Shown one piece after another: positions 1 through 64,000 of a stretch of DNA of 64,000 nt. The stretch is from positions 3,584,001-3,648,000 of the forward strand of contig CAVQMM010000001.1 of assembly GCA_963713615.1 (NCBI GenBank), in the 5' to 3' direction. The notes under the pieces were generated by a model, which was not told where the DNA came from, did not search any database, and saw only the letters and a program-made list of their open reading frames with translations. This DNA comes from an uncultured Chlamydiae bacterium (GTDB lineage: Bacteria; Chlamydiota; Chlamydiia; Chlamydiales; JAJFMA01). Each line of letters opens with the position of its first letter. Position 1 is the first letter of the stretch. A program made the position numbers and the translations under genes.

Positions 1-471
1 GGTTTCGATGTTACCAGCGAAATTCGTTCACAAGATGTCACGAGGCATGTCTCCGAGGTATCGGCCATTCCTGCGGTACGTGAGAAGCTCGTGGCTATCC
101 AGCGCCAGTTGGCCATCGGTGTTAATGCTGTCTTTGAAGGGCGCGATATGGGATCAGTCGTTTTTCCCGACGCCGATCTCAAAATTTTCCTCGAAGGTCG
201 CATAGAAGTGCGTGCTCAACGTCGCTTTGAGGAACTTAAGCGCATACGTCCTCAAGATGTCAAAGATATGACCTTAGAGCAGGTCATGAAGGAAATTACC
301 GACCGTGATCACTATGATTCTACCAGAGAAGCCTCCCCACTAGTAAAAGCCAAAGATGCTTTTTCAGTAGATACCTCAGACCTCTCTGTGGATGAGGTTG
401 TCTTCCAGATCTTTGAATGCCGAGATCAGGTTAAATCTAAGCGTAAGCCATCGCCAGGCACCGTGGCATAA
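1..471 (+). CDS. cmk: cytidylate kinase (5'-truncated by window)
   Basis: Frame 1 is open from base 1 (GFDVTSEIRS...); motifs VFEGRDMGSVVFPDADLKIFL and RDHYDSTREASPL. Confidence 0.95.
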   Translation, partial: GFDVTSEIRSQDVTRHVSEVSAIPAVREKLVAIQRQLAIGVNAVFEGRDMGSVVFPDADLKIFLEGRIEVRAQRRFEELKRIRPQDVKDMTLEQVMKEITDRDHYDSTREASPLVKAKDAFSVDTSDLSVDEVVFQIFECRDQVKSKRKPSPGTVA

Positions 472-543
472 GCAACCTTTAACGGAAAAGCGCAAAGAAG
501 AGCTTACACTCATGTCACATAAGGTTTGTGGTGTACAAAGTCG

Positions 544-703
544 GGCCTTATTCACCTTTGCGGTCAGTTTTCGGTCGACTGCAAAAGGATCGTCTGTCGC
601 GTTTTGCTCCTCGGACATAGCTGGCGCTATGCCCTCGTCACAAACCACGACATCCGACCTTTTTCGTCCGACCGAAATTCTGACCGTAAAGGTGAACAAG
701 GCC
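544..703. mobile_element. MITE family A, 160 bp, with 8-bp target-site duplication
   Basis: Imperfect TIRs GGCCTTATTCACCTTTGCGGTCAG...CTGACCGTAAAGGTGAACAAGGCC; CAAAGTCG duplicated at 536-543 and 704-711; apparently identical copy at 42132-42291. Confidence 0.95.
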
Positions 704-852
704 CAAAGTCGTTACCAAAATGCTTGTTCGGCTTTAGGCTTTTTTATAACATATGCTCGTTACAGCTCAAAATAAACTGTAACGAGTATATGTTATATGG
801 CTTGTATTTACGGCTTTATTAACCTATTGCAAGAGGCAGGAGGACTTGGATT

Positions 853-1737
853 TTGCGCATAGAAACTTTTAAGATCATGTGGATCTATCTTATCCTTATA
901 TCCGGCAATCCTGAATTATCATCTTCTGAGAATCGCGCCAATCTTCTCGATGTCTATTTGCCCCCTATCGAACTTAAGGAGTCCTCCTCATCGATCTTTC
1001 CCATCGACTGCATCTATGTGATCAATTTGGATGCCAGGTTCGAACGGTGGCAGAGAACCGAGGCTCTATGCGCGCGGTATTCTTTAACTCCAAACCGCGT
1101 CGGTGCGGTGAATGGCTGGGCCATACCCCAGGAAGAACAGGAACGATTGGCCCTCCCTTATCCCTGCCGATTGGGAGGTGGTCAACTGGGTTGTTTGCTT
1201 AGTCATTTATCGATTTTAAAAGATGCCTGGCAGCGGAACTTTGATCTCATTTGGGTTTTAGAAGATGATGTGGAATTTATCGAAGATCCCCGGCAGTTGC
1301 CAGAACTATTAGCACAGCTTTCGCAATCGGATCCTGATTGGGACATCTTATATACGGATACCGATTTTAGGAATAAGCGGCGGGGTTATACCAGACCCCT
1401 GGATAATGACTTTCCGCCCGATTGGAAAAATGAACCACCTTTTATTTGTACTGAGCGAATTCCTATCAGTAAAGATCTGATGCGCATCAGAAGTCGGTAT
1501 GGAACCCATTCGATGCTGATCTCTAGAAGGGGTATAAAAAAAATCCGTGAATATTATGCTTCGCGTCCCCACTGGACAGCTATCGATATAGAGCTACATT
1601 ACATCCCGACGATTCGGGAATACTCCACCCGCCGCGATATTGTTTCCAATCTGCGTCATTCTCTGTCTGATACGCAGAGTAACACTATTTGGCCTTGTTC
1701 ACCTTTGCGGTCAGTTTTCGGTCGACTGCAAAGGTGA
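853..1737 (+). CDS. glycosyltransferase family 25 (LPS/LOS type); start may be ATG at 877
   Basis: YVINLDARFERW, GQLGCLLSHLSILKDA and VLEDDVEF motifs; the last 15 aa come from a mini-MITE. Confidence 0.85.
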   Translation: MRIETFKIMWIYLILISGNPELSSSENRANLLDVYLPPIELKESSSSIFPIDCIYVINLDARFERWQRTEALCARYSLTPNRVGAVNGWAIPQEEQERLALPYPCRLGGGQLGCLLSHLSILKDAWQRNFDLIWVLEDDVEFIEDPRQLPELLAQLSQSDPDWDILYTDTDFRNKRRGYTRPLDNDFPPDWKNEPPFICTERIPISKDLMRIRSRYGTHSMLISRRGIKKIREYYASRPHWTAIDIELHYIPTIREYSTRRDIVSNLRHSLSDTQSNTIWPCSPLRSVFGRLQR

Positions 1738-1745
1738 ACAAGGCT
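1691..1745. mobile_element. mini-MITE of family A, 55 bp, internally deleted
   Basis: GGCCTTGTTCACCTTTGC...GCAAAGGTGAACAAGGCT, flanked by cACTATTT / tACTATTT (7 of 8 bases duplicated). Confidence 0.85.
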
Positions 1746-1747
1746 TA

Positions 1748-3130
1748 CTATTTCGATGACTCGATTTGTTCGATAAGCCCTAGGTCGTAGAGGTCCTTTG
1801 GCTCTGCTCTGCGCTCTTTCATCTGCTTTAGCACCTGCAGAGAGCAAAATTTCACGCCTCGATAGTAAAAATAGTTATCCGGATCAAACAAGATGTCGTC
1901 CAAAGATAGGGCATGATGGGGTAGTTCGCTATTGTGGCTTTCGATGCCATCGATCCCGCAGCTGAAATCCATCGGGGCATAATGTAAAATATCTAAGTCA
2001 TGGCATTCCCGTAGTCCGTAAGCGGCTAGGACAGCCCCGCTGTCAATACAGAACCAATCTGAGTCTTTTTGGGATTCTGTCAGCCAAGCTCTGTAGGTTT
2101 CGAAGTAGCATTCGAATTGGGGGAAAATCGTTTCCTTTCTATGGTTCAGGCAATGCACGCTATTTTGGTTAAAAAGGGCGCGGGCCAGCACGATAGCCTC
2201 GAAATGGGTATCCGTGGAATGTAGGCAATCATTGCCTATCTTAAAAATGGCGCGAATTTTGGTTTTACAGGCTTGTATCAAAGCCAACCCGTCGGCTTCT
2301 AGGAGATAGACGCGTACTGGATTGGAAGCGGTCAAGTTTTCGGGAAAGCAGGCTTTGGCCTTGTTGCGCGCGCTACGATAGCTGTTTTGCCGTCCTTCTT
2401 GCACGAAAGGTTCATGCTCATATGCCGTCAGAATTAATTGGAATCCTCCCTGAACAGTGAAGGGGATTTCCTTTTTGTAAACGATATGCGCGTAGTTTTT
2501 GATGATCCTTTCGACCTTTTTGGCGTGACCGACCGCAGAGGGAAAGATTGTCAGGATGTATGAATTAGGCTTGAGCTCGCAATACTGCAAAGCCATGGCA
2601 TCGAGATATTTGGAATCGAGTCCGCGCTCTTGGAAGTACCTGAAATCATACGCATCGCAAGCTTCAGGTAGATCTTGAACGGTTAGTTTTTTATTGTACA
2701 GCACGCAGGAGGTCACGCGGTGCGCGCCATTGCAGATCACTCCATTAGATCCACGTGGAACGGCATGCGACGCATTAAATCCATTCAGCTTAATATCATC
2801 CAGTAAACAGTCAAAAGCATTGAAATATGCTTCAAAACCATTTTTAGGTGGTTCGTATTCCCAAAATTGATTCCATACCTCCAGGTGGTGGTAATAGAGA
2901 TCGCGCCCAAAGGGGCAACGGGTTTTCCATTCCCTATGTTTCGCGTAGATATATTTGGCCATGAGATCGGCCCGTAAAGGAGAAACTACATCCAGAGCTG
3001 AAATTTCGGTATAGTTGTTAATCCGTTTTAGATGCCCATGGGCATCGTTCAAAGAGAGGCAAAGCAACATAGTGATTAAAACAACTGTCAGGGTCATGGA
3101 TCGGACTTGTATCAGTGGGGCTGGATTCAT
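1748..3130 (-). CDS. hypothetical protein: signal-peptide-like N-terminus, ParB/Srx-like segment, C-terminal nucleotidyltransferase-like domain
   Basis: NGAHRVTSC (ParB-like GxHR); IDSGAVLAAYGLRECHDLDIL (NTase-like G[S/A]...DxD); C-terminal KDLYD. Confidence 0.6.
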   Translation of the reverse strand: MNPAPLIQVRSMTLTVVLITMLLCLSLNDAHGHLKRINNYTEISALDVVSPLRADLMAKYIYAKHREWKTRCPFGRDLYYHHLEVWNQFWEYEPPKNGFEAYFNAFDCLLDDIKLNGFNASHAVPRGSNGVICNGAHRVTSCVLYNKKLTVQDLPEACDAYDFRYFQERGLDSKYLDAMALQYCELKPNSYILTIFPSAVGHAKKVERIIKNYAHIVYKKEIPFTVQGGFQLILTAYEHEPFVQEGRQNSYRSARNKAKACFPENLTASNPVRVYLLEADGLALIQACKTKIRAIFKIGNDCLHSTDTHFEAIVLARALFNQNSVHCLNHRKETIFPQFECYFETYRAWLTESQKDSDWFCIDSGAVLAAYGLRECHDLDILHYAPMDFSCGIDGIESHNSELPHHALSLDDILFDPDNYFYYRGVKFCSLQVLKQMKERRAEPKDLYDLGLIEQIESSK

Positions 3131-3164
3131 GTTTTTTACCTTGAAATGTCGTATTGGAGGAAAA

Positions 3165-3196
3165 GGCCTTGTTCATCTTTGCGGTCAGATTCGGTC
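3165..3196. repeat. isolated end of family A MITE
   Basis: GGCCTTGTTCATCTTTGCGGTCAGATTCGGTC matches the family A TIR. Confidence 0.7.
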
Positions 3197-3471
3197 AGTC
3201 TCTCAGGACACCCCCTATTGCCCAATATGTGCCTCTTCGAAGATGGGGATGGAGATGAACTGCTATCCCTAATTTATCATTGAAAAACGACTTTTATCCA
3301 ATCTTTAAGGCACTATTGTAATCTTAGAGTCTCAAAGCACCATATTGGTGTAGTCAACAGTAAAATGTTGGCTATCCGGAAGTGGAGATATGAGGATGGG
3401 TTCTTCCATTTTTTGGAAGAATCCCCTCCCCCTATGGGGGTTTATAGAACGAGTTTTGTTTAGGAGATCAC

Positions 3472-4857
3472 ATGCAAGCATTTCTACGCGATGACCTATG
3501 GTCAAAACGCTGTCTGCATCAGGCAGAGGCACTTGCAGAGGCGGGAGAATCGTTATTTAAGGTAGAGGCACGCATCACCTTTCTCGCTGCAGCATTAGTA
3601 TCGACGGCTCAGGCTGCCACCTTTGTGGGAATTTCCGCTATTGCCTTTGTGGCACACGTGTTCTTTTCGGTTGTTAATGCATTGGTGGATTTTGATCTGG
3701 CGCATACCGTGACGGAGTATTTTTATGACTCATTCAGTAAACTCAGAGGCTCTATTCTGGATGCTATCGTCGCCATGCTTAGTGCTACGACGCACACAGG
3801 CATTTCTAAAGGCATGGAAGCCTGGTTGGGAGGCCGTGTGAACCTCGATTGGAGCGATTTTAAAAATGAGGAGATTCGCAAGTTTGCTAAGCGCGTGGAT
3901 ACCGCTCGCCAGAAACATCTAGGAGCCGTTTCACCTGAAGAACAATGTAGAATTGGAAAGACCATCAAGCGGGTGGATGCTCTAGGTAAGACATATTCTT
4001 CAGACTTATACTTCGACGCGATGACAAATGATATTAAGGCCAAGGTTCAAGGGCTTATCGTGGAAGCGGATCGCAGAATCAACAGTCCGACAGCTACTGA
4101 CGTCCAGAAATACGAAATTCAGCAAGATGCCATGCAGCGCATCAGCACCTTCACCCGCAAAAAGATCAATAAACTGAATGGACTTCCCATGAGCTATCTA
4201 GAAGTGGCTGATTACCGCATGCAGAAAGCTGAAAAGCTTCAAGAACGTGCTACGAAGTTCTTTCATAAACAGGCCAATGTGGCTGCGGAGCTTGAACACC
4301 GTAGCAATCCGCAAAAATTTGACGTAGAAGCATATCATCAACGTCGAGAGGGCGTTATTAAGAGTATTCAACAGGGCTTTCATGGCAATCTAGTTGGTCT
4401 TCGCAGAAAATATCACTCTTTTAGGGACTCCTGGAGGACTAAGGTTGCAGACGTCAAAACGCAAGAATCGGAATTGAAAAGTCAATATCATAGCTACCAA
4501 CGCTGGCTTTCCCTAGGAGGCTTGTTCTTAAGCCAGGAAACGCGTGATCAATATGAAGCAGCGGTAGCTGAGCTAAAACCAAAGATTCAGCAAATGGAAA
4601 CCGCGCGTTTTCAGGCTATTCGCAGCATTAGAAGCGGAGCCTTCAGATCTTTTGAAGGGAAACAACTGAGCTGTGATGGCTACTTTAACAAGCAGGTTGC
4701 TGCCGGTGGGAATATCCTCGGCCAGGTAAACAAACTTGTCGCCCCTAGCCTTTCGCGGCGTCTATTTCGGGGGATTGTCAAACCCATCGCTAGCTTAGGT
4801 GGCCAAGCGCTTGTTCAGGGCTTGGAGAGTGTGCTCGACCCCGACGTCAAGCGGTAG
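3472..4857 (+). CDS. hypothetical protein, Inc-like/effector candidate (paralog of 9405-10487)
   Basis: ~45-aa N-terminal hydrophobic stretch followed by a charged helical region; shares DLYFD-M, QKFD and a C-terminal DP motif with ORF 9405. Confidence 0.7.
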   Translation: MQAFLRDDLWSKRCLHQAEALAEAGESLFKVEARITFLAAALVSTAQAATFVGISAIAFVAHVFFSVVNALVDFDLAHTVTEYFYDSFSKLRGSILDAIVAMLSATTHTGISKGMEAWLGGRVNLDWSDFKNEEIRKFAKRVDTARQKHLGAVSPEEQCRIGKTIKRVDALGKTYSSDLYFDAMTNDIKAKVQGLIVEADRRINSPTATDVQKYEIQQDAMQRISTFTRKKINKLNGLPMSYLEVADYRMQKAEKLQERATKFFHKQANVAAELEHRSNPQKFDVEAYHQRREGVIKSIQQGFHGNLVGLRRKYHSFRDSWRTKVADVKTQESELKSQYHSYQRWLSLGGLFLSQETRDQYEAAVAELKPKIQQMETARFQAIRSIRSGAFRSFEGKQLSCDGYFNKQVAAGGNILGQVNKLVAPSLSRRLFRGIVKPIASLGGQALVQGLESVLDPDVKR

Positions 4858-5189
4858 AGGGGGAGGGAATAGGAATTTTTACCACAGAGGACACAGAGAC
4901 GCCGAGATAGGAAGAGAGAGGATGAGGAGAGAGGATGAGGAGAGAGGGTTAGGAGAGAAAAAATGTCCAATCAGTCCAGTCAGTCCATTTCGTCCAATCA
5001 GTCCATTTTAGCATAGGTGAAAATGGACTTTATGGACTTTATGGACAATATGGACCGACTGGACTGATTGGACATTTTTTCTCTCCTAACCCTCTTTCCT
5101 CTTCCTAATCCTCTCTCTCCTATCTCGGCGTCTCTGTGTCCTCTGTGGTAAAAATTCCCCTCCCTCCCCTCCTTCTCTCCCTTCCTCTC
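4858..5189. repeat. palindromic repeat family B with nested family C core
   Basis: Arms TTTTTACCACAGAGGACACAGAGACGCCGAGATAGG / CCTATCTCGGCGTCTCTGTGTCCTCTGTGGTAAAAA; inner ~9-bp GTCCA / TGGAC arrays around CCATTTT-AGCATAGGTG-AAAATGG. Confidence 0.9.
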
Positions 5190-6224
5190 TCACTCGAAGA
5201 GTCGGGTCACCTTGGGCCTCACAAAGACCTGGTCGGACTTTTTGAGCTGGAGCGATTCGACGGCATCTTTAGAGATTTCAGCCTGTAAGATAGAGCCATT
5301 GGTGCGTTCGAGTTCAAGCTTAACCAACGGGCCAGCTGGGTTGATGTGCACGACAATGGCTCTGATCGATTGGTGATGGTCGGACCTGCGGGAGATGATC
5401 ATCTCATGCGGGCGGGCGAACAGCTTAACAGTAGGATGTGAGGTATCGCCTGGCTCAGAGAAATGCAGCTCCCCTTGGTCATCTTTCCAGCCATCCAGGA
5501 CGTTGTAGTTGCCTAAAAAGTCGTAGACGAAGCTGCTGGCTGGCGTGTGGTAGACTTGCTCTGGCGTGCCAATCTGTTCGATGTGGCCACTGTTCAGTAC
5601 AGCGACTCTGTCGGCTACTTCCATGGCCTCTTCTTGGTCGTGGGTGACGAAGATGTTGGTGATATGAATCTCATCGTGAAGACGGCGTATCCATCGTCGA
5701 AGCTCTCGGCGCACTTTGGCATCCAGCGCCCCAAAGGGCTCATCAAGCAGTAGGACTGTAGGTTCAACAGCTAGTGCTCGAGCGAGAGCGACACGTTGGC
5801 GCTGTCCTCCGGATAACTGGGCTGGATACCGATGTGCAAAGCCATCCAGGTGTAGCAGGGTGAGCAGCTCGTTAACTCTAGCATGAATTTTATCCGTCGA
5901 AGGCCTGCTGTGCTTCGGTCGAATGGTGAGGCCAAAGGCGATATTCTCCAGAACGGTCATATGCTTAAAGAGGGCATAATGCTGAAAAACAAAGCCGACA
6001 CGGCGGTCTCGGATGTTTTTATAGTGGCTGGGCTCACCGTCGATATACACCTCACCAGAATCTGGATAATCTAATCCTGCGATGATTCTCAGCAAGGTCG
6101 TTTTGCCAGAGCCTGATGGGCCTAGAAGGGCAAGCAGCTCACCGGTCATGATCTCTAGATTGATATCTTGGAGAACAACGACGTTGCCAAATTTCTTGCG
6201 GATGTTTTTAAGTACTATGCCCAC
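5190..6224 (-). CDS. cysA: sulfate/thiosulfate ABC transporter ATP-binding protein
   Basis: [36 protein letters not shown]-terminal TOBE-like region; operon context. Confidence 0.95.
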
Positions 6225-6231
6225 AGGACAC

Positions 6232-7080
6232 CTATATCGTTTTACGATATGTAGAGAACTTTATTTCGAAAAGATATTTCATCAACAGGGTAAGCAGAGC
6301 CAAAAAGGTCAAGGTCGATGCCATAGCAAAGGCAGCGACAAAGTTATATTCGTTGTATAAGAGCTCGACATGCAGCGGAATGGTATCCGTGTAGCCTTCG
6401 ATGTGTCCTGAGACCACTGAAACGGCCCCGAATTCTCCCATGGCGCGTGCATTGCAAAGCAGGACGCCATACAGCAGGCCCCATTTGATGTTCGGTAGGG
6501 TAACGCGTAGGAAGGTCTGAAAGCCGTTAGCGCCCAACAAAATGGAGGCTTCTTCTTCCTCGATGCCTTGCTCTTCCATGAGAGGAATAAGCTCGCGAGC
6601 GACGTAAGGAAACGTCACAAACATGGTCGCTAAAACGATGCCTGGTACGGCAAAAATGATCTGAATATCGTGCGCATCCAGCCATTGTCCAATCAGTGTA
6701 TGTGTGCCAAACATTAGCACATAGATAAGGCCAGAGATCACTGGTGACACCGATATGGGCAAGTCAATCAGGGCTATAAGAATCGCTTTACCACGAAAAT
6801 CGAACTTAGTAATCGCCCAGGAAGCGGCGATGCCAAAAATCATATTTAGCGGAACGGCGATAGCTGCTACGAGCAGAGTGAGCTTGATGGCATCCAGAGC
6901 TTCAGGTTGCACTAAGGCGGTCACGTAGCTGTTCAGACCCTCGCGAAATGCCTCATAAAAGATGACAGCTAAGGGAAAGACGACGACGATTCCCAAGTAG
7001 AGCAGGGCTGTGGCGATCAAGACGAAGCGAATCGATGATGTCTCAGTGGTTGGTAAGCAGGGTTTGAGTTGATCGTTCAT
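6232..7080 (-). CDS. cysW: sulfate ABC transporter permease CysW
   Basis: [46 protein letters not shown]. Confidence 0.95.
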
Positions 7081-7086
7081 AGGCTC

Positions 7087-7926
7087 TTACCTCACCAGCC
7101 GGCTTGCAGACCATTTTTGGAGAACGTTAATCAGCAGCAATAGGGCGAAGGAGGCCACCAACATCACTCCCGCGATAGCTGTAGCTGCTGGAATATTGTA
7201 TTCCTCCAATTCGATGATGATGACTAGGGGAACGATTTCCGATACTAATGGGACGTTGCCTGCGATGAAGATAACAGAACCATATTCCCCCAAGCCCCGC
7301 GCGAAAGCCATAGCGAAGCCCGTCAATAGGGCTGGATAGATTGTCGGGAAGATTACCCTGATAAACGTTTGTGTACGCGAGGCTCCCAAGCTAGCGGCAG
7401 CCTCTTCCATATCCCTGTCGACTTCCTGAAGCACTGGCTCGATCGTTCGCACGACGAATGGTAGGCCTACAAAGATCAAGGCGACAGCAATCCCCAATGG
7501 TGTGAACGCCACATGAATGCCTAGGGGTTCCAGGAGGCGTCCAATCCATCCATTAGGAGCATAAAGAGCGCTGAGGGCTATGCCTGCAACTGCCGTAGGC
7601 AGGGCAAAGGGGAGGTCGATGATGGCATCCACCCAACGTTTACCTGGAAAAGGATAGCGCACCAATACCCATGCGATGATCATCCCAAAGAAAGCATTGA
7701 TCAATGCGGCGACGAAGGCCATCCCAAAGCTGACTTGAAAGGCTGAGCGCACGCGCGGGGACGAGATAATCTTCCACACTTCCGTCCAGGATAGTGCAGA
7801 AGCCTCAATAAATAACCCCGAGAGGGGGATGAGCACCAAGGCAGTGAGGTATACGAGTGTAAAACCCATGGTAACGCGAAAGCCTGGAAGGACGTTAGTA
7901 CCTCGAAATGTCTGTGTCAACGCCAT
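7087..7926 (-). CDS. cysT: sulfate ABC transporter permease CysT
   Basis: VLPGF, DLPFALPTAVAGIAL, FARGLGEYGSVIFIAGN. Confidence 0.95.
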   Translation of the reverse strand: MALTQTFRGTNVLPGFRVTMGFTLVYLTALVLIPLSGLFIEASALSWTEVWKIISSPRVRSAFQVSFGMAFVAALINAFFGMIIAWVLVRYPFPGKRWVDAIIDLPFALPTAVAGIALSALYAPNGWIGRLLEPLGIHVAFTPLGIAVALIFVGLPFVVRTIEPVLQEVDRDMEEAAASLGASRTQTFIRVIFPTIYPALLTGFAMAFARGLGEYGSVIFIAGNVPLVSEIVPLVIIIELEEYNIPAATAIAGVMLVASFALLLLINVLQKWSASRLVR

Positions 7927-8930
7927 TAGCCTCCATATCTATGCAAGACCACTTGGTCAAACGTGCCTCCATCGGCAAAGTGTGTTTTTTGCGCCTCTTG
8001 CCATCCGCCAAAGTCCTGGATAGTCAACATGGGAATCTTCGGGAACATTTTCCTGTATGCGGTGGCGATCAGCGGATCTCGTGGTCGATAGAAGTGCTTG
8101 GCGATGAGGCGTTGTCCTTCCTGGCTGTAGAGCTGTTTCAGGTAGGCTTCTGCAATGGCACGCGAATGACGCTTGTCCACGACGGTGTCTACGATGGCAA
8201 CAGGCGGTTCGGTTAAGATACTTAATGAAGGCCTGACCAGCTCACAGGTGTCTCGGCAGACCCCATGCAGGACCAGTAGAGCTTCGTTTTCCCAGGCGAT
8301 GAGAACATCGCCGATATCGCGTTCGACAAAAGTTGTGGTAGCCTCGCGCGATCCTGTGGTCAAGATAGGCACATTGGCATAGAGCCTGGTTACGAAGTTC
8401 ATGGCTCTCGCTTGATCATTGTTCCAGCGCTTTAACGCGTAGCCATAGGCCGCTAGATAGCTCCAACGGGCTGCACCCGAAGTTTTAGGATTAGGTGTCA
8501 ACACGGAAACGCCCGGTTTCAAAAGATCTGGCCAGTCGTGGATGCCTTTTGGATTGCCCTTGCGCACCACAAAGACAATGGTGGAAGTGTAGGGACAGCT
8601 ATCATGAGGAAGGCGACTTTGCCAATTGGCAGCCATGAGGCCATGTGCTGCAATGATGTCGATGTCATAGGCGAGACCCAAGCTAACAACATCTGCTGGT
8701 AAACCATTGATCACTGCGCGTGCCTGGGTTGCTGACCCTGCATGCGAGTGGGTGACCGTGATCTCCTGACCCGTTTGCTGTTTCCAGTAGCTTTCGAAAT
8801 AGTGATTGAAATCGTTGTACAATTCGCGCGTGGGATCATACGAAACATTAAGGATGCGTGTTGGTGAGTCATTGGCCCAACAGAGCAGGGGAGCCACAAG
8901 CCAGAGCATGATGTAAAGCTGACGTAGCAC
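7926..8930 (-). CDS. sbp: sulfate ABC transporter substrate-binding protein
   Basis: Signal peptide; LNVSYDPTRELY, PYTSTIVFVVRKGNPKGIHDW, PNPKTSG, HFADGGTFD. Confidence 0.95.
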   Translation of the reverse strand: MLRQLYIMLWLVAPLLCWANDSPTRILNVSYDPTRELYNDFNHYFESYWKQQTGQEITVTHSHAGSATQARAVINGLPADVVSLGLAYDIDIIAAHGLMAANWQSRLPHDSCPYTSTIVFVVRKGNPKGIHDWPDLLKPGVSVLTPNPKTSGAARWSYLAAYGYALKRWNNDQARAMNFVTRLYANVPILTTGSREATTTFVERDIGDVLIAWENEALLVLHGVCRDTCELVRPSLSILTEPPVAIVDTVVDKRHSRAIAEAYLKQLYSQEGQRLIAKHFYRPRDPLIATAYRKMFPKIPMLTIQDFGGWQEAQKTHFADGGTFDQVVLHRYGG

Positions 8931-8994
8931 TAAGGTCTCTCCTGTGTAGCGTTAGCAGCTCATATAACCTTTTTTGGCGCAAAGACGCAATGGC

Positions 8995-9288
8995 TACGGT
9001 TCGTTTAGCTTTTTAGGAGTAAACACGGATGCACACGGATCTAGGAGGATTTAGGAGGATAGGATGGAAAACTAGTTCATTATTCAAAAACGATAAAAAT
9101 GGTTTTAGGATGGAATGCATCCATTCCATCTTAAAAATCAATTTTATTGTTTTAGGTTGACGAACCGTATTTGCCATCCTATCCTCCTAAATCCTCCTAG
9201 ATCCGTGTGCATCCGTGTTTACTCCTAAAAAGCAAAACGAACCGTATTTGCACATCCTAGATCCGTGCATCCATGTTACTCCTAAAAA
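8995..9288. repeat. palindromic repeat family D (CACGGATGCACACGGAT), copy 1
   Basis: Inverted arms ACGGTTCGTTTAGCTTTTTAGGAGTAAACACGGATGCACACGGATCTAGGAGGATTTAGGAGGA around an AT-rich palindromic core; four copies in the window. Confidence 0.95.
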
Positions 9289-9333
9289 TGGCACAGACCA
9301 CCATCAAGAACGTTTTTTAAATACAGGGAGAGT

Positions 9334-9387
9334 TTGACTAATTAAGTTATAACGCGTTATAATGCTACCCCTTCCGGTATATACCGG
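9334..9387 (+). promoter_or_regulatory. sigma66/sigma70-like promoter with overlapping palindromes
   Basis: TTGACT-N18-TATAAT (9334-9363); perfect palindromes TTATAACGCGTTATAA (9347-9362) and CCGGTATATACCGG (9374-9387). Confidence 0.55.
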
Positions 9388-9404
9388 GAGTTGGGAGAGG
9401 AGTA

Positions 9405-10487
9405 ATGTATGTCTACCTACAGCCTTTTCATACGAAAGGGCTTATCGATGAGGCCAATGCGCGGCTGCTAGCACATGGCGAGACGTTGTCCGCTGGTGAT
9501 AATCTGACCATGCGCGTGCGTTATGCCGTTGCTACGTTTACTGGCCTGGCACAAACGATCTACTACTTGGCCTTGTGGACTTTCAGCACGTTAGCCACCT
9601 TTGCTACCTTGGGTTTAATCAAAGCTATCGATCGTTTCGGTGACGAGGCAGGGTCTTTGGCTATGGCTTCCATGGTAGGTACCCATTTAGCCGCCTTTAG
9701 TGTGGTCTATCTTCCGGCGGCGACAGTGTTGTCGCAGAAGATCACTGCCTACGTCGATGCCTCTTTTCAAGGCATTTTGACGCATGCGAAGGTTAGTTTG
9801 GACTTTGAGATTAAAAATGCCAGAAGGGTGCGCAAGTCGCAAGCTGCCAACCGAGACGAAGTCACTCGAACCGATCTCTATTTTGATCCGATGGTGACTA
9901 AGATGGAGTCTGAGAGGACGGCATTGATACGTGAGTGTCGTAAGGCCTATCCGAAGGAGATCGATGCTAAATTTGAGGCCTACAGAATTAGCAAGGCAAA
10001 GCTCAAACACATCAGCAATAAGCAATCGGCTATCATTCGTGAGACACCCTTTTCGCAGCGCGAAATCGATAAATTTATGGTGCAAAAAATTGCCTTCGAG
10101 GCTGAAGAGGGCACCGCTAAACTATTTCAACACTGCCTAGATGTCTGGGGTACCCGTGTCAGAACCTGGGGACAAAAATTTGATCGCGAGGTGTTCTGCC
10201 GTCATTGTCTGAAGGAGTTTCAGTCCGCCAGGGTAAATAAGAAGGTGGAACGTTTTATCCGCGATGTTAAAGAAGCGGATAACAAGGAAAGAGCCTTTAG
10301 AGAAAGCGAAGATGGCCTGCAGCGTTTTTTCAGCGAGATGACGACAAGAGTTGACAGGTTAGACAGACCTTGGCTGCATGTAAGACTGTGGAGACGGATC
10401 TTCCCCTCGATCGATTCCTGGCGCTTGTGCAAAGCGCTCGATCGGTGGATTGATCCGGAGATGGCTTTTTTGACGCAAGCTGAGTAG
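9405..10487 (+). CDS. hypothetical protein, Inc-like/effector candidate
   Basis: RBS GAGGAG; long N-terminal hydrophobic region; motifs shared with ORF 3472 and N-terminal similarity to ORF 10659. Confidence 0.75.
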   Translation: MYVYLQPFHTKGLIDEANARLLAHGETLSAGDNLTMRVRYAVATFTGLAQTIYYLALWTFSTLATFATLGLIKAIDRFGDEAGSLAMASMVGTHLAAFSVVYLPAATVLSQKITAYVDASFQGILTHAKVSLDFEIKNARRVRKSQAANRDEVTRTDLYFDPMVTKMESERTALIRECRKAYPKEIDAKFEAYRISKAKLKHISNKQSAIIRETPFSQREIDKFMVQKIAFEAEEGTAKLFQHCLDVWGTRVRTWGQKFDREVFCRHCLKEFQSARVNKKVERFIRDVKEADNKERAFRESEDGLQRFFSEMTTRVDRLDRPWLHVRLWRRIFPSIDSWRLCKALDRWIDPEMAFLTQAE

Positions 10488-10658
10488 GCCGTTGAAGCCA
10501 AAAAAGTATTGTTTTTAAATTATTGTGAAGCGTTATCGCCGGGGGGAGGGCAAGATCCCCGACTGATAGCCGATATGTAAAAATGGTTATGGCGGGTTGC
10601 CCTCTCTTTTTAGAGAGGCGGTGGCTTGTGATGGCCTATAAGATAAAGGAGAATCGTC

Positions 10659-12827
10659 ATGGATGGAACACAATCTGCTACCGCTACCCCGGGCCCCGTA
10701 TCTCATGGTTTTTTGGAGGGAATCACTCTCCGTGTTGGGCACACTGCAACGACCACTAAGATTCTTATTGTGCGAGTGTACGAGCTGGCTATGGCGACGA
10801 TACTCTACGTAACTGCGACGGTGACCTTTCATCAGATTCAGTCCTTGGATACCTGGAGGCAGGACTATTGGTGGGAAGCTAATAACTACGGTAATTTAAG
10901 CGCCCATATGTGGGGGATTATCAGTCCTACTACCGCTGAAGAAATGCTCTTTGGCAAGACTGACGAGGTTAACGCTAACGACGAAGCTAAGAAAAAAGAG
11001 CAGGCTGAAAAGGCTAAGGCTGACGAAGAGGCAAAGACTAAGGCAGCAGAAGCTGAAAAAGCGGAAGCCGCGCGTAAGGCCGCTGAGGAAGCCAAGAAAT
11101 CCGCTGAACCCTCGGGGCCTGGTTGGGTAGAGTGGCTTTGGAGTGGAGCCGTTGACGTCAGTGAAAAAGAAAAACAAAAAGAGACGCTTCTTAAGGGCCT
11201 CCAAAATGTCGACAAAGACCTGACTAAGGCTATTGGCGTTTTTTGTCAAACTGGAGGGGTTGACAACATAGATCCCCAGGCTTTTACTGCTTTTACTGCT
11301 CAAGCAAAAAAGAAAAAGGAAGCCATGATAGAGAATGCCAAAGCGGAGTTTGAGCGTAAGTCTGGTAAGGGATGTGACGAAATCGCGCAAGCACAGCGTA
11401 GCGCTTTTGTAAAATCAATGGATGGGGAAATCAATCAATTCCTTAAAATCGTGCAGCGACAGATTTTGGCCAACTTCTTTGACCTGTGGTATGAGCAGCA
11501 TAAAGGGCTGAATATTGTACTCCAAGAGGGATTAAACAACTTACAACAAGTAGAGCTTAATCAGCCTAACCTCAAGTCAGAATTTCTACAGTGGTGGTTA
11601 AAACAGGGAGCTAGTTCGTTTATTGCCAATGAAGGAAGCTATCAGGATCGCATTAGCGCGGTAAAGAATTTTCATAACCAGTGGCAAAGAAATCTAGAAT
11701 TCGACTATTATAGGCAGCGATCTTTTAGAACTGAAATGGATTTTTTGAGAGGCCAGGCTAAAAAACTGGTGGCGGAGGGTAGGCCAGCTATTTGGGACCG
11801 TTTGCACCAAGCAGACGAGGCATTTCGTCAGACGTTACAGAATCCCGCGCATAAGAAGGACCCGAATTACAACAGCTTATACGACGGTTTTGACGAGCAA
11901 GTTGGTAAGATTTTGGATGCTGACGATGCCAAAAGTCAAGCGGCTTTAGCGGCCGTTCAAACCTTAACCCCAAAGGAGACCACTCCAACTGGTTGGTTTG
12001 AGCAAAAGAGGGATTGGTTGGCTAAGGGTGATGGCAGAGTAGCGGAGGTAACTAAACGCCTTGGAGGCGATTCATGGGTAGTTAAAGGCCTTGCTGGCGG
12101 TGTAGATAAGACATGGGGTGTGCTTTCGTACGTGATGCCTGAGGTCGACTCCATAGGATATTTTTTCACACGTGGGATAGGTAACATCGGGGGTGCCCTC
12201 AGAGGCATTGGTAAATGGACCCTATTCGGGATGTTTGCGATTCCTGCCGGGCATATATTAGCTTATTATTTAGAAGAGCATCCCTATATCCCCTTCATTG
12301 GGGAGTTTAAAATTCCAGTTCTTTCGAAAAATCCTATATGGAAAATTTACAGTAACATGGTGCCGAGTTACACAGATCCAAAGGGAATAGCTTCCCTAGC
12401 TAGTTACATAGCAGTTGCAGCTCATGTGCCTTTTGCAAGAGATTATACTATCACTGCTTATTCAGCGAATTATGTGTGCAGGCAGCTGGGATTAGGAGAG
12501 CCTTTGCCTTGGCCTACAACAGGTATTGGGTATGCATGGGATGCATTTGCCTGGGCTTGGAATGCATACAATTCGTTGCCTGTTTGGGCAGAGGAGTTAG
12601 GTAAGTGGATTGGTGCTGGCTTGTTCCTGTGTTATATTGGCCAAAAAACTGTTAAGTCAGTTGTAAACAGTGTAAATACTGTAACAAGACCTATCGTAGG
12701 AGTCGCTAACGCCGTGACCGACACCGGTAAGGTGATGGTTAGCGCGGGCAGAACCGTTGTGGACGCGGGTAAGGGTATTTATGGGGCTGGCAAATGGCTC
12801 TACAACAAACTCCCCGCACGGGCGTAG
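10659..12827 (+). CDS. large hypothetical membrane protein (Inc-like N-terminus, Ala/Glu/Lys coiled coil, Gly/Trp-rich hydrophobic C-terminal third)
   Basis: RBS AAGGAG; 722-aa ORF; N-terminus aligns without gaps to ORF 9405. Confidence 0.75.
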   Translation: MDGTQSATATPGPVSHGFLEGITLRVGHTATTTKILIVRVYELAMATILYVTATVTFHQIQSLDTWRQDYWWEANNYGNLSAHMWGIISPTTAEEMLFGKTDEVNANDEAKKKEQAEKAKADEEAKTKAAEAEKAEAARKAAEEAKKSAEPSGPGWVEWLWSGAVDVSEKEKQKETLLKGLQNVDKDLTKAIGVFCQTGGVDNIDPQAFTAFTAQAKKKKEAMIENAKAEFERKSGKGCDEIAQAQRSAFVKSMDGEINQFLKIVQRQILANFFDLWYEQHKGLNIVLQEGLNNLQQVELNQPNLKSEFLQWWLKQGASSFIANEGSYQDRISAVKNFHNQWQRNLEFDYYRQRSFRTEMDFLRGQAKKLVAEGRPAIWDRLHQADEAFRQTLQNPAHKKDPNYNSLYDGFDEQVGKILDADDAKSQAALAAVQTLTPKETTPTGWFEQKRDWLAKGDGRVAEVTKRLGGDSWVVKGLAGGVDKTWGVLSYVMPEVDSIGYFFTRGIGNIGGALRGIGKWTLFGMFAIPAGHILAYYLEEHPYIPFIGEFKIPVLSKNPIWKIYSNMVPSYTDPKGIASLASYIAVAAHVPFARDYTITAYSANYVCRQLGLGEPLPWPTTGIGYAWDAFAWAWNAYNSLPVWAEELGKWIGAGLFLCYIGQKTVKSVVNSVNTVTRPIVGVANAVTDTGKVMVSAGRTVVDAGKGIYGAGKWLYNKLPARA

Positions 12828-12846
12828 CATCAGGAATGTATTCATT

Positions 12847-12870
12847 AGGCAGGCAATTCGTTGTCTGCCT
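12847..12870 (+). terminator. hairpin downstream of ORF 10659
   Basis: AGGCAGGCAA-TTCG-TTGTCTGCCT. Confidence 0.5.
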
Positions 12871-12926
12871 TCTCCAAGTCCTAAGGGGGCAAGATGCATT
12901 TCCCTAACATTCTGAATTAACCGTCG

Positions 12927-13182
12927 TGGCAGTCCTTCAGACTGCCCAATACGTTTTGGCGTATTTCCAGGGCGATGCCCTGGCCTGTTGCAATATCAGC
13001 CTTTCAGGCTTAGAAATGGTGACAGCTCATTTGGGCAGAAATTATTTATCCAACGCGCAATCGAAAACCTAATGTGTCACATGCCTGTGCCATTTCTAAG
13101 CCCGAAGGGCAGACATTGCAACAGGCCATGGCATCGCCATGGTATATGCAATAACACGATACCGCAGTCTGAAAGACTGCCA
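12927..13182. repeat. REP-like family F doublet (stand-alone, no H insertion)
   Basis: Inverted arms with hairpins GCAGTCCTTCAGACTGC, CCATGGCATCGCCATGG and GCCCGAAGGGC; intact TGGCATCGCCA site at 13129-13139. Confidence 0.85.
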
Positions 13183-13209
13183 TAGGGCGCATTGTATAGC
13201 ATAGCGTTG

Positions 13210-13304
13210 AATGGACATGATGGACTTTATGGACACTATGGACGAGGGGTTAAACTTCTGTCCATGATGTCCACTAGGTCCATTATCGTCCACTCTGTCC
13301 ATTC
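13210..13304. repeat. family C palindrome of ~9-bp TGGAC / GTCCA tandem units
   Basis: ATGGACATGATGGACTTTATGGACACTATGGAC ... GTCCATGATGTCCACTAGGTCCATTATCGTCCACTCTGTCCAT. Confidence 0.75.
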
Positions 13305-13309
13305 CCTGC

Positions 13310-14761
13310 TCACACACTATAGCTGCTGGAACTAATCTTGCCGCCCGTGCCTGTCCAATTGGTATGGAAGTGCTCGCCACGTGGCTTGTCCACTCTCTCA
13401 TAGGTGTGGGCACCAAAATAGTCGCGCTGCGCTTGCAGCAGATTCGCCGGCAGTCGCTCACTACGGTATCCATCGTAAAACGCCAATGCCGTTCCCATGC
13501 AGGGCACAGGAATGCCTAATTCCACCGCTGTGCTAACAACCCTTCTCCATCCTGCCTGAGCTTCTTGGACTGCATTCTTAAAGAAGGGATCCAGCAACAG
13601 ATTTGTCAGAGCTGGGTTGTTGTCGTAGGCTTCTTTGATCTTGCCCAGAAAACGACTACGAATAATGCATCCTCCACGCCACATCAGGGCTATTCCACCA
13701 TAATTGAGCTTCCAGTGATACTCTTCGGCAGCCTGACGCATCAACATGAACCCTTGCGTATAGCTAATCAGCTTCGAAGCATACAACGCCTTGCCTAGAT
13801 CATCGACGAAGGTCTTTTTGTCGCCTTTAAAGCTCGTGGATGGTCCTTTGAGCACTTTGCTGGCAGCGACGCGTTCGTCCTTAAGCGATGACAGACAGCG
13901 TGCAAAAACGGCCTCACCGATGAGCGTCACGGGCATGCCAAGGTTGAGCGCTTCGATACCTGTCCATTTGCCTGTGCCTTTTTGGCCTGCAACGTCCAGG
14001 ATCTTGTCTAGCAGAGGAACACCGTCCTCTTGATGCTCGAAGATGGCACTGGTGATTTCGATGAGATAGCTGTCGAGGTCGCCCTTATTCCATTCGACAA
14101 AGACGTCATGCAAGGCTTGGTGATCCATGCCCAAGCCTCTGTGAAGCAAATCATAGGCTTCACAGATCAACTGCATATCGCCATATTCGATGCCGTTGTG
14201 AACCATCTTGACGTAGTGGCCAGCCCCCCCTTCTCCCACCCAGTCACAGCAGGGTTGATCGCCTTCCACTTTGGCTGCTATTCCCTGAAAGATATCGCGG
14301 ATGTAGGGCCATGCTTGGGGATCGCCTCCTGGCATGATCGAAGGGCCATTGCGGGCGCCTTCTTCGCCTCCCGAGATGCCGGTACCGATAAAACGCATGC
14401 CCTTGCTAGCCAGGTAGTCACAACGACGTTGCGTGTCAGTGTAGAGGCTATTGCCGCCGTCGATAAGGATGTCTCCCGCTTCCATAAAAGGCAGGCAGTG
14501 TTCGATAAATTCGTCGACAGGCTTCCCAGCCTTCACCATCAGCATGACGCGTCGCGGTCTCTTGAGGCTTTTAAAGAGCTCTTCCAGAGAGTGCGTGCCA
14601 ATAACCTTGGAGCCCTTCGCCGGACCGGCGAGCAATTCGTCCACTTTGGACACCGTTCTGTTAAAAACAGCGATGGTATAGCCATGGTCATTGATGTTCA
14701 TGGCAAGATTTTGGCCCATGACTGCTAGGCCGATCAGGCCGATATCTGCTTGTGCGCCCAT
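13310..14761 (-). CDS. gnd: 6-phosphogluconate dehydrogenase, decarboxylating
   Basis: IGLIGLAVMGQNLA, VKMVHNGIEYGDMQLI, QAQRDYFGAHTYER. Confidence 0.98.
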   Translation of the reverse strand: MGAQADIGLIGLAVMGQNLAMNINDHGYTIAVFNRTVSKVDELLAGPAKGSKVIGTHSLEELFKSLKRPRRVMLMVKAGKPVDEFIEHCLPFMEAGDILIDGGNSLYTDTQRRCDYLASKGMRFIGTGISGGEEGARNGPSIMPGGDPQAWPYIRDIFQGIAAKVEGDQPCCDWVGEGGAGHYVKMVHNGIEYGDMQLICEAYDLLHRGLGMDHQALHDVFVEWNKGDLDSYLIEITSAIFEHQEDGVPLLDKILDVAGQKGTGKWTGIEALNLGMPVTLIGEAVFARCLSSLKDERVAASKVLKGPSTSFKGDKKTFVDDLGKALYASKLISYTQGFMLMRQAAEEYHWKLNYGGIALMWRGGCIIRSRFLGKIKEAYDNNPALTNLLLDPFFKNAVQEAQAGWRRVVSTAVELGIPVPCMGTALAFYDGYRSERLPANLLQAQRDYFGAHTYERVDKPRGEHFHTNWTGTGGKISSSSYSV

Positions 14762-14832
14762 GAAATCCCCTCTCCATTTAGAAATTGAGAAAAACCCTCA
14801 TGCAGGATATAATTGTGACTATCTTTTGCTGT

Positions 14833-14906
14833 GTTCTCGTAGCTCAGGTGGATAGAGCGGTTGCCTCCTAAGCAACAGGTCGCGCGTTCGAATCGCGCCG
14901 AGGACA
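14833..14906 (+). tRNA. tRNA-Arg (anticodon CCT); CCA not encoded
   Basis: Cloverleaf: GTTCTCG/CGAGGAC acceptor stem, GCTC/GAGC D-stem, GTTGC-CTCCTAA-GCAAC anticodon arm, GCGCG-TTCGAAT-CGCGC T-arm. Confidence 0.97.
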
Positions 14907-14924
14907 CTTTTTTTTCTTTCTCCA

Positions 14925-15668
14925 TCATGACTTCGATTGTCCCTTGATGTATTGGTCGATGCCCTGTGCTATGCCCCAGGCCAGTTTTTTGAGGTAGGTG
15001 GGGTCTTTGATACGCTCCATTTCGCTATCGTTCGTTAGGAATCCGCCTTCGATTAAGATGGCCGGGATGCTGCTATTGCGGATGACGGAAAAATTTCCGT
15101 GTTTGATCCCGCGCGAGTTTGCTTGAGTGGTCTCGATCGTATTTGCCAAGACGGCTTTAGCCAAAGCTTCCGATTTGTTGGAGCGCTCTTTATCCTTGTC
15201 CGATTTGTAGTAAAACACTTCGATGCCCTCGGCTGTTTTGTTGGGGGCAGAATTGAAGTGGACACTGACAAAAAGCTGCGCCTTTTTCTCCTTCGAGACG
15301 TCGGCGCGTTCCTCAAGCGTCAGGAATGTGTCGTCATCGCGGGTCATTAGCGTGCGGTAACCGCGTTGTCTGAGGAATTGTTCCAGAAAGCGTGCGCTGG
15401 CAAGGTTGAGGTTTTTTTCCTGATAGACAGGTTTCGAGAGCGAGACAGCGCCAATATCCTTGCCGCCATGGCCAGGATCAATCATCACCAACGGTTTGAT
15501 GACATGATGTTTCGTGGGTGGAACTTCGCTAAAGTGTATCGGTTGCGGGGCTGGGACAGCGCGGCAGGGCTTTACGGCCCCACGCCCTTTAACGGCTGCT
15601 GGCTGACGCGCACTAGCCGGCGCGAAGAACAATAACGAAAGGATGAATGCGATGCGTAGCACTAGCAT
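14925..15668 (-). CDS. amiA: N-acetylmuramoyl-L-alanine amidase (Amidase_3)
   Basis: IDPGHGGKD, EKNLNL, FVSVHFNS, ILIEGGFLTN; signal peptide. Confidence 0.93.
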   Translation of the reverse strand: MLVLRIAFILSLLFFAPASARQPAAVKGRGAVKPCRAVPAPQPIHFSEVPPTKHHVIKPLVMIDPGHGGKDIGAVSLSKPVYQEKNLNLASARFLEQFLRQRGYRTLMTRDDDTFLTLEERADVSKEKKAQLFVSVHFNSAPNKTAEGIEVFYYKSDKDKERSNKSEALAKAVLANTIETTQANSRGIKHGNFSVIRNSSIPAILIEGGFLTNDSEMERIKDPTYLKKLAWGIAQGIDQYIKGQSKS

Positions 15669-15683
15669 GAGGCCTTTGCCTAT

Positions 15684-17171
15684 TTAGTTTGTTGCGATAT
15701 CCTCGCACAGTTCCCGAGCTACGGAAACGTCGCAGAATTCGATGGTTTGATGTGCAAAAATCTGTTGTCTCTCGTGTCCCTTGCCGGCAATGAGAATAAT
15801 GTCATCCGGCTGCGCTAAATAGATCGCCTTCTGGATGGCTTCACGTCGATCTAGCTCCACCATAAAGTGTGCGTTGTTGCTAAATCCCCGCGTGATCTCC
15901 GAGCAGATATCTTCCGGCTTCTCGCTGCGCGGATTGTCGCTTGTGACGATGGTCATATCGGACAATGCTTCGCTGACCTTGGCCATTTTGGGGCGTTTAC
16001 CTCGGTCTCTGTCGCCTCCACAGCCGAATACGGTGATCAGACGTCCCTTTTTGAGCTCTTGAAGACAGGAGAGGGTGTTTTCTAAGGCGTCGTCGGTGTG
16101 CGCAAAGTCGACATAAATCTTTAGTCCAAGAGGGTTGGGCACTGGCTCAAGGCGTCCAGGAACAGATGTGAATCGTGTCAAGCTGTCTGCAATAGTTTGT
16201 AGAGCGATGCCCTTACATAAGCCAGTCGCTATGACCGCTAGCGCATTATAGACGTTAAAACGCCCTGCCAGAGGAATCTGAAAGAGAGCTTGTTCTCCCT
16301 GATATTCTAGGGAAAAACGACTGCCCTCGGCGCTAAGCTGGATGTCCTTGGCGTATAGATCAGCCTCTTTGGATAGACCATAGGTGAGTACGCGAGCCTG
16401 ACAATCTTCTAGAAGCTTAGTATGCCATGGGCAGTCGTAGTTGACTATGGCCACAGGTTGCGACAAACCAACCTTCTTGTCACTGGTATGGTATAGATTG
16501 CAAAATAGGAGACGTTTGGCCTCGGCATATTGCTCCATGGTCTGGTGGTAGTCCAGATGCTCGGGCGTGAGGTTGGTAAATATAGCCACGTCGAAATCGA
16601 TATTGACCACACGACCTTGATCGAGAGCGTGGGATGTGACTTCCATGACTGCGGCTTCACAGCCTTCCCTGACCATTTCAGCAAGCATTTTTTGGTTTGC
16701 ACAGAGGTCTGGTGTGGTTCTGGAAGCATGGTGGCGGTGTGGTCCAATGATGTACTCGATGGTGCCTATGAGGCCACAGGAGATGTCTACGCTGTCCAAA
16801 AGATGCTTGAGGAGCGTCGCAATCGTCGTTTTGCCGTTGGTACCTGTGATACCAACCATAAAGAGCCGCTCGCTGGGGAAGTTGTAATAGCGGGTAGCCA
16901 GGAGGGCCTCGGCGACCTCGATGTTGGGGTGAATCAGTTGAACGATATTCTTGAGGGATGGATCATAGATGTCAGAGAGGACTGCAGCGGCGCCACCAGC
17001 GATAGCTTCAGGGATGAAGCGTGTGCCATCATGCTGTCGACCTTTTTTTGCGATAAAGAGGTTACCAGGGGCGATGCATTGCGAGTTGGAGCATACACCG
17101 GTGATGTCGACCTCTTTCGAGCCCTTCACCTGCAAGAGGGGGATGTCTTTGACCAGCCTCTTAATCCTCAT
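15684..17171 (-). CDS. murE: UDP-N-acetylmuramoyl-L-alanyl-D-glutamate--2,6-diaminopimelate ligase
   Basis: GITGTNGKTT, MEVTSHAL, VDFAHTDDAL, TSDNPRSE (DNPR indicates mDAP specificity). Confidence 0.97.
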   Translation of the reverse strand: MRIKRLVKDIPLLQVKGSKEVDITGVCSNSQCIAPGNLFIAKKGRQHDGTRFIPEAIAGGAAAVLSDIYDPSLKNIVQLIHPNIEVAEALLATRYYNFPSERLFMVGITGTNGKTTIATLLKHLLDSVDISCGLIGTIEYIIGPHRHHASRTTPDLCANQKMLAEMVREGCEAAVMEVTSHALDQGRVVNIDFDVAIFTNLTPEHLDYHQTMEQYAEAKRLLFCNLYHTSDKKVGLSQPVAIVNYDCPWHTKLLEDCQARVLTYGLSKEADLYAKDIQLSAEGSRFSLEYQGEQALFQIPLAGRFNVYNALAVIATGLCKGIALQTIADSLTRFTSVPGRLEPVPNPLGLKIYVDFAHTDDALENTLSCLQELKKGRLITVFGCGGDRDRGKRPKMAKVSEALSDMTIVTSDNPRSEKPEDICSEITRGFSNNAHFMVELDRREAIQKAIYLAQPDDIILIAGKGHERQQIFAHQTIEFCDVSVARELCEDIATN

Positions 17172-17185
17172 GGGCAGCTCATCAC

Positions 17186-19180
17186 CTAGTTATTCCATTC
17201 GTCAAAAAGTTGCTTTAGGGCCTTAGCCTCGGGCACCCAGTCAGCCTTAGCTGGGTCGTACCTGGGGTCTCCAGCTGGATAGCCGTAGGGGTCATCCGGG
17301 GAGACTCCTAAGTAGGCCAGCGTACGGCGTCCGATCTCACGGAAGACTGGAGCTGCACAGTAGCCGCCATAATGCACTGGTCCCACGCCTGGTACAAAGG
17401 CTTTCTCCGGCTCGTCAATGGAGACAATGAGAACAAACACAGGGTCTTTCACTGGCGCAAAACCGATGAAAGACGACACATTGCGATCTTTCGAATAGAC
17501 GCCGTCGATGATCTTTTCGGCGGTACCCGTTTTCCCCGCTTGCGTATATCCAGGAATATCGCCGCGTTTGCCTAGAGTAACATATTTCAATCCATTGACT
17601 ACTTTCGCGATCATACTGGAATCGAGGACTTGTGGGAAAGTCTTTAACCGCTCCGGATGTGTGTTATCCAACAACACCTGAGGTGTTCCATCCGGCTGAG
17701 CCTTGATAATTTTGCGAACAAGGGTCGGCTGAACTAAATAACCGCCATTGGCTAAAACAGCATAAGCTCTGAGGAGCTGAATACTATTAGCTTGAATGTT
17801 GTGTCCCATGGCCAGGGAATAGGGCGTCGGTGCAGACCATTCCAAGGCTCCATTGGGGTGCTTTTTGCCAGGTGTGGGTAGAAGGCCGGGGTTTTCTCCA
17901 GCCAGTTCAATCTGTGTGGGCCTGCCTAGGCCAAAGCTGTCACTAAGTCTGTCGCGCAACCACTTTGCACCGAGGCGGTTGACGATGCGTTCGGCAACAC
18001 GCGCGACGTAGATATTCGAAGAGACCTGTAGTCCCATGTTCATGTTTAGGAATTTGTAGACATGAAAGTCCTTGAGGGGCTTGGTTCGTCCCGGGAACAT
18101 CGGATTATGTGTGGCCATTTTGGCGTCTGGGTCAAAAGCAGGGAGTTCCCCACGAAGCTTGAGCTCTTCGTTGGCCATCAGCCCAGCGGTGACTGTGATC
18201 GCTTTAAAGATGGACCCTGGCTCAATAGCGTCGATGATGGGCTTGATGCGTGTCGCATCGATCAGTTCAGGGTCATTGAAGTACTCAGCGCATCTAGCAG
18301 GATAGAAAAAAGGGTATTGGGCCAACGCCAGGATCTCGCCAGTGTTGGGGTCCATCATGACTGCCCAGCCACCCTTGGCTTTGGCTTTTTGGACTCCGCG
18401 CGCCAGTTCCTCTTCGGCAATGGCTTGGATCACATGATTAACCGTGAGGTAGACATCTGCGCCGTTTTCTGGCGCTTGCAGAACTTCGCCGATTTCGAAG
18501 GAATTTCGTGGAGAACGCATGAGGCGTCGGCAACCCTGATGTCCTTGCAGATATTTGTTGAAAGTGAGCTCTAGGCCTCCTGTGGGAATGGCCTGGCCAG
18601 TGACCTCATCGCGGCGTCCTTGGACAGTATGCAAAACCTGTCCGAGTAGCTTGCCAAAGGGATAGGAGCGTTGATAGTCCGCTTCACAATACAGCGCGTT
18701 GCGTGGGATACGATTTTTCTTAGCATAGGGTAGCCACCACTTGAGTACTTCATCTTTGGAATCGCTACTGATCCAGGTGGCCAGGGTCCGGCGGCGGCTT
18801 TTTCTGGCCAATTCGTCGATTAGGGCTAGTTGCTCAGAGTCTGTAAGACCTAAAATTTGTTGAAGACTGGCAGCAACAGTATCGCGCTGGGATGCCGGAA
18901 TCGATATGGGATCGGCGTGCAGATGAAACTTTTGGATGTCAGTTACCAGCTTTTGTGGTTCTTCCGGATGGCTGCGTTTGATAGAAGTATTGCTGTAGAA
19001 AGTGCCTCGCATGAATGGTTCTGTGACGGTAAAGTAATGCTGGCGATAGGCCACTCGATCCCACTTGTCTCCTTCAAGAATTTGTACGCGGTAGTATTGG
19101 ACAATTAGCAAGGAGAAAAGAAAGAAAAAGCCTAAGGCAATCACGACGACGCGTTTGCTGTCCTGAGAAGTCCTCATCAA
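17186..19180 (-). CDS. ftsI: penicillin-binding protein 3 (class B transpeptidase)
   Basis: EPGSIFK (SxxK), SSN, KTGT motifs; follows ftsL and rsmH. Confidence 0.95.
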   Translation of the reverse strand: MMRTSQDSKRVVVIALGFFFLFSLLIVQYYRVQILEGDKWDRVAYRQHYFTVTEPFMRGTFYSNTSIKRSHPEEPQKLVTDIQKFHLHADPISIPASQRDTVAASLQQILGLTDSEQLALIDELARKSRRRTLATWISSDSKDEVLKWWLPYAKKNRIPRNALYCEADYQRSYPFGKLLGQVLHTVQGRRDEVTGQAIPTGGLELTFNKYLQGHQGCRRLMRSPRNSFEIGEVLQAPENGADVYLTVNHVIQAIAEEELARGVQKAKAKGGWAVMMDPNTGEILALAQYPFFYPARCAEYFNDPELIDATRIKPIIDAIEPGSIFKAITVTAGLMANEELKLRGELPAFDPDAKMATHNPMFPGRTKPLKDFHVYKFLNMNMGLQVSSNIYVARVAERIVNRLGAKWLRDRLSDSFGLGRPTQIELAGENPGLLPTPGKKHPNGALEWSAPTPYSLAMGHNIQANSIQLLRAYAVLANGGYLVQPTLVRKIIKAQPDGTPQVLLDNTHPERLKTFPQVLDSSMIAKVVNGLKYVTLGKRGDIPGYTQAGKTGTAEKIIDGVYSKDRNVSSFIGFAPVKDPVFVLIVSIDEPEKAFVPGVGPVHYGGYCAAPVFREIGRRTLAYLGVSPDDPYGYPAGDPRYDPAKADWVPEAKALKQLFDEWNN

Positions 19181-19470
19181 AGCTCCTCAGACCGTTGTTT
19201 GGGAACGACGATGATGTCATGCGTCTCAGGGTACTTCAAGTGGCCATATTCAGGTAGACGTGAGAGTTCCAATAGGTGAAGGGGATTTTCAAAACGGTCG
19301 ATGGAATATTGAAGGCGGTTATTTTCTTCATGCAGAGCTCGCACCTTTTTGTCTAAGGGAGGAATAGACCGACGTAATTCCATGAGGGCGTTTTGCTCTC
19401 TAACGGATACATAGAGCGCAATACCCGCAGCTGTCAGGCAGATGAATATCTTGATTAGCAATTGTATCAT
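19177..19470 (-). CDS. ftsL: cell division protein FtsL-like (CT271 homolog)
   Basis: N-terminal TM helix plus coiled coil (EENNRLQYSIDRFENP); lies between rsmH and ftsI. Confidence 0.8.
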   Translation of the reverse strand: MIQLLIKIFICLTAAGIALYVSVREQNALMELRRSIPPLDKKVRALHEENNRLQYSIDRFENPLHLLELSRLPEYGHLKYPETHDIIVVPKQRSEEL

Positions 19471-19471
19471 G

Positions 19472-20395
19472 TTAAAGTTTCTCGACGGTCCTCAGGCGTG
19501 CACTGCGCGCACGTGGATTACGCTTGATCTCTTCATCCGTGGGGGCAATGGCTTTTCGGGTCAGGAGTTTAACAATTGGCGCCTTATCGATAAACACCCC
19601 AGCGATACCCAGCGTGTTTTCTTTGTCGCTAGCAAGGTAGCGAAAGAACTGTTTCACGATGCGGTCTTCCAGGCTATGAAAGGAGATAACTGCTAGGCGT
19701 CCTCCCGGAGCCAATAGGTCGATGGCCTGCTTTAGAGCGCTCTCGAGGACCCCCAATTCATCGTTAACGGCGATTCGCAGCGCCTGAAAAACGAGCGTCA
19801 AGGGGTGAATGCTCTTATGAGATCGCGGGTCTCTCAACACAGGCATTAGAATGTTGACCAAGTCTTCTGTCGTCGTTAGCAGGTTTTGTTGACGCGCCGC
19901 AACAATCGCACGAGCGGCGGCACGCCAGCGTTTTTCTTCACCGTAGTCGCGGAAGATGCGGCCTAGCTCGTAGTCAGACCATGTATTAACGATTTCTTGC
20001 GCTGTAAGGGTGCTGTTGGGGTTCATACGCATATCCAGAGGTCCTGGACGGTTGATACTGAAACCCCGATCAGCAGTGTCTAGCTGCATCGATGAGACCC
20101 CGATATCCAGCAGAATACCATCGCATACAGCAATATTTAGTTTTGAGAGACTGTCAAAGTTAGCATGAACCAAGCGAAGTTTTGGTTGCCAGGGAGCTAA
20201 GCGCTCTTGTGCCAGAGCCAAGGCAGCGGGATCTTGGTCGATTCCCACAAAGCTCTCTATTTCGGGATGTGCCTCCAATAAGCCACTGGCATGTCCCCCG
20301 GCACCCAGAGTGCCATCGACGAAAACTTTAATAGGCTGGTCTGCAAAGGTGGCCAAAACTTCGTCATAAAGGACGGAAAGATGAGGAGTCGACAT
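19472..20395 (-). CDS. rsmH: 16S rRNA m4C1402 methyltransferase
   Basis: VDGTLGAGGHA, DIGVSSMQLD, FQALRIAVNDEL, ISFHSLEDRIVK, NPRARSARLR. Confidence 0.98.
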   Translation of the reverse strand: MSTPHLSVLYDEVLATFADQPIKVFVDGTLGAGGHASGLLEAHPEIESFVGIDQDPAALALAQERLAPWQPKLRLVHANFDSLSKLNIAVCDGILLDIGVSSMQLDTADRGFSINRPGPLDMRMNPNSTLTAQEIVNTWSDYELGRIFRDYGEEKRWRAAARAIVAARQQNLLTTTEDLVNILMPVLRDPRSHKSIHPLTLVFQALRIAVNDELGVLESALKQAIDLLAPGGRLAVISFHSLEDRIVKQFFRYLASDKENTLGIAGVFIDKAPIVKLLTRKAIAPTDEEIKRNPRARSARLRTVEKL

Positions 20396-20407
20396 ATTTA
20401 TATCACA

Positions 20408-20685
20408 TTGTGAAGAATTGGGGGTGCTTTGGAGTCACAATCGTCACTCGGCGCGAAGCGCTTTGGAGTGCGGTCGCTCGCGACCGCTTTGGATTTGGGT
20501 GAACTAGGTACCGTACGAATCTTTACTTTCCTCTTTAAGGGTGTCTAGAAGGCTTGACGGTATGACGGGAAACTGTGTGACACAGCACATTCGCCCAAAT
20601 CCAAAGCGGTCGCGAGCGACCGCACTCCAAAGCGCTTCGCGCCGAGTGACGATTGTGATTCCAAAGCGCCCCCTATTCTTCACAA
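20408..20685. repeat. REPIN-like family E palindrome (stand-alone)
   Basis: Near-perfect ~90-bp inverted arms containing TTGGAGTGCGGTCGCTCGCGACCGCTTT, around a unique spacer. Confidence 0.92.
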
Positions 20686-20688
20686 GAA

Positions 20689-20720
20689 CCCAAATTCCAA
20701 ATTTATGACCGAGTGTGGTA
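20689..20720. repeat. single arm of family I element
   Basis: CCAAATTCCAAATTTATGACCGAGTGTGGTA is the reverse complement of the left end of 54003-54167. Confidence 0.8.
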
Positions 20721-20840
20721 GCATAATAGACATTTTGTGAGATGTTGTCTAGCAGCTCTAGTTTGTGTAAAAATTAAATCATTGATACAATAATACTGAG
20801 TGGAATGTTTTGTTGAAGAGTTATTTTTGTTAGGTAAGCA

Positions 20841-21290
20841 ATGACTACCATTGATAAATTGGACATAAGTGTATATATTTCGTACGCCATGCGCACTGAG
20901 TATGTCGAGGCGATCAAGAAGGAATTCCGTCTTGATCAAGCTGAGTCCATTCCTACTCAGACGACTCTTGTTGACTTTCAGGTTAAGCCATCAGAGATAG
21001 ATCTTCTTCTTGGGGTAGCAGCAGTCACTACACCGTGGGCTATTTTCTTGCCGCCCAAACGTTTCATGGGACGTCGGCGCTCACCGTTTACGGTGGCACG
21101 TGTCACACCCTCTTTGGGTAGTCAGCATGATCAGGATGAGAAGGAGCAGGAGATTGAGGATATGGAGTGTGAAACGGCGGAAGAAGAGCGTGAAAAAAGC
21201 GTCTTGCTGTCCTGTTTTCAACAAATTACGAAGATAAATGATTGGTTGAGTCACATTATTAGTCGTATTGGTCAGTTCTTGCAGGCTTAG
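20841..21290 (+). CDS. conserved chlamydial protein (CT273/DUF5399-like)
   Basis: Divergent from rsmH and upstream of a TPR gene, as in Chlamydia; PWAIFLPP and C-terminal ISRIGQFLQ. Confidence 0.7.
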   Translation: MTTIDKLDISVYISYAMRTEYVEAIKKEFRLDQAESIPTQTTLVDFQVKPSEIDLLLGVAAVTTPWAIFLPPKRFMGRRRSPFTVARVTPSLGSQHDQDEKEQEIEDMECETAEEEREKSVLLSCFQQITKINDWLSHIISRIGQFLQA

Positions 21291-21306
21291 GAGAATTTCG
21301 AGGCAT

Positions 21307-21750
21307 ATGGAAAAGATTGTTCCCACTGAGGCTCCCGCCGAGGCAAAGAAGCGTATGGGCAAAATCAATTGGCTGGAGAAGCTAGGCTGGTCCGAAGAGC
21401 AATTAGAGGATTTACGCATCACGGGCTATTCGTATATCCGGCAGGGAAAGTATCACATTGCCGTGCCCTTCTTCGAAGCTTTGGTTGTATTGGTGCCTTC
21501 GAGTGCTTATGATGCTCAGACACTTGGCGCACTATATGTACAGGTTGGCAACCCGGCAAAGGCCTTGCGCTACCTGGATCGCGCCTTAAAACTGGAACCC
21601 GACCATGGCCCTACACTGTTGAATCTTGCCAAAGCCTTCCTGATGCTTGGCAACAAAAGGGAAGGTCTCAAAATCGCTGGTATTCTCAAGAAAAACCGCG
21701 ATCCCCGCCTACGCAGCATGTCTGAAGCACTGCTTCTTGCGTTCGGTTAA
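21307..21750 (+). CDS. TPR protein, putative type III secretion chaperone (CT274-like)
   Basis: LGWSEEQLEDLRITGYSYIRQGKY, YDAQTLGALY and TPR repeats; ATG at 21307. Confidence 0.85.
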   Translation: MEKIVPTEAPAEAKKRMGKINWLEKLGWSEEQLEDLRITGYSYIRQGKYHIAVPFFEALVVLVPSSAYDAQTLGALYVQVGNPAKALRYLDRALKLEPDHGPTLLNLAKAFLMLGNKREGLKIAGILKKNRDPRLRSMSEALLLAFG

Positions 21751-21796
21751 TGGATACAATGGGCTTATTGGACGAACTGGACTGACTGGACGTATT

Positions 21797-22547
21797 GAGG
21801 TAATTGCAAAATTATTTGAGCTCTCATGGATCGATTCTTTGGAAAAAAAATCACTTTTTTTTGTGAGAAGGCGATTCTAGAGAGCTTAAGTGGTATGGCA
21901 CTATCCAGTCTGGAAAGACAGGCTTTTCTCCCTTCCCAGGCCCGAAGGGTCGATATTGCAACAGGCCATGGCATCGCCATGGTATATGCCAGGAAGGGAT
22001 TTCGCAGTCTGAAGGACTGCTACAAGACGCCAGTTTACAAACACCATTTATGCATGCGCTTTATGGCAGCCCTACAGGCTGCTAAAACCGTTTTGGCATA
22101 TACCATGGCGATGCCACATAGGCCTCAACCTAACAGGTCTTTTGAGCTTATATCTCAATGACTTAGGACTTCACAATCGTATCTCGGCGCGCAGCGCTTT
22201 GGAGTGCGGTCGCTTGCGACCGCTTTTCGTTCCTTGGGACGGCAATGCTAAAGGCATTGTATGGATTCGTCGAAGGCTGCATGTACTAACTATTTTACCC
22301 TTAGGGAATTATAGTGATGCCGTTGCACACGACCGTCGCAAGGAACCCAAAGCGGTCGCAAGCGACCGCACTCCAAAGCGCTGCGCGCCGAGATACGATT
22401 GTTAGGCTTAGGTTGAGGCCTATGTGGCGATGCCATGGCCTGTTGCAATATCGACCCTTCGGGCCTGGGAAGGGAATGACTCTCTCTTCACCGGCATCCG
22501 ATTTTCAGGAAATTGACTTCGGAGAATCGGACTTCTGCAATTACCTC
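21797..22547. mobile_element. nested composite element copy 1: G > F > H > E
   Basis: Outer TIR GAGGTAATTGCA / TGCAATTACCTC; F palindrome ~21929-22475; H 22117-22424; E 22173-22402. Confidence 0.92.
22117..22424. mobile_element. MITE family H, 308 bp, with 11-bp TSD
   Basis: TIR CATAGGCCTCAACCTAA / TTAGGTTGAGGCCTATG; TGGCGATGCCA duplicated at 22106-22116 and 22425-22435. Confidence 0.95.
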
Positions 22548-22660
22548 ATAAAACATAAAGACCTCAAGCGAAAATAGCCTTGCATTAAAATAAACAGTTG
22601 GCCTATCGAGGGAGCTTACGTCCTAAATGTGCTCTAAACCCTATTTTGTTGGAGAATATC

Positions 22661-22813
22661 ATGAGATTTACGAGCAATATTGGCATGCTCCTACTCTGTA
22701 TTTTTCTTATTTTATATGGCCTAAGCATCCTCATCGCCGGGTTGGCTATTCCCCCAATTGTGATGGGTATTTTGGCAATCGTAGCAGGTATCTTCTTACT
22801 GATTGGGCGTTAG
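22661..22813 (+). CDS. small two-TM membrane protein (50 aa)
   Basis: GGAG RBS plus ATG at 22661; MRFTSNIGMLLLCIFLILYGLSILIAGLAIPPIVMGILAIVAGIFLLIGR. Confidence 0.7.
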   Translation: MRFTSNIGMLLLCIFLILYGLSILIAGLAIPPIVMGILAIVAGIFLLIGR

Positions 22814-22814
22814 A

Positions 22815-23837
22815 CTATCGGGTGGATTGCAGCTCTCCAAGAGCCTCTAAGATTTTGCCATAGCCAGCGCACGCCTGTTCATAGATATAATCGCGTCGAA
22901 GGCGGCGTTGAGCTTTTTTATCGAGGTCTGGATGATCGGAACCGAAGGTCATATCCAGCTCCTCACCAAAGGCAAGGCCAATAGGGGTGTAATGGAAATT
23001 GCGATCTTCCCCGAGTTCTTTCTCCACAACGGGAGGAGGGGGCAATAAGTCGTGGGTGACTAGGCTGAGAGGGTAGAAGTGCGTGGTGGTCTTGGCCTCG
23101 CGAGCCATGAGCACAAAGAGGTCGATGGAATCGTTATCAAAAGGCGCTACATTCACGGTGTGATTAGCATCAGCTCGATCACGCCCCCCGCTAGGCGCTA
23201 TATAGACGCATTGGCCTCCTGCTGCCAGCAAGCGAACCAATTCGTGCATGGCTCGACGGTTGTGTAGCTGCTTAGCGGCTTTGGTGCTGGGATCGTGGTC
23301 CATATGCTTGCGAGAATAGATGCAAAGCATGTTCCTCCCCTTGCTAAAAGGCACCGCTATAGGATCGCTAATCACGCGATGACCAGCCACAAAGACCATC
23401 TCTCGCCCGATAGCTGGATATTCATTTTCCAACATCAGGTTGATGGCTTGTGGATCCGGCTCTGTCTGATGATTGGCGAATAGAATGCAGTTGTGACCCT
23501 GGCGTAACTGCTGATCGATGTTTGCTAGATTGTCCTTGCCTAAGAGTGCAGACTTATCAAAGTCAATCAGAGGACGAATGAGGTCCATTCCAAAGGTGTA
23601 ATAATCGTCTGGACCAGTGACCCTCTCATGGTAAACTTGAAAGGGATAGGGATTGCGAATCTGCTTGATGATGAGTTCTAGAAACTGAAGGGTGATGGCA
23701 GGGGACTGTGTTTGTGGGCTGCCTTTGACGCGCAGGGCCTCAGTGTAACTGTCGTAAAACTGTCGCAGGATCTGTCCCTGGCGCGGAGTGAGGGCTTTCT
23801 CCTGCTCGTAACGTGTGAGTTTGGTGTAAAACTCCAT
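22815..23837 (-). CDS. plsB: glycerol-3-phosphate acyltransferase, plastid/chlamydial type
   Basis: ANHQTEPDP (HX4D), PFSKGRNMLCIYSRKH, APSGGRDR, LLPPP. Confidence 0.93.
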   Translation of the reverse strand: MEFYTKLTRYEQEKALTPRQGQILRQFYDSYTEALRVKGSPQTQSPAITLQFLELIIKQIRNPYPFQVYHERVTGPDDYYTFGMDLIRPLIDFDKSALLGKDNLANIDQQLRQGHNCILFANHQTEPDPQAINLMLENEYPAIGREMVFVAGHRVISDPIAVPFSKGRNMLCIYSRKHMDHDPSTKAAKQLHNRRAMHELVRLLAAGGQCVYIAPSGGRDRADANHTVNVAPFDNDSIDLFVLMAREAKTTTHFYPLSLVTHDLLPPPPVVEKELGEDRNFHYTPIGLAFGEELDMTFGSDHPDLDKKAQRRLRRDYIYEQACAGYGKILEALGELQSTR

Positions 23838-23856
23838 GGCGTCATGCTCTATTGTC

Positions 23857-25395
23857 TTAGGTTTCGATCAGCTTGTGGCTGGTCGTCGAGTAAAAATGAA
23901 ATTCATTGAGATGCAAACGGTCATCTGAACCGAACTCCAGGTGGGCATTCATCCCCTCCGCTAGCTTTCTCAGGAAGGGTTTGTCGATGACGTCTAAATA
24001 TTGGTCAACTTCGGGATGTGTCATGAGCTTGACGGCAAATTGCTGCTGGCAGCGTATGAGTTTGCGCAGGGCGCGTTCGATTTCGATGGAGACGGTTTCG
24101 TGATTTTTGATCAAACCGCTACCTGCACAGTAGGGGCAAGCGGTGAAGACCGTCTGCATCAGGGATCCACGATGGCGCTGACGTGTCATTTCCACTAGGC
24201 CAAACTCGCTCATCCCGAGGATCGTACATTTAGCGCTGTCGTCGCGCATACAATCTTTGATTCGCTCCAGAACGCGGCGTTGGTTACGTCGTAGGCGCAT
24301 GTCGATGAAGTCGCAGATAACCAGGCCGCCAATATTACGCAGACGTAGTTGTCGAGCAATCTCTTCGGCGGCTTCGAGGTTAATATGGACGAGGGACTCC
24401 TCGACGTTGGAATCGCTATTGGAGCTACGGCCAGAGTTAACATCGACGGTGTGCATGGCTTCGGTGCGGTCGAAAAAGAGATATCCTCCGGAGGGCAGCC
24501 AAACTTTACGTTTAAGAGCCTTTTCGATTTCGCGTTCGACATTAAAACGCTCGAACATCGGGGTTTTGTCGCGGTAGAACTCGATGCGCAGAGGGTGCTC
24601 GCTGGCGTATTTGCTATAAAGGTTTTTGACGGTTTGGTAGGTGGGATAGTCGTCAATCAGCAAGCGTTCAAAGCGGCGATCGATAGCCGTCACCACTGCG
24701 CGTTTGATTAGGTCAGACTCTGCATACAGAAGGCCAGAATCGGTCGTTTTGTGGAAGCTATCCATGGTAGACTGCCAGTTTTCCAGCAATTCATGCGCTT
24801 CACTGATGAGCATTTGTGGCGTGGCCAAACGGCTGGCCGTTCGGCAGATCAGGCCCATATCTCGCGGCATTTCGAAGGAGCGAATGAGTTTTTTCAGACG
24901 GTCACGGACAGAGCGATCCTCGATTTTGCGGGAAACACCTCGATGAGGAGAGTTAGGGAGTAGCACGAGGTAACGACCGGCAATGGACACGTTAGAAGTG
25001 AGGCGTGCCCCTTTGGTGCCGATGGGCTCTTTGACAACTTGCACTAATACCGGCTGGTCAATTTTTAAGACTTCGTCAATTTTGAGGTTTTTTTGGTGGC
25101 GCATATCCACTTCGCCGATGTCGTAGTCGAGATCGAAGTCCATATCGAAGATTTGTTCGAACTTACGCGTATTTTCAATGATGTCGGAGATGTGGATAAA
25201 CCCATTCTCGCCCTCATTGATGTCGATGAACGCTGATTGAATATTGTGGAGAATATTGGTGACCCTTCCACGATAGATATTGCCAGCGAGTTGGCGTTCT
25301 TTCTTGCGTTCGATGATCAGGTCATATAGGAGGCCATTGCGTAGGTGCGCGTAGCGGCGTTCCTTAGACTCAATATTGAGTAGAATTTCATCCAT
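23857..25395 (-). CDS. rng: ribonuclease G/E (CafA/CafE)
   Basis: GNIYRGRV, QVVKEPIGTKGARLT, DVNSG, EIARQLRLRNIGGLVICDFIDM, CPYCAG. Confidence 0.96.
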   Translation of the reverse strand: MDEILLNIESKERRYAHLRNGLLYDLIIERKKERQLAGNIYRGRVTNILHNIQSAFIDINEGENGFIHISDIIENTRKFEQIFDMDFDLDYDIGEVDMRHQKNLKIDEVLKIDQPVLVQVVKEPIGTKGARLTSNVSIAGRYLVLLPNSPHRGVSRKIEDRSVRDRLKKLIRSFEMPRDMGLICRTASRLATPQMLISEAHELLENWQSTMDSFHKTTDSGLLYAESDLIKRAVVTAIDRRFERLLIDDYPTYQTVKNLYSKYASEHPLRIEFYRDKTPMFERFNVEREIEKALKRKVWLPSGGYLFFDRTEAMHTVDVNSGRSSNSDSNVEESLVHINLEAAEEIARQLRLRNIGGLVICDFIDMRLRRNQRRVLERIKDCMRDDSAKCTILGMSEFGLVEMTRQRHRGSLMQTVFTACPYCAGSGLIKNHETVSIEIERALRKLIRCQQQFAVKLMTHPEVDQYLDVIDKPFLRKLAEGMNAHLEFGSDDRLHLNEFHFYSTTSHKLIET

Positions 25396-26002
25396 GGCGC
25401 TATCTCGTCGTCGCGACGAAAGGCGGCGCTCACATTGCGGCTGTAGGAGGTATGGGAATGGCTAGGATACTCGCTATGTTGTTTCGTGTCCGGGACGTAC
25501 TGAAAGCCAAATCAGTAAATCGGACACACCTCGCAACCCTATGAGGGAGCTGATGCCGCGATTACCTTTGATCCTTGCTTTCATCAATAAGTCCTGTTGA
25601 TGGCCTAAAAAGAAACCTATCGTCGCCCTGATCTGTGGGCGGAAACACTATAGCTAATTCCTGGTCTCCCAGCAGCAACCCCTCGCCAAGCGAGCCTATT
25701 GCCTTTCTCATTTCTGTTTGTGATGAGAAGTCACCGCGGAGAGTACGTTAATGCGGGCTAGTCAGCCCCTAAACCGTTAGTACTCTGAAAAGGTGCTCCC
25801 CATTCTATCATTATACGTTGGTTGTCATGGTACGCGATCCTATCAATCTTTTCCACTAAAAAAAAATGAAGTAGGCTCACAAGTGAGGAGGAAGAGGAGT
25901 TTTACTTTTCGATGGTGCGTAAAGATCTCGACAAATATGATGAAAGTGTCCTATACTCAAATCTTTGAATTCAAAGTACCATCCGAATCCTAAGGTTTCT
26001 TC

Positions 26003-26512
26003 ATGACTACTGTCGATCCTTCCCTAAAGATTTACGTCGAGCAGCTGCGCGGAGGCAAAACGCAGAGCTTACAAGAGAGCATTGCTCCTAGTTTCCTAGC
26101 CATCGATGAGCCTGAGCTCTCTTTTGTCGATCCGGTCGTTATTGAAGGGGAAGCCTATCTTGCCCACGAGGAACTGGTTGTGCAGGTGAAGGTCTCTACC
26201 AAGGCGCGCATCCCATGTCGTGTGTGCAATGAGTTATTTAAGTACGATATCGTTGTCCCCAAGTTAGTCCATGTGCAGCCGATAGAAGGATTTAAGCGAG
26301 GCTATTTTGACATTAGCGAGATGCTTCGCGAGGCAATTCTTTTGGAAGTTCCGCCAATAGCAGAGTGTCATGGGGGGCATTGTCCATCCCGCGGGGAGTT
26401 GGAAGGTTATTTGCGCCAAACAGTGGCAGAAGACAGTGTGGAAGAAGAAGGCTACCACCCGTTCAAAGACCTAGACTTAGGCGATGTGACGGAAGATTCT
26501 GAGGAAAAGTAA
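26003..26512 (+). CDS. yceD: YceD/DUF177 family protein
   Basis: CRVC and REAILLEVP motifs; directly upstream of rpmF. Confidence 0.85.
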   Translation: MTTVDPSLKIYVEQLRGGKTQSLQESIAPSFLAIDEPELSFVDPVVIEGEAYLAHEELVVQVKVSTKARIPCRVCNELFKYDIVVPKLVHVQPIEGFKRGYFDISEMLREAILLEVPPIAECHGGHCPSRGELEGYLRQTVAEDSVEEEGYHPFKDLDLGDVTEDSEEK

Positions 26513-26581
26513 TGAGTTGCTTTTCTGAAATGCCTTAATAAGCTATTATGTTAATTCAACCTTTTTGGAGATCCATAGAAA

Positions 26582-26764
26582 ATGGCAGTACCACGTAACA
26601 GAATGTCCAACGCTAGAAAGAATTCGCGCCGTTCGCACCATGCAAAGCAGCCGAAGACGATCGTAAAATGTGCGAATTGCGACAGCCCAAAACTCCCCCA
26701 TGTGATGTGCCGCGCTTGTGGACATCATGCAGGCCGTAACATGATGGCTGGACGTGAGGCCTAA
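26582..26764 (+). CDS. rpmF: 50S ribosomal protein L32
   Basis: MAVPRNRMSNARKNSRRSH; CxxC...CxxC. Confidence 0.97.
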   Translation: MAVPRNRMSNARKNSRRSHHAKQPKTIVKCANCDSPKLPHVMCRACGHHAGRNMMAGREA

Positions 26765-27793
26765 TTGAGCGATAAAGGTTTTCGCGTAGGCGTTGATCTA
26801 ATGGGGAGTGAGAAGACTCCCGAACATTATTTTGATGCTGTAGCAGAAACAACTCGCGAATTTAGTGAACAAGATCGCTTGGTGGCCTTTGGCACACCTG
26901 AGGTGATCGCACGTCTTCAAGATAGTTCAGTTGCTAAAGCCATATGTCTAGATCGATTACACTTTGAAGTTTGTTCAGAAGTCATCGAGATGGACGATGC
27001 GCCTTTAACAGCGATTCGACATAAGAAAAATTCCTCAATGGTTACAGGCATGCGTCAGCTTCGCGATGGCGGATTGGATGCATTTGTCTCCGCCGGGAAT
27101 ACCGGCGCATTAATTGCTAGTGGAGCGATCCTTTTGCCCATGTTGCCCGGTGTAGAGCGTCCTGCGTTGTTGGCGATGCTGCCTACACGTAAAGGCTTTG
27201 TCGCCGTCGTTGATGTCGGTGGTAATGTTTCCTGCAAGCCTGCGCATTTAGTGCAGTTTGCACGCATGGGCGCTGCCTATCTGCGCAGCTATGGCGTCAC
27301 GCGTACTCCCACCGTCGGTTTGTTGAATATTGGTGAGGAGTCGCAAAAAGGGACTCCTGAGGCACGCCAGGCTTATGAGATGCTGCAGGAGGCTTGCTCT
27401 GGTAATGATCTGGAGCAGGCCGGCATGACCTTTTTGGGAAATATCGAAGGCCGAGAAGTCTTTCAGGGAAAGGTGGATGTTTTAGTGACCGATGGGTTTA
27501 CGGGCAATATCTTTCTAAAGGCTTCTGAGGGGGTATCATTTTTTATCTTAGACTATCTTCAGGATGCTTTTGCAGAGGATCCTGATCCCCGCTTGGATAA
27601 TGTCATAAAGACCTTGCAGAGTATTGTCGACTACGATGAGTATCCAGGGGCTATCGTTAGCGGTGTCGACCGCATTCTTATCAAATGTCATGGAAGCTCT
27701 TCTTCGCGCGCGATGCGTAAAGGGTTAATGGGTGCTCGGCAGTTGCTGCAGGGTGGGTGGTTGTCGTCTATGCGGCAGCTATTAGGAGGATAG
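26765..27793 (+). CDS. plsX: phosphate acyltransferase PlsX
   Basis: VDLMGSE, VSAGNTGAL, LLNIGEESQKG, VTDGFTGNIFLK, KCHG. Confidence 0.96.
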   Translation: MSDKGFRVGVDLMGSEKTPEHYFDAVAETTREFSEQDRLVAFGTPEVIARLQDSSVAKAICLDRLHFEVCSEVIEMDDAPLTAIRHKKNSSMVTGMRQLRDGGLDAFVSAGNTGALIASGAILLPMLPGVERPALLAMLPTRKGFVAVVDVGGNVSCKPAHLVQFARMGAAYLRSYGVTRTPTVGLLNIGEESQKGTPEARQAYEMLQEACSGNDLEQAGMTFLGNIEGREVFQGKVDVLVTDGFTGNIFLKASEGVSFFILDYLQDAFAEDPDPRLDNVIKTLQSIVDYDEYPGAIVSGVDRILIKCHGSSSSRAMRKGLMGARQLLQGGWLSSMRQLLGG

Positions 27794-28147
27794 GATGGCA
27801 AATGTGACGGTTTGTTTGGCTTTTAGGAGTAACACGGATGCACACGAATCTAGGAGGACTAGGAAAGGAAATACCGTTCCTCAATCTGAAACAATAAAAT
27901 TGGTTTTTAAGATAGCATGAACACAATCTATGTTGCTTCTAAAAGGCTGAACGAACCGTGTTTGCCATCCGATCCTCCTAAATCCTCCTAGATCCGTGTG
28001 CATCCGTGTTACTCCTAAAAAGCTGAACGAACCGTCACATTTGCCATCCGATCCTCCTAAATCCTCCTAGATCCGTGTGCATCCGTGTTACTCCTAAAAA
28101 GCTGAACGAACCGTCACATTTGCCATCCTACTCCTTCTAAATTCTCA
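27791..28147. repeat. family D copy 2 (right arm tandemly duplicated, 79-bp unit)
   Basis: TTGCCATCC recurs at 27962, 28041 and 28120; lies between convergent genes. Confidence 0.95.
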
Positions 28148-28159
28148 CGAACCTCAAGG

Positions 28160-28873
28160 TTACACAGGCCACTTGGATTGGTCGGGGGTTATTTCGGCGC
28201 ATATTTCGTCATCGAATTGCCTGATGGCTTTCTGAAGGTGTAGCCGCCTATTTTCCAGACCATCGATTTGGGATAGGTCGATAGGATCGCTAAAGGCTAA
28301 GATAATACGTGCGAAAGGCTTTGGGATCACCATTTTGTCCCATGATTTAAGCTGCCAAAAGCGGTTTGAGGACCAGCTTACAGCCATAATGGGTGCACCG
28401 GTCACATCGGCAGCCATGACGGCTCCTGGCTTACATTCGTAGCGTGGGCCTCTAGGACCATCTGGAGTGAGCAGTAATACGCGTTTTTCCTGTCGGACAG
28501 CTTGAATAATCTGCTTTAGGGCCTTGTGTCGGGCATCATGAGCGACGCGGATGATCTGTACATTCTTTTTACGTTTTATGATGGAGGCGAGGAGTTCACC
28601 ATCGCCGCTTTTGCTGATGACTGCGCTGATGGGAAGTTCTCCAAGCCTGGTTCTAAGGGCCAAGGAGAAGAGGGGGATGCGGTTATGCCAGACGACAATA
28701 ACGCAAGGACCTTCGGCGGCGAGTTTCATGAGGGCTTCCATGCCGCGAATTTCCAGGCGGGAGCTAACGGTGATGAGGCGCAAGAGAAAGGCTTCTACGA
28801 AGTACGAGACGAAGCGAGGCATAAACCAGCGGCGAAAGTTATTAAAGCGATCGGACCAACTCATAGCAGGCAC
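28160..28873 (-). CDS. DUF374 lysophospholipid acyltransferase family (LpxJ-like lipid A acyltransferase)
   Basis: VWHNR, ISKSGDGEL, TPDGPRGPRY, KSWDKMVIPKPF; overlaps the 3' end of lpxB. Confidence 0.85.
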   Translation of the reverse strand: MPAMSWSDRFNNFRRWFMPRFVSYFVEAFLLRLITVSSRLEIRGMEALMKLAAEGPCVIVVWHNRIPLFSLALRTRLGELPISAVISKSGDGELLASIIKRKKNVQIIRVAHDARHKALKQIIQAVRQEKRVLLLTPDGPRGPRYECKPGAVMAADVTGAPIMAVSWSSNRFWQLKSWDKMVIPKPFARIILAFSDPIDLSQIDGLENRRLHLQKAIRQFDDEICAEITPDQSKWPV

Positions 28874-30048
28874 AATTCCCCGATGGCGGTGGCAGCTTGT
28901 TGGCTTGCTACCTGTGTTTGGGATGTTGCGAGGCTTTCCTGTACTTGACGACAGCCCTCAATGCATGTCGTGCGTTCGAGGCCCTCGCGATGCAATGGGG
29001 CTACGGCATCGAGCAGTTGCTGTGTGGAAAAGGTTTCTGTAACAAGTTCTGGGTAGACCTGTTGTTCGCGTAGAATATTGACGATGCTATAGAAGTCAAG
29101 ATGCAGGCGGACAATATACCAAAGAATAAGATAGTTAAATGTGGAGACCTCATAGACCACCACACAGGGCTTGTGGTGCAGGGCTAGCTCTAGGTTCACA
29201 GTACCTGACTTAGCAATGGCCGTACGACACGTTTTCATGAGATCATAAGTGTGCTCTCTTGGCACCAAAAAGACATCTTGTCCTACCTTAGCACCACATG
29301 TGTCAGCGATGGTGGTGATCAATTCTTTGAGCTTTTCATCGGTACAAGAAACCGCTATTTGCAATGAGGAATCTTGCTGGCGTAGGCGTAGAGAGGCTTC
29401 GAGCTGCCGTTTAAACAGGCGCATGACCTCTCCAGCACGGCTTCCAGGGAATAGTGCGATGATATTATCGGGGCCAGCGAGCCCTACTTTTTGGGTCCAG
29501 GCAGGATCATATTCGTGTTTTTGCAGGGATTCGACAAGTGGGTGGCCAATAAAAACAGTTTTTAGAGGGGTCTTCTGAAATAGTGCAGGTTCAAATGGGA
29601 ATATTGTCAGGAGGAGATCGACATTTGTAGCGAGCGTGTGGATACGTCCTTTGCCCCAAATCCAGACGGTGGGACAGACATACTGGACGATTTTGCCTTT
29701 GTAGCCCTTTTTGCGCAGAGCCTTAGCCAATCTTAGGTTGAAGCCTGGGTAGTCGATTAACACCACAGCCATAGGATTAGTACTGAGAATATGATCTCGA
29801 AGTTTATAGAACTGCCTGAATAGCGCTGGTAGACTGCGGACGATGTCTCCGAAACCCATCACTTGAAAATCCTCCATGGGCAGGAGGCATTCCAGACCTT
29901 GAGCACGCATGGAAGGTCCACCTACTCCCACGGCTTTTAAAGAAGGATTTTTTTGCTTCAGAGCATGCAGCAGCTTGCCGCCATAGACGTCGCCGCTATG
30001 CTCTCCAGCAAGTAAAAACAGGTGTGGCACAGATTGTGTCAGAGTCAT
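28861..30048 (-). CDS. lpxB: lipid-A-disaccharide synthase
   Basis: AGEHSGD, IDYPGFNLRLAK, YVCPTVWIWG, FPGSRAGE, KSGTVNLE. Confidence 0.96.
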   Translation of the reverse strand: MTLTQSVPHLFLLAGEHSGDVYGGKLLHALKQKNPSLKAVGVGGPSMRAQGLECLLPMEDFQVMGFGDIVRSLPALFRQFYKLRDHILSTNPMAVVLIDYPGFNLRLAKALRKKGYKGKIVQYVCPTVWIWGKGRIHTLATNVDLLLTIFPFEPALFQKTPLKTVFIGHPLVESLQKHEYDPAWTQKVGLAGPDNIIALFPGSRAGEVMRLFKRQLEASLRLRQQDSSLQIAVSCTDEKLKELITTIADTCGAKVGQDVFLVPREHTYDLMKTCRTAIAKSGTVNLELALHHKPCVVVYEVSTFNYLILWYIVRLHLDFYSIVNILREQQVYPELVTETFSTQQLLDAVAPLHREGLERTTCIEGCRQVQESLATSQTQVASQQAATAIGELCLL

Positions 30049-30071
30049 GGTTCCTCGAATTGCGGCAGTGT

Positions 30072-30791
30072 TTAGGGGTGCTGGCGTTCAATCTCGTAGC
30101 GAACAGTGCGTTTGCGCATCCACACGACGGCTAGCAAATCCGTAACGGTGTTTAAGCCACGATTAAGAAGATTATATTTGCTCTTGCCCTGAACGCGTTC
30201 GCGATGATTTACCGGGATCTCTCTCACGCGAAAACCTTGCATGATAAAGAGAGCTGGAAGGAAGCGGTGCATCCCTTCAAACATTTTAATTTTTCGGAGA
30301 CAAGCTGTTCGATAGGCTTTTAGAGAGCAATTATTGTCCTTGATGCCATCGCGGCAAGCCCATCGCCGGACGGCATTGCCACAGCGAGAGACGAAGCGCC
30401 TCCACCAGGTATCGCGTCGCTTACGCCTGCTGCCACATACCATATCGCAGGTATGGATTTCCGCGAGAAGCTTAGGAATGTCTGTAGGGTCGTTTTGACG
30501 ATCGCCATCCAGGGTAATTACATATTGGCCGCTGGCGAGGTCAAAGCCTGCTGCAAAAGCACTAGATTGTCCAAAATTCTTGGTAAAGGACACGACTTTT
30601 AAATGAGGCCGTTGCCTGGCTAATTCGTCTAGGATTTTTCTAGTATGATCAGTAGAGCCATCATCGACGCAGATAAGCTCCCACGGCTTGCCGAGGCCTT
30701 GCATGACGGGTTCAAGCTCGGCAATCAACTCGCGGATATTGCCTTCCTCGTCTTTTAGGGGAATGAGTACAGTATAGATGATGGAAGTCAT
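30072..30791 (-). CDS. glycosyltransferase family 2 (ArnC/DPM-synthase-like)
   Basis: VDDGSTD, NFGQSSA, TLDGDRQNDPTDIP, GMHRFLPAL. Confidence 0.9.
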   Translation of the reverse strand: MTSIIYTVLIPLKDEEGNIRELIAELEPVMQGLGKPWELICVDDGSTDHTRKILDELARQRPHLKVVSFTKNFGQSSAFAAGFDLASGQYVITLDGDRQNDPTDIPKLLAEIHTCDMVCGSRRKRRDTWWRRFVSRCGNAVRRWACRDGIKDNNCSLKAYRTACLRKIKMFEGMHRFLPALFIMQGFRVREIPVNHRERVQGKSKYNLLNRGLNTVTDLLAVVWMRKRTVRYEIERQHP

Positions 30792-30805
30792 GTTTAACCC
30801 TTATC

Positions 30806-31603
30806 TTAGTGAGTGCGTGTAAGGTCCAGGGTTTCGCTAATCCACTGGGCTCCCGAGCGGAAAATCCGAGGAGAGGTGCCATGGCCTAGGTGTCCCGAGG
30901 ATGGAAAGAGGATTAATTCTACCGGAGGCGACCGTTTGCCTTGTGCGAATGACAACTCAGTAAGGTGTCGAACGAAGGCAAAACAGGCATCGGTACTTAC
31001 TCTCATGTCCCTATTCCCGATGTAAAAACGCAGCGACTTGCCAACCAAATATTCTGCAATATCGCTAAGCGCTGTTGCTCGTAGGAAGGTATTGTCGCGC
31101 ATGGGTTTAAATTCTTCAAGGCAAAATAGGTCGGTTAGGGGAGAGAACCCTAGAACTGCACGAATATGCGGGCTGCGTGCAGCCAGATGGGCGGCGATAA
31201 ATCCTCCGCGGGATAGTCCTCCTACAGCGATAGAATCGGGTTGGGCAATTCCGGCATCGACAAGATACTGAATATTCTGTGTGGCGAGTTCTAGAAATGG
31301 TGATAAGAGATCATTACCCAGGGCATACTGCTGTGCCCAACGGCTTACAGAGCGTCTATTGTCGATACCCTCTTCGTGCGAGGGTAGTGACATGGAAAAC
31401 ACACGTATAGGAAGGTCATTGAGGAAGGCTATGGGCTGGTTATAGGGATCGGTGCACAGACTTTCTCTACCTGTAGAGCAGAAATAAATGAGGGCTGGTA
31501 AGGGACCGTCAGATAGAGGGCGTCCCTTGAAAAAGATCGCAAGGCCTGTGGTTGGAGAGAACTCCTGACAAAAATCTTCGGGTAGATCAGGAATTGGGGG
31601 CAT
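30806..31603 (-). CDS. alpha/beta hydrolase (esterase)
   Basis: GLSRGG nucleophile elbow, GNRD, GHGT; start at 31603 gives only a short overlap with pcnB. Confidence 0.8.
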   Translation of the reverse strand: MPPIPDLPEDFCQEFSPTTGLAIFFKGRPLSDGPLPALIYFCSTGRESLCTDPYNQPIAFLNDLPIRVFSMSLPSHEEGIDNRRSVSRWAQQYALGNDLLSPFLELATQNIQYLVDAGIAQPDSIAVGGLSRGGFIAAHLAARSPHIRAVLGFSPLTDLFCLEEFKPMRDNTFLRATALSDIAEYLVGKSLRFYIGNRDMRVSTDACFAFVRHLTELSFAQGKRSPPVELILFPSSGHLGHGTSPRIFRSGAQWISETLDLTRTH

Positions 31604-32876
31604 GATATGGCCTGCCTCTTCCTCGTGAACGACGACGTCTTGGCGGGGGAGAGTGCGTGTCGTCGGAACTATCGGACGAGCCTTTATGCTCATCGCCCTC
31701 ATAGGCCTGTACCCATCCTTCATAGATTGGTAGGAGCTGCGGGTCTGCTAACGCTCGAAGTTTCAAAAAGGTTAGTGCTAGGGGAAATTCAGGATGGCGC
31801 ACAATTTTGGAACGGAAATTGATTTTGTTGTTCATCGGGGTCAGACGGTACTGCGTGGTGAGGATGAAGTGAGTAAGGATGCGCAGACGTCTGGGAAAAT
31901 GAGAGAAGGATGCATGGGACACACCTCTTCCCAGAGCTGATGTGATGGACGAAATATCTCCAATATGGGGGAGTTGACCTCGATTGGTAAACTGGATGCC
32001 AAGTTCTCGATGCAGAATGGGGTATTGAAGGCATGTCGCTAGTATCGCTCGGTCTAAGGTCTCCTCAACTTCGGGGTCCTTTTGGATTTTGTCGACGCTG
32101 GCGAGCAGCTGATAGACGCCTTCGCGTTCTTTATCTCGCAGAAATGCCGCTAGCCAGGGAAACAGGAGCTGTAAGACTCCACGATCTTGAAGTAGCCTAA
32201 AAAAGGGCTCCGCTGAACCCGATTCTAGCATGCGAAAGATCTCTTCAAGCACGCGAGCTGGTGAACTTTTGCTGATGTCTTCGCGACATTGTTCGAGAGC
32301 ACGGGCTGTCTCTGGTGCCACAGTAAAGCCAAAGCGCGCCTGAAATTTTAATAGGCGAATCATGCGAACGGGGTCTTGCCTAAAGCGGACAACGGGGTCG
32401 CCGATGGTGCGGATGATACCTTGGTGGATGTCTACCCAACCGCCAATGTAATCGATGACATGGTGTTCGGTAGGGTCGTAAAATAAGCCGTTGATGGTAA
32501 AATCGCGTCTAATGGCATCCTCTTCAGGAGTTCCCCATTGATTGTCGCGGACGATGAGATCGTCAGCACTTTCACCAGAGCGAAAGGTGGAGACTTCGAT
32601 GACTTTTTTGCCAAAACGGACGTGTGCTAAGCGGAACCTGCGACCTATCAGGAGACAGTTTTTGCGAAATAGATGTTTGATGTCTTCAGGCTCGGCTGAT
32701 GTTGATACGTCAAAATCTTTCGGTTTCTTTTTGGCGAGTAAGTCACGAACACCACCACCAACAAGATAGGCAGTATACCCGGCCTGTTGCAGTCGTTGGA
32801 TTACGTAGAGAGCATCAGGGTCAAACTGTGTTGAATCGATGTCATGTTCATCGGCGAGATAAATTCTTGGTTGCAC
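31587..32876 (-). CDS. pcnB: poly(A) polymerase I
   Basis: LVGGGVRDLL..KDFDV, PAP signature LIGRRFRLAHV, RRDFTIN, QDPVRMIR; probable GTG start at 32876. Confidence 0.93.
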   Translation of the reverse strand: MQPRIYLADEHDIDSTQFDPDALYVIQRLQQAGYTAYLVGGGVRDLLAKKKPKDFDVSTSAEPEDIKHLFRKNCLLIGRRFRLAHVRFGKKVIEVSTFRSGESADDLIVRDNQWGTPEEDAIRRDFTINGLFYDPTEHHVIDYIGGWVDIHQGIIRTIGDPVVRFRQDPVRMIRLLKFQARFGFTVAPETARALEQCREDISKSSPARVLEEIFRMLESGSAEPFFRLLQDRGVLQLLFPWLAAFLRDKEREGVYQLLASVDKIQKDPEVEETLDRAILATCLQYPILHRELGIQFTNRGQLPHIGDISSITSALGRGVSHASFSHFPRRLRILTHFILTTQYRLTPMNNKINFRSKIVRHPEFPLALTFLKLRALADPQLLPIYEGWVQAYEGDEHKGSSDSSDDTHSPPPRRRRSRGRGRPYHAPNS

Positions 32877-33032
32877 TGAACAGAGGGTCTCCGCGTAGTG
32901 ATATGGGCTGCTGATAAAAGCAGCCAACTCAAGCGCAGACGTGCGGGGGCATTGCCGCACGTGTGCGCTCGAACATTTTTACATACAGTTAGCACTCAAA
33001 ATAGATAATAAACCCGAATTAGTCAAGGAGTA

Positions 33033-33329
33033 AGGAGGAGGGGGAGAGGAATAGGAGTTAGGATTTTTTACCGCCGAGACACAGAGACGCCGAGATAGGA
33101 GAGAGAGGATTAGGAGAGAATGTGCCTTTTGTGGGGCTTTGGGCAAAATTCTGCCTAAGGACCTCTTGAGAGGTTATCGTTTTAGTAAAAGCCCTTAGAC
33201 TGGATTTTGTCCAGAGCCAGCAGTAACTGAACATTCTTTCCTCTCTCTCCTAACTCGGCGTCTCGGCGCTCTCTGTGGTAAAAATCCTAATCCTTCCTCC
33301 TCCTCCTTCCTTCCCTCATTCCTTCTCTC
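33033..33329. repeat. family B palindrome with a distinct palindromic spacer
   Basis: TTTTTACCGCCGAGACACAGAGACGCCGAGATAGG ... CTCGGCGTCTCGGCGCTCTCTGTGGTAAAAATCC; purine-rich then pyrimidine-rich flanks. Confidence 0.88.
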
Positions 33330-33385
33330 GCTCCTATATACTCGATATGCTAGGCTCAGGATTAATCAGTCACAGAGGAGTGAAG

Positions 33386-35206
33386 ATGCAAGCATCTTTC
33401 CTGCAAAGCGGTATCGTTTCGGCGTGCCTTTTAGCTGCTCCTCTACAGGTCTATGCCCTTGGAGCACCAGTGACAACTGATAAAGCCCTTGTCAGCGCAT
33501 TAGAGCCAGGTCCAGTGATCATCACCGATGTAGGTCCGAGTTTCACGGTACGCATGGAGCCTTTTTCTGCTTCCATACGTAGCTTAAAGAACGCCACGCT
33601 GCAGGCCGAACGTAGCCGTGTGGGCGTCTCCAAGCACCTTATTCTGCGAGATAGCACAGGTCAGCGCATCGGCATTTTTCGTTCACAGGATGTCGGAGGA
33701 CAGATCGAAGCAGAGATCGCCGTTCTGGATCCCATTAATTTCTTCGACCTCTCGCCTGTTGTCAGTGTAAAGCTCAAGCAGGGTAAGAAGAAAGTTGAAG
33801 GCTACCTCCAGCGGTTCGAAATATCACGTCCCACAGCCCCCTCAATGGGCTATTCTTCATTTGTTCAGCAGATTCAAAAAATTGGTATTTTGGACATCCT
33901 ATTGATCAACGAGGATCGTAATATAGGCAATTTGGTCATTAAGGAAGGGGTGTTGATACCCATAGACCACAATAAGACCCTTCTGACAGATGATGGCGAG
34001 CATTTTGGACTGGATGTAGCCAAAAGGCTGTCGGAGCCTCCCTTCTGGCATCGCGTTTATCCTCGTGCGGTACACAGCCCTGTGTGGCTAGCTACAAGGC
34101 AATTTTTGCCTTGGTCGCAGAAACCTTGGACTCCCCAGAGCGAGGCATTCATTCAGCAATGGAATGTTGACCAGGTGATTAAGGAACTGAGGGGGCAGTT
34201 TGCTGTCTCTGAAGGGGCTTTGGGGGCTCTTAAAGCTATGGATACTTGGCTCAAGAAGAGTGCTGCTGCACAGCTAACCCTCGAGCAGGCTGGTGCCCCC
34301 ATTTACAATTCAAAGAGTATTTTTCAGGATATCTATCATTTGGTGAGATATGCGCGTTTTGAAGACGCCATGGAGTATGCTGGCCTTGAATATGACATGC
34401 TAGTAGCCATAGAGTTGACGCGTCATCAACTGCGCAATAGCAGTGGCAGGGTCCAGACCCCTAGCGATATCCAGAATCTATTCGATAGCATTCTCAATAA
34501 ATTGATGGATCGACGGATAGCGCTTATACAGGGCAAGTTGTCCCCTCAGGAAAAAGACGAATATATGTCTGAGGTATGGTTAAACTTGTTTTTTGAGGAT
34601 GAGCTGCATCAATGGCTAAGGGAGCATGAGGATCTGCCTAAAGAAAAACTGCGGATGATGGGTTGTCGTAATGCGCGTAAGCATACTCCTGGTGAACTTG
34701 AGGAAGGGGCTCCGCTCCCTTGCTTTGTTGAAGTTTTGGAGCTCTCCAACAAATTGATAGCATCGCGGATGGAGAAGGAGTCGGGTAGCGTAGCAGCGGC
34801 ACTGCGAGAGGGGCTCAATCACGCCTTTTTAGTGCATTTCTCTTACGTTAGTGCCCTATTAGCTGCTAAGCCCGGAACGGAAGACTATTTGCGCATGGCC
34901 CAGTTTCTGCGCTTGCAGATTGATCGATCTAACGAACTACTGATTCCTGGGGTGACCTGGACTTCCGAGCAAAATATACAAATGTCCAAAATGCCCGCGG
35001 CCGATGTCGTTGCAGTCATTGCTTTGGTTAGAAAAAAGGCGCTTGAAGAAGCGGGCTATTATCACGAAAAGCTCGGATCTGCATGGTTAGCCTTTGCTGC
35101 TCCTAAGTACATCGATGATTATCTAGATCGAGCACAGCAACTGCGTCGGCAAGTGGAAGCGGGACAGCTTGACACTGCAAAGTTTAATGAGGAATTATCA
35201 AAGTAG
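33386..35206 (+). CDS. secreted PI3/PI4-kinase-like protein
   Basis: GAGGAG RBS; signal-peptide-like N-terminus; KIGILDILLINEDRNIGNLVI...LIPIDH catalytic core. Confidence 0.7.
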   Translation: MQASFLQSGIVSACLLAAPLQVYALGAPVTTDKALVSALEPGPVIITDVGPSFTVRMEPFSASIRSLKNATLQAERSRVGVSKHLILRDSTGQRIGIFRSQDVGGQIEAEIAVLDPINFFDLSPVVSVKLKQGKKKVEGYLQRFEISRPTAPSMGYSSFVQQIQKIGILDILLINEDRNIGNLVIKEGVLIPIDHNKTLLTDDGEHFGLDVAKRLSEPPFWHRVYPRAVHSPVWLATRQFLPWSQKPWTPQSEAFIQQWNVDQVIKELRGQFAVSEGALGALKAMDTWLKKSAAAQLTLEQAGAPIYNSKSIFQDIYHLVRYARFEDAMEYAGLEYDMLVAIELTRHQLRNSSGRVQTPSDIQNLFDSILNKLMDRRIALIQGKLSPQEKDEYMSEVWLNLFFEDELHQWLREHEDLPKEKLRMMGCRNARKHTPGELEEGAPLPCFVEVLELSNKLIASRMEKESGSVAAALREGLNHAFLVHFSYVSALLAAKPGTEDYLRMAQFLRLQIDRSNELLIPGVTWTSEQNIQMSKMPAADVVAVIALVRKKALEEAGYYHEKLGSAWLAFAAPKYIDDYLDRAQQLRRQVEAGQLDTAKFNEELSK

Positions 35207-35458
35207 ATGGGAGAGAAGGAAAAGAGAGAGAAGGGAGGGAAAAGGAGGGAGAAGGATTTTTACCACAGAGGACACAGAGGACACAGAGACGCCGAGATAG
35301 GAGAGAGAGGATTAGGAAAGAGGGTTAGGGGGAGAAAAATTGGAATTTGCACAAAAAACAAAAAAGTTCCCTCCTCTCTCTCCCATCTCTGCGTCTCTGT
35401 GTCCTCTGTGGTAAAAATTCCTAAATCCTCCCTCCTCTCCTTCCCGTCTCCCCCCCTC
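35207..35458. repeat. family B palindrome
   Basis: TTTTTACCACAGAGGACACAGAGGACACAGAGACGCCGAGATAGG ... CTCTGCGTCTCTGTGTCCTCTGTGGTAAAAA. Confidence 0.9.
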
Positions 35459-35523
35459 TACCTTGATGTTTATTGGCGGTAAGGGTATACGATTATCACT
35501 TTTTCGTGAGGAGGGCATATCGG

Positions 35524-36894
35524 ATGACAGAACCATCCCCTAAACGACTATTTGGCACCGATGGTGTGCGTGGTCGAGCTAACAAATTTCCTATGACTGT
35601 AGAAATTGCGTTAGCCATCGGGCGCGCTGCTGGTCAGCTGTTAAGTCGCTTGGAAGGTCGCCAGCAGGTCGTCATTGGCAAGGACACACGTGTCTCTTGC
35701 TATATGTATGAAAATGCCTTGATTGCTGGGCTCTGCAGTATGGGAATTGATACGTTAATGGTTGGGCCCTTACCTACTCCTGGGGTAGCATTCTTAACTC
35801 GAGCCTATCGCGCCTCGGCCGGTATTGTCATCTCTGCCTCGCATAATCCCTATTACGACAATGGCATTAAATTTTTTTCGTCGGATGGTTATAAATTATC
35901 TGACGCATGGGAGTATGAGCTTGAGAGCATGATTGCTGGCAACGATTTTTCTGAAGCTCTGCCGAGCGACGACGAAGTGGGACGCAATACTCGAGTAGTC
36001 GGGGCTGATGGGCGTTATGTGGAGTTTGTGAAGGCGACGTTTCCGAAGGGACGCTCTCTCAAAGGTCTTAAGGTAGTCCTAGACTGCGCACACGGGGCAG
36101 CATACAAAGTAGCTCCAATGGTTTTTCGGGAGCTCGATGCAGACGTAGCCACGTACGGTGTAGAGCCCAATGGGGTCAATATCAACCATGATTGTGGGTC
36201 TACCCATCCTCAAAAGCTGCAACGCGCCATTTTGCAACATGGAGCTGACGTTGGTATTGCCTTTGATGGCGATGCTGATCGGGTGGTGATGATCGACGAA
36301 AACAGCCAAGTTGTTGACGGCGATGCTATCCTAGCCATTTGCGCTAAAGATATGCAGAGAAGGGGGCTATTGCAAAACAATAAAGTTGTCACCACAGTGA
36401 TGTGCAATTTGGGTTTTGTACAGGCCATGGAACGTCTCAATATCGAAGTGATCCGCTCGCAAGTAGGTGATCGCTATGTGATTCAAGAGATGGTCAAGCA
36501 TGGAGCAAACCTAGGTGGAGAGCAAAGTGGACATATGATCTTCCTAGATCATAACACTACCGGCGACGGCTTAGTGTCTGCCTTGCAGGTGCTTAGTATT
36601 ATGGTAGATACCGGTTCCAGACTTTCCGAACTGGCAAAAATTGTTGAGCGCTGTCCGCAGGCATGCCTGAATGTTCCGGTGATGTCAAAGCCTCCACTGG
36701 AGAATATGGAAAGTCTTCAGCAGATTATCGGGCGTGTAGAGGGGCTGTTAGCCAAAAAAGGACGTGTACTGGTGCGTTACTCAGGGACCGAGAATATCTG
36801 TAGAGTAATGGTCGAAGGCTTACGATTACAAGAAGTGGAGCAGCAGGCGCAAGAAATTGCCGATGTGATCCGTCAAGAAATAGGTCAGGTATAA
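35524..36894 (+). CDS. glmM: phosphoglucosamine mutase
   Basis: LFGTDGVRG, VISASHNPYYDNGIK, FDGDADR, RYSGTE. Confidence 0.97.
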   Translation: MTEPSPKRLFGTDGVRGRANKFPMTVEIALAIGRAAGQLLSRLEGRQQVVIGKDTRVSCYMYENALIAGLCSMGIDTLMVGPLPTPGVAFLTRAYRASAGIVISASHNPYYDNGIKFFSSDGYKLSDAWEYELESMIAGNDFSEALPSDDEVGRNTRVVGADGRYVEFVKATFPKGRSLKGLKVVLDCAHGAAYKVAPMVFRELDADVATYGVEPNGVNINHDCGSTHPQKLQRAILQHGADVGIAFDGDADRVVMIDENSQVVDGDAILAICAKDMQRRGLLQNNKVVTTVMCNLGFVQAMERLNIEVIRSQVGDRYVIQEMVKHGANLGGEQSGHMIFLDHNTTGDGLVSALQVLSIMVDTGSRLSELAKIVERCPQACLNVPVMSKPPLENMESLQQIIGRVEGLLAKKGRVLVRYSGTENICRVMVEGLRLQEVEQQAQEIADVIRQEIGQV

Positions 36895-36914
36895 CCGAAC
36901 CAAGGGATGAGACT

Positions 36915-38741
36915 ATGTGCGGCATTTTTGGTTATGTGGGAGGGCAAGAAGCCGTTGGAATAACTCTGGCGGGTCTCAAAAGGCTAGAATACCGCGGCTA
37001 CGACTCAGCTGGCATAGCGGGTTTTAACAATGGCGATCTGGTTCATTGTAAAGTTGTGGGAAAGATCGCTGCTCTAGAGCAGGAGGTCAAAAAGCAGGGG
37101 CTTAAGCTGTCTACCGCTATTGCCCAAACGCGTTGGGCAACGCATGGCAAACCTAATGAAGTCAATGCGCATCCGCATTTCGATCACTCTGGCTCCCTAG
37201 CCTTGGTACACAATGGGATCATCGAAAATCACGATAGTTTACGCAAGATGCTGGAAGCAAAAGGCTGCGTGTTTAAATCTGACACCGATACTGAAGTAGC
37301 AGCCCAACTTATCGGCCACCTCTATCAGGGTGATCTTCTCAGCGCCGTTCAGCAAGCCCTTCCTCTCCTTCATGGTGCTTATGCCCTTGTGATGATTCAT
37401 AAGAATCACCCAAAGCAGATTTTAGCCGTTGCTTCGGAAGCTCCCCTGTCCGTGGGGATAAGTCCCAGTGAGGCCTATGTTTCTTCTGATGTGATGGCTC
37501 TCAAGTCCATGGCTAAAGAGGTTTTTCACCTCGCAAATAGTGAAATAGCTGTTATTCATGCAGATCAGGTAGAAACCTTTGATGCCTCGAAGTCTAAGAT
37601 TATCAAAAATCGTGAGGCCCTGACGCAAACGGCTGAGGAAATCTCTAAAGGGGATTTCGCGCACTTTACTCTCAAAGAGATTTTTGAACAGCCAAAGTCA
37701 TTGCAGGCCGCTATTGCTTCTCGCTATTCAGAGGAGTATGGTACAGCCATTCTTGACGGTCTAAACATGGGCGTCCATGAACTCCTTAGCGTTGAACGTA
37801 TCCTCATCCTAGCCTGCGGGACATCATGGCATGCTGGCGTGATTGGTGCCTATATGCTCGAAGACTTGGCCCGAATTCCAGTGCAGACAGAAATATCGTC
37901 CGAATATCGCTATAAGAATCCCATCGTATTACCAGGCACTTATGTGATCGCCATGAGCCAGTCCGGAGAGACGGCTGACACCATCGCTGCAGTCCGTGAG
38001 TTGAAGGCCAAAGGAGCTAAGATCCTAGCTGTTTGTAACGTGCAGGGGTCAACGCTGACTCGAGAAGCAGATGGATGCCTCTACCTGCGTGCAGGGCCTG
38101 AAATAGGTGTTTGTTCGACGAAGGCTTTTACCAGCCAGGTAGCCGTGCTCTTCCTGTTTACATTGCTAATGGCACGTATTCGTCATGTGGGCAAGGCAGA
38201 GGGGCAAGCTCTGATTAAGGCTTTACAGCTGCTTCCCGATCAAGTTCAGCAGGTTCTTGAGGAAGCCAACCATATCGAAGAAATAGCCAAAAAATACGCT
38301 AAGTACGACAACTTCTTCTTCCTGGGCCGTCGACATATGTACCCTGCAGCTCTTGAAGGTGCTTTGAAGCTCAAGGAAATCTCCTATATCAATGCCAATG
38401 GCTACCCAGCCGGTGAAATGAAGCATGGTCCTATCGCTCTGATCAATGAACAATGCCCCACAGTAGCATTGTGTGCTAATAAGGCGACCTACACCAAGCT
38501 TCTCAGTAACCTCATGGAGGTTAAAGCCCGCAGTGGCCCCGTTCTGGCTATCGTGCCACAGGGGGCTGAAGGTCTGGATAGTATCGCTGATGATACAATT
38601 TGGGTGCCAGATACCATCGATGAGCTTGCTACGGTACCGACCTCTGTGGCTCTGCAGCTCTTTGCCTATTTCGTTGCCAGGGAACGCGGCTGCGATATCG
38701 ACCAACCGCGTAACCTCGCTAAGTCCGTCACCGTCGAATAG
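36915..38741 (+). CDS. glmS: glutamine--fructose-6-phosphate aminotransferase
   Basis: MCGIFGY, LEYRGYDSAG, SQSGETADT, DQPRNLAKSVTVE. Confidence 0.99.
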   Translation: MCGIFGYVGGQEAVGITLAGLKRLEYRGYDSAGIAGFNNGDLVHCKVVGKIAALEQEVKKQGLKLSTAIAQTRWATHGKPNEVNAHPHFDHSGSLALVHNGIIENHDSLRKMLEAKGCVFKSDTDTEVAAQLIGHLYQGDLLSAVQQALPLLHGAYALVMIHKNHPKQILAVASEAPLSVGISPSEAYVSSDVMALKSMAKEVFHLANSEIAVIHADQVETFDASKSKIIKNREALTQTAEEISKGDFAHFTLKEIFEQPKSLQAAIASRYSEEYGTAILDGLNMGVHELLSVERILILACGTSWHAGVIGAYMLEDLARIPVQTEISSEYRYKNPIVLPGTYVIAMSQSGETADTIAAVRELKAKGAKILAVCNVQGSTLTREADGCLYLRAGPEIGVCSTKAFTSQVAVLFLFTLLMARIRHVGKAEGQALIKALQLLPDQVQQVLEEANHIEEIAKKYAKYDNFFFLGRRHMYPAALEGALKLKEISYINANGYPAGEMKHGPIALINEQCPTVALCANKATYTKLLSNLMEVKARSGPVLAIVPQGAEGLDSIADDTIWVPDTIDELATVPTSVALQLFAYFVARERGCDIDQPRNLAKSVTVE

Positions 38742-39110
38742 GATTTAGGATGGCAGATACGGTTCGTTTAGCTTTTTAGGAGCAACACGGATGCACACGG
38801 ATCTAGGAGGATTTAGGAGGATTGGATGGCAAAACACGGTTCGTTTAGCTTTTTAGGAGTAACACGGATGCACACGGATCTAGGAGGATTTAGGAGGATT
38901 GGATGGCAAATACCGTTCATCAATCTGAACCAATAAAATTGGTTTTTAAGATCGCATGAACACAACCCATGTTGCTTCTAAAAGGTTGAACGAACCGTAT
39001 CTGCCATCCAATCCTCCTAAATCCTCCTAGATCCGTGTGCATCCGTGTTACTCCTAAAAAGCTAAACGAACCGTGTTTTGCCATCCTTTGCCATCCTATC
39101 CTTCCCTAAA
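38742..39110. repeat. family D copy 3 (left arm tandemly duplicated)
   Basis: GGATGGC recurs at 38748, 38824 and 38901; inverted right arm. Confidence 0.95.
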
Positions 39111-39151
39111 CTGGTTTCTATTTTTTTCTCCTCCATGCTATGCTGTTTTGC

Positions 39152-40348
39152 ATGGCTGACCATCGCGGAACAATTTTTAGCGGAACTTTATTGGTTGCAG
39201 GGACGACTATCGGCGGCGGGATGCTCGCTTTGCCAGTGTCGACTGCAGCAGCGGGTTTTGTGCCGTCGCTAGTAGTCTATGTTTTGTGCTGGGCTTTTAT
39301 GGCTTGCACAGGACTGCTCCTAGCAGAGGCTTGCCTGTGGTGTAAGGATGATGCTAACGTCGTGTCCATCGCAGGTCATACTTTGGGGCGTGTGGGTAAG
39401 GCATTTGCTTGGATCTGGTACCTGTTCTTGTTCTACTGCTTAACTTTGGCATATGTCGTTGGAAGCGGTAATTTTGCCAAAGAACTTGCCGGAGAGGCCC
39501 TTTCTCAGCGCACTTCCACGTTAGCTTTCGTCTTGCTCTTTGGAATTCTTGTCTATGCAGGTCCTAAAATCGTTTCTCGTGTCAACCTTTGGCTGATGCT
39601 GGGTTTAGCCCTGGCTTATGTGGGTTTTGTCATTCTGGGTACTCCTAACATCGATGTGGCTTTACTGGAGCGAAGAGATTGGTCTCAGACTTTTAATGCC
39701 CTTCCTATTGCTTTTGTCGCTTTCGCCTATCAAGGGCTTGTACCCACTCTCAGTCGCTATATGGCCTACGATCTTAAGCGCATTCGCGCATCCATTCTAT
39801 TGGGTACTTTTGCGACACTTGTTTGCTATATCATTTGGCAGGCGTTGATTCTAGGTATTGTTCCGTTGAATGGCCCTGGGGGGCTTGCCGAAGCAAAAAT
39901 GGCTGGTCAAAGCGCTGTACCGCCTCTCAAGCAGTTTTTGCAAAATCCCTATGTCTATGACTTGGGTCAGTTCTTTGCCTTTTTTGCCCTGACAACTTCT
40001 TTTTTGGGGGTTTCCTTGGGCTTAGTGGATTTTCTGGCCGATGGACTAGGGGTCAAGAAGACCCCTGTCGGAAAGTTGCTGTTGTGCTTAATGGTTTTTA
40101 TTCCTCCGCTGATTCTTGCGGAGCTTTATCCTACCGTATTTTTGTCAGCCCTGGATTTAGCAGGTGGGTTCGGTGTAGCGCTCCTGCTGGGGCTCTTGCC
40201 CATCCTTATTGTTTGGGCAGGTCGCTACTTTCATCATCTAACCGGACCTCACCTGCTACCTGGTGGCCTTTGGATTCTTCTTCTCCTTTTGCTTTTCGTC
40301 GTCATCGAAGTGACAATCGAAGTTAGCCATCTTTTCGTCAGGCTATAA
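39152..40348 (+). CDS. tyrP: aromatic amino acid (tyrosine) transporter, HAAAP family
   Basis: GTLLVAGTTIGGGMLALP, FFALTTSFLGVSLGLVDFLADG; follows glmS as in Chlamydia. Confidence 0.88.
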   Translation: MADHRGTIFSGTLLVAGTTIGGGMLALPVSTAAAGFVPSLVVYVLCWAFMACTGLLLAEACLWCKDDANVVSIAGHTLGRVGKAFAWIWYLFLFYCLTLAYVVGSGNFAKELAGEALSQRTSTLAFVLLFGILVYAGPKIVSRVNLWLMLGLALAYVGFVILGTPNIDVALLERRDWSQTFNALPIAFVAFAYQGLVPTLSRYMAYDLKRIRASILLGTFATLVCYIIWQALILGIVPLNGPGGLAEAKMAGQSAVPPLKQFLQNPYVYDLGQFFAFFALTTSFLGVSLGLVDFLADGLGVKKTPVGKLLLCLMVFIPPLILAELYPTVFLSALDLAGGFGVALLLGLLPILIVWAGRYFHHLTGPHLLPGGLWILLLLLLFVVIEVTIEVSHLFVRL

Positions 40349-40349
40349 T

Positions 40350-40784
40350 TTAGCGATCTTCCCATGGCACCGGAGGATGATCTGACGTTTCAGCTGGGAA
40401 ATAGTGCTGACTATGATTTGGCGTCATCATCATCAGGCTGTGTCTTGGCAAACGCCAGTAGCTATAGCCAGGAGTTCGGAAGGTTTGGGGAAACCATAGG
40501 TCTCCATATCGATAGGGATTGCCAAAGCCTAATCTATAGTAGGGATATCCTCCGTAAAAATAATAACCATGTCCCCATCCCCACGAGCCATTTGCTGCGT
40601 ACAGCAAGTGAAATCCAGGGGAACCTACTCCGCGTATGGCTGCTAATAATGACGTAGTTGCCCGGTTGGGCTCAGTGTTCGCAAAGGTGTTTCCTTTTGC
40701 AGGGCCTTCGCGTAGTGATTCCAGACTCCAGCACAATAGGAGTGTGGCAATAACAGACGATAATATAAATATGTGTAATTTCAT
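40350..40784 (-). CDS. secreted Tyr/Gly-rich small protein
   Basis: Signal-peptide-like N-terminus; GHGYYFYGGYPYY. Confidence 0.6.
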   Translation of the reverse strand: MKLHIFILSSVIATLLLCWSLESLREGPAKGNTFANTEPNRATTSLLAAIRGVGSPGFHLLYAANGSWGWGHGYYFYGGYPYYRLGFGNPYRYGDLWFPQTFRTPGYSYWRLPRHSLMMMTPNHSQHYFPAETSDHPPVPWEDR

Positions 40785-40891
40785 ATTTTGAGTCTCGTGT
40801 TTAATTAACAGTTACGGGTCACTGCATCTTTTATTATAGAAATCGATTATTATCGTGTAAATATAATTTTTTATTAACTACTTTAAATAGA

Positions 40892-40920
40892 AAAGCCTTG
40901 TGAATAATTCACAAGGCTTT
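40892..40920 (-). terminator. intrinsic terminator after ORF 40939-41316
   Basis: AAAGCCTTGTGAA-TAA-TTCACAAGGCTTT, followed by a T-rich tail on the minus strand. Confidence 0.7.
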
Positions 40921-40938
40921 GGATATTATAATGAGATT

Positions 40939-41316
40939 TTAGTGACGATGACCTCCGTGACCCATTCCTCCTCCGCGGCCTCCATGCCAATCCCCTCCTC
41001 TCCCTCCATAACCTTCGTTGTAGGACCCATAATATGGATAATCACCATAGATATAGTTCCCCCCTGTGTAATAGTCATACTGTTGATATGGATCGAAATA
41101 GTAGTCTGAGTCATTGTCGTCGTAATTATAACTATTATAGTTTCTGTCGTAGTTGTAATCATTGTCGTAGTCTCTATATCCATCACCATGGTCAAAATGA
41201 ATAACGATTGCTACCAATTTTGGGGAACTGACAGTTGTCGCTTGAAGATGAGTATTTGGTGTACTAATGAATAGCATGATAGCGGCAATAGGTACAAACA
41301 ACCATGTCGAGTACAT
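40939..41316 (-). CDS. secreted Tyr/Asp/Gly-rich small protein
   Basis: GGAGG RBS; signal peptide; 21 of 125 residues Tyr; RGG/His tail; has its own terminator. Confidence 0.8.
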   Translation of the reverse strand: MYSTWLFVPIAAIMLFISTPNTHLQATTVSSPKLVAIVIHFDHGDGYRDYDNDYNYDRNYNSYNYDDNDSDYYFDPYQQYDYYTGGNYIYGDYPYYGSYNEGYGGRGGDWHGGRGGGMGHGGHRH

Positions 41317-41444
41317 ATATCCTCCTGTGTCAAAATAAAGTATCGAGCTATAACAAAACAGAAATTAGCGAATTAATTTAATATTAAACTCGCCTATACA
41401 GCTATTATATTTGTCGTGGAATGTAATGTCAAATTTGTAATACT

Positions 41445-41482
41445 AAGTGGTCTCGCTGGATGAAACTCCAGAGAGACCACTT
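41445..41482 (-). terminator. hairpin downstream of ORF 41669-42031
   Basis: AAGTGGTCTCGCTGGA...TCCAGAGAGACCACTT. Confidence 0.55.
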
Positions 41483-41502
41483 CAGAAGTCGTGAAAAAAA
41501 CT

Positions 41503-41662
41503 GGCCTTGTTCGGCTTTCCGGGCAGAATTTCGGTCAGGCGAGAGGTCCCAGATGCAGCAGTCGACGACGAGGGAATAGCGCTAGCTATTGCCGAGGAGG
41601 CGAATGCTGCAGATGGGCGCCTCGCAGCCGACCGAAAACTGCGCGAAAAGTCGAACAAGGCC
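41503..41662. mobile_element. MITE family A, diverged subfamily A2, 160 bp, with 8-bp TSD
   Basis: GGCCTTGTTC...GAACAAGGCC; AAAAAACT duplicated at 41495-41502 and 41663-41670. Confidence 0.92.
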
Positions 41663-41668
41663 AAAAAA

Positions 41669-42031
41669 CTACCACGGGTAAGAGTAGTAATAGTCTTGTT
41701 CTTGGTAGGGGGTGTAGTAGTGAGGTTGAGTAGGAGTATAAAGATAGGTGGGTTCATCTAAGTAGTGATCTTCATAGGGGTAATAGGGATAGTAATTCGG
41801 ATAATCCTGATAGTAAGGATAGTGGTAGTGATGATAATGGTAGGGACGATACCAGTGATGATGCCCGCCCATTCTAATATGCCCACCCATCCTAATATGC
41901 CCGCCATGCCCGCGGGCAATTAAAGAGGTCCGAGGTGCAGATGGTGTAGGAGTGCTGTTACTGTAGAGACAGATACTGGGAAAAATTAATGCGATCGCGA
42001 GAATAGGGATGAAGAATAGTTTCGAGTACAT
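41669..42031 (-). CDS. secreted Tyr/His/Pro-rich small protein
   Basis: Signal peptide similar to ORF 41316 (MYS...); GGHIRM x2; 25 of 120 residues Tyr. Confidence 0.8.
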   Translation of the reverse strand: MYSKLFFIPILAIALIFPSICLYSNSTPTPSAPRTSLIARGHGGHIRMGGHIRMGGHHHWYRPYHYHHYHYPYYQDYPNYYPYYPYEDHYLDEPTYLYTPTQPHYYTPYQEQDYYYSYPW

Positions 42032-42131
42032 ATAACCCCCTTTGTGGGGACATTACGAGTAGGAGGAGAAAATATATTATTCCCTCTGTATTATATTATA
42101 TTAGTTAAATATTTTAATGAATAGATTAACG

Positions 42132-42291
42132 GGCCTTATTCACCTTTGCGGTCAGTTTTCGGTCGACTGCAAAAGGATCGTCTGTCGCGTTTTGCTCCTC
42201 GGACATAGCTGGCGCTATGCCCTCGTCACAAACCACGACATCCGACCTTTTTCGTCCGACCGAAATTCTGACCGTAAAGGTGAACAAGGCC
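42132..42291. mobile_element. MITE family A, 160 bp, with 8-bp TSD
   Basis: Same sequence as 544-703; GATTAACG duplicated at 42124-42131 and 42292-42299. Confidence 0.95.
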
Positions 42292-42411
42292 GATTAACGC
42301 AATGGTGTAAAGAGGGATTCACTTGCAGCATGATCATACTGTTCCATCTCATTTTGCCTAATTTTCTTAGCTTAACGTTTTGCGCCTTCGCGTTAAAATT
42401 TAGAGGAACCG

Positions 42412-43344
42412 TTAGTTCTCGAAGAGAGCTTCGACATAGGCTTCGGGATCGAAAGGAATCAAGTCATCGGCACCTTCACCGACGCCGATGAATTTCACAG
42501 GAATACCGAGTTTGCGTTGGATGCTGACGACGATGCCGCCTTTGGCGGACCCATCTAGCTTGGTAAGGATGAGACCTGTGACTGGCGTGAACTGATTGAA
42601 AATTTTGGCTTGATCGACAGCATTTTGACCTGTCGTGGCGTCCAAAACAAGCAAGGTTTCATGAGGGCTTCCGGCTAGGACTTTGCCACAGGAGCGGCGG
42701 ATTTTTTCGAGCTCTTGCATCAGAGGCGTTTTGGTATGCAGGCGTCCGGCGGTATCGAGAATGACTACATCGACCCCGCGCGCCTTGGCGGCGGTGACAG
42801 CATCGAAGGCTACAGCAGCAGGATCAGCTTTCGGTTGACCTTTGACGAGATCGACATCAACACGTTTGGCCCACATTTCGAGTTGTTCGATAGCAGCGGC
42901 GCGAAAGGTGTCCGCGGCTCCCAAAAGGACTTTTTTTCCTTCAGTGGTAAAGCGCTTGGCCAACTTTGCTACTGAGGTCGTTTTACCATTACCATTGACA
43001 CCGACGATGAGGATGACTGTGGGTTCGCCTAGGTTGGTATTTTCATTGATACCTGGATCCTGGCGGCCAATCATTGCTAGGATTTCGCTTTTAAGAGCTT
43101 GGATAAGAGCATCGCCCTTAAGAGATGGATCTTGACGATACAATTCTTTGATTTTGTTGGTGAGGTCGCCCGCCGTTTCCACTCCTAGATCGGCCTCGAA
43201 GAGCAGTTCTTCGAGCTTGTCTAAGGTTGTTTCATCAAGTTTGGAGCTAAAAAGCGAGCGAAGTCGACTACTCAGCGCCGCGCTAGTTTTAGCTAGCGCT
43301 TGCTTCACTTTATTATACCCAGATTTTAGAAAATGCAGTACCAT
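42412..43344 (-). CDS. ftsY: signal recognition particle receptor FtsY
   Basis: [34 protein letters not shown]; start uncertain (43344 or 43386). Confidence 0.96.
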
Positions 43345-43449
43345 GCGGGTGAAGCCTTCTTTTTGCATTGGTTCATATTTTGCCACGCGCGCGCGTAGGG
43401 GTTAAGCTAACAGCTTAGCAGAGATAGAATTATCCTCAAAGGTCACCCA

Positions 43450-44616
43450 ATGAATATTCATGAATATCAGGCCAAAGACATTCTTAAGAAGTATGAGATT
43501 CCGGTGCCTGAGGGTGTCGTCGTCACCACCCCTGCGGAGGCACGTGAGGCCGTAGCCCTTCTAAACCTCAATGAAGCCATCGTCAAGGCTCAGGTACACA
43601 CGGGTGGTAGAGGCAAGGCTGGGGGCGTTAAGTTTGCCAAGACACGCATGGAAGCGTTAGAGTTTGTCGACAAGATGTTGGGTATGAAGCTGGTCACCAA
43701 TCAGACTGGTAAAGATGGTGTGATCGTTCATCAGGTTCTTTTGTATGCCCCAGAGAAAATAGAGCACGAATACTACCTTGGGGCAGTCATCGATCGCAAG
43801 CGTGGCAAGGCAGTACTCATTGCATCGCCAGAGGGTGGCGTAGACATCGAAGAGGTAGCGGCTCGACACCCCGATAGGATTTTGACGATTCCCATGCGTT
43901 TCGATGGCTTTCTTAGAGGCTACCATAAAGTTGCTTTGGCTAAGTTTATGGGATGGACTGGCGATGTTGCTAAGCAAGGAATTGGCATAGCCACTGCCTT
44001 AGCACGAGCATTTATCGAAAATGATGCATCGTTACTTGAAATTAACCCTTTGGTGTTAAACTCAAAGGGTAATTTAGTTGCTGTTGATGCTAAATTGAGT
44101 GCGGATGAGAATGCTCTGTTTCGTCATCCGGAACTCTCCAAGCTCTTTGACCCCACCCAGCTTCCCCCTGCTGAAGTGCATGCTAAAGCATTTGACCTCG
44201 CTTACGTGGCCTTAGAGGGTAACATCGGCTGTATGGTTAATGGCGCGGGTCTAGCCATGGCAACCATGGACATTATCCATCATTATGGTGGGCGACCAGC
44301 TAACTTCTTGGATGTTGGCGGAAGTGCTACTGAGGAAAAGGTTGCTGAGGGTTTCAAAATTATCCTTTCAGATCCATGTGTCCGGGCCATTTTAGTGAAT
44401 ATCTTTGGCGGTATCATGAACTGTGTCACCTTGGCTGGTGGAATCATCGTAGCGGTGGGACAGCTTCAGCTTTCTGTTCCATTGATTGTGCGTATGGAAG
44501 GTACCAATGTCCTTAATGGCAAAAAACTGCTCGCTGACTCTGGTTTAAACATTATTATTGCAGACAGTCTCGACGAAGCGGCGCGCAAGGCCGTAGCAGC
44601 GGCAAAAAGGGAGTAA
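43450..44616 (+). CDS. sucC: succinyl-CoA synthetase beta subunit
   Basis: [36 protein letters not shown]. Confidence 0.98.
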
Positions 44617-44623
44617 TACGACC

Positions 44624-45517
44624 ATGTCCATATTGGTTGACGAGACAACAAAGGTAATTACGCAAGGGATCACTGGTAAGGCTGGACGTTTCCATACGGA
44701 GCAATGTTTGCACTACGGCACACGTATGGTTGGTGGTGTTACCCCAGGTAAGGGGGGAGAGACCGTTCTGGATCTGCCCGTATACGATACTGTCGCTGAA
44801 GCTAGGGCCATCACGGGATGCAATGCTTCTATGATTTTTGTTCCTGCTGCTATGGCTGCTGAGGCCATCCTGGAAGCCGAAGAAGCGGGTATTGAAGTGA
44901 TTGTTTGCATCACGGAAGGCATCCCCGTCCGAGATATGCTCGAGGTCAGTCAGGTCATGCGCCAGAGTAAAACAAGTCGTTTAATAGGCCCCAACTGTCC
45001 TGGGATCATTACCCCTCCGAGCTGCAAGATTGGCATTATGCCTGGCTATATCCACAAGGCGGGCAAGGTGGGGATTGTTTCGCGATCCGGAACACTTACC
45101 TATGAAGCTGTGTGGCAGACGACGCAACTAGGCCTTGGCCAGTCCACCTGTGTTGGCATTGGAGGCGATCCTCTCAATGGAACCAGCTTCATAGATATTC
45201 TGCAGCTTTTTAATGAAGATTCCGATACCGAAGCCGTTCTGATGATCGGAGAGATTGGTGGCGATGCTGAGGAGCAAGCTGCGGGATGGATTAAAGAACA
45301 TAGCAGGAAACCCATAGCAGCCTTCATCGCCGGTTTGACTGCTCCTGCAGGACGCCGCATGGGTCATGCTGGTGCCATCGTGAGCGGGGGGCAAGGGACA
45401 GCTCAACAAAAAATTGAAGCTTTACGTGACGCGGGAGTTCTCCTAGCTGAGACACCAGCGGCGATGGGAGAGGCTATCAAAAGGGCTCTGGAGACTGGAG
45501 TTACCAAAAAATCATGA
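44624..45517 (+). CDS. sucD: succinyl-CoA synthetase alpha subunit
   Basis: [28 protein letters not shown]. Confidence 0.98.
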
Positions 45518-46656
45518 GTTTCGGCGGGCGGATCCCTATACGCATTCACCCTCTCTTTTGGCTGATGGCTGGGGCGATAGGGGTTCTATACAGTGGCGAT
45601 GGCGACATCAACCACATCTTGATTTGGATCGTCGTCATCTTCATCTCTGTCTTAGTACATGAGTTTGGTCACGCTTTGACAGGTCTAGCTTTTGGACAAT
45701 CTGTTTCCATTGATCTAATCGCTTTAGGAGGGCTGACACAAAGGCAGGGGCCTCCTCTCTCACTATTTAAGGAATTTTTGATCGTTTTGAATGGCCCCAT
45801 GGCGGGTTTCTGTCTGTTTATTGTCTGTTATGCTCTTTTTTCGATCTATCATGACCCCACTTCATTGATGACTTATGCTCTTGGCGCTGCTGTCAATGTA
45901 AATTTCTTTTGGACGCTTGTAAACCTGCTTCCTATTCAGCCTCTGGATGGCGGTAAGTTGTTGGTTATTTTTATGGAAGCGTTATTCGGGCTAAGGGGTG
46001 TGAAGATTGGCTATTTTATAGGAGTCCTGCTGGCGTCGGCCTTAGGACTATTCTATTTTGCGATTGGAGCTATGCTTCCCGGCGCTATCTTGCTGATGTT
46101 AGCTTTTGAAAGTTATCGAACGTGGCAAGGATCACTTGTAATGACGGACAAGGATCGGGATAGCCACCTGCTGGACTTATTGAAATCTGCTGAAAATCTC
46201 CTGACTATGGGTAAGATCGATCAGGCTGAACACCTGTTAAAACAAATCCGTTCCGAGGTAAAGGCGGGATTTCTATTTCTTGCCACCACTCAGCTGTTGG
46301 GACAGATAGCTGCTAAGAAGGGAGACTTTCATCAAGCTTATCTACTGCTACTATCAATAGAGAAGCATTTGAGCGATGACGATCTGGTGCTCTTGCATCA
46401 GTTGGCTTTTAGCAATCGTCAATGGAAACACGCGATTGCTGTTGGAGACAGGGTGCATCAGGGGCTTCCATCGTATGATACGGCTCTTTTGAATGCCCTC
46501 TCCCATGCGGTATTGGGCGAAGTTGAACCAGCGATTGGATGGCTTCGCTGTGCTATTGAGGAAGGGCTTCCTAATGTTAAGCGGGTGGTTATGCAAACCG
46601 AATTTGATCCTATCCGTGATAATCCTGACTTTAAGCACTTCGTAGCCACGTTGTAA
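45514..46656 (+). CDS. site-2 (M50) membrane metalloprotease with C-terminal TPR region
   Basis: HEFGH and [14 protein letters not shown]-like C-terminus. Confidence 0.9.
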
Positions 46657-46992
46657 GAGGTAGGATGGTAGATACGGTTCGTTCAGCTTTTTAGGAGTAA
46701 CACGGATGCACACGGATCTAGGAGGATTTAGGAGGATTGGATGGCAGATGCGGTTCGTTCGGCTTTTTAGGAGTAACACGGATGCACGCTGAATCTTTTA
46801 CAGAACCTCTTAAAAACCAATTTTATTGTTTTAGATTGACGAACGGTATTTGCTTTCCTAATCTTCCTAGATCCGTGTGCATCCGTGTTACTCCTAAAAA
46901 GCTGAACGAACCGCATCTGCCATCCAATCCTCCTAAATCCTCCTAGATCCGTGTGCATCCGTGTTACTCCTAAAAAGCCGAACGAACCGTAG
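46657..46992. repeat. family D copy 4
   Basis: Duplicated arms on both sides; lies between convergent genes. Confidence 0.95.
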
Positions 46993-46995
46993 CTG

Positions 46996-48519
46996 CTAGT
47001 GAATTTGGCTCAGTGCTTCCTCATTTAGCTTATACAGCTCCGCATAGCTAACAGCATTGCCATCGAGGAGCTTGTTCCAGTCGGCGTTACCATTGCGGTC
47101 TATCTCAGTATGCATCGTCAAGGGTCCAGTGGGCAAGTTTACATCGGCGCGTACAGTGTTAGGCATTAGATTGACCGAACCCTCGTCCACGACGTTGTAA
47201 AGCAGACATTTTTGACCTACCAGTTCGTCGCATGTACAGCTAATCGCTACACTATCGGCGATATCAACAGTATTGGCGGTCACACCAACCAGCAGGCTGT
47301 TGCGAATGATGCCTTTTTTGATGTGGCATCCGATAAGCACTGAGCTCTCGTCGACATCAAGCTCATCTTTAGCTAATTTTCGGTTATCGCTGCTGAAGAA
47401 AGTTCGAATGGCAATTCCTTCAGCATCTTTTTTAGTGAGCTTCAAGCAGTTATCGTAATAGGCCCTGAGGGTACCAAAATCCCACCAATAGCTATCCTGC
47501 CCTACATCGATAACCCCTAGAAATGGCGTTGTGCTATCACCTGCGATGCGCTTTCTCAGATTTTGCATGCGCAGATGATGACTTTGAGCGCCTGCCTTGG
47601 GTGTGCCTTTGGATACCATGACTCGGACATAGGTCTCTTCATCCAACGTTAGAGGCATCCACCAATGGGGATCGCTATCAAGCTTTCCCTTCTTGGCGGT
47701 AAGCTCAGGAGAAAATTCAGCCAATAGGCCTTCCAACAACTCAAGAGACAAGCTAAAGCTGCCTAAGCTCGTACCAAAGTTGTCTGTCGCCTTGACGATA
47801 TTGTCGCTGATCAGTCTTTGGAGTGTGTCATAATCCACTTTTTCTAGCTGCTTAGCGTCGCCATCGGACGAGATAGCCAGTAAGCCATAGCGACTAAGGC
47901 CTTTGGCATCCCAGACCTCTCGCGAGGGTAATGGAATAACACAGGCTAAGATGTCCGCATGGGTATGGGCTGTAGTCGGCTGTTTGGAGGGGATAAAGAT
48001 CTGATCACCCCAGAAGACCGATAGGCGGCCCTTACGTTTTTCGCCGAATAGGGCGGTCTGTCGTATAACAGCCTCTAGGATAGTGAGAAAATCCGAGGAG
48101 TCCGCATCAACTTTGAGGTTAGGGAGTTTGACCGCAGACTTATTATTACGTTCACTACCGGGAAGCGGCGCTAGGCGCGTGCCTTGACCGGCTGTATGGT
48201 ACATAGCTACAGAGGCCCCTTGGCGTTGTAGCTCGAGCAGGTCCATGTTATACAGTTGCTGTCCCTTGATAACAGCCTTTTGAAAGGCATAGAGAGTTCC
48301 AAGGGCATTCCCAGCACCACCAGGCCAGTCCTCTTGGATGACGATGACCTTAGTATCTACCGGTAGGCTATACCCGGCTGATTGGGCAAGCTTTTGCTGC
48401 CAATAGGCCTCTTGCTGACCATTGTTAGTCACGACAATAACAATGTCCATCCCTTCATCAGGCGGTGAGGCAAGGCTCATCGCTTTCACATGGTGTAGTA
48501 GCGTTTCCTCTGCGTTCAC
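46996..48519 (-). CDS. sugar-1-phosphate nucleotidyltransferase-like protein (GlgC/fucose pyrophosphorylase-like)
   Basis: AGQGTRLAPL...NNKSAV, FWGDQ and WWDFGT motifs; beta-helix-like C-terminus. Confidence 0.6.
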   Translation of the reverse strand: MNAEETLLHHVKAMSLASPPDEGMDIVIVVTNNGQQEAYWQQKLAQSAGYSLPVDTKVIVIQEDWPGGAGNALGTLYAFQKAVIKGQQLYNMDLLELQRQGASVAMYHTAGQGTRLAPLPGSERNNKSAVKLPNLKVDADSSDFLTILEAVIRQTALFGEKRKGRLSVFWGDQIFIPSKQPTTAHTHADILACVIPLPSREVWDAKGLSRYGLLAISSDGDAKQLEKVDYDTLQRLISDNIVKATDNFGTSLGSFSLSLELLEGLLAEFSPELTAKKGKLDSDPHWWMPLTLDEETYVRVMVSKGTPKAGAQSHHLRMQNLRKRIAGDSTTPFLGVIDVGQDSYWWDFGTLRAYYDNCLKLTKKDAEGIAIRTFFSSDNRKLAKDELDVDESSVLIGCHIKKGIIRNSLLVGVTANTVDIADSVAISCTCDELVGQKCLLYNVVDEGSVNLMPNTVRADVNLPTGPLTMHTEIDRNGNADWNKLLDGNAVSYAELYKLNEEALSQIH

Positions 48520-48533
48520 ATGATGCCTTCTTG

Positions 48534-49976
48534 CTAGCGAGTCGTCAACACAACATAACCTGTGAATGTCCCCTGGTGGACTAGCAGCAGTATCCTGCTT
48601 CCTTGGGCTACGCCATTGATCAGCTTGTAGAACTGATCCGCAGAGGTCATTTTCTGACGATTCACTTCCAAGATCACAGCATCCTTCTTCAAACCAGCTA
48701 GGGCAGCAGCACTGCTGGGTTCCACATCGGTGATCATCACACCTTGCTGCCCTTGTGGAAAACCCAGGCGACTTGCCTCGCTAGGAGACAGGTCAGTAAC
48801 TTTGATGCCTAAGACGCTATTGCTAGGAGCTGGAGTACTTTCCTTAGTTCCCGGCTTACTTCCTACCATAGCTGTCAGAGACAGGTTTTTGCCATCACGT
48901 AAGACTGTTAGGGTGACGGTCTCTCCAGGCTTAGTCAGTGAAATAGAATTGCGTAGGGCCGCTACAGACTCAACGCGACGGCCATTGTTTTCTAGGATGA
49001 CATCGCCGCGCTTGAGGCCAGCTTTCTCTGCGGGAGAGCCGTCCTGAACCTCAGCGACGAGGGCACCCTGGACAGTCGTGAGTCCGAATACCATGGCGAG
49101 GTCATAGTCGACAGGCTGCAGGACCACCCCCAGAAAGCCACGCGTGACCGTACCGGTTTTAATGAGTTCGTCCATAACGTATCGGATCATATCGCTAGGA
49201 ATGGCAAAACCGATGCCCATATAACCGCCAGTGCTGCTGGCGATGGCCGTATTCATGCCGATGACTTCGCCATCATAGTTAAGTAAGGGGCCGCCGGAGT
49301 TTCCACGATTGATGGCCGCATCGGTCTGAATAAAGTCTTCTAGGTCGGCTACATCGAGGTTAGCACGGCCTTTGGCGCTGACAACACCTACCGTTAAGGA
49401 TTCCTGGAGGCCTAAAGGGTTACCGATGGCGATAGCCCATTGACCGACTTCGATATTAGCGCTGTTGCCCAGCTTCAGGAACGGGAGGTTTTTGGCCTCA
49501 ATTTGAACCACAGCAACGTCGGTATTAGGGTCTTGACCGATTAGTTTGCCGTCGTACTCACGTCCATCATTAAGCTTAACTCGGATTTCCTGTGCATCAC
49601 TGATGACATGACTATTGGTAATGACATAACCATCGGCAGAGACGATGAATCCAGAGCCTTGGGCTACCCTAGATGGCGCCTCGCGAGGCGCCTGGGGTGC
49701 CCCTTGACGGGGTCTTCCAAAAAAGAACTCGAAGAGATCGTTGCCAAAGGGATCGACAAACTGATTAGGTCCTATAGCTGTGCCTTGACTCATTTTTGTG
49801 CTGATTGTCACGACCCCTGGAATAGCCGCTTTGGCAAGTTCCGTGAAGTCTGGTAATTCTGACCTTGACGCAGATGCGGTATAAGCATCTGTTGGACAGA
49901 CGATGATGAGCATGAGCGCGCTTAGAACCGAGGAGAAAAGAGATTGGGAGAGTTTATTCAGACTGGAATGTTTCAT
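48534..49976 (-). CDS. htrA: HtrA/DegP serine endoprotease with two PDZ domains
   Basis: GSGFIV, TNSHV, IQTDAAINRGNSGGPL. Confidence 0.96.
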   Translation of the reverse strand: MKHSSLNKLSQSLFSSVLSALMLIIVCPTDAYTASASRSELPDFTELAKAAIPGVVTISTKMSQGTAIGPNQFVDPFGNDLFEFFFGRPRQGAPQAPREAPSRVAQGSGFIVSADGYVITNSHVISDAQEIRVKLNDGREYDGKLIGQDPNTDVAVVQIEAKNLPFLKLGNSANIEVGQWAIAIGNPLGLQESLTVGVVSAKGRANLDVADLEDFIQTDAAINRGNSGGPLLNYDGEVIGMNTAIASSTGGYMGIGFAIPSDMIRYVMDELIKTGTVTRGFLGVVLQPVDYDLAMVFGLTTVQGALVAEVQDGSPAEKAGLKRGDVILENNGRRVESVAALRNSISLTKPGETVTLTVLRDGKNLSLTAMVGSKPGTKESTPAPSNSVLGIKVTDLSPSEASRLGFPQGQQGVMITDVEPSSAAALAGLKKDAVILEVNRQKMTSADQFYKLINGVAQGSRILLLVHQGTFTGYVVLTTR

Positions 49977-49990
49977 TTTCGTTGCTCCAA

Positions 49991-51385
49991 TTATTTAGTT
50001 GACCCACCGAGGAGTTCGAGAGATCTGGCGATGATCAAGAATCCTTGCTGCAGGCGATCTAAGCCAAAATGCTCGTTAGGAGCATGGATGCGATCGCCAG
50101 GTAATCCTAAACCTAGAAGAACCACCTTGCCATTGCAGAGTTCTTGAAGGTCTGCAACAATGGGGATTGATGCGCCCTCTAAGATGTATTTGCAGGGACT
50201 TTGGAAGACTTCGGTAAAAGCCTGTGCTACCGCTTTAGCAGCTTTTGAGTATGGATCTGTCATAATAGCTTTGCCACCACCCGGGTGAATATGCGTTGTC
50301 ACGGTGATGCCTGGGGGCGCTTGTTTTTCCAGGTATTCCGCGACCTTCTTGGCTGTAGCTTGGGGATCCTGCCCACAAACTAGACGACAGGACAATTTAG
50401 CTGAGGCTATTGCTGGGATGACCGTTTTGACTCCTGGCCCGGAGAATCCGCCAGTTATCCCGTTTACTTCTACAGTCGGTCTAAGCCAGTTTCTTTCTAA
50501 GGGCGGCAATGAACGTTCGCCACCTGTAGGCTGACAACCAAACTCTCTGATGTATTCCTGCTCATCAAAATCGAAAGAAAAGGCATTTTTTTGTTCAGCA
50601 GAGCACTCTTTGATATTGTCATAGAAACCGGGGACGTTGATGATACCCTTATCATTACGGAGTTTGGCGAGAATCTCCACAAGGGCATGGATAGGATTGT
50701 AGGCTAGGCCTCCATGGCATCCGGAATGAAGGTCAGTTTCGGAACCCTTACAGGTGACCTCAAGAGCAACGATACCTCTTAAGCCCACAGTAACGCTGGG
50801 CGATGTGGCATTTTTGATGCCAACATCCACGATGAAAAGGTAATCCGCCTTAAGCTCCTCGGCCTTCTGCTTTAGAAGAGGAGGTAGGCTGGGGCTACCG
50901 GTTTCTTCGTCGCCTTCGATAATCAGTTTTAGGTTTACTGGAAGGTGACCGAAGCACTTTTTGAGCGCCTTAATGGCCTGTATGACATAAAAGCACTGGC
51001 CTTTGTTGTCTTGTGCGCCGCGGGCATAGATCTCATTCTCTTTAATCGTTGGAACAAACGGAGGGGAATCCCATAGATCCACAGGATCGACAGGTTGTAC
51101 ATCGTAATGGTTGTAGATCAGAAGGGTAGGTTTATCTGGTCCAGCAGTGAGATCATGTGCGTACAGAACTGGATGAAAATCCGTTTTCCAGAGTTCTACT
51201 GTTAATGGAATATTCGTAAGGTAGCTTCGAAGCCACTCAGCACAGGCCTGAACTTGATCTTTTCGATCTGGCTCAGCACTCACGCTTTCAAAGCGCAAAA
51301 AGGTCTTCAGATCGTTTACAATGGACTCTTGATTGGTCTCATAGTAATCTCGCAACTGATCGAGCAGCTCAGACTGGGTATTCAT
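49991..51385 (-). CDS. M20 family dipeptidase
   Basis: YNHYDVQP, ARGAQDNKG, EGDEETGS, DLHSG, IHAPNE. Confidence 0.92.
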   Translation of the reverse strand: MNTQSELLDQLRDYYETNQESIVNDLKTFLRFESVSAEPDRKDQVQACAEWLRSYLTNIPLTVELWKTDFHPVLYAHDLTAGPDKPTLLIYNHYDVQPVDPVDLWDSPPFVPTIKENEIYARGAQDNKGQCFYVIQAIKALKKCFGHLPVNLKLIIEGDEETGSPSLPPLLKQKAEELKADYLFIVDVGIKNATSPSVTVGLRGIVALEVTCKGSETDLHSGCHGGLAYNPIHALVEILAKLRNDKGIINVPGFYDNIKECSAEQKNAFSFDFDEQEYIREFGCQPTGGERSLPPLERNWLRPTVEVNGITGGFSGPGVKTVIPAIASAKLSCRLVCGQDPQATAKKVAEYLEKQAPPGITVTTHIHPGGGKAIMTDPYSKAAKAVAQAFTEVFQSPCKYILEGASIPIVADLQELCNGKVVLLGLGLPGDRIHAPNEHFGLDRLQQGFLIIARSLELLGGSTK

Positions 51386-51442
51386 GCACTGATTCTCCTT
51401 ACTAAAGCCTACAATATATTTGAGTGGTCCTTTTCGGTCTAT

Positions 51443-51510
51443 AGAGGAGAGAATTTTTACCACAGAGGACACAGAGAGCACAGAGATGGAAGAGAGAGGA
51501 TTTTTTTGTT
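51443..51510. repeat. family B left arm
   Basis: TTTTTACCACAGAGGACACAGAGAGCACAGAGATGGAAGAGAGAGG. Confidence 0.75.
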
Positions 51511-51558
51511 TTAGTGTTTAACAAAGGTCGATGCGTCCATCGACCTTAGGGACATAAT

Positions 51559-52176
51559 GAGGGAATTGCAGAAGTCCGATTTTCCGAAGTCAATTTCCTG
51601 AAAATCGGATCCCGGTGAAGAGAGAGCCATTCCCTTCCCAGGCCCGAAGGGTCGATATTGCAACAGGCCATGGCATCGCCACATAGGCCTCAACCTAAGC
51701 CTAACAATCGTATCTCGGCGCGCAGCGCTTTGGAGTGCGGTCGCTTGCGACCGCTTTGGGTTCCTTGCGACGGTCGTGTGCAACGGCATCACTATAATTC
51801 CCTAAGGGTAAAATAGTTAGTACATGCAGCCTTCGACGAATCCATACAATGCCGTTTAGCATTGCCGTCCCAAGGAACGAAAAGCGGTCGCAAGCGACCG
51901 CACTCCAAAGCGCTGCGCGCCGAGATACGATTGTGAAGTCCTAAGTCATTGAGATATAAGCTCAAAAGACCTGTTAGGTTGAGGCCTATGTGGCATCGCC
52001 ATGGTATATGCCAGGAAGGGATTTCGCAGCCTGTAGGGCTGCCATAAGGCGCTTGTATAAATAGCGTGTGAATACTGACGTCTTATGGCAGTCCTTCAGA
52101 CTGCGAACCACGTTTTGGCATATACCATGGCGATGCCATGGCCTGTTGCAATATCGACCCTTCGGGCCTGGAAAGG
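51559..52176. mobile_element. nested composite element copy 3 (one G end + F > H > E)
   Basis: GAGGGAATTGCAGAAGTCCG end; H at 51682-51990 with TGGCATCGCCA duplicated at 51671-51681 and 51991-52001. Confidence 0.9.
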
Positions 52177-52191
52177 AAAATCCTACTCTTC

Positions 52192-53955
52192 CTACTCCCG
52201 CTCTTTCTTCCTCTTCTCCCACTCCCTCTCCAAGCTCTTGGCATGCGGGTCGTTGGGGTCAATGGCCTTAAGAATGCTCTGGGTTAGCTCCACAAAGTCT
52301 GGATACGCTTCCGGCTTAGCAAGGCTAAAATTAAAGCGTTGCCAGGCCAATGTCATCAGCTGAGCACTTGCTGGGTACTCCCCCAAACGATAGAGGATGC
52401 GTGCGGCATAGACTTCCACGACTCCTGGGACCTCGAGGGCGCCGGGATAGTGCAAGGTGTATTCTATCGCCTCAGTGACCAAAGCAGGGTCTCCGACGAG
52501 TCGTTGCGAGGTGATGAACTGTAAGGCTACGTCATGACGCAGGTCTTCATTGAATGCTGTGTCCACGGAATTTTGAATGGTATCGAGGCTTAAGGGAACT
52601 GAGAGAAGAGTGATGCCGATCACTAACAAAATAAAGTACCCCCACACGGCCTTGTGTACGAACCGATGATGTGCGCTAACTAAACGGGGATCTTGTTCGG
52701 CTTTTTCTAAAAACTGCATACGCTGGCGGATGCTATAATGGTGCCAGCTTGGAAGGTCATGGATATTGCCAGAGAGAAAACCCACTTCGTTCAAGGCATC
52801 GCTCATATCCTGTGGGGGCATGCCAACATCAAAACAGGAGAGGTCTGCTTGCCTTTCAAAAAGGCGTGAGTAGAAGCCAAAGACAAACCGAAAGTATAGG
52901 GAGATGACCAGCACATAGGTTAATAACACAACGAAAGGCTGAAGAGCCTGCCAGGGCCCTGTAGGGTTTAGGTAGTTACGCATGACCAGATATTGGTCAA
53001 TGGCTGGCAAAATGGTTAGGGAGAGCATGCCAATGATGACCATGGCTCCCATGAGAATAAAAGGGTAGATCAACAGGTGCTTGCGACGGGTGTGCCCCAT
53101 CTCATGAACCAGCACCGCATCGAGGGCATGCGGAGATAACTGTTCTAGAAGGGTCGGGGTAAAGATGACATAACGAAAACGAGCGACTGGGCCGATGATA
53201 GCGGCCGTGAGGCTACGCCCCATCACCGGCCAGGTGAGCATTCCTGCATGGCGGAATTTTGCACGGTCACACCAAGACTGTAGCCTATCACGCGTAGGGC
53301 CATCGGGGAGGTGTTGACAACCCCAACAATATGTCAACAAAGGTGGGAAGAAGATTAGCATGCCTACGATAAATGTCAACGAGAGGACGCTCCCCACAAT
53401 CCATTCGATGGTTGGGTGAGCTCCGCTAGTCAGAGCGCTCAACACATCAGAGAGAATAGAAAAAACAACGAAGGGAATTGCGAATGGCATCAAAAAACGT
53501 AACGGAGTAAGGACATACGATAGACGAGAAGACCGATTTCGCTCATCCGGATAGGCGGAAAAATAAAATAATGCCAGTCCCAAAAAATAGAGAGTTAGGG
53601 TAAAGAGCACCTGAAATGCAAGCGTTTGCCCGATGAAAGGCAAACTTAAGAGCATCCGCCCCCCAGCGAAGTAAAAATAGAAGATAGCCAGGAAACTCAA
53701 AAGTTCGATATTAGCAATAAAAAGCAGCCGAGGGATGCCCTGCCTTCCGCGGGCACGCAGCATGCAATTCTGGACAACGATTAGGACTAAGACGATGGCA
53801 TAAACACTCATGCCTAGGAGAAAGTCCACTGATGCTGAATAACCTGTTGCAGACACTTGTGGAACAGTCACACTGTCACCGCTGGTTTCTGGTCCCATGG
53901 TCGCTATGAGTAGAGCGATGGCTAAAAAAATAATATTGGAAAACAAACTGGACAC
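52192..53955 (-). CDS. M48 (Ste24/HtpX-like) membrane metalloprotease
   Basis: HEMGH, ERQAD, multiple TM helices; probable GTG start at 53955 (the longer ORF runs into repeat I). Confidence 0.85.
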   Translation of the reverse strand: MSSLFSNIIFLAIALLIATMGPETSGDSVTVPQVSATGYSASVDFLLGMSVYAIVLVLIVVQNCMLRARGRQGIPRLLFIANIELLSFLAIFYFYFAGGRMLLSLPFIGQTLAFQVLFTLTLYFLGLALFYFSAYPDERNRSSRLSYVLTPLRFLMPFAIPFVVFSILSDVLSALTSGAHPTIEWIVGSVLSLTFIVGMLIFFPPLLTYCWGCQHLPDGPTRDRLQSWCDRAKFRHAGMLTWPVMGRSLTAAIIGPVARFRYVIFTPTLLEQLSPHALDAVLVHEMGHTRRKHLLIYPFILMGAMVIIGMLSLTILPAIDQYLVMRNYLNPTGPWQALQPFVVLLTYVLVISLYFRFVFGFYSRLFERQADLSCFDVGMPPQDMSDALNEVGFLSGNIHDLPSWHHYSIRQRMQFLEKAEQDPRLVSAHHRFVHKAVWGYFILLVIGITLLSVPLSLDTIQNSVDTAFNEDLRHDVALQFITSQRLVGDPALVTEAIEYTLHYPGALEVPGVVEVYAARILYRLGEYPASAQLMTLAWQRFNFSLAKPEAYPDFVELTQSILKAIDPNDPHAKSLEREWEKRKKERE

Positions 53956-54002
53956 CGTCCTATGATTACGAAAACTTTGCCAAATTGTAACGTGTTTGCA
54001 GA

Positions 54003-54167
54003 TATACCACACTCGGTCATAAATTTGGAATTTGGCCCGCGCCAAAGCCTCGAGATTCAACAATCGCAAATGGGTCAAATTTAGATAATATTGGACCCAT
54101 TTGTGATCGTTGAATCGCGGAGCTTTCGCGTGGGCCCAAATCCAAATTTATAACCGAGTGTGGCATA
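54003..54167. repeat. family I ERIC-like palindromic element
   Basis: TATACCACACTCGGTCATAAATTTGGA...TCCAAATTTATAACCGAGTGTGGCATA; folds back along its whole length; TA-bounded. Confidence 0.85.
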
Positions 54168-54179
54168 AAGGAGAAGCCG

Positions 54180-55199
54180 ATGAGTCTACCTATTGCGGAT
54201 CTTCATTGCGATCTTCTATCTTTTTTAGCCAGTGATGAGCACCATAGTGCTCTCGACCCTGACGTGCACTGTTCGATTCCGCAGTTGCACGCAGGAAATG
54301 TTCATTTTCAGACGTTGGCCATCGGTTATGAGACAAAAATAGGTTCGGCGGCGCTGGGAATGCATCAGGCTCGGTGCTTCGAACGTCTTCTCGAAGAGCA
54401 CTGTAAGGATGTTGTAGCCATTGATGGCTCCGAGGAACTTCGAGGAATCCTCAAGGGACATAGAATTGGAGTCATTACTTCCATCGAAAATGCTTCTGCC
54501 TTTTGTGAGGAACAGGAGCCTATAAGGGCTGGCCTGAAAAGATTTCAGGAGTTCATAAGGATCTGTCGGCCCCTCTATGTGAGCTTTACTTGGAATTCCG
54601 AAAACCGCTTCGGTGGTGGAGCCCTTACAGATGTGGGTCTCAAAATCGATGGTAAAGCCCTCTTGGATTTCTTGGACGGAAGGCAGATAGCAGTCGATTT
54701 TAGCCACGCTTCCGATCGCCTTGTTCACGACATCCTGGAGTATATTGCAGGTCGCAATTTAGACATCGACGTCATGGCCAGTCACTCCAATGTTCGTACA
54801 ATCAAGGATGTGGCGCGCAACCTCCCCGATGACCTTCTGCGAGAAATTTTTAAACGTGGTGGAATCGTTGGCTGCAATTTCATTCGAGCCTTCGTAGGAT
54901 CAAAAAAAGAAGACTTCGCTAAGCATATTGCGGCGATAATGGCTTTGGGTGGGGAAGATCAGGTGTGCTTTGGCGCTGATTTTTTCTATGGGGGAGATGC
55001 CCCAGCCAATACGCCGGGCCGTTCGCCGGAGGGGTGGTTTTTTCCTGAATGGAGTAATTCGGGATGTTATGGGAATTTATTGGCTTTATTAAAGGGTGAA
55101 CTTGCCCTTTCGGACGTTGTCCTTGAGAAACTTGCTTATCGTAATGCTTTTACTTTCTTCTCCCGCCTGAGACAACCAGAACATATCGCAATCTCGTAG
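54180..55199 (+). CDS. membrane dipeptidase (M19) family
   Basis: DLHCD, SIEN, VDFSHAS, ASHSN, FGADF. Confidence 0.9.
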   Translation: MSLPIADLHCDLLSFLASDEHHSALDPDVHCSIPQLHAGNVHFQTLAIGYETKIGSAALGMHQARCFERLLEEHCKDVVAIDGSEELRGILKGHRIGVITSIENASAFCEEQEPIRAGLKRFQEFIRICRPLYVSFTWNSENRFGGGALTDVGLKIDGKALLDFLDGRQIAVDFSHASDRLVHDILEYIAGRNLDIDVMASHSNVRTIKDVARNLPDDLLREIFKRGGIVGCNFIRAFVGSKKEDFAKHIAAIMALGGEDQVCFGADFFYGGDAPANTPGRSPEGWFFPEWSNSGCYGNLLALLKGELALSDVVLEKLAYRNAFTFFSRLRQPEHIAIS

Positions 55200-55228
55200 A
55201 GCTTTTCCCTCCTCTCCGAGTCTAATAC

Positions 55229-55411
55229 CTACCTGGATTCATTTTCCTCAGCGTCCTCGCCTATCATGGCTGGCTGTAGGAGGTGTAGACCGCTGTCGAT
55301 GGCTAATTCCGCCGCCGTTGTTTCTTCGCACGAAATCCAATGGCCAGAATGACCCGTTTGGATAAAACAATTTGCGGCGATCATCGCCAAGAGCACAAAG
55401 GGATGTCTCAT
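55229..55411 (-). CDS. small hypothetical protein, possibly secreted
   Basis: AGGAG RBS; hydrophobic N-terminus; 60 aa. Confidence 0.4.
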   Translation of the reverse strand: MRHPFVLLAMIAANCFIQTGHSGHWISCEETTAAELAIDSGLHLLQPAMIGEDAEENESR

Positions 55412-55511
55412 CCACGTCTCCTTGTTGGATGTGATCTATCAGCTTAAGTTGCTGATAGGCTGGCGATTATATAGCTATTCGCCTTTTTCAGGCAACGCAC
55501 AGAATAATTTG

Positions 55512-55620
55512 AAGGAGAGGGGGAGAGGGAGGATGAGGAGAGAGACAAGAGCGGGAGGAGGAATTAGGATTTTTTACCGCCGAGGCGTCTCGGCGGTAAA
55601 AATTCCTAATCCTAAATCCT
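55512..55620. repeat. collapsed family B hairpin
   Basis: GGATTTTTTACCGCCGAGGCGTCTCGGCGGTAAAAATTCC with a purine-rich 5' flank. Confidence 0.8.
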
Positions 55621-58588
55621 AAATAGTGACGACCTTCAAGGGGGGAAGGCCGAGAATTTTAAGGTTAGGGCTCTCTTTCTCTATCAGCTCTTTACCTGCA
55701 AAAACGACAGAAGGAGTAGCGGCCACCTTTGCAACGAGGTGATTTTTGACAGCTCTTTGTATATCTTCTTTCGTTGTTGCTAATAGACGGTCGCGGAAGC
55801 TCTGGCGCATCTCACGGGTTTTGCCGGATCTCCACCATCCGTAGGCCAGGCCTGCCCGGCTTCCCGGAGCGACCGGGGCATCAGCATCTTGAATCATTTC
55901 AAGTTTAGCTTCTTCCAGGTCGTCATCAGTAAAATCCCCTTTGGCGACTAAATCGACGGCATCTTCAAAAGCCTTCAATGTCGAAGCGATATTGGGGTCG
56001 CGATAGGAGTAGAAATAGAAATGACCATACATCGTATTATGGCCAGCACCGCTGCCATAGGCACCGCCCTCTTCACGGATTTTCTGATGCAGAACCGTGT
56101 TATCCAGAATGTTGCTAGCCAAGCTTAGCGCCGGAGCATCTGGATGTAGGTAAGCCACCGTGGCCAGTGTTTTGCCTGTGAAGGCTACCCCTGAAGAAAT
56201 CTCAAATGCCTGCGAGTCCAACACGGGAAGTGAATATTGAGGCTGCCATGGCAGAGTCGGCTGTCTCCCTAGATCCGCTAAACCATAAAAGCCTTCTTTG
56301 GCGATTTTCTGGTAGTACTCCTCATCGCAAGCGATGACAACATGAGGATCCTGGCGGTCGAGCAAGCGCCCTTTGAAGTTCTCAAACTTAGCGATGAGAT
56401 CGTCAAGGCGCGTGGGCAGATTTTTGACTAGATTCTGTAACATCTGGAAATATTCAAGACCAAACCACGCATAATGGACGCGAGCAGCAACATCTAGGCC
56501 ATAGGCCGATCGGCTCAAGGCGTAGCGCATGGCCTGACTGTTAAAAGAGGCTTCTAGGCCAGTATAGTGTTTAAGCAAAACTTCCTTGATGCGGTTGACA
56601 TCGGTAAAGTCCAGAGATGTGATCATGTCGCGCATGAGGGCAAATAGCTTGTCGCCCTTACGATAAAGAGCCTTACCTCTAATTAAAAAAGAGGGTGTGC
56701 AGTCTTGTGGATGTTCCACATGAGGGTTTAGGCTAAGCGAAGAACCTACACCTCCCGTGTTTTCATGCATGAATTCGAGGACCTGACGGTAGTCGCGTCC
56801 TCCACAGCCCACTTGAGACATCAAATTTCCAAAGAGCCGAACATAGGGGAGCTCGGCTTCATCGATCTGCGGCATGTTGAAACCGATCTCGGCATAGACG
56901 ATGCCGTTGGTGAAGCAGGTGTGCCTAAAGGAGGTGGCGTTTCCTACCTTTTCGATCTGTAATGGGAAATCTCGAACCACTTTTGGAACATCGTCAAGAG
57001 TTAATTTTGGCAGACAATCGGTATCTTGATCTTCCTGGTCTTGTTGAAACTTGCTCAGGGCTTTGGCTTCAGCAATGATCTTTTGAGCATCTTGAGGACT
57101 AAGCTCAGCTTTTATAGCTTCTAGTGCAGCACGCTCTTCAGCCTCTTCGCGGCGATTAAGATCCTTGTCAGGTGTTAGCACCACAGTGACACGATGGGCA
57201 TTGTTAAGTAGATGCTTCTCAATAAGCTTGGAGAGGTATTTTGGGTCCTTTTTGAGCAGGTCGCGCATTCTTTCGAACAAGGAGTGAATGACCAAACCGT
57301 TTTCCGGTTGTCCAGCATGTTGCTTGAGAAGCGCTGATCGCCAGAACAGAGATAAGCCAAAGGGGCTGCTATCACCGGTAATCTCGCTGCGGTAGAGTTC
57401 CATCTGATGCATAGCGCTCTCTACTAGATGGTGAGGGATGCCCTCGTCCGCGATGCGCTTAAGTTCGCTCAGGATGAGCTTTTCGATAGCTTCAGCATTG
57501 ACAGGATCACATCCGCGTAATGTGATCACATAGGGCACTTCGCTGATTTCATCTTCCATACTTGAGCCGGCCTGTTTACACAGTCCAGACTTGAGCAAAG
57601 TATGGCGAAGTAAGGAGCCATCGGTATCCATCAGAGCACTGTCGACAACTTCTAGAGCGAGGACTTCATCGAGATCTAGGATATGACAGGTCAGCCATCC
57701 CATGGCCACATAGGCTTTTTCCGATTCGTCGACATCAGGACCGGCGGGGTAGGTGGCCTTTCGTGTTAATGGTGTGGCGAAGCGCTTTTGACGGGGTATT
57801 GGCGTCAGAGGCGACACCTTTTCGGCTTTGTCTAGGGTTTTTTCAGCGATGAAATCGAGGTGTTTTGTTAGAGGAAGGTTGCCATAAAAGTAGAATAAAC
57901 AGCGAGCCGGGTGGTAATACTGCTGGTAGAAATCTTTGAATTGATCATAGGTAAGAGAAGGAATGACCTTTGGATCGCCACCAGAATTATACCCGTAGGT
58001 AAGGTCTGGAAATAGGGCCGCACTAAGGATATCATCAAGGCGTGCTCCTGGAGAAACCAATACACCCTTCATTTCATTGTAGACGATACCCTTGTATTCG
58101 AGGGGGGTCTGGGGATCGTCAGGTTTAGCAAATTCTAAGCGGCAACCTTCTTGACGAAAACTTAAGAGCTCCAGTTTAGGCTTAAACACAGCATCCAGGT
58201 AAACCTCGAGAATGTTGTAGAAGTCCTTTGGCACCTGCGAGGCAGCTGGATAGCAGGTGAAGTCAGGCCCTGTCATAGCATTCATAAAGGTATTTAGGCT
58301 GCGCCTTGTCATGGCGAAGAAGGGGTCTTTGATCGGATATTTTTCGGAACCGCACAACACAGTGTGCTCCAAAATATGCGCTACACCATTAGAGCTCGCT
58401 GGAGTGGTGCGAAATGACAGGCAGAAGAGATTTTCGGGATCGTCATTGGCAATGTGTAAGATTTGTGCATTCGTGGCCTCGTGAATGAGTTCCCGTAATG
58501 TGCATCTGACCTCTGGGATTTCCTTGATATGAGTCACGCGAAATCCGCGATAGGTGTCTCCTAAGGAGCTTAACTGTTGATCTGTCAT
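55619..58588 (-). CDS. presequence protease / insulinase family M16C (CT824-like)
   Basis: HILEHTVLCGSEKYP (HxxEH), NAMTGPDFTCYP, GIVYNEMKG, IREEGGAYG, SYRDP. Confidence 0.95.
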   Translation of the reverse strand: MTDQQLSSLGDTYRGFRVTHIKEIPEVRCTLRELIHEATNAQILHIANDDPENLFCLSFRTTPASSNGVAHILEHTVLCGSEKYPIKDPFFAMTRRSLNTFMNAMTGPDFTCYPAASQVPKDFYNILEVYLDAVFKPKLELLSFRQEGCRLEFAKPDDPQTPLEYKGIVYNEMKGVLVSPGARLDDILSAALFPDLTYGYNSGGDPKVIPSLTYDQFKDFYQQYYHPARCLFYFYGNLPLTKHLDFIAEKTLDKAEKVSPLTPIPRQKRFATPLTRKATYPAGPDVDESEKAYVAMGWLTCHILDLDEVLALEVVDSALMDTDGSLLRHTLLKSGLCKQAGSSMEDEISEVPYVITLRGCDPVNAEAIEKLILSELKRIADEGIPHHLVESAMHQMELYRSEITGDSSPFGLSLFWRSALLKQHAGQPENGLVIHSLFERMRDLLKKDPKYLSKLIEKHLLNNAHRVTVVLTPDKDLNRREEAEERAALEAIKAELSPQDAQKIIAEAKALSKFQQDQEDQDTDCLPKLTLDDVPKVVRDFPLQIEKVGNATSFRHTCFTNGIVYAEIGFNMPQIDEAELPYVRLFGNLMSQVGCGGRDYRQVLEFMHENTGGVGSSLSLNPHVEHPQDCTPSFLIRGKALYRKGDKLFALMRDMITSLDFTDVNRIKEVLLKHYTGLEASFNSQAMRYALSRSAYGLDVAARVHYAWFGLEYFQMLQNLVKNLPTRLDDLIAKFENFKGRLLDRQDPHVVIACDEEYYQKIAKEGFYGLADLGRQPTLPWQPQYSLPVLDSQAFEISSGVAFTGKTLATVAYLHPDAPALSLASNILDNTVLHQKIREEGGAYGSGAGHNTMYGHFYFYSYRDPNIASTLKAFEDAVDLVAKGDFTDDDLEEAKLEMIQDADAPVAPGSRAGLAYGWWRSGKTREMRQSFRDRLLATTKEDIQRAVKNHLVAKVAATPSVVFAGKELIEKESPNLKILGLPPLKVVTI

Positions 58589-58659
58589 AAAAACGTTCGC
58601 CTTCACATAATGTTGTGAAGCTATGATAAGCAATTAGTCTATTTACCTGAAGGAGATTA

Positions 58660-58950
58660 TGGGAGAGGAGAGGAGAGGAGAGGAGGGGAAGGAGGAGGAT
58701 TTTTTACCACAGAGAACACAGAGACGCCGAGACAGGAAGAGAGAGGATTAGGAAAGAAGAGAAAAAAATGTCCATTCGGTCCAATTCGTCCAATCAGTCC
58801 AATTCGTCCATAAAGTCCATTTTAGCATAGGTGAAAATGGACTATAGTGGACAATATGGACCTCATGGACAATTTTTAAACATCAACAAAAAATCCTCTT
58901 CTTCTTTCCTATCTTCTTTCTCCCTCTCTCCGCCTTCCTCTCTTCTCCCC
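58660..58950. repeat. family B left arm with nested family C core; right arm degenerate
   Basis: TTTTTACCACAGAGAACACAGAGACGCCGAG; same GTCCATTTTAGCATAGGTGAAAATGGAC core as at ~5000. Confidence 0.85.
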
Positions 58951-59006
58951 TTGACGGATAAGCCCGTCTCAAACACAATTGAGGGAATAAATTAAACGAG
59001 CTTGCG

Positions 59007-59861
59007 ATGGTTAAAGTTCCTCTATTACCTAATCTCATCACCGCTTTTGGCTTGAGTTGTGGTCTATTCGTTATTTTTCGGGTATCGATGATGATGCCAG
59101 GAGTGGCCACCTACAGCGAATTTCAGGCGGTGGTATTGATCCTGTTATTGGCGGCTTTTGCTGATGTTTTGGATGGCGCTGTGGCCCGTGCTCTTAACGT
59201 TCAGAGCCATTTTGGTGGGATTTTTGACTCCCTAGCCGATGCCATCAGCTTTGGAGTAGCGCCCTCAGTGTTTATTTTGAAGAGCCTTTCTATACCAGCT
59301 AGCACGGAACTTTCGTATCTCATTACCACAGCCGCCATGGTCTTTACGGTGTGCGGGGTGCTTAGGTTAGTCCGTTTTTCTGTTGCGGCATGGGATGAGT
59401 CAATCCTCGCGACTGAACTTGAGAGTAGTAAGAAAAAGAACTTTATCGGCTTGCCCATTCCCGCCGCTGCTGCTGCTGCTGTTTCTGCCAATCTGTTTTT
59501 GATTTCCCCAGATTTCCGACACATCTTGATCATTACTAGCGAAGCTAGGGCCTTTGTGATGTTTGTTATTCTAGTTCTATTGGGGTACTTAATGGTCAGC
59601 CGTTGGCGCTTTCCTGCCTTTAAGGCACTACGCATTCGCGTCTCTTCCTTTCAGATCGTCTTCCCTACTGCCATGGCGACGGTGTTTTTATTCTATGGCG
59701 TATTATTCCATTTCGCTACAGCATTGATGGTTCTATCTTGGGCCTATGTAGTGGTATCTTTTGGCTTGTCTCTGCTTCGATATTTGATGGGGTCCAAGGC
59801 CGAAACGTTGGCGGAATTTGAGCCCGAACCTGAAGTCGATGACTTTGAAGACGAAGAGTAA
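59007..59861 (+). CDS. pssA: CDP-diacylglycerol--serine O-phosphatidyltransferase
   Basis: PNLIT, DVLDGAVARAL...DSLADAISFGVAP, LRLVRF, GLPIP. Confidence 0.92.
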   Translation: MVKVPLLPNLITAFGLSCGLFVIFRVSMMMPGVATYSEFQAVVLILLLAAFADVLDGAVARALNVQSHFGGIFDSLADAISFGVAPSVFILKSLSIPASTELSYLITTAAMVFTVCGVLRLVRFSVAAWDESILATELESSKKKNFIGLPIPAAAAAAVSANLFLISPDFRHILIITSEARAFVMFVILVLLGYLMVSRWRFPAFKALRIRVSSFQIVFPTAMATVFLFYGVLFHFATALMVLSWAYVVVSFGLSLLRYLMGSKAETLAEFEPEPEVDDFEDEE

Positions 59862-59865
59862 AGTT

Positions 59866-60486
59866 TTACTCGTATAGCCGAAGGATAGCGATGACGATAC
59901 CCTGAATCATTACCTTATCGGGTTGTAGCAATAGAGGGGAAGGATCCGGGCTGGAGCTTCTAAGGCGAATATGTTGGCCTTCAGGATAATAGCGCTTGAC
60001 TACTGTATTTCTTTTGTTGATTAAGGCTACCACCATATCCCCAGGGGCCGCTTCAGTGGTTGCTGATACAATGACAAGGTCACCGTCGCATATGTGCTCG
60101 GAGGATAGCCCTTCTCCACGTACACGTAGGACATAGGTAGTCTCTGCATCTGGCACCATTAGTGCCGGCAAAGAGATCGATTGAGGCTTTGGAAAGGTTT
60201 CTATAGGTCCATCAGACGAAAGATATCCGATCAGCGGCACATCCATTTTACTTGGATCTACCGGCTGCTTTGAAGGTGCTGTCAAGCATAGAGAGCGGCT
60301 ACAGTAAGTCTCTGACGTGATCATGCCTTTTCGTTTGAGAACCTTTAAGTGTTTGTAGACGGATCCCAGAGAGGAAAAACCGAAGCGTACCATGATATCC
60401 TGATAGCTTGGAGAGTAGGTGTGGCTATGGATAAATTCATCGATAAAATCGACAATCTCACGTTGGCGCTTTGTCAGACCTATCAT
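59866..60486 (-). CDS. lexA: LexA family repressor (predicted non-cleavable)
   Basis: N-terminal wHTH LTKRQREIVDFI...SPSY..I; S24-like C-terminal domain with degenerate catalytic motifs. Confidence 0.85.
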   Translation of the reverse strand: MIGLTKRQREIVDFIDEFIHSHTYSPSYQDIMVRFGFSSLGSVYKHLKVLKRKGMITSETYCSRSLCLTAPSKQPVDPSKMDVPLIGYLSSDGPIETFPKPQSISLPALMVPDAETTYVLRVRGEGLSSEHICDGDLVIVSATTEAAPGDMVVALINKRNTVVKRYYPEGQHIRLRSSSPDPSPLLLQPDKVMIQGIVIAILRLYE

Positions 60487-60492
60487 AGTTCC

Positions 60493-61176
60493 CTACGTCG
60501 CATATGGCGATGAAGAAAGTGCACGCCCATAGGTTACACGGCAGGCTAGCAGGGCTATCCACCACATCAATACTGCACTAACAATGGTGTCGCTAAGGAA
60601 ATGACCTCCCTGTGCGATACGGGTTTCAGCAAGCATGACTCCAAGGGCAATGGCAACGATCATGCTAAGCCAAAAAAGTAGTGGCTTGCGCTCTCTTTTT
60701 GCCACTAAAGCAACGACGAATAGGAAGAATCCCATACTAGCGTGACCGCTGGGAAAGGACTTGTAGCCATATCCACGATTGGAAAATTCCGGTTGGTAGA
60801 AGGGAAGGTAGTCTGCTGGACCGCCGAATTCTTTGATTTGCACTGGACGAGGGCGTCCCCAAAATTCTTTGAAAGCTCCATTGACTAGCAAGCCGGGGCC
60901 AATAACGAAGGCTAATGCAATAGCACCAGCCGGTAAGCGCCAGCGTTGCCAACGTGTGGAGACAAAGGTCATCAGCCAAACAAGAACAGCAAGACCGCCG
61001 ACGGCCAACCCTGGGAGCTCTCCCCTGTCATACAGGAATTGATTGAACGGAGTTGGGTTAAAATGGCCGTCATGAAAATAGTGTCCTGACGCTGCAAGAT
61101 CCCATCCCGAGGAATAGGGTATAAATAAAACCAACGCCAAAAGGGGCAGAAGCCAAGACAATTGTCGGCTCGCCAT
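60493..61176 (-). CDS. PAP2 family membrane phosphatase
   Basis: KEFWGRPRP, FPSGHA, TRIAQGGHF. Confidence 0.9.
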   Translation of the reverse strand: MASRQLSWLLPLLALVLFIPYSSGWDLAASGHYFHDGHFNPTPFNQFLYDRGELPGLAVGGLAVLVWLMTFVSTRWQRWRLPAGAIALAFVIGPGLLVNGAFKEFWGRPRPVQIKEFGGPADYLPFYQPEFSNRGYGYKSFPSGHASMGFFLFVVALVAKRERKPLLFWLSMIVAIALGVMLAETRIAQGGHFLSDTIVSAVLMWWIALLACRVTYGRALSSSPYAT

Positions 61177-61702
61177 GCAGACCTCCATCTACGCAAGTTG
61201 TACGGATTTTTGCATTGTAGCCAAGTGGTCGCTTGCACCCAACACTTTTCTTCTTTGGCCGGGTATTTTGTCAGAGATGATGTAGCAATCGCGAGTTTGA
61301 TGTCCTTTAGCCTTTAGATGCGCTTGGCCGTCTTGTAGAAGGGATTAGATATAATCCATTCCGGTTCCTCGGGCAAAAAATTTGGTTCCTTGTCTACAGA
61401 CGCTCTTTTTCTTGAAGTTGCATCATCGTAGTAGATCCCTGCAGCAGGATAGTCAATGAATGTGATTTGATTTTTCAGGAACCAATCACGTATTAAATCT
61501 CTTGTTTTTTGATTATTTATTGCTTTTTGCGGAGAGGTTGGTTGCTTCGCTGAGTTGACCTATGCCTCCCGTAGCGTTACTAAAAAGCCTCTCACTGACA
61601 TTCTACACGGGTACCCTAGCATCTGTGTGGATTTAAGAAACAATTGAGTCTGGTGGCTTTAGAGGATTTGCGTATCCAAAAAATGTGCAAAGTCCAGTAT
61701 AT

Positions 61703-62454
61703 GAGGTAATTGCAGAAGTCCGATTTTCCGAAGTCAATTTCCTGAAAATCGGATGCCGGTGAAGAGAGAGCCATTCCCTTCCCAGGCCCGAAGGGTCGAT
61801 ATTGCAACAGGCCATGGCATCGCCATGGTATATGCCAGGAAGGGATTTCGCAGCCTGTAGGGCTGCCATAAGGCGCTTGTATAAATAGCGTGTGAATACT
61901 GACGTCTTATGGCAGTCCTTCAGACTGCGAACCACGTTTTGGCATATACCATGGCGATGCCACATAGGCCTCAACCTAAGCCTAACAATCGTATCTCGGC
62001 GCGCAGCGCTTTGGAGTGCGGTCGCTTGCGACCGCTTTGGGTTCCTTGCGACGGTCGTGTGCAACGGCATTACTATAATTCCCTAAGGGTAAAATAGTTA
62101 GTACATGCAGCCTTCGACGAATCCATACAATGCCGTTTAGCATTGCCGTCCCAAGGAACGAAAAGCGGTCGCAAGCGACCGCACTCCAAAGCGCTGCGCG
62201 CCGAGATACGATTGTGAAGTCCTAAGTCATTGAGATATAAGCTCAAAAGACCTGTTAGGTTGAGGCCTATGTGGCGATGCCATGGCCTGTTGCAATATCG
62301 ACCCTTCGGGCCTGGAAAGGGATAAAAGCCTGTCTCTCCAGACTAGATAAGGCCATGCCATTTGAGCTTTCCAGAATCGCCTTCTCGCAAAAAAAGGTAA
62401 CCTTTTTTCCTAAGAATCGATCCTTAAGGGCTCAAATAATTTTGCAATTACCTC
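61703..62454. mobile_element. nested composite element copy 2 (inverted relative to copy 1): G > F > H > E
   Basis: TIRs GAGGTAATTGCA / TGCAATTACCTC; H at 61963-62271 with TGGCGATGCCA duplicated at 61952-61962 and 62272-62282. Confidence 0.92.
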
Positions 62455-62552
62455 TCATGGACGATTATGCTAAGTCCTACAAAACCGGATGAGCCAATAA
62501 AGTGCTAATATAGCCCTCAAGCTCTCAAATAATTTAAAAAAGGAGAAACTAG

Positions 62553-63653
62553 CTAACTTGTGCCTAACACTTTTCTTTGACGGCGCAATTGCTGAGGGGT
62601 GGCGTTGAGCTCACCAGCTCGCTTGGCGGCGAGTTGCCCACATGCAGCACTCACATCTTGACCTCGGCTATAGCGTACTGGTGCTGGGATAGAACGATCG
62701 CTCAGGTACTTTTGAAAAGTGTCGATGCGCTCTTGTTCAGAGCTACTTAAGCTGCTGCCAGGAAAATGATTCATAGGGATGAGATTGACCTTGGCCTTAA
62801 TGCCATGGAGAAATTTTACGAGTTTTTTAGCGTCGGCAAGGGAATCATTTTCATCTTGAATCATGACATACTCGAAGGTGATGCCGTAACGCGAGGGCGC
62901 AGGGTACTCCATAAGAGCCTTTTTGAGCTCCTCTAGCGGATATTTACGATTGACTGGCATGAGCGAGCTGCGGCGTATATCGTCTGCCGAATGCAGGGAG
63001 ATTGCCAGCCGTACAGGCAAATCAATGGCAAGACGTCTCAGCTCGGGCACCAATCCGGAAGTCGAAATGGTGATGCGATGTTTGGAAAGACCAAAAAACT
63101 TGGGATCTATCATCGTACGACAAGCATTGACCACTTCCTTATAATTATCCAAAGGCTCACCCATGCCCATAAAGACGACATTAGTGATCTGGCGGTCATC
63201 TCCCATGGCTTTTAGGCGCTGATTTCCGATCAGGATCTGAGACAGAATTTCACCACTGGATAGGTTGCGTTTGAAACCAATCTTCCCTGTCTGGCAGAAG
63301 GTACAGCCCATGCGGCAACCCACCTGACTGCTGAGACACAGGGTAACCCTATTTTCGGAAGGCATGACAACAGTTTCCGTGAAGAGGCCATCGTGGGTGA
63401 TCAGTAGAAGCTTTTCGCTGCCATCGGCGGATTTAAGTCCTTGGTCTACGATGGGAAGCTGCCAGCGAAACCCTTGCTGAAGCTGGTCACGCAGAGAAGC
63501 TGAGAGGTTTGTGAATTGCTGCGGGTCGGTCACCTGTTGCTGGAACATCCAGTTGACAATCTGCTTGGCGGTGAAGGCGGGAGCACCGACGGTAGCGAGC
63601 CAGGCACGCCATCGATTTTCCTCAGTGTAGTCGAGGGCGAAGGGAAGTTCCAT
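62553..63653 (-). CDS. rlmN: 23S rRNA m2A2503 radical SAM methyltransferase
   Basis: CLSSQVGCRMGCTFCQTG, VFMGMGEPL, AISLH, DVSAACGQL. Confidence 0.96.
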   Translation of the reverse strand: MELPFALDYTEENRWRAWLATVGAPAFTAKQIVNWMFQQQVTDPQQFTNLSASLRDQLQQGFRWQLPIVDQGLKSADGSEKLLLITHDGLFTETVVMPSENRVTLCLSSQVGCRMGCTFCQTGKIGFKRNLSSGEILSQILIGNQRLKAMGDDRQITNVVFMGMGEPLDNYKEVVNACRTMIDPKFFGLSKHRITISTSGLVPELRRLAIDLPVRLAISLHSADDIRRSSLMPVNRKYPLEELKKALMEYPAPSRYGITFEYVMIQDENDSLADAKKLVKFLHGIKAKVNLIPMNHFPGSSLSSSEQERIDTFQKYLSDRSIPAPVRYSRGQDVSAACGQLAAKRAGELNATPQQLRRQRKVLGTS

Positions 63654-64000
63654 TAGGATTGCCGAGGGTAAAGAGTGAGGACGACATAGCCGCGAAATGG
63701 AGGAGAGCCTTGCCCACTGCGAGTAGCATTTCTGGTATTCATGGCCTTAAGCAGCTTTTCGAGTTTTACCCAATGAGGGCCATTTTTCCAGCCTGAAATC
63801 GTTTGAAGGTCATTATCGACATCCATAAGGAGCACTTGGTTAGTGGTGGGGTCATAGCCGCCCACGGGGCAGATATGGCCCATGTAGAAGTCAATGGGAA
63901 GAATGTCGAAGTTTTCATAGTTGACCAACAAGAAACTGTTTAGTCTGTTAGAATTAAGATTTTGTAGAACCTTAACGAACTCCGCGTTGGAGGCATCATT
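63653..64000 (-). CDS. phytochelatin synthase family protein (5' part outside window)
   Basis: GHICPVGGYD...VLLMDV...PHWVKLEKLLKAMNT...RGY resembles the PCS His/Asp region; frame open to the window end. Confidence 0.75.
   Translation of the reverse strand, partial: NDASNAEFVKVLQNLNSNRLNSFLLVNYENFDILPIDFYMGHICPVGGYDPTTNQVLLMDVDNDLQTISGWKNGPHWVKLEKLLKAMNTRNATRSGQGSPPFRGYVVLTLYPRQS

Follow-up and report, generated by a model that had tools for sequence, protein, structure and literature searches.

RPE-1 and other Rickettsia palindromic elements (RPEs) were reportedly described by Ogata in 2000 and 2002. In the passages of PMC10969869 and PMC3733652 that deal with them, RPEs are palindromic repeats of ~150 bp with an ORF, placed in frame in unrelated metabolic genes of an intracellular bacterium, and no RPE transposase is named in these passages, making RPE movement and the retention of open frames hard to test. 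The same passages present the bacterial MITEs Correia/NEMIS, RUP and ERIC as hairpin-forming sequences of 70-300 bp that are mostly intergenic. The chlamydial repeat analyzed here can be likened to RPEs, by behaviour and as they are described there, in being palindromic, carrying an ORF and lying in frame within unrelated genes, and to Correia/NEMIS, RUP and ERIC in its size, hairpin formation, terminal inverted repeats, target duplication, lack of a transposase and mostly intergenic position. Unlike RPEs as presented in those passages, it belongs to another phylum, has sharply defined inverted ends with target duplications of 8 bp, shares its genome with a candidate transposase gene whose element has matching ends, and has undergone a very recent burst. 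Unlike the listed MITEs as described there, its net length is 3n, its two mirror frames are open, and its old copies lie in frame in usually essential genes. The behaviour of an in-frame repeat is thus already known from Rickettsia; a search for environmental chlamydiae with in-frame MITEs found nothing in print.

The window, i.e. the whole stretch of 64,000 nucleotides that was analyzed, carries the following features of the family:

536..543 and 704..711: left and right copies of the 8-bp target duplication of the element at 544
544..703, + strand: MITE of subfamily A1, intergenic, after cmk; the commonest sequence, with 79 identical copies genome-wide
545..703, + strand: '+1' ALF frame, 53 codons, Ser/Ala-rich
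544..702, - strand: '-1' ALF frame, 53 codons, Ala/Asp/Glu-rich
616..631, + strand: central hairpin, 6-bp stem and 4-nt loop
1691..1745, + strand: internally deleted mini copy, 55 bp, target duplication matching at 7/8 positions
3165..3196, + strand: solo left-end fragment of the MITE family
41503..41662, - strand: MITE of subfamily A2, intergenic, 160 bp, 45 differences from A1; perfect 8-bp duplication at 41495..41502 and 41663..41670
42132..42291, + strand: MITE of subfamily A1, downstream of ftsY, identical in sequence to 544..703; its own perfect 8-bp duplication at 42124..42131 and 42292..42299

A preliminary description of this DNA had read the three full copies as 160 bp each, all intergenic and flanked by differing perfect 8-bp repeats, and had put the net addition at 160 + 8 = 168 bp, or 56 codons, all of which we confirmed. 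Because the addition equals 56 codons, a copy landing where its frame has no stop would lengthen the host protein rather than break it. For the mini copy, described as 55 + 8 bp or 21 codons, the length of 55 bp was confirmed and the duplication matches at 7/8 positions; mini lengths have no frame bias, with 5 of 11 giving a multiple of 3 (P = 0.29). The mini copy covers the final codons of a glycosyltransferase-25 ORF (853..1737) in a non-ALF frame. The central hairpin recurs in a second repeat family with different ends.

The source genome (G000) contains 129 full copies, of which 122 are 160 bp long, 79 are identical and 110 have a perfect 8-bp target site duplication. Among 125 end-paired copies, an exact duplication of 8 bp was found at 107, no other length between 2 and 14 reached more than 5, and the 124 distinct left-flank 8-mers indicate many independent target sites. 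Short, bounded by terminal inverted repeats and lacking a transposase, the repeat is a MITE. The burst is young: A1 copies differ from the commonest copy by a mean of 0.6 bases, compared with 15 differences pairwise among the copies of a related genome, G002. Exceptions to a 3n length are several single copies of 159, 161, 162 and 167 bp, plus the minis. Identical copies with other flanks are present in four public runs, in which no joint skipping the element was found and the insertion sequence discussed below is thinly covered; a public RNA run yielded a 36-base end only.

An insertion sequence (IS) of 1,883 bp at C1:1035800-1037682 of the same genome has a perfect 8-bp duplication of its own and ends matching the MITE. 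The left end of A1 equals that of the IS over 16 bases, including an A at position 7 that is specific to the left side, and at the right end 21 of the first 22 bases are shared, as compared by eye on an end listing. The ends of A2 fit a second IS variant (C1:1074398 and 1064974), ~70% identical to the first, both copies of which are damaged; the only full-length IS ORF lies in the IS matching A1, the larger and younger subfamily. The IS1595 family, ISPna2 group, has ends starting with GGC and an 8-bp duplication, a fit that had led the preliminary description to link the MITE to this group. That link is already largely refuted and an IS1595-type driver is scarcely credible, considering that no IS1595 transposase (PF12762) was detected in the 99% complete genome, that the only long elements with MITE-type ends encode a DUF6399 protein, and that this protein is unrelated to IS1595/ISPna2 transposases and longer than they are. 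The partner of the MITE is most likely the DUF6399 IS, as a candidate. Searches of five other MITE-carrying genomes (G002, G264, G261, G275 and G315), all fragmented assemblies of 88-94% completeness, gave no DUF6399 match.

The IS protein is some 560 aa long; its sole domain match is a C-terminal DUF6399 region, and it has more than 1,500 homologs. None of the NCBIfam transposase models matched it, nor did the Pfam/NCBIfam models for the IS256, ISLre2, ISKra4, ISL3 and ISNCY groups, and searches with its sequence against solved structures gave nothing significant. Its Atlas neighbours bear ISL3/Mutator domains. The predicted structure has an RNase H core (pLDDT 86) with a helical insert, for which the best Foldseek matches were Hermes and ISCth4; VIA-align of the model with ISCth4 gave Z 12.9 and an rmsd of 3.8 over 258 aligned residues. 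D166, D221, H243 and E473 are invariant in 71/71 close homologs, and 19 residues after D221 there is a D240-x-x-H243 motif, in which the first position is D in 69/71 distant and 24/71 close members, otherwise E. GG-anchored inverted ends were found at 63 of 75 homologous loci, eight partial GTDB loci having been excluded beforehand and three of the 63 (L038, L048 and L055) probably being due to chance. Perfect repeats of 7-9 bp flank 20 of the 60 loci with flanks (12 of them 8 bp long and 7 of them 9 bp) and are absent from the other 40. The predicted fold is therefore Mutator-like DDE, and the protein resembles p-MULT transposases in the DDE triad with a long helical insert, as seen on the model, in the (D/E)xxH spacing, C/D(2)H lying 11-19 aa beyond the second Asp in p-MULT proteins, in the 8-9-bp repeats and in its short inverted ends. 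It differs from the p-MULT families in matching none of their Pfam/NCBIfam models, in its length and C-terminal DUF6399 region, and in the family ends, which are GGCCTTG(A/T)TC-like. A literature search on DUF6399 found nothing in print. A domain still filed under 'unknown function' gains a concrete candidate function as a transposase.

Taken with the shared ends, these features suggest that the repeat is a MITE adding 56 codons and probably mobilised by a 1.9-kb IS through its DUF6399 transposase, a reading to which we assign a probability of about 0.75. The DUF6399 protein would then be an active Mutator-like DDE transposase binding the MITE ends. As one genome holds both a candidate transposase that looks intact and 79 copies of identical sequence, mobilisation is open to laboratory assay. 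For chlamydial annotation, the family is a source of 56-residue insertions and of false ORFs.

In both A1 and A2 the ALF...NKA frame is stop-free on either strand, as had been claimed, and each subfamily has one further open frame that the first reading overlooked, bringing the total to 3 of 6. Within G000, read-through occurs at 5 of the 14 copies located in genes, which is at chance (P = 0.42 against 0.5), and only 1 of 14 does so in an ALF frame; no in-frame enrichment was found among these 14, from which copies at 3671870 and 126984 had been excluded because they probably do not lie downstream of the true start. A control peptide from the +0 frame occurred in named protein families of G000 only (2/8 hits). 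Other chlamydiae gave a different picture, with in-frame copies found within conserved genes, namely deoC, tilS, cheR, lnt, ligA, murC, lpxB and tatC, so that the family contributes ~56-residue peptides to intact genes of relatives. The proposal that the element adds peptide segments without disruption thus holds for the relatives, and not as an in-frame landing bias within G000. All five interior in-gene copies found by DNA in G002 and G264 are in ALF frames (5/5 versus 1/14 in G000; Fisher P = 0.0005), a small tally, partly called by eye, in which the tilS case was deduced from two contigs that both break off at the element. Left out of this count were L012 of G002 (a probable shadow ORF); L021 of G002 and rnpA, rmlD and msrA of G264, probably located at the true start or upstream of it; the C-terminal edge copies L016, L020, L027 and L174; and ligA and L153, as found by peptide. 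The sequence at L139 and L140 is apparently error-prone.

Most in-gene relatives are read in the '-1' ALF frame, lnt of G264 in the '+1' frame. The insert-bearing lnt and tilS are the sole lnt and tilS found in their genomes, no insert is present in the deoC orthologs of G001 and G003, comparison with solved homologs puts the inserts of MurC and LpxB at domain junctions, and TatC and others also carry the peptide internally; a single-sequence AlphaFold model of MurC with its insert reached pLDDT 33 and was set aside. The in-frame relatives appear older than the G000 burst and, by analogy, behave like Rickettsia palindromic elements. Landing would be blind to frame, with disruptive copies then removed by host selection, so that old survivors within needed genes would sit in ALF frames, and the inserts would be translated into peptides that linkers, loops and termini can tolerate. 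Comparing young and old copies makes landing separable from survival.

The fold of the element is very stable (z-scores of -9.8 and -12.3), and across 19 copies 34 of 60 pairs show two-sided changes, a value reached by none of 500 shuffles. These observations, together with the position of 100 of 114 copies outside genes in the source genome, would fit an element retained for its RNA hairpin, as an RNase III substrate or for mRNA stability or termination, with arm changes reflecting RNA-structure selection. We consider this unlikely, since in 6 haplotypes of young A1 copies tracts of several bases have been copied over from the other arm, and the mirror base is regained in 7 of 46 substitutions (P = 0.02); stem changes therefore need not imply RNA selection. 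Moreover, A-C mismatches are, on a rough count, about as common as G-U, copies between convergent gene pairs are not clearly favoured (25/128 versus 393/2176), and an Rfam search of the window returned tRNA alone and no match to the MITE. The matched changes may instead largely represent one arm copied onto the other. The A2 stem changes that had been listed (CATAGC/GCTATG to AATAGC/GCTATT; CACCTTT/AAAGGTG to CGGCTTT/AAAGTCG) are present in the sequence, the CGGCTTT/AAAGTCG stem including one G.U pair.

A broader proposal, which we advance tentatively and regard as more doubtful than likely, is that a phylum-wide chlamydial MITE persists in frame within needed genes between invasions of unclassified Mutator-like IS elements, and that this selects for a 3n length and stop-free frames on two strands, not for the peptide, with ends re-tuned to each transposase (A1, A2). 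In-gene copies would then be protected templates preserving length and open frames between invasions, which is the least certain step. If true, an RPE-type system would be available together with its motor, and its fresh burst could be compared with old survivors. It is quite possible, if short of even odds, that the family is instead an ordinary DUF6399 MITE that inherited its 3n length and open frames by accident, the in-frame copies being leftovers of selection with no effect on the evolution of the element. The chance-level in-frame rate of the young burst points this way, as do the lack of a codon-position signal, the scarcity of codons one transition from stop in ALF frames (0-3, versus 5-11 in others) and the open mirror frame pair found in 6-18% of trials with a mirror-shuffled element. 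On the other hand, of 9 lineages that are 11-75 bases apart, 8 retain 160 bp and both ALF frames, whereas the non-ALF frames stay open in no more than 3; simulation gives an expectation of 1.6-2.9 retained lineages out of 8, compared with 7 observed; two diverged copies were altered by +3 bases; and arm copying readily makes 159-162-bp variants, yet the many-copy subfamilies of G000, G002 and G264 are all 160 bp. Stop avoidance in the ALF frames is only suggestive, as it weakens when lineages detected through the peptide are left out (P 0.02-0.08). A star-tree product of 3.5e-6 was rejected because it treats lineages as independent, and was set aside for the simulation.

A domesticated functional module of 56 residues, with selection acting on its amino-acid sequence, would be in line with 20 of 53 columns being invariant among 9 peptide copies and with the recurrence of the peptide in many proteins. 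Judged by the sequences, however, the amino-acid sequence of the insert is not conserved: codon-position tests detected no third-position bias (58 of 187 changes) and no synonymous-site excess, making such a module very improbable. The host proteins are unrelated, both strands are used, and old copies drift strongly, with L153 showing 51-75 differences.

The window occupies C1:3584001-3648000 in a 3.97-Mb, 99% complete genome, which carries 129 full MITE copies, 116 of subfamily A1 and 13 of A2, with 122 of them measuring 160 bp. A perfect 8-bp duplication flanks 110 of the 129, 79 are identical to each other, and the target sites are 66% AT. Four public soil or peat runs contain identical copies with different flanks. 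The family in this genome is real and represents a very recent burst. All three window copies show the features ascribed to them in the preliminary description: a length of 160 bp, a perfect 8-bp flanking repeat that differs from copy to copy, and a pair of mirror open frames (the ALF frames, +1 and −1).

Searching the genome for unpaired MITE-type ends revealed a 1,883-bp element at positions 1035800-1037682 of the same contig (C1), which shares its ends with the MITE, is flanked by a perfect 8-bp duplication of its own and is inserted in another transposase gene; a further copy at C1:3024579 is interrupted. A second IS variant, ~70% identical to the first, is found at C1:1074398 and C1:1064974, one copy being internally deleted and the other having a shortened frame. 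In the end listing, the ends of A1 correspond to those of the first IS, down to an A at position 7 found at the left end only, and the ends of A2 correspond to those of the second variant. The earlier proposal of an IS1595 (ISPna2-type) partner was wrong; no IS1595 transposase was found in this 99% complete genome. Other transposase genes serve as landing sites for the IS and for many MITE copies, giving nested elements.

Nested IS/MITE insertions in transposase genes (C1)
1035800-1038396
384250
2974747
3092123
3158190
1125965

The 559-aa ORF of the IS has DUF6399 as its sole Pfam match and matched none of the NCBIfam transposase models. It has 1,563 homologs; among the 120 listed, names are hypothetical or DUF6399, with one 'transposase'. 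In the AlphaFold model (pLDDT 86), an RNase H core carries a long helical insert; the top Foldseek matches are Hermes and ISCth4, and VIA-align gives Z 13-14 for integrase cores and Z 12.9 for ISCth4 (rmsd 3.8 over 258 residues). All 71 close homologs share residues D166, D221, H243 and E473, and the first three are likewise invariant in 71 distant homologs, which were chosen on the E473 motif. The predicted fold and invariant residues fit the description of Mutator-like transposases in an excerpt from PMC3942029. The homologous loci come from many phyla; 63 of the 75 show GG-anchored inverted ends, mostly delimiting 1.8-2.0 kb, and among the 60 with flanks a perfect 7-9-bp repeat borders 20 and is absent from 40. 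Several of the closest named loci are Chlamydiales bins. We infer that the DUF6399 protein would be active as a transposase. The 160-bp element is a genuine MITE and belongs to an unclassified Mutator-like IS family.

Frame preservation, claimed earlier, holds by the arithmetic of length (168 bp, or 56 codons) and fails for landing in this genome. By the dicodon rule, 14 of the 114 copies with a duplication lie inside coding sequence, compared with 1,099 of 1,500 random positions. Reading continues through 5 of the 14 (four in a third open frame, +0, and one in an ALF frame), half being expected by chance, so landings in frame are no more frequent than chance predicts. The few additional in-gene cases beneath the threshold have mixed outcomes, and the mini copies, one of which was also taken as frame-preserving, add a multiple of 3 in 5 of 11. 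The hosts look dispensable: transposases, hypothetical proteins, a glycosyltransferase-92 with two paralogs, and an RHS/YD-repeat gene (C1:~3692226-3697523) interrupted by one A2 and one A1 copy, both out of frame.

Older relatives differ in this respect. Among 400 genomes of the phylum, the element was found in 7, which span four taxonomic families, and it also turned up at 9 metagenome loci. In the sister species (G002), where the mean difference between copies is 15 bases, all four interior in-gene copies are in ALF frames, in deoC, a CheR-TPR gene, a hypothetical gene and tilS, the last split between two contigs that share the duplication; the deoC orthologs of two other genomes (G001, G003) lack exactly the inserted stretch. 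In another genome (G264), 17 near-full copies were examined, several of them at contig ends: lnt contains one, read in the +1 frame, another is placed at or before the start of rnpA, and no interior disruption was flagged. The insert-bearing lnt and tilS are the sole ones found in their respective genomes. In-frame copies inside conserved genes, as anticipated, are thus found in relatives, and the ALF-frame share of in-gene copies is 1/14 in the window's genome versus 5/5 in G002 and G264 (P = 0.0005; small numbers, partly assigned by eye). Two tandem G264 MITEs 8 bases apart (L171:1333-1660, contig C66) yield an uninterrupted double peptide whichever strand is read. End variants place an ATG in the element's last codons, as in most G264 copies (L156, L162, L173 and others), and at locus L135:502-662 this ATG appears to provide the plsX start.

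At the protein level, a search with the −1 peptide returned 24 longer proteins, with interior inserts in MurC, LpxB and TatC and terminal ones in YbbR, SpeD and RnpA, often bordered by duplicated target residues; judged by solved homologs, those in MurC and LpxB fall where domains join. Searching with a profile produced 124 matches, mostly short ORFs; 10 of the 23 longer ones scanned could be assigned to a Pfam family, among them RecD-like helicases, an outer-membrane efflux protein, OpcA and NuoJ. The +0 peptide as control gave 8 matches, with named families from the window's genome only, there being far fewer candidates and a +0 frame closed in many lineages.

Codon third positions coincide for both ALF frames. 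Because they take 18 of 54 variable sites among three subfamilies and 58 of 187 changes among nine lineages, the amino-acid sequence of the peptide appears not to be selected. Eight of the nine lineages keep both frames open, the remaining frames being open in 0-3 of 9, and stops look under-represented: tree simulations from observed copies gave P 0.003-0.027 for all nine lineages and 0.02-0.08 for the seven found by DNA. The ALF frames are poor in stop-adjacent codons, a feature that could be either cause or effect. We give element-level selection for an open frame slightly less than an even chance.

Two-sided changes affect 34 of 60 hairpin pairs, and Rfam has no match for the hairpin. Among young A1 copies are six haplotypes in which part of one arm has been overwritten with the mirror sequence of the opposite arm, and single changes yield the mirror base more often than expected (7/46, P = 0.02); copying between arms at the DNA level can therefore explain the two-sided changes without a working RNA. 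The central hairpin is also part of a second repeat family whose ends differ (C1:191270, 1795421, 2417889), and G002 and G003 have many matches to positions 64-97 of the MITE, which suggests a common hairpin core fitted with different shells.

The family's behaviour matches that of Rickettsia palindromic elements (RPEs) as described in excerpts of PMC10969869 and PMC3733652, and on an evolutionary time scale the MITE probably acts as an RPE does. The RPE account excerpted from PMC10969869 does not mention chlamydiae, and literature searches on DUF6399 and on in-frame MITEs in environmental chlamydiae returned nothing. The window newly contributes a genome in which two MITE subfamilies are paired with two IS variants; it also brings a candidate enzyme that is intact and a contrast of young copies with old ones.

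Elsewhere in the window, long ORFs of 460-722 aa (1748-3130, 3472-4857, 10659-12827) gave no Pfam or NCBIfam match. There is a gene for DUF5399, a family of chlamydial range; with the Chlamydiales bins among the closest named IS loci, it makes an environmental chlamydia the probable source. The intergenic spaces are crowded by several further families of palindromic repeats.

Other palindromic repeat families (window positions)
8977-9248
12927-13243
20408-22550
27795-28118
38739-39086
46654-46996
51557-52178
61700-62454

A low-complexity His/Tyr/Asp-rich short ORF (41669-42031, minus strand) adjoins a MITE copy, as does a similar one in G002 (L012:3807-4080).

Follow-up and report, generated by a model that had tools for sequence, protein, structure and literature searches.

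A gene-less element with IS231-type ends at the hairpin centre of a REP-like repeat in a chlamydial genome

Introduction

Insertion sequences of the IS231 subgroup have the end signature CAT-7-AA-2-TAA and direct repeats of 10-12 bp (PMC2266710 Table 1). Many pairs of their transposases are above 50% identity, and most come from the Bacillus cereus group (PMC2266710). IS231A uses a symmetric GGG-N5-CCC motif and makes an 11-bp duplication (PMC2577343 Table 1). The system of the element described here, H, is like the IS231 subgroup (IS231A/B/F, IS1151) in its end signature, 10-12-bp duplication, YREK motif and symmetric 11-bp core of the GGG-N5-CCC type, and H is also like the MIC231 cassettes, which are trans-mobilised non-autonomous derivatives (PMC6199540). 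It differs from them in that protein identity is only about 29% (metagenome element L097), the host is chlamydial, not of the Bacillus cereus group, and H carries a REP-like doublet, not genes. The near-exclusive use of one repeat, as seen for H, was not met for IS231 in the literature examined.

The closest parallel for the target is ISRm22 (IS4 family, IS4Sa subgroup) from Sinorhizobium meliloti 1021, all copies of which lie in REPs at the palindrome axis, with a minority having hybrid direct repeats that were ascribed to recombination (PMC1525189). H is similar in both respects. However, ISRm22 is autonomous, has 9-10 copies and a 6-bp repeat and belongs to another subgroup (PMC1525189), whereas H is non-autonomous, with 85 copies and an 11-bp duplication. 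ISPpu9/MITEPpu9 is also like H in having a REP or BIME as landing site and a MITE-like companion, and IS621, IS1397 and ISPsy8 are other REP-targeting elements among IS110 and IS3 (PMC12288879; PMC3184786). Their chemistry differs from that of H: according to PMC12288879, IS110 targeting is RNA-guided, in contrast to H with its terminal inverted repeats and 11-bp duplication.

The repeats F (the target of H) and R (inside H) resemble REP/REPIN-RAYT systems, since each is a palindromic doublet present in many copies and found on the flanks of a Y1 HUH transposase gene. They are unlike them in that elements with ends of the transposon type also carry the doublets as cargo (F in element G, R in H and in MITE J), and in that the enzyme beside F scores as IS200/IS605-like and below the RAYT cut-off.

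The initial annotation suggested a natural site-specific insertion system of a sort not known from chlamydiae. A literature search, with most subscription papers and ISfinder outside its reach, gave no matching title or abstract for a chlamydial description or for an IS231-type MITE in REPs. The system is thus new for chlamydiae in the literature searched, but it is not new in kind, since both REP targeting by an IS4-family element (ISRm22, PMC1525189) and IS231-type non-autonomous elements were already known.

Results and Discussion

Element H and its target in the window

The window is a stretch of 64,000 bp from an uncultured Chlamydiae bacterium (contig CAVQMM010000001.1, positions 3,584,001 to 3,648,000), and its features are listed in Table 1. 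H is a gene-less element of 309 bp with 17-bp terminal inverted repeats and IS231-type ends. The window contains six exact matches to the 17-bp end (mean 0.16 in shuffled sequence), which form three inverted pairs, in agreement with the earlier description of three copies of 308-309 bp with shared ends. The end sequence, CATAGGCCTCAACCTAA, fits the signature CAT-------AA--TAA in Table 1 of PMC2266710, and was also set against the ends of IS231A and IS1151 from their sequence records, as expected from the annotated likeness to CAT-ended IS231-group elements with 10-12-bp duplications. Each copy is bordered by the direct repeat TGGCGATGCCA or its reverse complement, which confirms the exact 11-bp duplication reported for all three. 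H has the general features of a MITE, being short, with terminal inverted repeats, target duplication, no transposase gene and many copies.

Table 1. Positions of H, its target duplications, and the repeats F, G and R in the window
Feature	Position	Strand	Remarks
H copy 1	22117..22424	-	308 bp; orientation opposite to H2 and H3; terminal inverted repeats of 17 bp
H copy 2	51682..51990	+	309 bp
H copy 3	61963..62271	+	309 bp
H1 left 11-bp target duplication	22106..22116	+	right copy 22425-22435
H2 left 11-bp target duplication	51671..51681	+	right copy 51991-52001
H3 left 11-bp target duplication	61952..61962	+	right copy 62272-62282
Outer MITE-like element G, ends GAGGTAATTGCA	21797..22547		contains F doublet and H1
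Outer element G	61703..62454		contains F doublet and H3
Outer element G, one end only, right limit approximate	51559..52179		contains F doublet and H2
Hairpin core of the H-free F arm, composite 1	21969..21979
Hairpin core of the H-free F arm, composite 2	52128..52138
Hairpin core of the H-free F arm, composite 3	61815..61825
Empty F hairpin core	13129..13139		free-standing F arm, type found beside HUH transposase gene
Empty F hairpin core, GGGC variant GGGCGATGCCC	12970..12980
R doublet (REP-like inverted pair) inside H1	22173..22402		elsewhere in the genome receives IS66, IS1634, MITE J
R doublet inside H2	51704..51934
R doublet inside H3	61985..62215
Free-standing R-type doublet without H ends	20408..20685

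All three composites have an empty core in the other F arm, which bears out the proposal that F carries the insertion site on both arms. The free-standing empty site noted previously is also there, together with a second, variant one. The F spacers of composites 2 and 3 (51991-52138 and 61815-61962) show 100% identity, and H occupies opposite arms in the two. The spacer of the copy at 21797 is only 79% identical, and no more than a single substitution and a single gap separate the three H copies, both as the annotation had it. The target core is variable, with T or G at the first position and further variants in the loop. F is predicted to form a stem-loop; folding z-scores of three F arms were mixed (-5.2, -2.3 and -0.1), with the central stem formed in all three.

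F is a REP-like repeat, being a palindromic multi-copy doublet (285 cores) flanking a Y1 HUH transposase gene, and R, the inner palindrome of H, likewise flanks such a gene. Six F hairpins lie within 1.2 kb after the HUH gene at C1:3243412, whose product scores 22.4 bits with NF047646 (cut-off 80) and 57.6 with NF033573 (cut-off 55). R has three arms on each side of the RAYT gene at C1:3256780 (NF047646 83.9 bits, cut-off 80). The transposase of G was not found, either with PF05598 in five genomes rich in G-like ends or among ORFs beside G ends (17 loci).

Genome-wide distribution of H

The whole assembly contains 85 paired H copies, of which 84 have at least one F flank and 71 an exact 11-bp duplication of the F hairpin core, within the 10-12 bp of the IS231 subgroup. 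The duplicated sequence follows the local site and occurs as eight different strings. A tabulation of flanks had been suggested as a check, and the possibility that most H copies lie in unrelated targets is refuted by it. The association is close to, but not exactly, the 100% at the same REP position of a type 1 REP-targeting insertion sequence (Tobes and Pareja). The only copy outside F (C1:1654684) is diverged.

Sites of the form (T/G)GGC-N3-GCC(A/C) are occupied in 81 of 285 cases (28%) within F, compared with 0 of 265 outside F, most of which fall within long ORFs. Outside both F and long ORFs, none of 24 strict cores is occupied (Fisher p=0.001), and one of 315 sites with a looser core; this non-coding class is defined by a crude ORF proxy and may include regulatory DNA. 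Non-coding perfect hairpins with the core outside F number three, too few to separate shape from sequence.

Several observations count against the explanation preferred below. A matching duplication is missing in 12 of the 85 copies, seven of them with inverted (hybrid) flanks, and one copy (C1:433207) lies between duplicates of a site whose stem is mismatched. H is also unevenly distributed: one of 21 tandemly arrayed G copies is occupied, against 40 of 55 solitary ones, and H is absent from all of the roughly 16 F arms of the HUH-gene type.

Search for the cognate transposase

Searches of this assembly (99.1% complete, three contigs) with PF01609, NF033592 and profile A2, and by tblastn (best E 0.86), did not reveal the cognate transposase. 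H-ended elements of 2.2-4.9 kb were considered as autonomous partners and rejected, as they are H copies that carry IS66 or IS1634. Of the 31 PF01609 matches in the assembly, none has H ends for its own termini. A 451-residue IS4 protein in genome G003 (L030) lies near a related end and was also discarded, having other termini and a long separate branch.

In metagenomes, 35 loci carry the exact H end, and six of these are complete elements of 1507-1669 bp. Three of the six were scanned with the IS4 model NF033592 and all three passed. The six elements agree with the IS231 subgroup in a single-ORF DDE transposase and a length within 1450-5400 bp, and its motif Y(2)R(3)E(6)K is seen in L097 and L196. 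One of the six, L097, lies in an F-like hairpin and is flanked by an exact duplication of 11 bp, GGGCAACGCCC. The chlamydial genome G365 contains a transposase of this type as well as a MITE of 222 bp with the same ends, and genome G001, from the same genus as the present one, has decayed fragments of the cognate transposase. The check for an autonomous IS4 element with the ends of H was therefore negative for this assembly and positive for six metagenome contigs and G365.

The transposases with H-type ends form one clade (support 100) with the YREK motif, and D127, D198 and E334 are invariant in A2. The best named matches of the L097 protein are IS231A/B/C/E/F and IS1151, with 29% identity to IS231A/B. 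In a quick tree with long-branch warnings and four outgroup rows, L097-type transposases share a 40-row group with IS231A/F and IS1151 (SH-aLRT 97) but form a separate subclade within it. By its sequence, the candidate cognate transposase is IS231-like, outside IS231 in the narrow sense.

Five sites elsewhere with the same type of end have 10-11-bp duplications. Sister IS4 elements with other ends (L011, L059, L062) have a non-palindromic repeat as target, which also counts against the preferred explanation.

Probable independent insertion and alternative explanations

H has IS231-type anatomy and target duplication, is strongly biased in its sites and has spread recently, and elsewhere IS4 elements of about 1.5 kb occur with an identical end and similar sites. 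We consider it highly probable that H was inserted many separate times at the centre of the F hairpin by an IS4-family (IS231-like) transposase acting in trans. The separate insertions are suggested by the low divergence of H relative to its hosts and by the presence of H in both arms, both orientations and at several site variants. The mean difference is 0.5% among 74 H cores and 8.3% among 41 occupied G hosts, an approximately 16-fold lower diversity for H. Both orientations occur among H haplotypes with 2-5 copies, and when the H state is mapped on a tree of 76 G copies, 35 changes are required (mean of shuffled data 38). The repeated insertion put forward in the initial annotation is thereby upheld, and the comparison of genealogies that it recommended gave no congruence pointing to a single insertion. 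Its further proposal, mobilisation in trans, is supported as regards the IS231-type ends, the non-autonomy and the IS4 link; the trans action itself is deduced from other genomes because the cognate transposase was not found in this one.

Cut-and-paste is a general property of this transposase family. A transposase dimer would bind two H ends, excise H and join it to a symmetric (T/G)GG-N5-CC(A/C) core by cuts 11 bp apart. Flanking bases or the palindrome would add selectivity, such that nearly all the sites used are supplied by F, which is a REP-like repeat next to the resident HUH transposase gene and is multiplied inside the outer element G. The transposase gene was probably lost after the burst, or is in unassembled DNA. 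Hybrid-flanked copies would be a likely product of recombination between H copies in the two F arms.

Alternatively, a few early insertions of H into G could have been followed by multiplication of whole G[F[H]] composites by G's own transposase. G is MITE-like, with a 4-bp duplication at 45 of 120 G pairs; 66 of the 85 H copies lie inside paired G ends, the occupancy of solitary G is high, and the majority of G copies belong to a young clade without resolution (45 of 69 branches open), given which some composites may have moved as units. This is nevertheless distinctly improbable, and largely refuted, as the main cause, and may explain a minority of copies: it does not fit the diversity gap between H and G, three identical G copies carry H in both orientations, there are seven orientation-by-site classes, and individual H states require 12 changes in 12 rows, 6 in 6 and again 6 in 6, with starred branches alone forcing 3-6 each. 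H could also have spread without a transposase, if gene conversion through flanking homology copied it from filled F arms into empty ones. The missing enzyme agrees with this, as do the hybrid flanks, which show that these repeats recombine, and the somewhat lower diversity of occupied arms than of empty ones. Such conversion is highly improbable given that rare site variants at four loci appear in both duplicate copies, that 68 occupied arms have 39 different 91-bp contexts, and that H haplotype is not linked to orientation (p=0.37, two main haplotypes).

It is very unlikely that the transposase reads only a loose core like the GGG-N5-CCC of IS231A, which also gives 11-bp duplications (PMC2577343 Table 1), and that purifying selection elsewhere produced the concentration in F. 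The many non-F cores within long ORFs and the one diverged H outside F agree with this, but non-coding cores outside F, as judged by the crude ORF proxy, are almost never used, and ISAs1 and another IS1634 persist at unrelated sites in the same genome. Finally, the resident RAYT might move H as an enlarged REPIN by way of R, whose arms flank a RAYT gene here, the RAYT being present and the IS4 transposase not. This is almost certainly wrong: H is bounded by IS4 ends, not R arms, these ends also delimit complete IS4 elements as well as MITEs whose interiors are unrelated, and the 11-bp duplication fits the IS231 group.

With its 85 insertions, some 200 sites still empty and a range of site variants, H offers a large natural data set, to which named candidate enzymes can be added. 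It serves the question of whether a single-protein DDE transposase becomes nearly site-specific by sequence, hairpin shape or both. Should this specificity be borne out experimentally, a small transposase with an effective target of 17-20 bp might prove useful for integration.

Other elements in F and R

IS66 and IS1634 elements generally show little target specificity. In this genome, 17 of 18 IS66 copies and all six copies of one IS1634, that of 545 aa, land in R, as does MITE J, and nine of nine IS110 copies are in the outer hairpin of F. REP-like repeats are thus shared landing sites for several transposase chemistries, and REP doublets are copied as cargo by elements with transposon-type ends. 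Each jump of H would add landing sites for IS66, IS1634 and MITE J, because H carries the R doublet.

A wider model is tentative, and as a whole rather doubtful: a stack of landing pads, in which G brings F, H lands in F bringing R, and IS66, IS1634, IS110 and MITE J land in F or R, with six unrelated mobile families confined to HUH-transposase palindromes and the H-clade DDE transposase selecting palindrome shape around a short G-rich core. Shape selection is suggested by sites in other genomes, which differ in stem sequence and stay symmetric. Outside the duplication, 22 IS231-like sites have mean symmetries of 2.4-3.0 out of 6 pairs, where chance would give about 1.5. The groups do not differ clearly and 10-bp duplications bring an off-centre bias; no proof is drawn from this count.

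In 4 of the 20 listed soil and peat runs, Logan contigs contain H, F, and IS66 and IS110 junctions, with almost none of the unique flanks, no listed joint and no empty orthologous locus. As controls, ISAs1 and another IS1634, read from their flanks, lie in the repeats in 0 of 7 and 2 of 9 cases, respectively.

Copies of H and their target

The initial annotation had described three copies of H, a non-coding element of about 309 bp, in the window, and all three are present with 17-bp inverted ends and 11-bp flanking repeats (see the table). Matches to the H end are expected by chance at 0.16 per shuffled window. The window corresponds to C1:3584001-3648000 of the host genome, and the host is treated as chlamydial: the named relatives of one window enzyme belong mostly to Chlamydiales or Parachlamydiaceae, with one labeled Nitrosomonas, and an OmcB model from chlamydiae is matched weakly, under its cut-off. 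Pairing of ends at ≤1 mismatch across the host genome (G000) gave 85 elements. The 11-bp direct repeat is exact in 71/85, has one mismatch in 2/85 and is absent in 12/85, and a flank of the REP-like hairpin repeat F is found on at least one side of 84/85, the exception being a diverged 305-bp copy. The possibility that most copies lie in unrelated targets is therefore not borne out. The duplications track the local site sequence (55 of the TGGCGATGCCA type and 12 of the GGGCGATGCCC type), and four single site variants are each found on both sides of their H copy. It is well supported that H is an IS231-like MITE, and that its recent burst into a REP-like hairpin is real and mechanistically coherent.

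Most of the interior of H consists of R, a REP-like inverted doublet, and 164 of 474 R arms are within H. Both repeats have a neighboring Y1 HUH transposase gene: one is followed by six F hairpins, while the other has three R arms on either side. The enzyme beside R passes the RAYT model, and that beside F scores as IS200/IS605-like only. A third such gene is flanked by its own large palindromic repeat family.

Positions of repeats, mobile elements and transposase genes
Feature	Sequence	Position	Remark
H	window	22117-22424, 51682-51990, 61963-62271	
Empty F hairpin core	window	13129-13139	
G	window	21797-22547, 61703-62454	about 120 pairs in G000
Y1 HUH gene beside F	G000	C1:3243412	
Y1 HUH gene beside R	G000	C1:3256780	
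Third Y1 HUH gene	G000	C1:3873041	
IS110	G000	C1:2107681	and 8 more
IS66 (example)	G000	C1:598788-601399	L001
545-aa IS1634 in R	G000	C1:2364590, 2331419, 2941954, 3305530, 2389786, 1120015	
MITE J	G000	C1:2840976-2841259, 3191161-3191437	and others
Inverted-repeat families D1, D2, D5, D11, D12, D14	window	9000-9250, 27790-28120, 38740-39090, 46650-47000; 4870-5200, 33080-33330, 35250-35460; 542-703, 41503-41662, 42130-42291	

Independence of the insertions

The cores of 74/85 H copies could be aligned (64 plain, and 10 after nested IS66 was taken out). Their mean difference is 0.5%, and 52 of them fall into two haplotypes separated by a single base. Of the 85 H, 66 lie within G, a repeat of 432 bp that is bounded by inverted ends of its own. 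A filter on length and orientation kept 76/120 paired G, and the 41 occupied G show a divergence of 8.3%. This comparison of H with its host repeat agrees with the repeated independent insertions proposed earlier, with the H state scattered on a G tree that is weak (45/69 branches open): 35 changes are required, compared to 38.0 with shuffled labels (12/200 shuffles as low), and the slight clustering is due mostly to empty G copies. With three H states, the number of changes needed equals the number of rows. Since the tree is weak, some composites of G with H may have moved as whole units. Three identical G copies hold H in both orientations, and H haplotypes of only 2-5 copies are likewise found either way round. 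The 68 cleanly occupied arms show 39 distinct contexts of 91 bp and, when sorted by orientation and site, fall into seven classes.

The picture is complicated by the occupancy of G, which is 1/21 in tandem arrays versus 40/55 for solitary copies, and by the F arms of the type adjacent to the HUH gene (about 16, including that at 13129), which are all empty. Both arms are filled in 1/40 occupied solitary G, compared to about 6 expected from arm frequencies. Seven H copies have inverted flanks (outer-outer or inner-inner), and where both G ends are present the G span is shortened or lengthened. We infer that these seven arose through recombination of elements with H in both arms.

Choice of target site

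In G000, H is held by 81/285 (T/G)GGC-N3-GCC(A/C) sites in F and by 0/265 outside F. Outside ORFs, non-F sites hold H at 0/24 strict cores (p=0.001) and 1/315 looser (T/G)GG-N5-CC(A/C) sites, this class being a crude proxy for non-coding DNA (outside ORFs of at least 100 codons). Judged from the flanking sequence in G000, 0/7 copies of ISAs1 and 2/9 copies of a 519-aa IS1634 are in repeats, and therefore insertions elsewhere can persist.

A possible contributor is hairpin shape, which could guide the choice of target by the enzyme acting on H. Stems of at least 7 bp in F are occupied at 78/253 sites, compared to 3/32 for shorter stems, a class that takes in hybrids and old copies. Shape would also fit the five duplicated sites for an H-type end outside G000 (L097, L102, L119, L215, L217), which by eye are the centers of 6-8-bp stems that vary outside the G-rich core. 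However, the site duplicated at one H copy has a mismatch in its stem, the repeat targeted by sister elements is not palindromic, and the core is the same as the GGG-N5-CCC motif given for IS231A in Table 1 of PMC2577343, all of which argue for sequence; hairpin repeats are also simply abundant neutral sites. Our favored reading is that a dimer would recognize a symmetric sequence, with a preference extending over about 17 bp, and that shape may contribute.

The transposase

Complete IS4-type elements with the ends of H, of the kind that had been anticipated, were found in metagenome contigs, and a transposase lies behind the same end in genome G365, but the host itself yielded none: searches of G000 with PF01609, NF033592, tblastn (16 related proteins) and a profile found no IS231-like transposase. 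Long H-ended elements were rejected as autonomous partners, being H with IS66 or the 545-aa IS1634 inside; IS66 occurs there with an 8-bp duplication, at two positions and in both orientations.

The exact H end occurs at 35 metagenomic loci. At six of them the element is complete (1507-1669 bp) and contains a single long ORF. These six are 50-83% identical to one another, and the three that were scanned all exceed the cut-off of the IS4 model. An exact duplication, GGGCAACGCCC, flanks L097 inside a hairpin of F architecture; the flanks of L092 are F-like and non-identical, those of L116 are inverted, and L093 is H itself carrying IS66, in F. The exact end was found in three of the 401 genomes from the phylum (G000, G224 and G365), and G365 also has a 222-bp MITE with these ends. 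G001, from the genus of the host, has decayed transposase fragments (40-48% identity) and a near-identical right end.

Protein was obtained at 44/51 chosen loci for a tree. The seven transposases with the end of H, including that of G365, form one clade (SH-aLRT 100) amid chlamydial sisters with related ends, and group with IS231A, IS231F and IS1151 in a quick tree that gave long-branch warnings. Among named elements, the L097 transposase matches those of IS231 and IS1151 best, with about 29-31% identity.

MITEs with an H-related end are abundant across several chlamydial families (G003, G023, G026, G012, G055, G058), with differing interiors and targets, and matching IS4 elements occur in G003, G012, G029 and G152. 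IS231-like elements of Bacteroidota are also found at palindrome centers, with 10-11-bp duplications (L133, L141, L151, L154, L164, L174, L184).

Relation to known systems

The REP-targeting behavior of H has precedent. As in H, insertion of the IS4-family element ISRm22 is at the REP axis, in every copy, with some hybrid repeats (accessible text of PMC1525189). The accessible parts of other papers define IS231 ends and repeat length (PMC2266710), describe trans-mobilization of MIC231 (PMC6199540) and MITEPpu9 accompanying a REP-targeting IS110 (PMC12288879), and list REP-targeting IS and palindrome-nested repeats (PMC3184786, PMC3733652). No title or abstract found matched such a combination in chlamydiae, or an IS231-type MITE in REPs. 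What sets this variant apart is its scale, the cognate clade identified for it and its several layers of nesting, which make it a good test system.

Other elements in F and R, and further repeats

An IS110 (398 aa, 1765 bp) occupies one position of the outer hairpin of F in 9/9 copies. IS66 (2295 bp, 8-bp duplication) is in the R palindrome in 17/18 G000 copies, 13 of them inside H, in both orientations; such strong targeting is unusual for IS66. All 6 full-length copies of the 545-aa IS1634 occupy a single position in the R arm. The 519-aa IS1634 (9 copies) is scattered, unlike the 545-aa element. MITE J, a sister MITE of about 280 bp with IS231-type ends related to those of H, lands in R arms with a 10-bp duplication where intact. 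It carries an R-type doublet, and so can nest in its own kind.

G is itself MITE-like, set in a GTCC/GGAC-type repeat and also found in tandem arrays, with a 4-bp duplication in 45/120 pairs and a common flanking motif in 85/120. A transposase for G was not found with PF05598 in five genomes rich in G-like ends or among ORFs beside G ends (17 loci). Related ends occur in G002, G030, G006 and G023. Elsewhere in G000, a D11-type inverted repeat is nested inside G.

Follow-up and report, generated by a model that had tools for sequence, protein, structure and literature searches.

Tyr-rich wall and coat proteins are found in the resistant extracellular stages of several organisms, such as GAM56/82 of coccidian oocysts and CotC/CotU of Bacillus, and these proteins are peroxidase-cross-linked or spore-specific. 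In chlamydiae, the elementary body (EB) has the Cys-rich, disulfide-linked OmcA and OmcB, which are recognized by Pfam domains, and OmcAB alone does not account well for the persistence of environmental chlamydial EBs in water and soil. Also, the histidine-rich proteins of squid beak and the spidroins of spider dragline are secreted, disordered and rich in Gly/His/Tyr or Arg/Tyr, and they assemble through aromatic stickers (PMC6884462, PMC12772222). We describe here three adjacent small genes of an uncultured Chlamydiae bacterium, which are the local members of an unnamed and undescribed conserved family of predicted secreted proteins. In its likely workings the family is closest to the structural Tyr-rich proteins made for resistant stages and to the animal proteins that coacervate, and it is a member of none of the systems tested.

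With OmcA/OmcB, the family shares predicted Sec export, late or EB-stage expression (Protochlamydia pc1304 is classed with omcB in late II; PMC5451489) and a proposed structural role; unlike OmcA/OmcB, its mature chains are free of Cys in 61 of the 64 ORFs collected below and of low complexity, and no Pfam match to the Chlam_OMP domains was found among the members. The squid beak and silk proteins are animal proteins with no homology to the family, in which the aromatic stickers are read from composition. GAM56/82 and CotC/CotU are likewise Tyr-rich and belong to a resistant stage, whereas neither homology nor a shared oxidase was found for the chlamydial proteins. Proteobacterial BA14K (PF07886), DUF2502, PXPV and DUF6515 proteins have the same plan of a signal peptide, a short pro-piece and an aromatic low-complexity body; nonetheless, none of the 39 members searched matches those Pfam models, and the nearest language-model neighbours in the ESM Atlas (0.77-0.87) all fall below the 0.9 bar. 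Plant glycine-rich proteins (PF07172) also combine a signal peptide with GGH/GGY tracts, and 2/39 members match that model (best E 2e-4), but these matches are compositional, the one scored against the cut-off reaching 21 of 30 bits. The GHGxY repeat of coacervating proteins occurs in 0/64 family ORFs.

The window, namely the whole 64,000-nucleotide stretch analysed, comes from a genome of 3.97 Mb (G000), in which FtsY has its nearest named relatives among Chlamydiae MAGs. The three ORFs lie on the reverse strand between tyrP (39140..40348, forward strand, PF03222), which converges on them, and ftsY (42412..43386, reverse strand, PF00448), which is co-oriented with them. The earlier note on this DNA had described all three as small Tyr-rich ORFs with YPYY and an LxA-type linker end, and the sequence bears this out: ORF A (40350..40784) encodes 144 residues with 12 Tyr and SLLA at residues 45-48, ORF B (40939..41316) 125 residues with 21 Tyr and KLVA at 33-36, and ORF C (41669..42031) 120 residues with 25 Tyr and SLIA at 36-39. 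Each contains YPYY and has a hydrophobic N-terminus that was assigned as a signal peptide by hydropathy, as were all signal peptides in this study; none has a Pfam match. In ORF C, a main-family member, the mature part is a Gly/His tract followed by a Tyr/Pro-rich half, and in ORF B an Asp/Asn/Tyr core precedes a C-terminal RGG/Gly/His tract. ORF A has a Gly/Trp/Tyr middle and the conserved C-terminal motif TPGY..WRLP..N..HYFP..DHPPVP, and it represents a separate subfamily of seven proteins that was seen only in G000's own family; a variable low-complexity core, as had been proposed for all three, is thus not a description that fits A.

ORFs B and C both begin with MYS and share a 53-nt stretch, 74% identical, across the ribosome-binding site and start, in agreement with the similar upstream sequences noticed before, and ORF B is likely to be an old duplicate of C. 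Sigma66-type promoter matches are present on the reverse strand upstream of C (42090..42117, 10/12), B (41404..41432, 12/12) and A (40833..40861, 11/12). Hairpin terminators had been assigned to both B and C: B is followed by a terminator-like hairpin of the intrinsic type with a U-tail (40892..40920, reverse strand, z -5.0), but the stable, single-copy hairpin 3' of C (41445..41482, z -5.3) lacks a U-tail on the strand of C, and a MITE copy lies between the two, so that only the assignment for B stands. This MITE copy (41502..41663) starts 6 nt past the C stop, and a second one (42126..42297) lies between ftsY and C; both are outside the system, measure 160-170 bp and belong to a family of which the genome holds 129 near-full-length copies. 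The spacers are AT-rich, as had been stated, in their remaining parts (26%, 33% and 29% GC), but not in the two MITE copies (60% and 51% GC). When 10,618 six-frame ORFs were filtered by composition, 15 had a signal-like start and high Tyr, three of which are the adjacent A, B and C; since the slot is also conserved in relatives under purifying selection, the locus stands beyond chance.

To describe the family, we examined the DNA 3' of ftsY at 88 loci, of which eight were earlier loci and 80 were chosen from 150 listed FtsY matches for closeness and spread. Filtering for ORFs that combine a hydrophobic N-terminus with a body low in aliphatics and rich in Tyr or His/Gly yielded 71 matches, and 64 ORFs were kept after removing seven that were antisense or had fewer than nine Tyr; 64 is a lower bound, the filter having passed over, for example, the A orthologue in L001. 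These 64 ORFs occur in 38 of 81 informative genomes, representing ten families and one unassigned MAG, whereas 43 informative loci have no family ORF and seven further loci were too short to judge. All 64 are co-oriented with ftsY and lie just 3' of it, in one to six copies per locus and with a median length of 118 residues. Among them are Waddlia chondrophila ADI37794.1, E. lausannensis CRX39148.1 and hypothetical proteins of Protochlamydia, Neochlamydia and Parachlamydia. The dN/dS ratio was 0.18-0.31 in all seven congeneric pairs and 0.18 and 0.34 in two within-genome pairs; the values between the window and G001 for B and C (0.68 and 0.65) are not trusted at 30% identity, and A was saturated. 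Judged from these ratios, the family is under purifying selection.

A profile of the main family found ORF C as its best match in G000 (E 2.5e-12), C being row 1 of the profile by construction. The genome-wide profile search gave matches in 27/80 genomes and missed six known carrier genomes, so that its blanks, which include three small f36 genomes and f44, f5 and f3, do not mean absence; with this reading of blanks, many EB-forming chlamydial families gave no member. In a quick FtsY tree with weak deep support, the family label was clustered (11 changes compared with 27.7 when shuffled), which does not by itself show a single origin. A profile search of a 5.8-billion set, limited by low complexity, gave three matches for the main family and seven for A, and when 23 distinct family-like ORFs were looked up in a 15-billion collection, 13 were absent letter for letter. 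Pfam and NCBIfam gave sub-threshold matches only, and an already characterised family to which the proteins might belong thus failed to appear; the PDB sequence search gave three chance matches (E >= 0.036). The literature searched, which did not extend to subscription proteomics papers, held no description of the family. In that literature, pc1304 is named only among the species-specific proteins that are predicted for the outer membrane (PMC2811131). At this position, the UWE25 record gives a 73-residue ORF in another frame of the same strand, inside a 103-residue Tyr-rich ORF; the annotated frame is probably wrong, and it is likely this other frame to which pc1304 owes its pCOMP label. Waddlia wcw_0422 is a singleton orthogroup (PMC7760296), and ortholog clustering misses the family because conservation lies in composition and a few motifs and not in the exact sequence. 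The singleton orthogroup, the wrong-frame Protochlamydia annotation and the 13/23 absent ORFs together illustrate how a family that is syntenic, selected and, in relatives, EB-expressed was missed by standard tools.

The position of the genes beside tyrP allows the idea that the proteins store tyrosine in a functional link with the TyrP importer, and the family does converge on tyrP in most intact loci, with ftsY, family ORFs and tyrP all lying within the fetched stretch in 22 loci. The rearranged loci argue otherwise: among the 16 listed, ten, from six genera, have the family beside ftsY without tyrP (the other six comprising four that were too short, one unclear and one with tyrP just beyond). 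Three further loci have it beside tyrP without ftsY (L166, L168 and L173), and dispersed copies occur in L167, L169, L170 and L172, one of them adjoining znuABC. The proteins are furthermore predicted to be exported, their genes lie on the strand opposite to tyrP, and tyrP transcripts peak mid-cycle while pc1304 is late in the published tables (PMC5451489). A tyrosine store is largely refuted by the separated loci and is, in our view, hardly credible. Since the family remains next to ftsY in some rearranged loci and next to tyrP in others, the proximity to tyrP is positional, and the suspicion in the earlier note that it is coincidental proved right; the ftsY-tyrP spot is an ancestral slot with no functional link to tyrosine import. 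Our own intermediate view that the family is tied to ftsY and not to tyrP was revised once copies beside tyrP alone and dispersed copies had been found. The other neighbour genes, inspected by eye, differ among loci, and four glycosyltransferase-like ones were scanned.

Pooled over the 64 ORFs, the mature parts contain 21% Tyr, 19% Gly, 8% Ser and 7% His, with about 5% aliphatics, and are ordered as a gradient from a first half of Gly/His/Trp/Arg to a second half of Tyr/Pro/Ser/Asn, in which Tyr makes up 38% of the fourth fifth of the chain. A terminal G[VIL][YF][FLVIY] occurs in 19/64 ORFs from six families (shuffle mean, 0.9), and [EQD][VI]A after a polar linker in 17/64 compared with 13/194 other secreted-like control ORFs; both motifs were defined after viewing the sequences, and the shuffle tests therefore overstate them. 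YPYY is found in only 19/64, a lipobox in 1/64 and a Tat signal in 0/64. The LxA that directly follows the hydrophobic stretch is probably a plain signal-peptidase site, given that signal-like segments in G000 end most often with LxA (70 LxA and 45 AxA among 194 ORFs). It is the second, later [EQD][VI]A site that is the unusual part of the anatomy.

In 17-26/64 ORFs the signal peptide is followed by a further cleavage-like motif, as would be expected if the proteins were RiPP precursors, in which a leader precedes a variable core modified by dedicated enzymes, and L122 has, by eye, a RimK-like gene on the opposite strand. The leaders are nonetheless hydrophobic and Sec-type, and when compared with the first 28 residues, the core was more conserved in five of eight pairs (one with a doubtful long start), equally in one and less in two. 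Among the neighbours, inspected by eye, no modifying enzyme, transporter or protease is common to the loci, and the radical SAM gene of the window, 21 kb away, reads by eye as RlmN-like. The RiPP layout put forward before has thus lost its basis in leader conservation and in shared enzymes, and we regard it as very improbable.

The mature chain is predicted to be disordered. An AlphaFold2 model of A, made from a five-row alignment, had pLDDT below 50 for residues 28-130 and was confident in the signal helix alone, and the language-model pLDDT was 0.39, low confidence on shallow alignments being weak proof of disorder. The prediction of a four-copy complex of a Waddlia-type mature chain scored 0.02 and is evidence neither way. 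With at most two short amphipathic strands per chain, compared with the eight or more needed, an integral outer-membrane beta-barrel was rejected. A curli-type functional amyloid was not supported either: no curlin match was found in 39 members, and CsgG was found in 0/5 genomes in a search with a working control.

Tyr at 21% of the mature residues, EB-stage expression and the lack of Cys would suit a coat cross-linked through dityrosine or DOPA as in oocyst walls or spore coats, which the earlier note had considered. Three P450s are encoded in G000, and host enzymes or metal/oxidant chemistry could also form the cross-links. However, DyP, Cu-oxidase_3 (multicopper oxidase) and class I heme peroxidase were not found in G000, and in five other family-bearing genomes class I peroxidase was found in 0/5, P450 in 1/5 and cytochrome c peroxidase in 2/5; the searches for tyrosinase and An_peroxidase (animal peroxidase) ran without a working positive control. 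No oxidase adjoins any locus listed, and pc1808, introduced below, is detectable by ordinary proteomics. With no DyP, multicopper oxidase, class I peroxidase, P450 or cytochrome c peroxidase found to be shared in these searches, such a coat appears distinctly improbable.

The His content directs attention to another possibility, namely a periplasmic or surface scavenger whose His tracts would hold Cu/Zn and whose Tyr/Trp would take up oxidants or antimicrobial peptides when amoebae attack. Long GGHH tracts are found in f32 and in ORF C, His accounts for 7% overall, one dispersed copy adjoins znuABC as described above, and a secreted low-complexity domain of Moraxella is described as trapping antimicrobial peptides in droplets (PMC11022072). 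Many members nevertheless have no His tracts, such as the Arg/Tyr-rich forms f27, f38 and f46, and net charge ranges from -14 to +12 across the family, so that no single chemistry is common to it; no response to iron starvation is seen in the published expression data (PMC7760296). Scavenging is therefore quite unlikely in our estimation.

Expression was approached in two ways. In peat metatranscriptomes, four of 20 runs were compared, these being selected with the stretch that contains the ORFs; A is covered in 4/4 runs, C in 3/4 and about half of B in 2/4 by RNA contigs identical to the window, while the listed cover of the neighbouring 20 kb is 0-9% in the same runs. Such libraries can hold DNA, the contigs give neither strand nor level and cannot rank genes, and the uncovered parts (tyrP and most of ftsY) do not mean silence; transcription of the window ORFs is weakly supported. 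Published tables for cultured relatives are more informative on the stage. In W. chondrophila, WCW_RS02030/wcw_0422 has values of 1403 in EBs and 231 in RBs (log2FC -2.60, padj 3e-51), namely sixfold higher in EBs, with Hc1 at -2.01 and ftsY at +0.39 for comparison, and the pattern is not rare, 479 genes being EB-up in that study (PMC6090853). In another dataset, wcw_0422 is about eight times ftsY per base and is unchanged upon iron starvation (logFC -0.26, FDR 0.20); omcA, omcB and hctA fall, and wcw_0422 is in this respect unlike a classical late gene (PMC7760296). The Euo sheets give no peak for wcw_0422 and one for ftsY (PMC4989314), and wcw_0422 is unnamed in the main text of a Waddlia outer-membrane proteomics paper.

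In Protochlamydia, two genes, both EB-high, were matched to the family by their position, and the published values are to be read with this in mind (PMC5451489). One is pc1304, just before tyrP, which is late II like omcB and is not in the EB proteome; the counts are strand-specific and hence likely report the same transcript as the 103-residue ORF. The other is pc1808, which lies between znuB and ndh, where the 117-residue family ORF of L172 lies, the same frame being annotated in strain W-9. Its mean log2 RPKM is 8.0, 2.7 and 3.4 at 2, 48 and 96 hpi and 7.9 in the extracellular sample, so that EBs exceed the 48 hpi level by about 5 log2 units; the protein is marked as detected in the EB proteome (PMC5451489). 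Expression of a family member is far below that of omcB (about 1,800 compared with 10,700 per kb per million). EB-stage expression is thus seen in relatives, as the earlier note had supposed in linking the genes to the extracellular stage, and by extension would apply to A, B and C. As for regulation, sigma54-type sites are present upstream of 5/67 genes, from three genera (shuffle mean, 0.17; 34 of 2570 genome ORFs), and sigma54 drives late genes in C. trachomatis (PMC7482065); the pattern is absent upstream of A, B, C and 11 G000 paralogue candidates, and neither sigma28 nor Euo motifs are enriched upstream of family genes.

The class of pc1808 is early I, which its authors link to host entry and invasion and not to envelope building (PMC5451489), and together with its high level in EBs and at 2 hpi it forms the best case for the main rival explanation: aromatic-rich exported chains that bind host or substrate glycans in a lectin-like manner, or that act in the first hours of infection, with no layer being formed. 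Fusions to PKD/Ig-like domains, the automatically named BA14K-like clusters among the language-model neighbours (0.87, below the 0.9 bar) and the fit of one to six copies and fast divergence to host interaction point in the same direction. Yet a BA14K or lectin domain was found in 0/39 members, the dN/dS values are those of purifying and not diversifying selection, and an anchor is lacking, as the lipobox count indicates. We consider an adhesin or early-entry factor rather unlikely, and it may overlap with the structural reading.

That structural reading, which we tentatively prefer at a probability of roughly 0.45, is that these exported, disordered and Cys-free proteins use aromatic contacts to self-assemble in or on the EB envelope. 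Each gene would be transcribed from its own sigma66-type promoter match, at the EB stage if the window genes behave as their relatives do, and the product would be exported by Sec and cleaved at the LxA site, the later [E/Q/D]-[V/I]-A site, which follows a short polar linker, being a likely pro-peptide boundary. In the mature chain, which would be disordered with its Gly/His/Trp/Arg half, its Tyr/Pro/Ser/Asn half and, in many members, a G-V-Y-F-x-F strand at the end, contacts of Tyr with Tyr, His or Arg could condense the molecules into a gel or fibrous mesh by analogy with squid beak and silk proteins, in which His-Tyr and Arg-Tyr contacts are described as driving assembly (PMC6884462, PMC12772222); the terminal strands are possible nucleators. 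We favour non-covalent assembly because what is conserved across the family is a sticker-and-spacer grammar, namely Tyr combined with His, Arg or Trp and spaced by Gly, and such a grammar drives coacervation and hardening in the squid beak and silk proteins. The mesh would sit beside the OmcAB disulfide network, G000 having its own OmcB-like genes, would need no cross-linking enzymes, and may harden or protect the EB while it is outside the host, or make its surface sticky. Against an EB layer we count the behaviour upon iron starvation, the early I class of pc1808, the absence of pc1304 from the EB proteome, the low expression relative to omcB, the range of charge, the restriction of sigma54 sites to three genera and the patchy range of the family.

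If self-assembly is true, the family would add a bacterial case to the structural proteins that coacervate outside the cell. In any event, wcw_0422, pc1808, pc1304 and CRX39148.1 provide concrete targets in cultured strains for the make-up of the EB envelope. Elsewhere in G000, furthermore, nine more small secreted Tyr/His/Gly-rich ORFs were picked by eye from 29 candidates, a 351-residue protein also lies apart from the locus, and in two paralogues the N-terminal module of the family is fused to PKD/Ig-like domains (below the Pfam cut-off), which fits an extracellular role. A broader proposal, unlikely as a whole, would be that an ancient processed family forms a second, Cys-free EB layer condensed by aromatic stacking, as a bacterial parallel to coacervation in squid beak or silk, that the N-terminal module is also a self-assembling tag carrying Ig/PKD domains into this layer and that absence of the family elsewhere marks a difference in the length of EB survival outside a host. 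The design itself may be widespread, with like architectures in unnamed proteobacterial proteins; one protein of proteobacterial type, P0013, has the same layout as the family and ends with the strand GSGVSIYLQF.

In P. amoebophila, a frame comparison at pc1304, a gene assigned by position to the Tyr-rich family, showed that the annotated 73-residue SPJ31823.1 sits in the +1 frame relative to a 103-residue Tyr-rich frame (L086:3903-4214). Judging from the sequence, the +1 frame has likely been annotated in place of the Tyr-rich one, and the prediction of pc1304 as an "integral OMP" may be an artefact of that annotation. A database label also appears questionable for P0018, an A-type protein matched in the profile search; it is labelled as Nitrosomonas sp., and its 5.6-kb source contig is likely chlamydial and mis-binned.

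A domain scan further indicated, from matches below the Pfam cut-off, that the LIA/LLA plus Gly/His/Tyr module of the family is joined to PKD/Ig-like domains in two predicted-secreted proteins of G000, the genome containing the window (L160:4835-5890, C1 1656834; L161:7496-8110, C1 1671496), the former of which has an additional C-terminal beta-rich domain with no Pfam match. Glycosyltransferase-like genes adjoin family members in several Parachlamydiaceae-like loci (L086, at 995-1573, L099, L107, L110, and L111) as well as one G000 paralogue (L161:6546-7421). Such neighbours are not universal among the loci; they could hint at glycosylation.

In chlamydial families without Tyr-rich genes, the ftsY-tyrP gap contains a membrane gene that, judged by eye, is YccA/BI-1-like (L100, L138, and L146), as is CT819 of C. 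trachomatis. The Tyr-rich gene of W. chondrophila, wcw_0422, adjoins a ParB ChIP peak (465401-465450) within the 3' end of ftsY, and a Euo peak (466151-466200) lies at the divergent ftsY/sucC promoter, according to published supplementary data (PMC4989314).

A distinct Cys/Tyr-rich secreted family with C..RYVPQYY repeats is common to two chlamydial families (G000 C1 100765-101268; L179:4075-4629); it has no Pfam match and is a candidate for a further disulfide envelope protein. Within the window, a 643-residue ORF (33275-35206) combines a signal peptide with a PI3/PI4-kinase domain (E 1e-10) and is a candidate eukaryote-like secreted kinase, and a 507-residue ORF (46996-48519), with no Pfam match, reads by eye like a nucleotidyltransferase/fucose-pyrophosphorylase-type enzyme. 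Cytochrome P450 matches were found at three sites in G000 (C1 1088797, 3798093, and 134150) and in none of four other chlamydial genomes tested.

Repeat comparison identified two families of elements around the Tyr-rich genes. MITE copies of ~160 bp, with inverted repeats ending in GGCC and target duplications of 8-9 bp, occupy 41502-41663 and 42126-42297 of the window; many of the 129 near-full copies in G000 are 100% identical, which points to recent activity of this family. The second, REP-like family lies between glmS and tyrP (window 38748-39102) and is built from 77-bp units, arrayed both in tandem and in inverted orientation, with 115 merged loci across the G000 genome.
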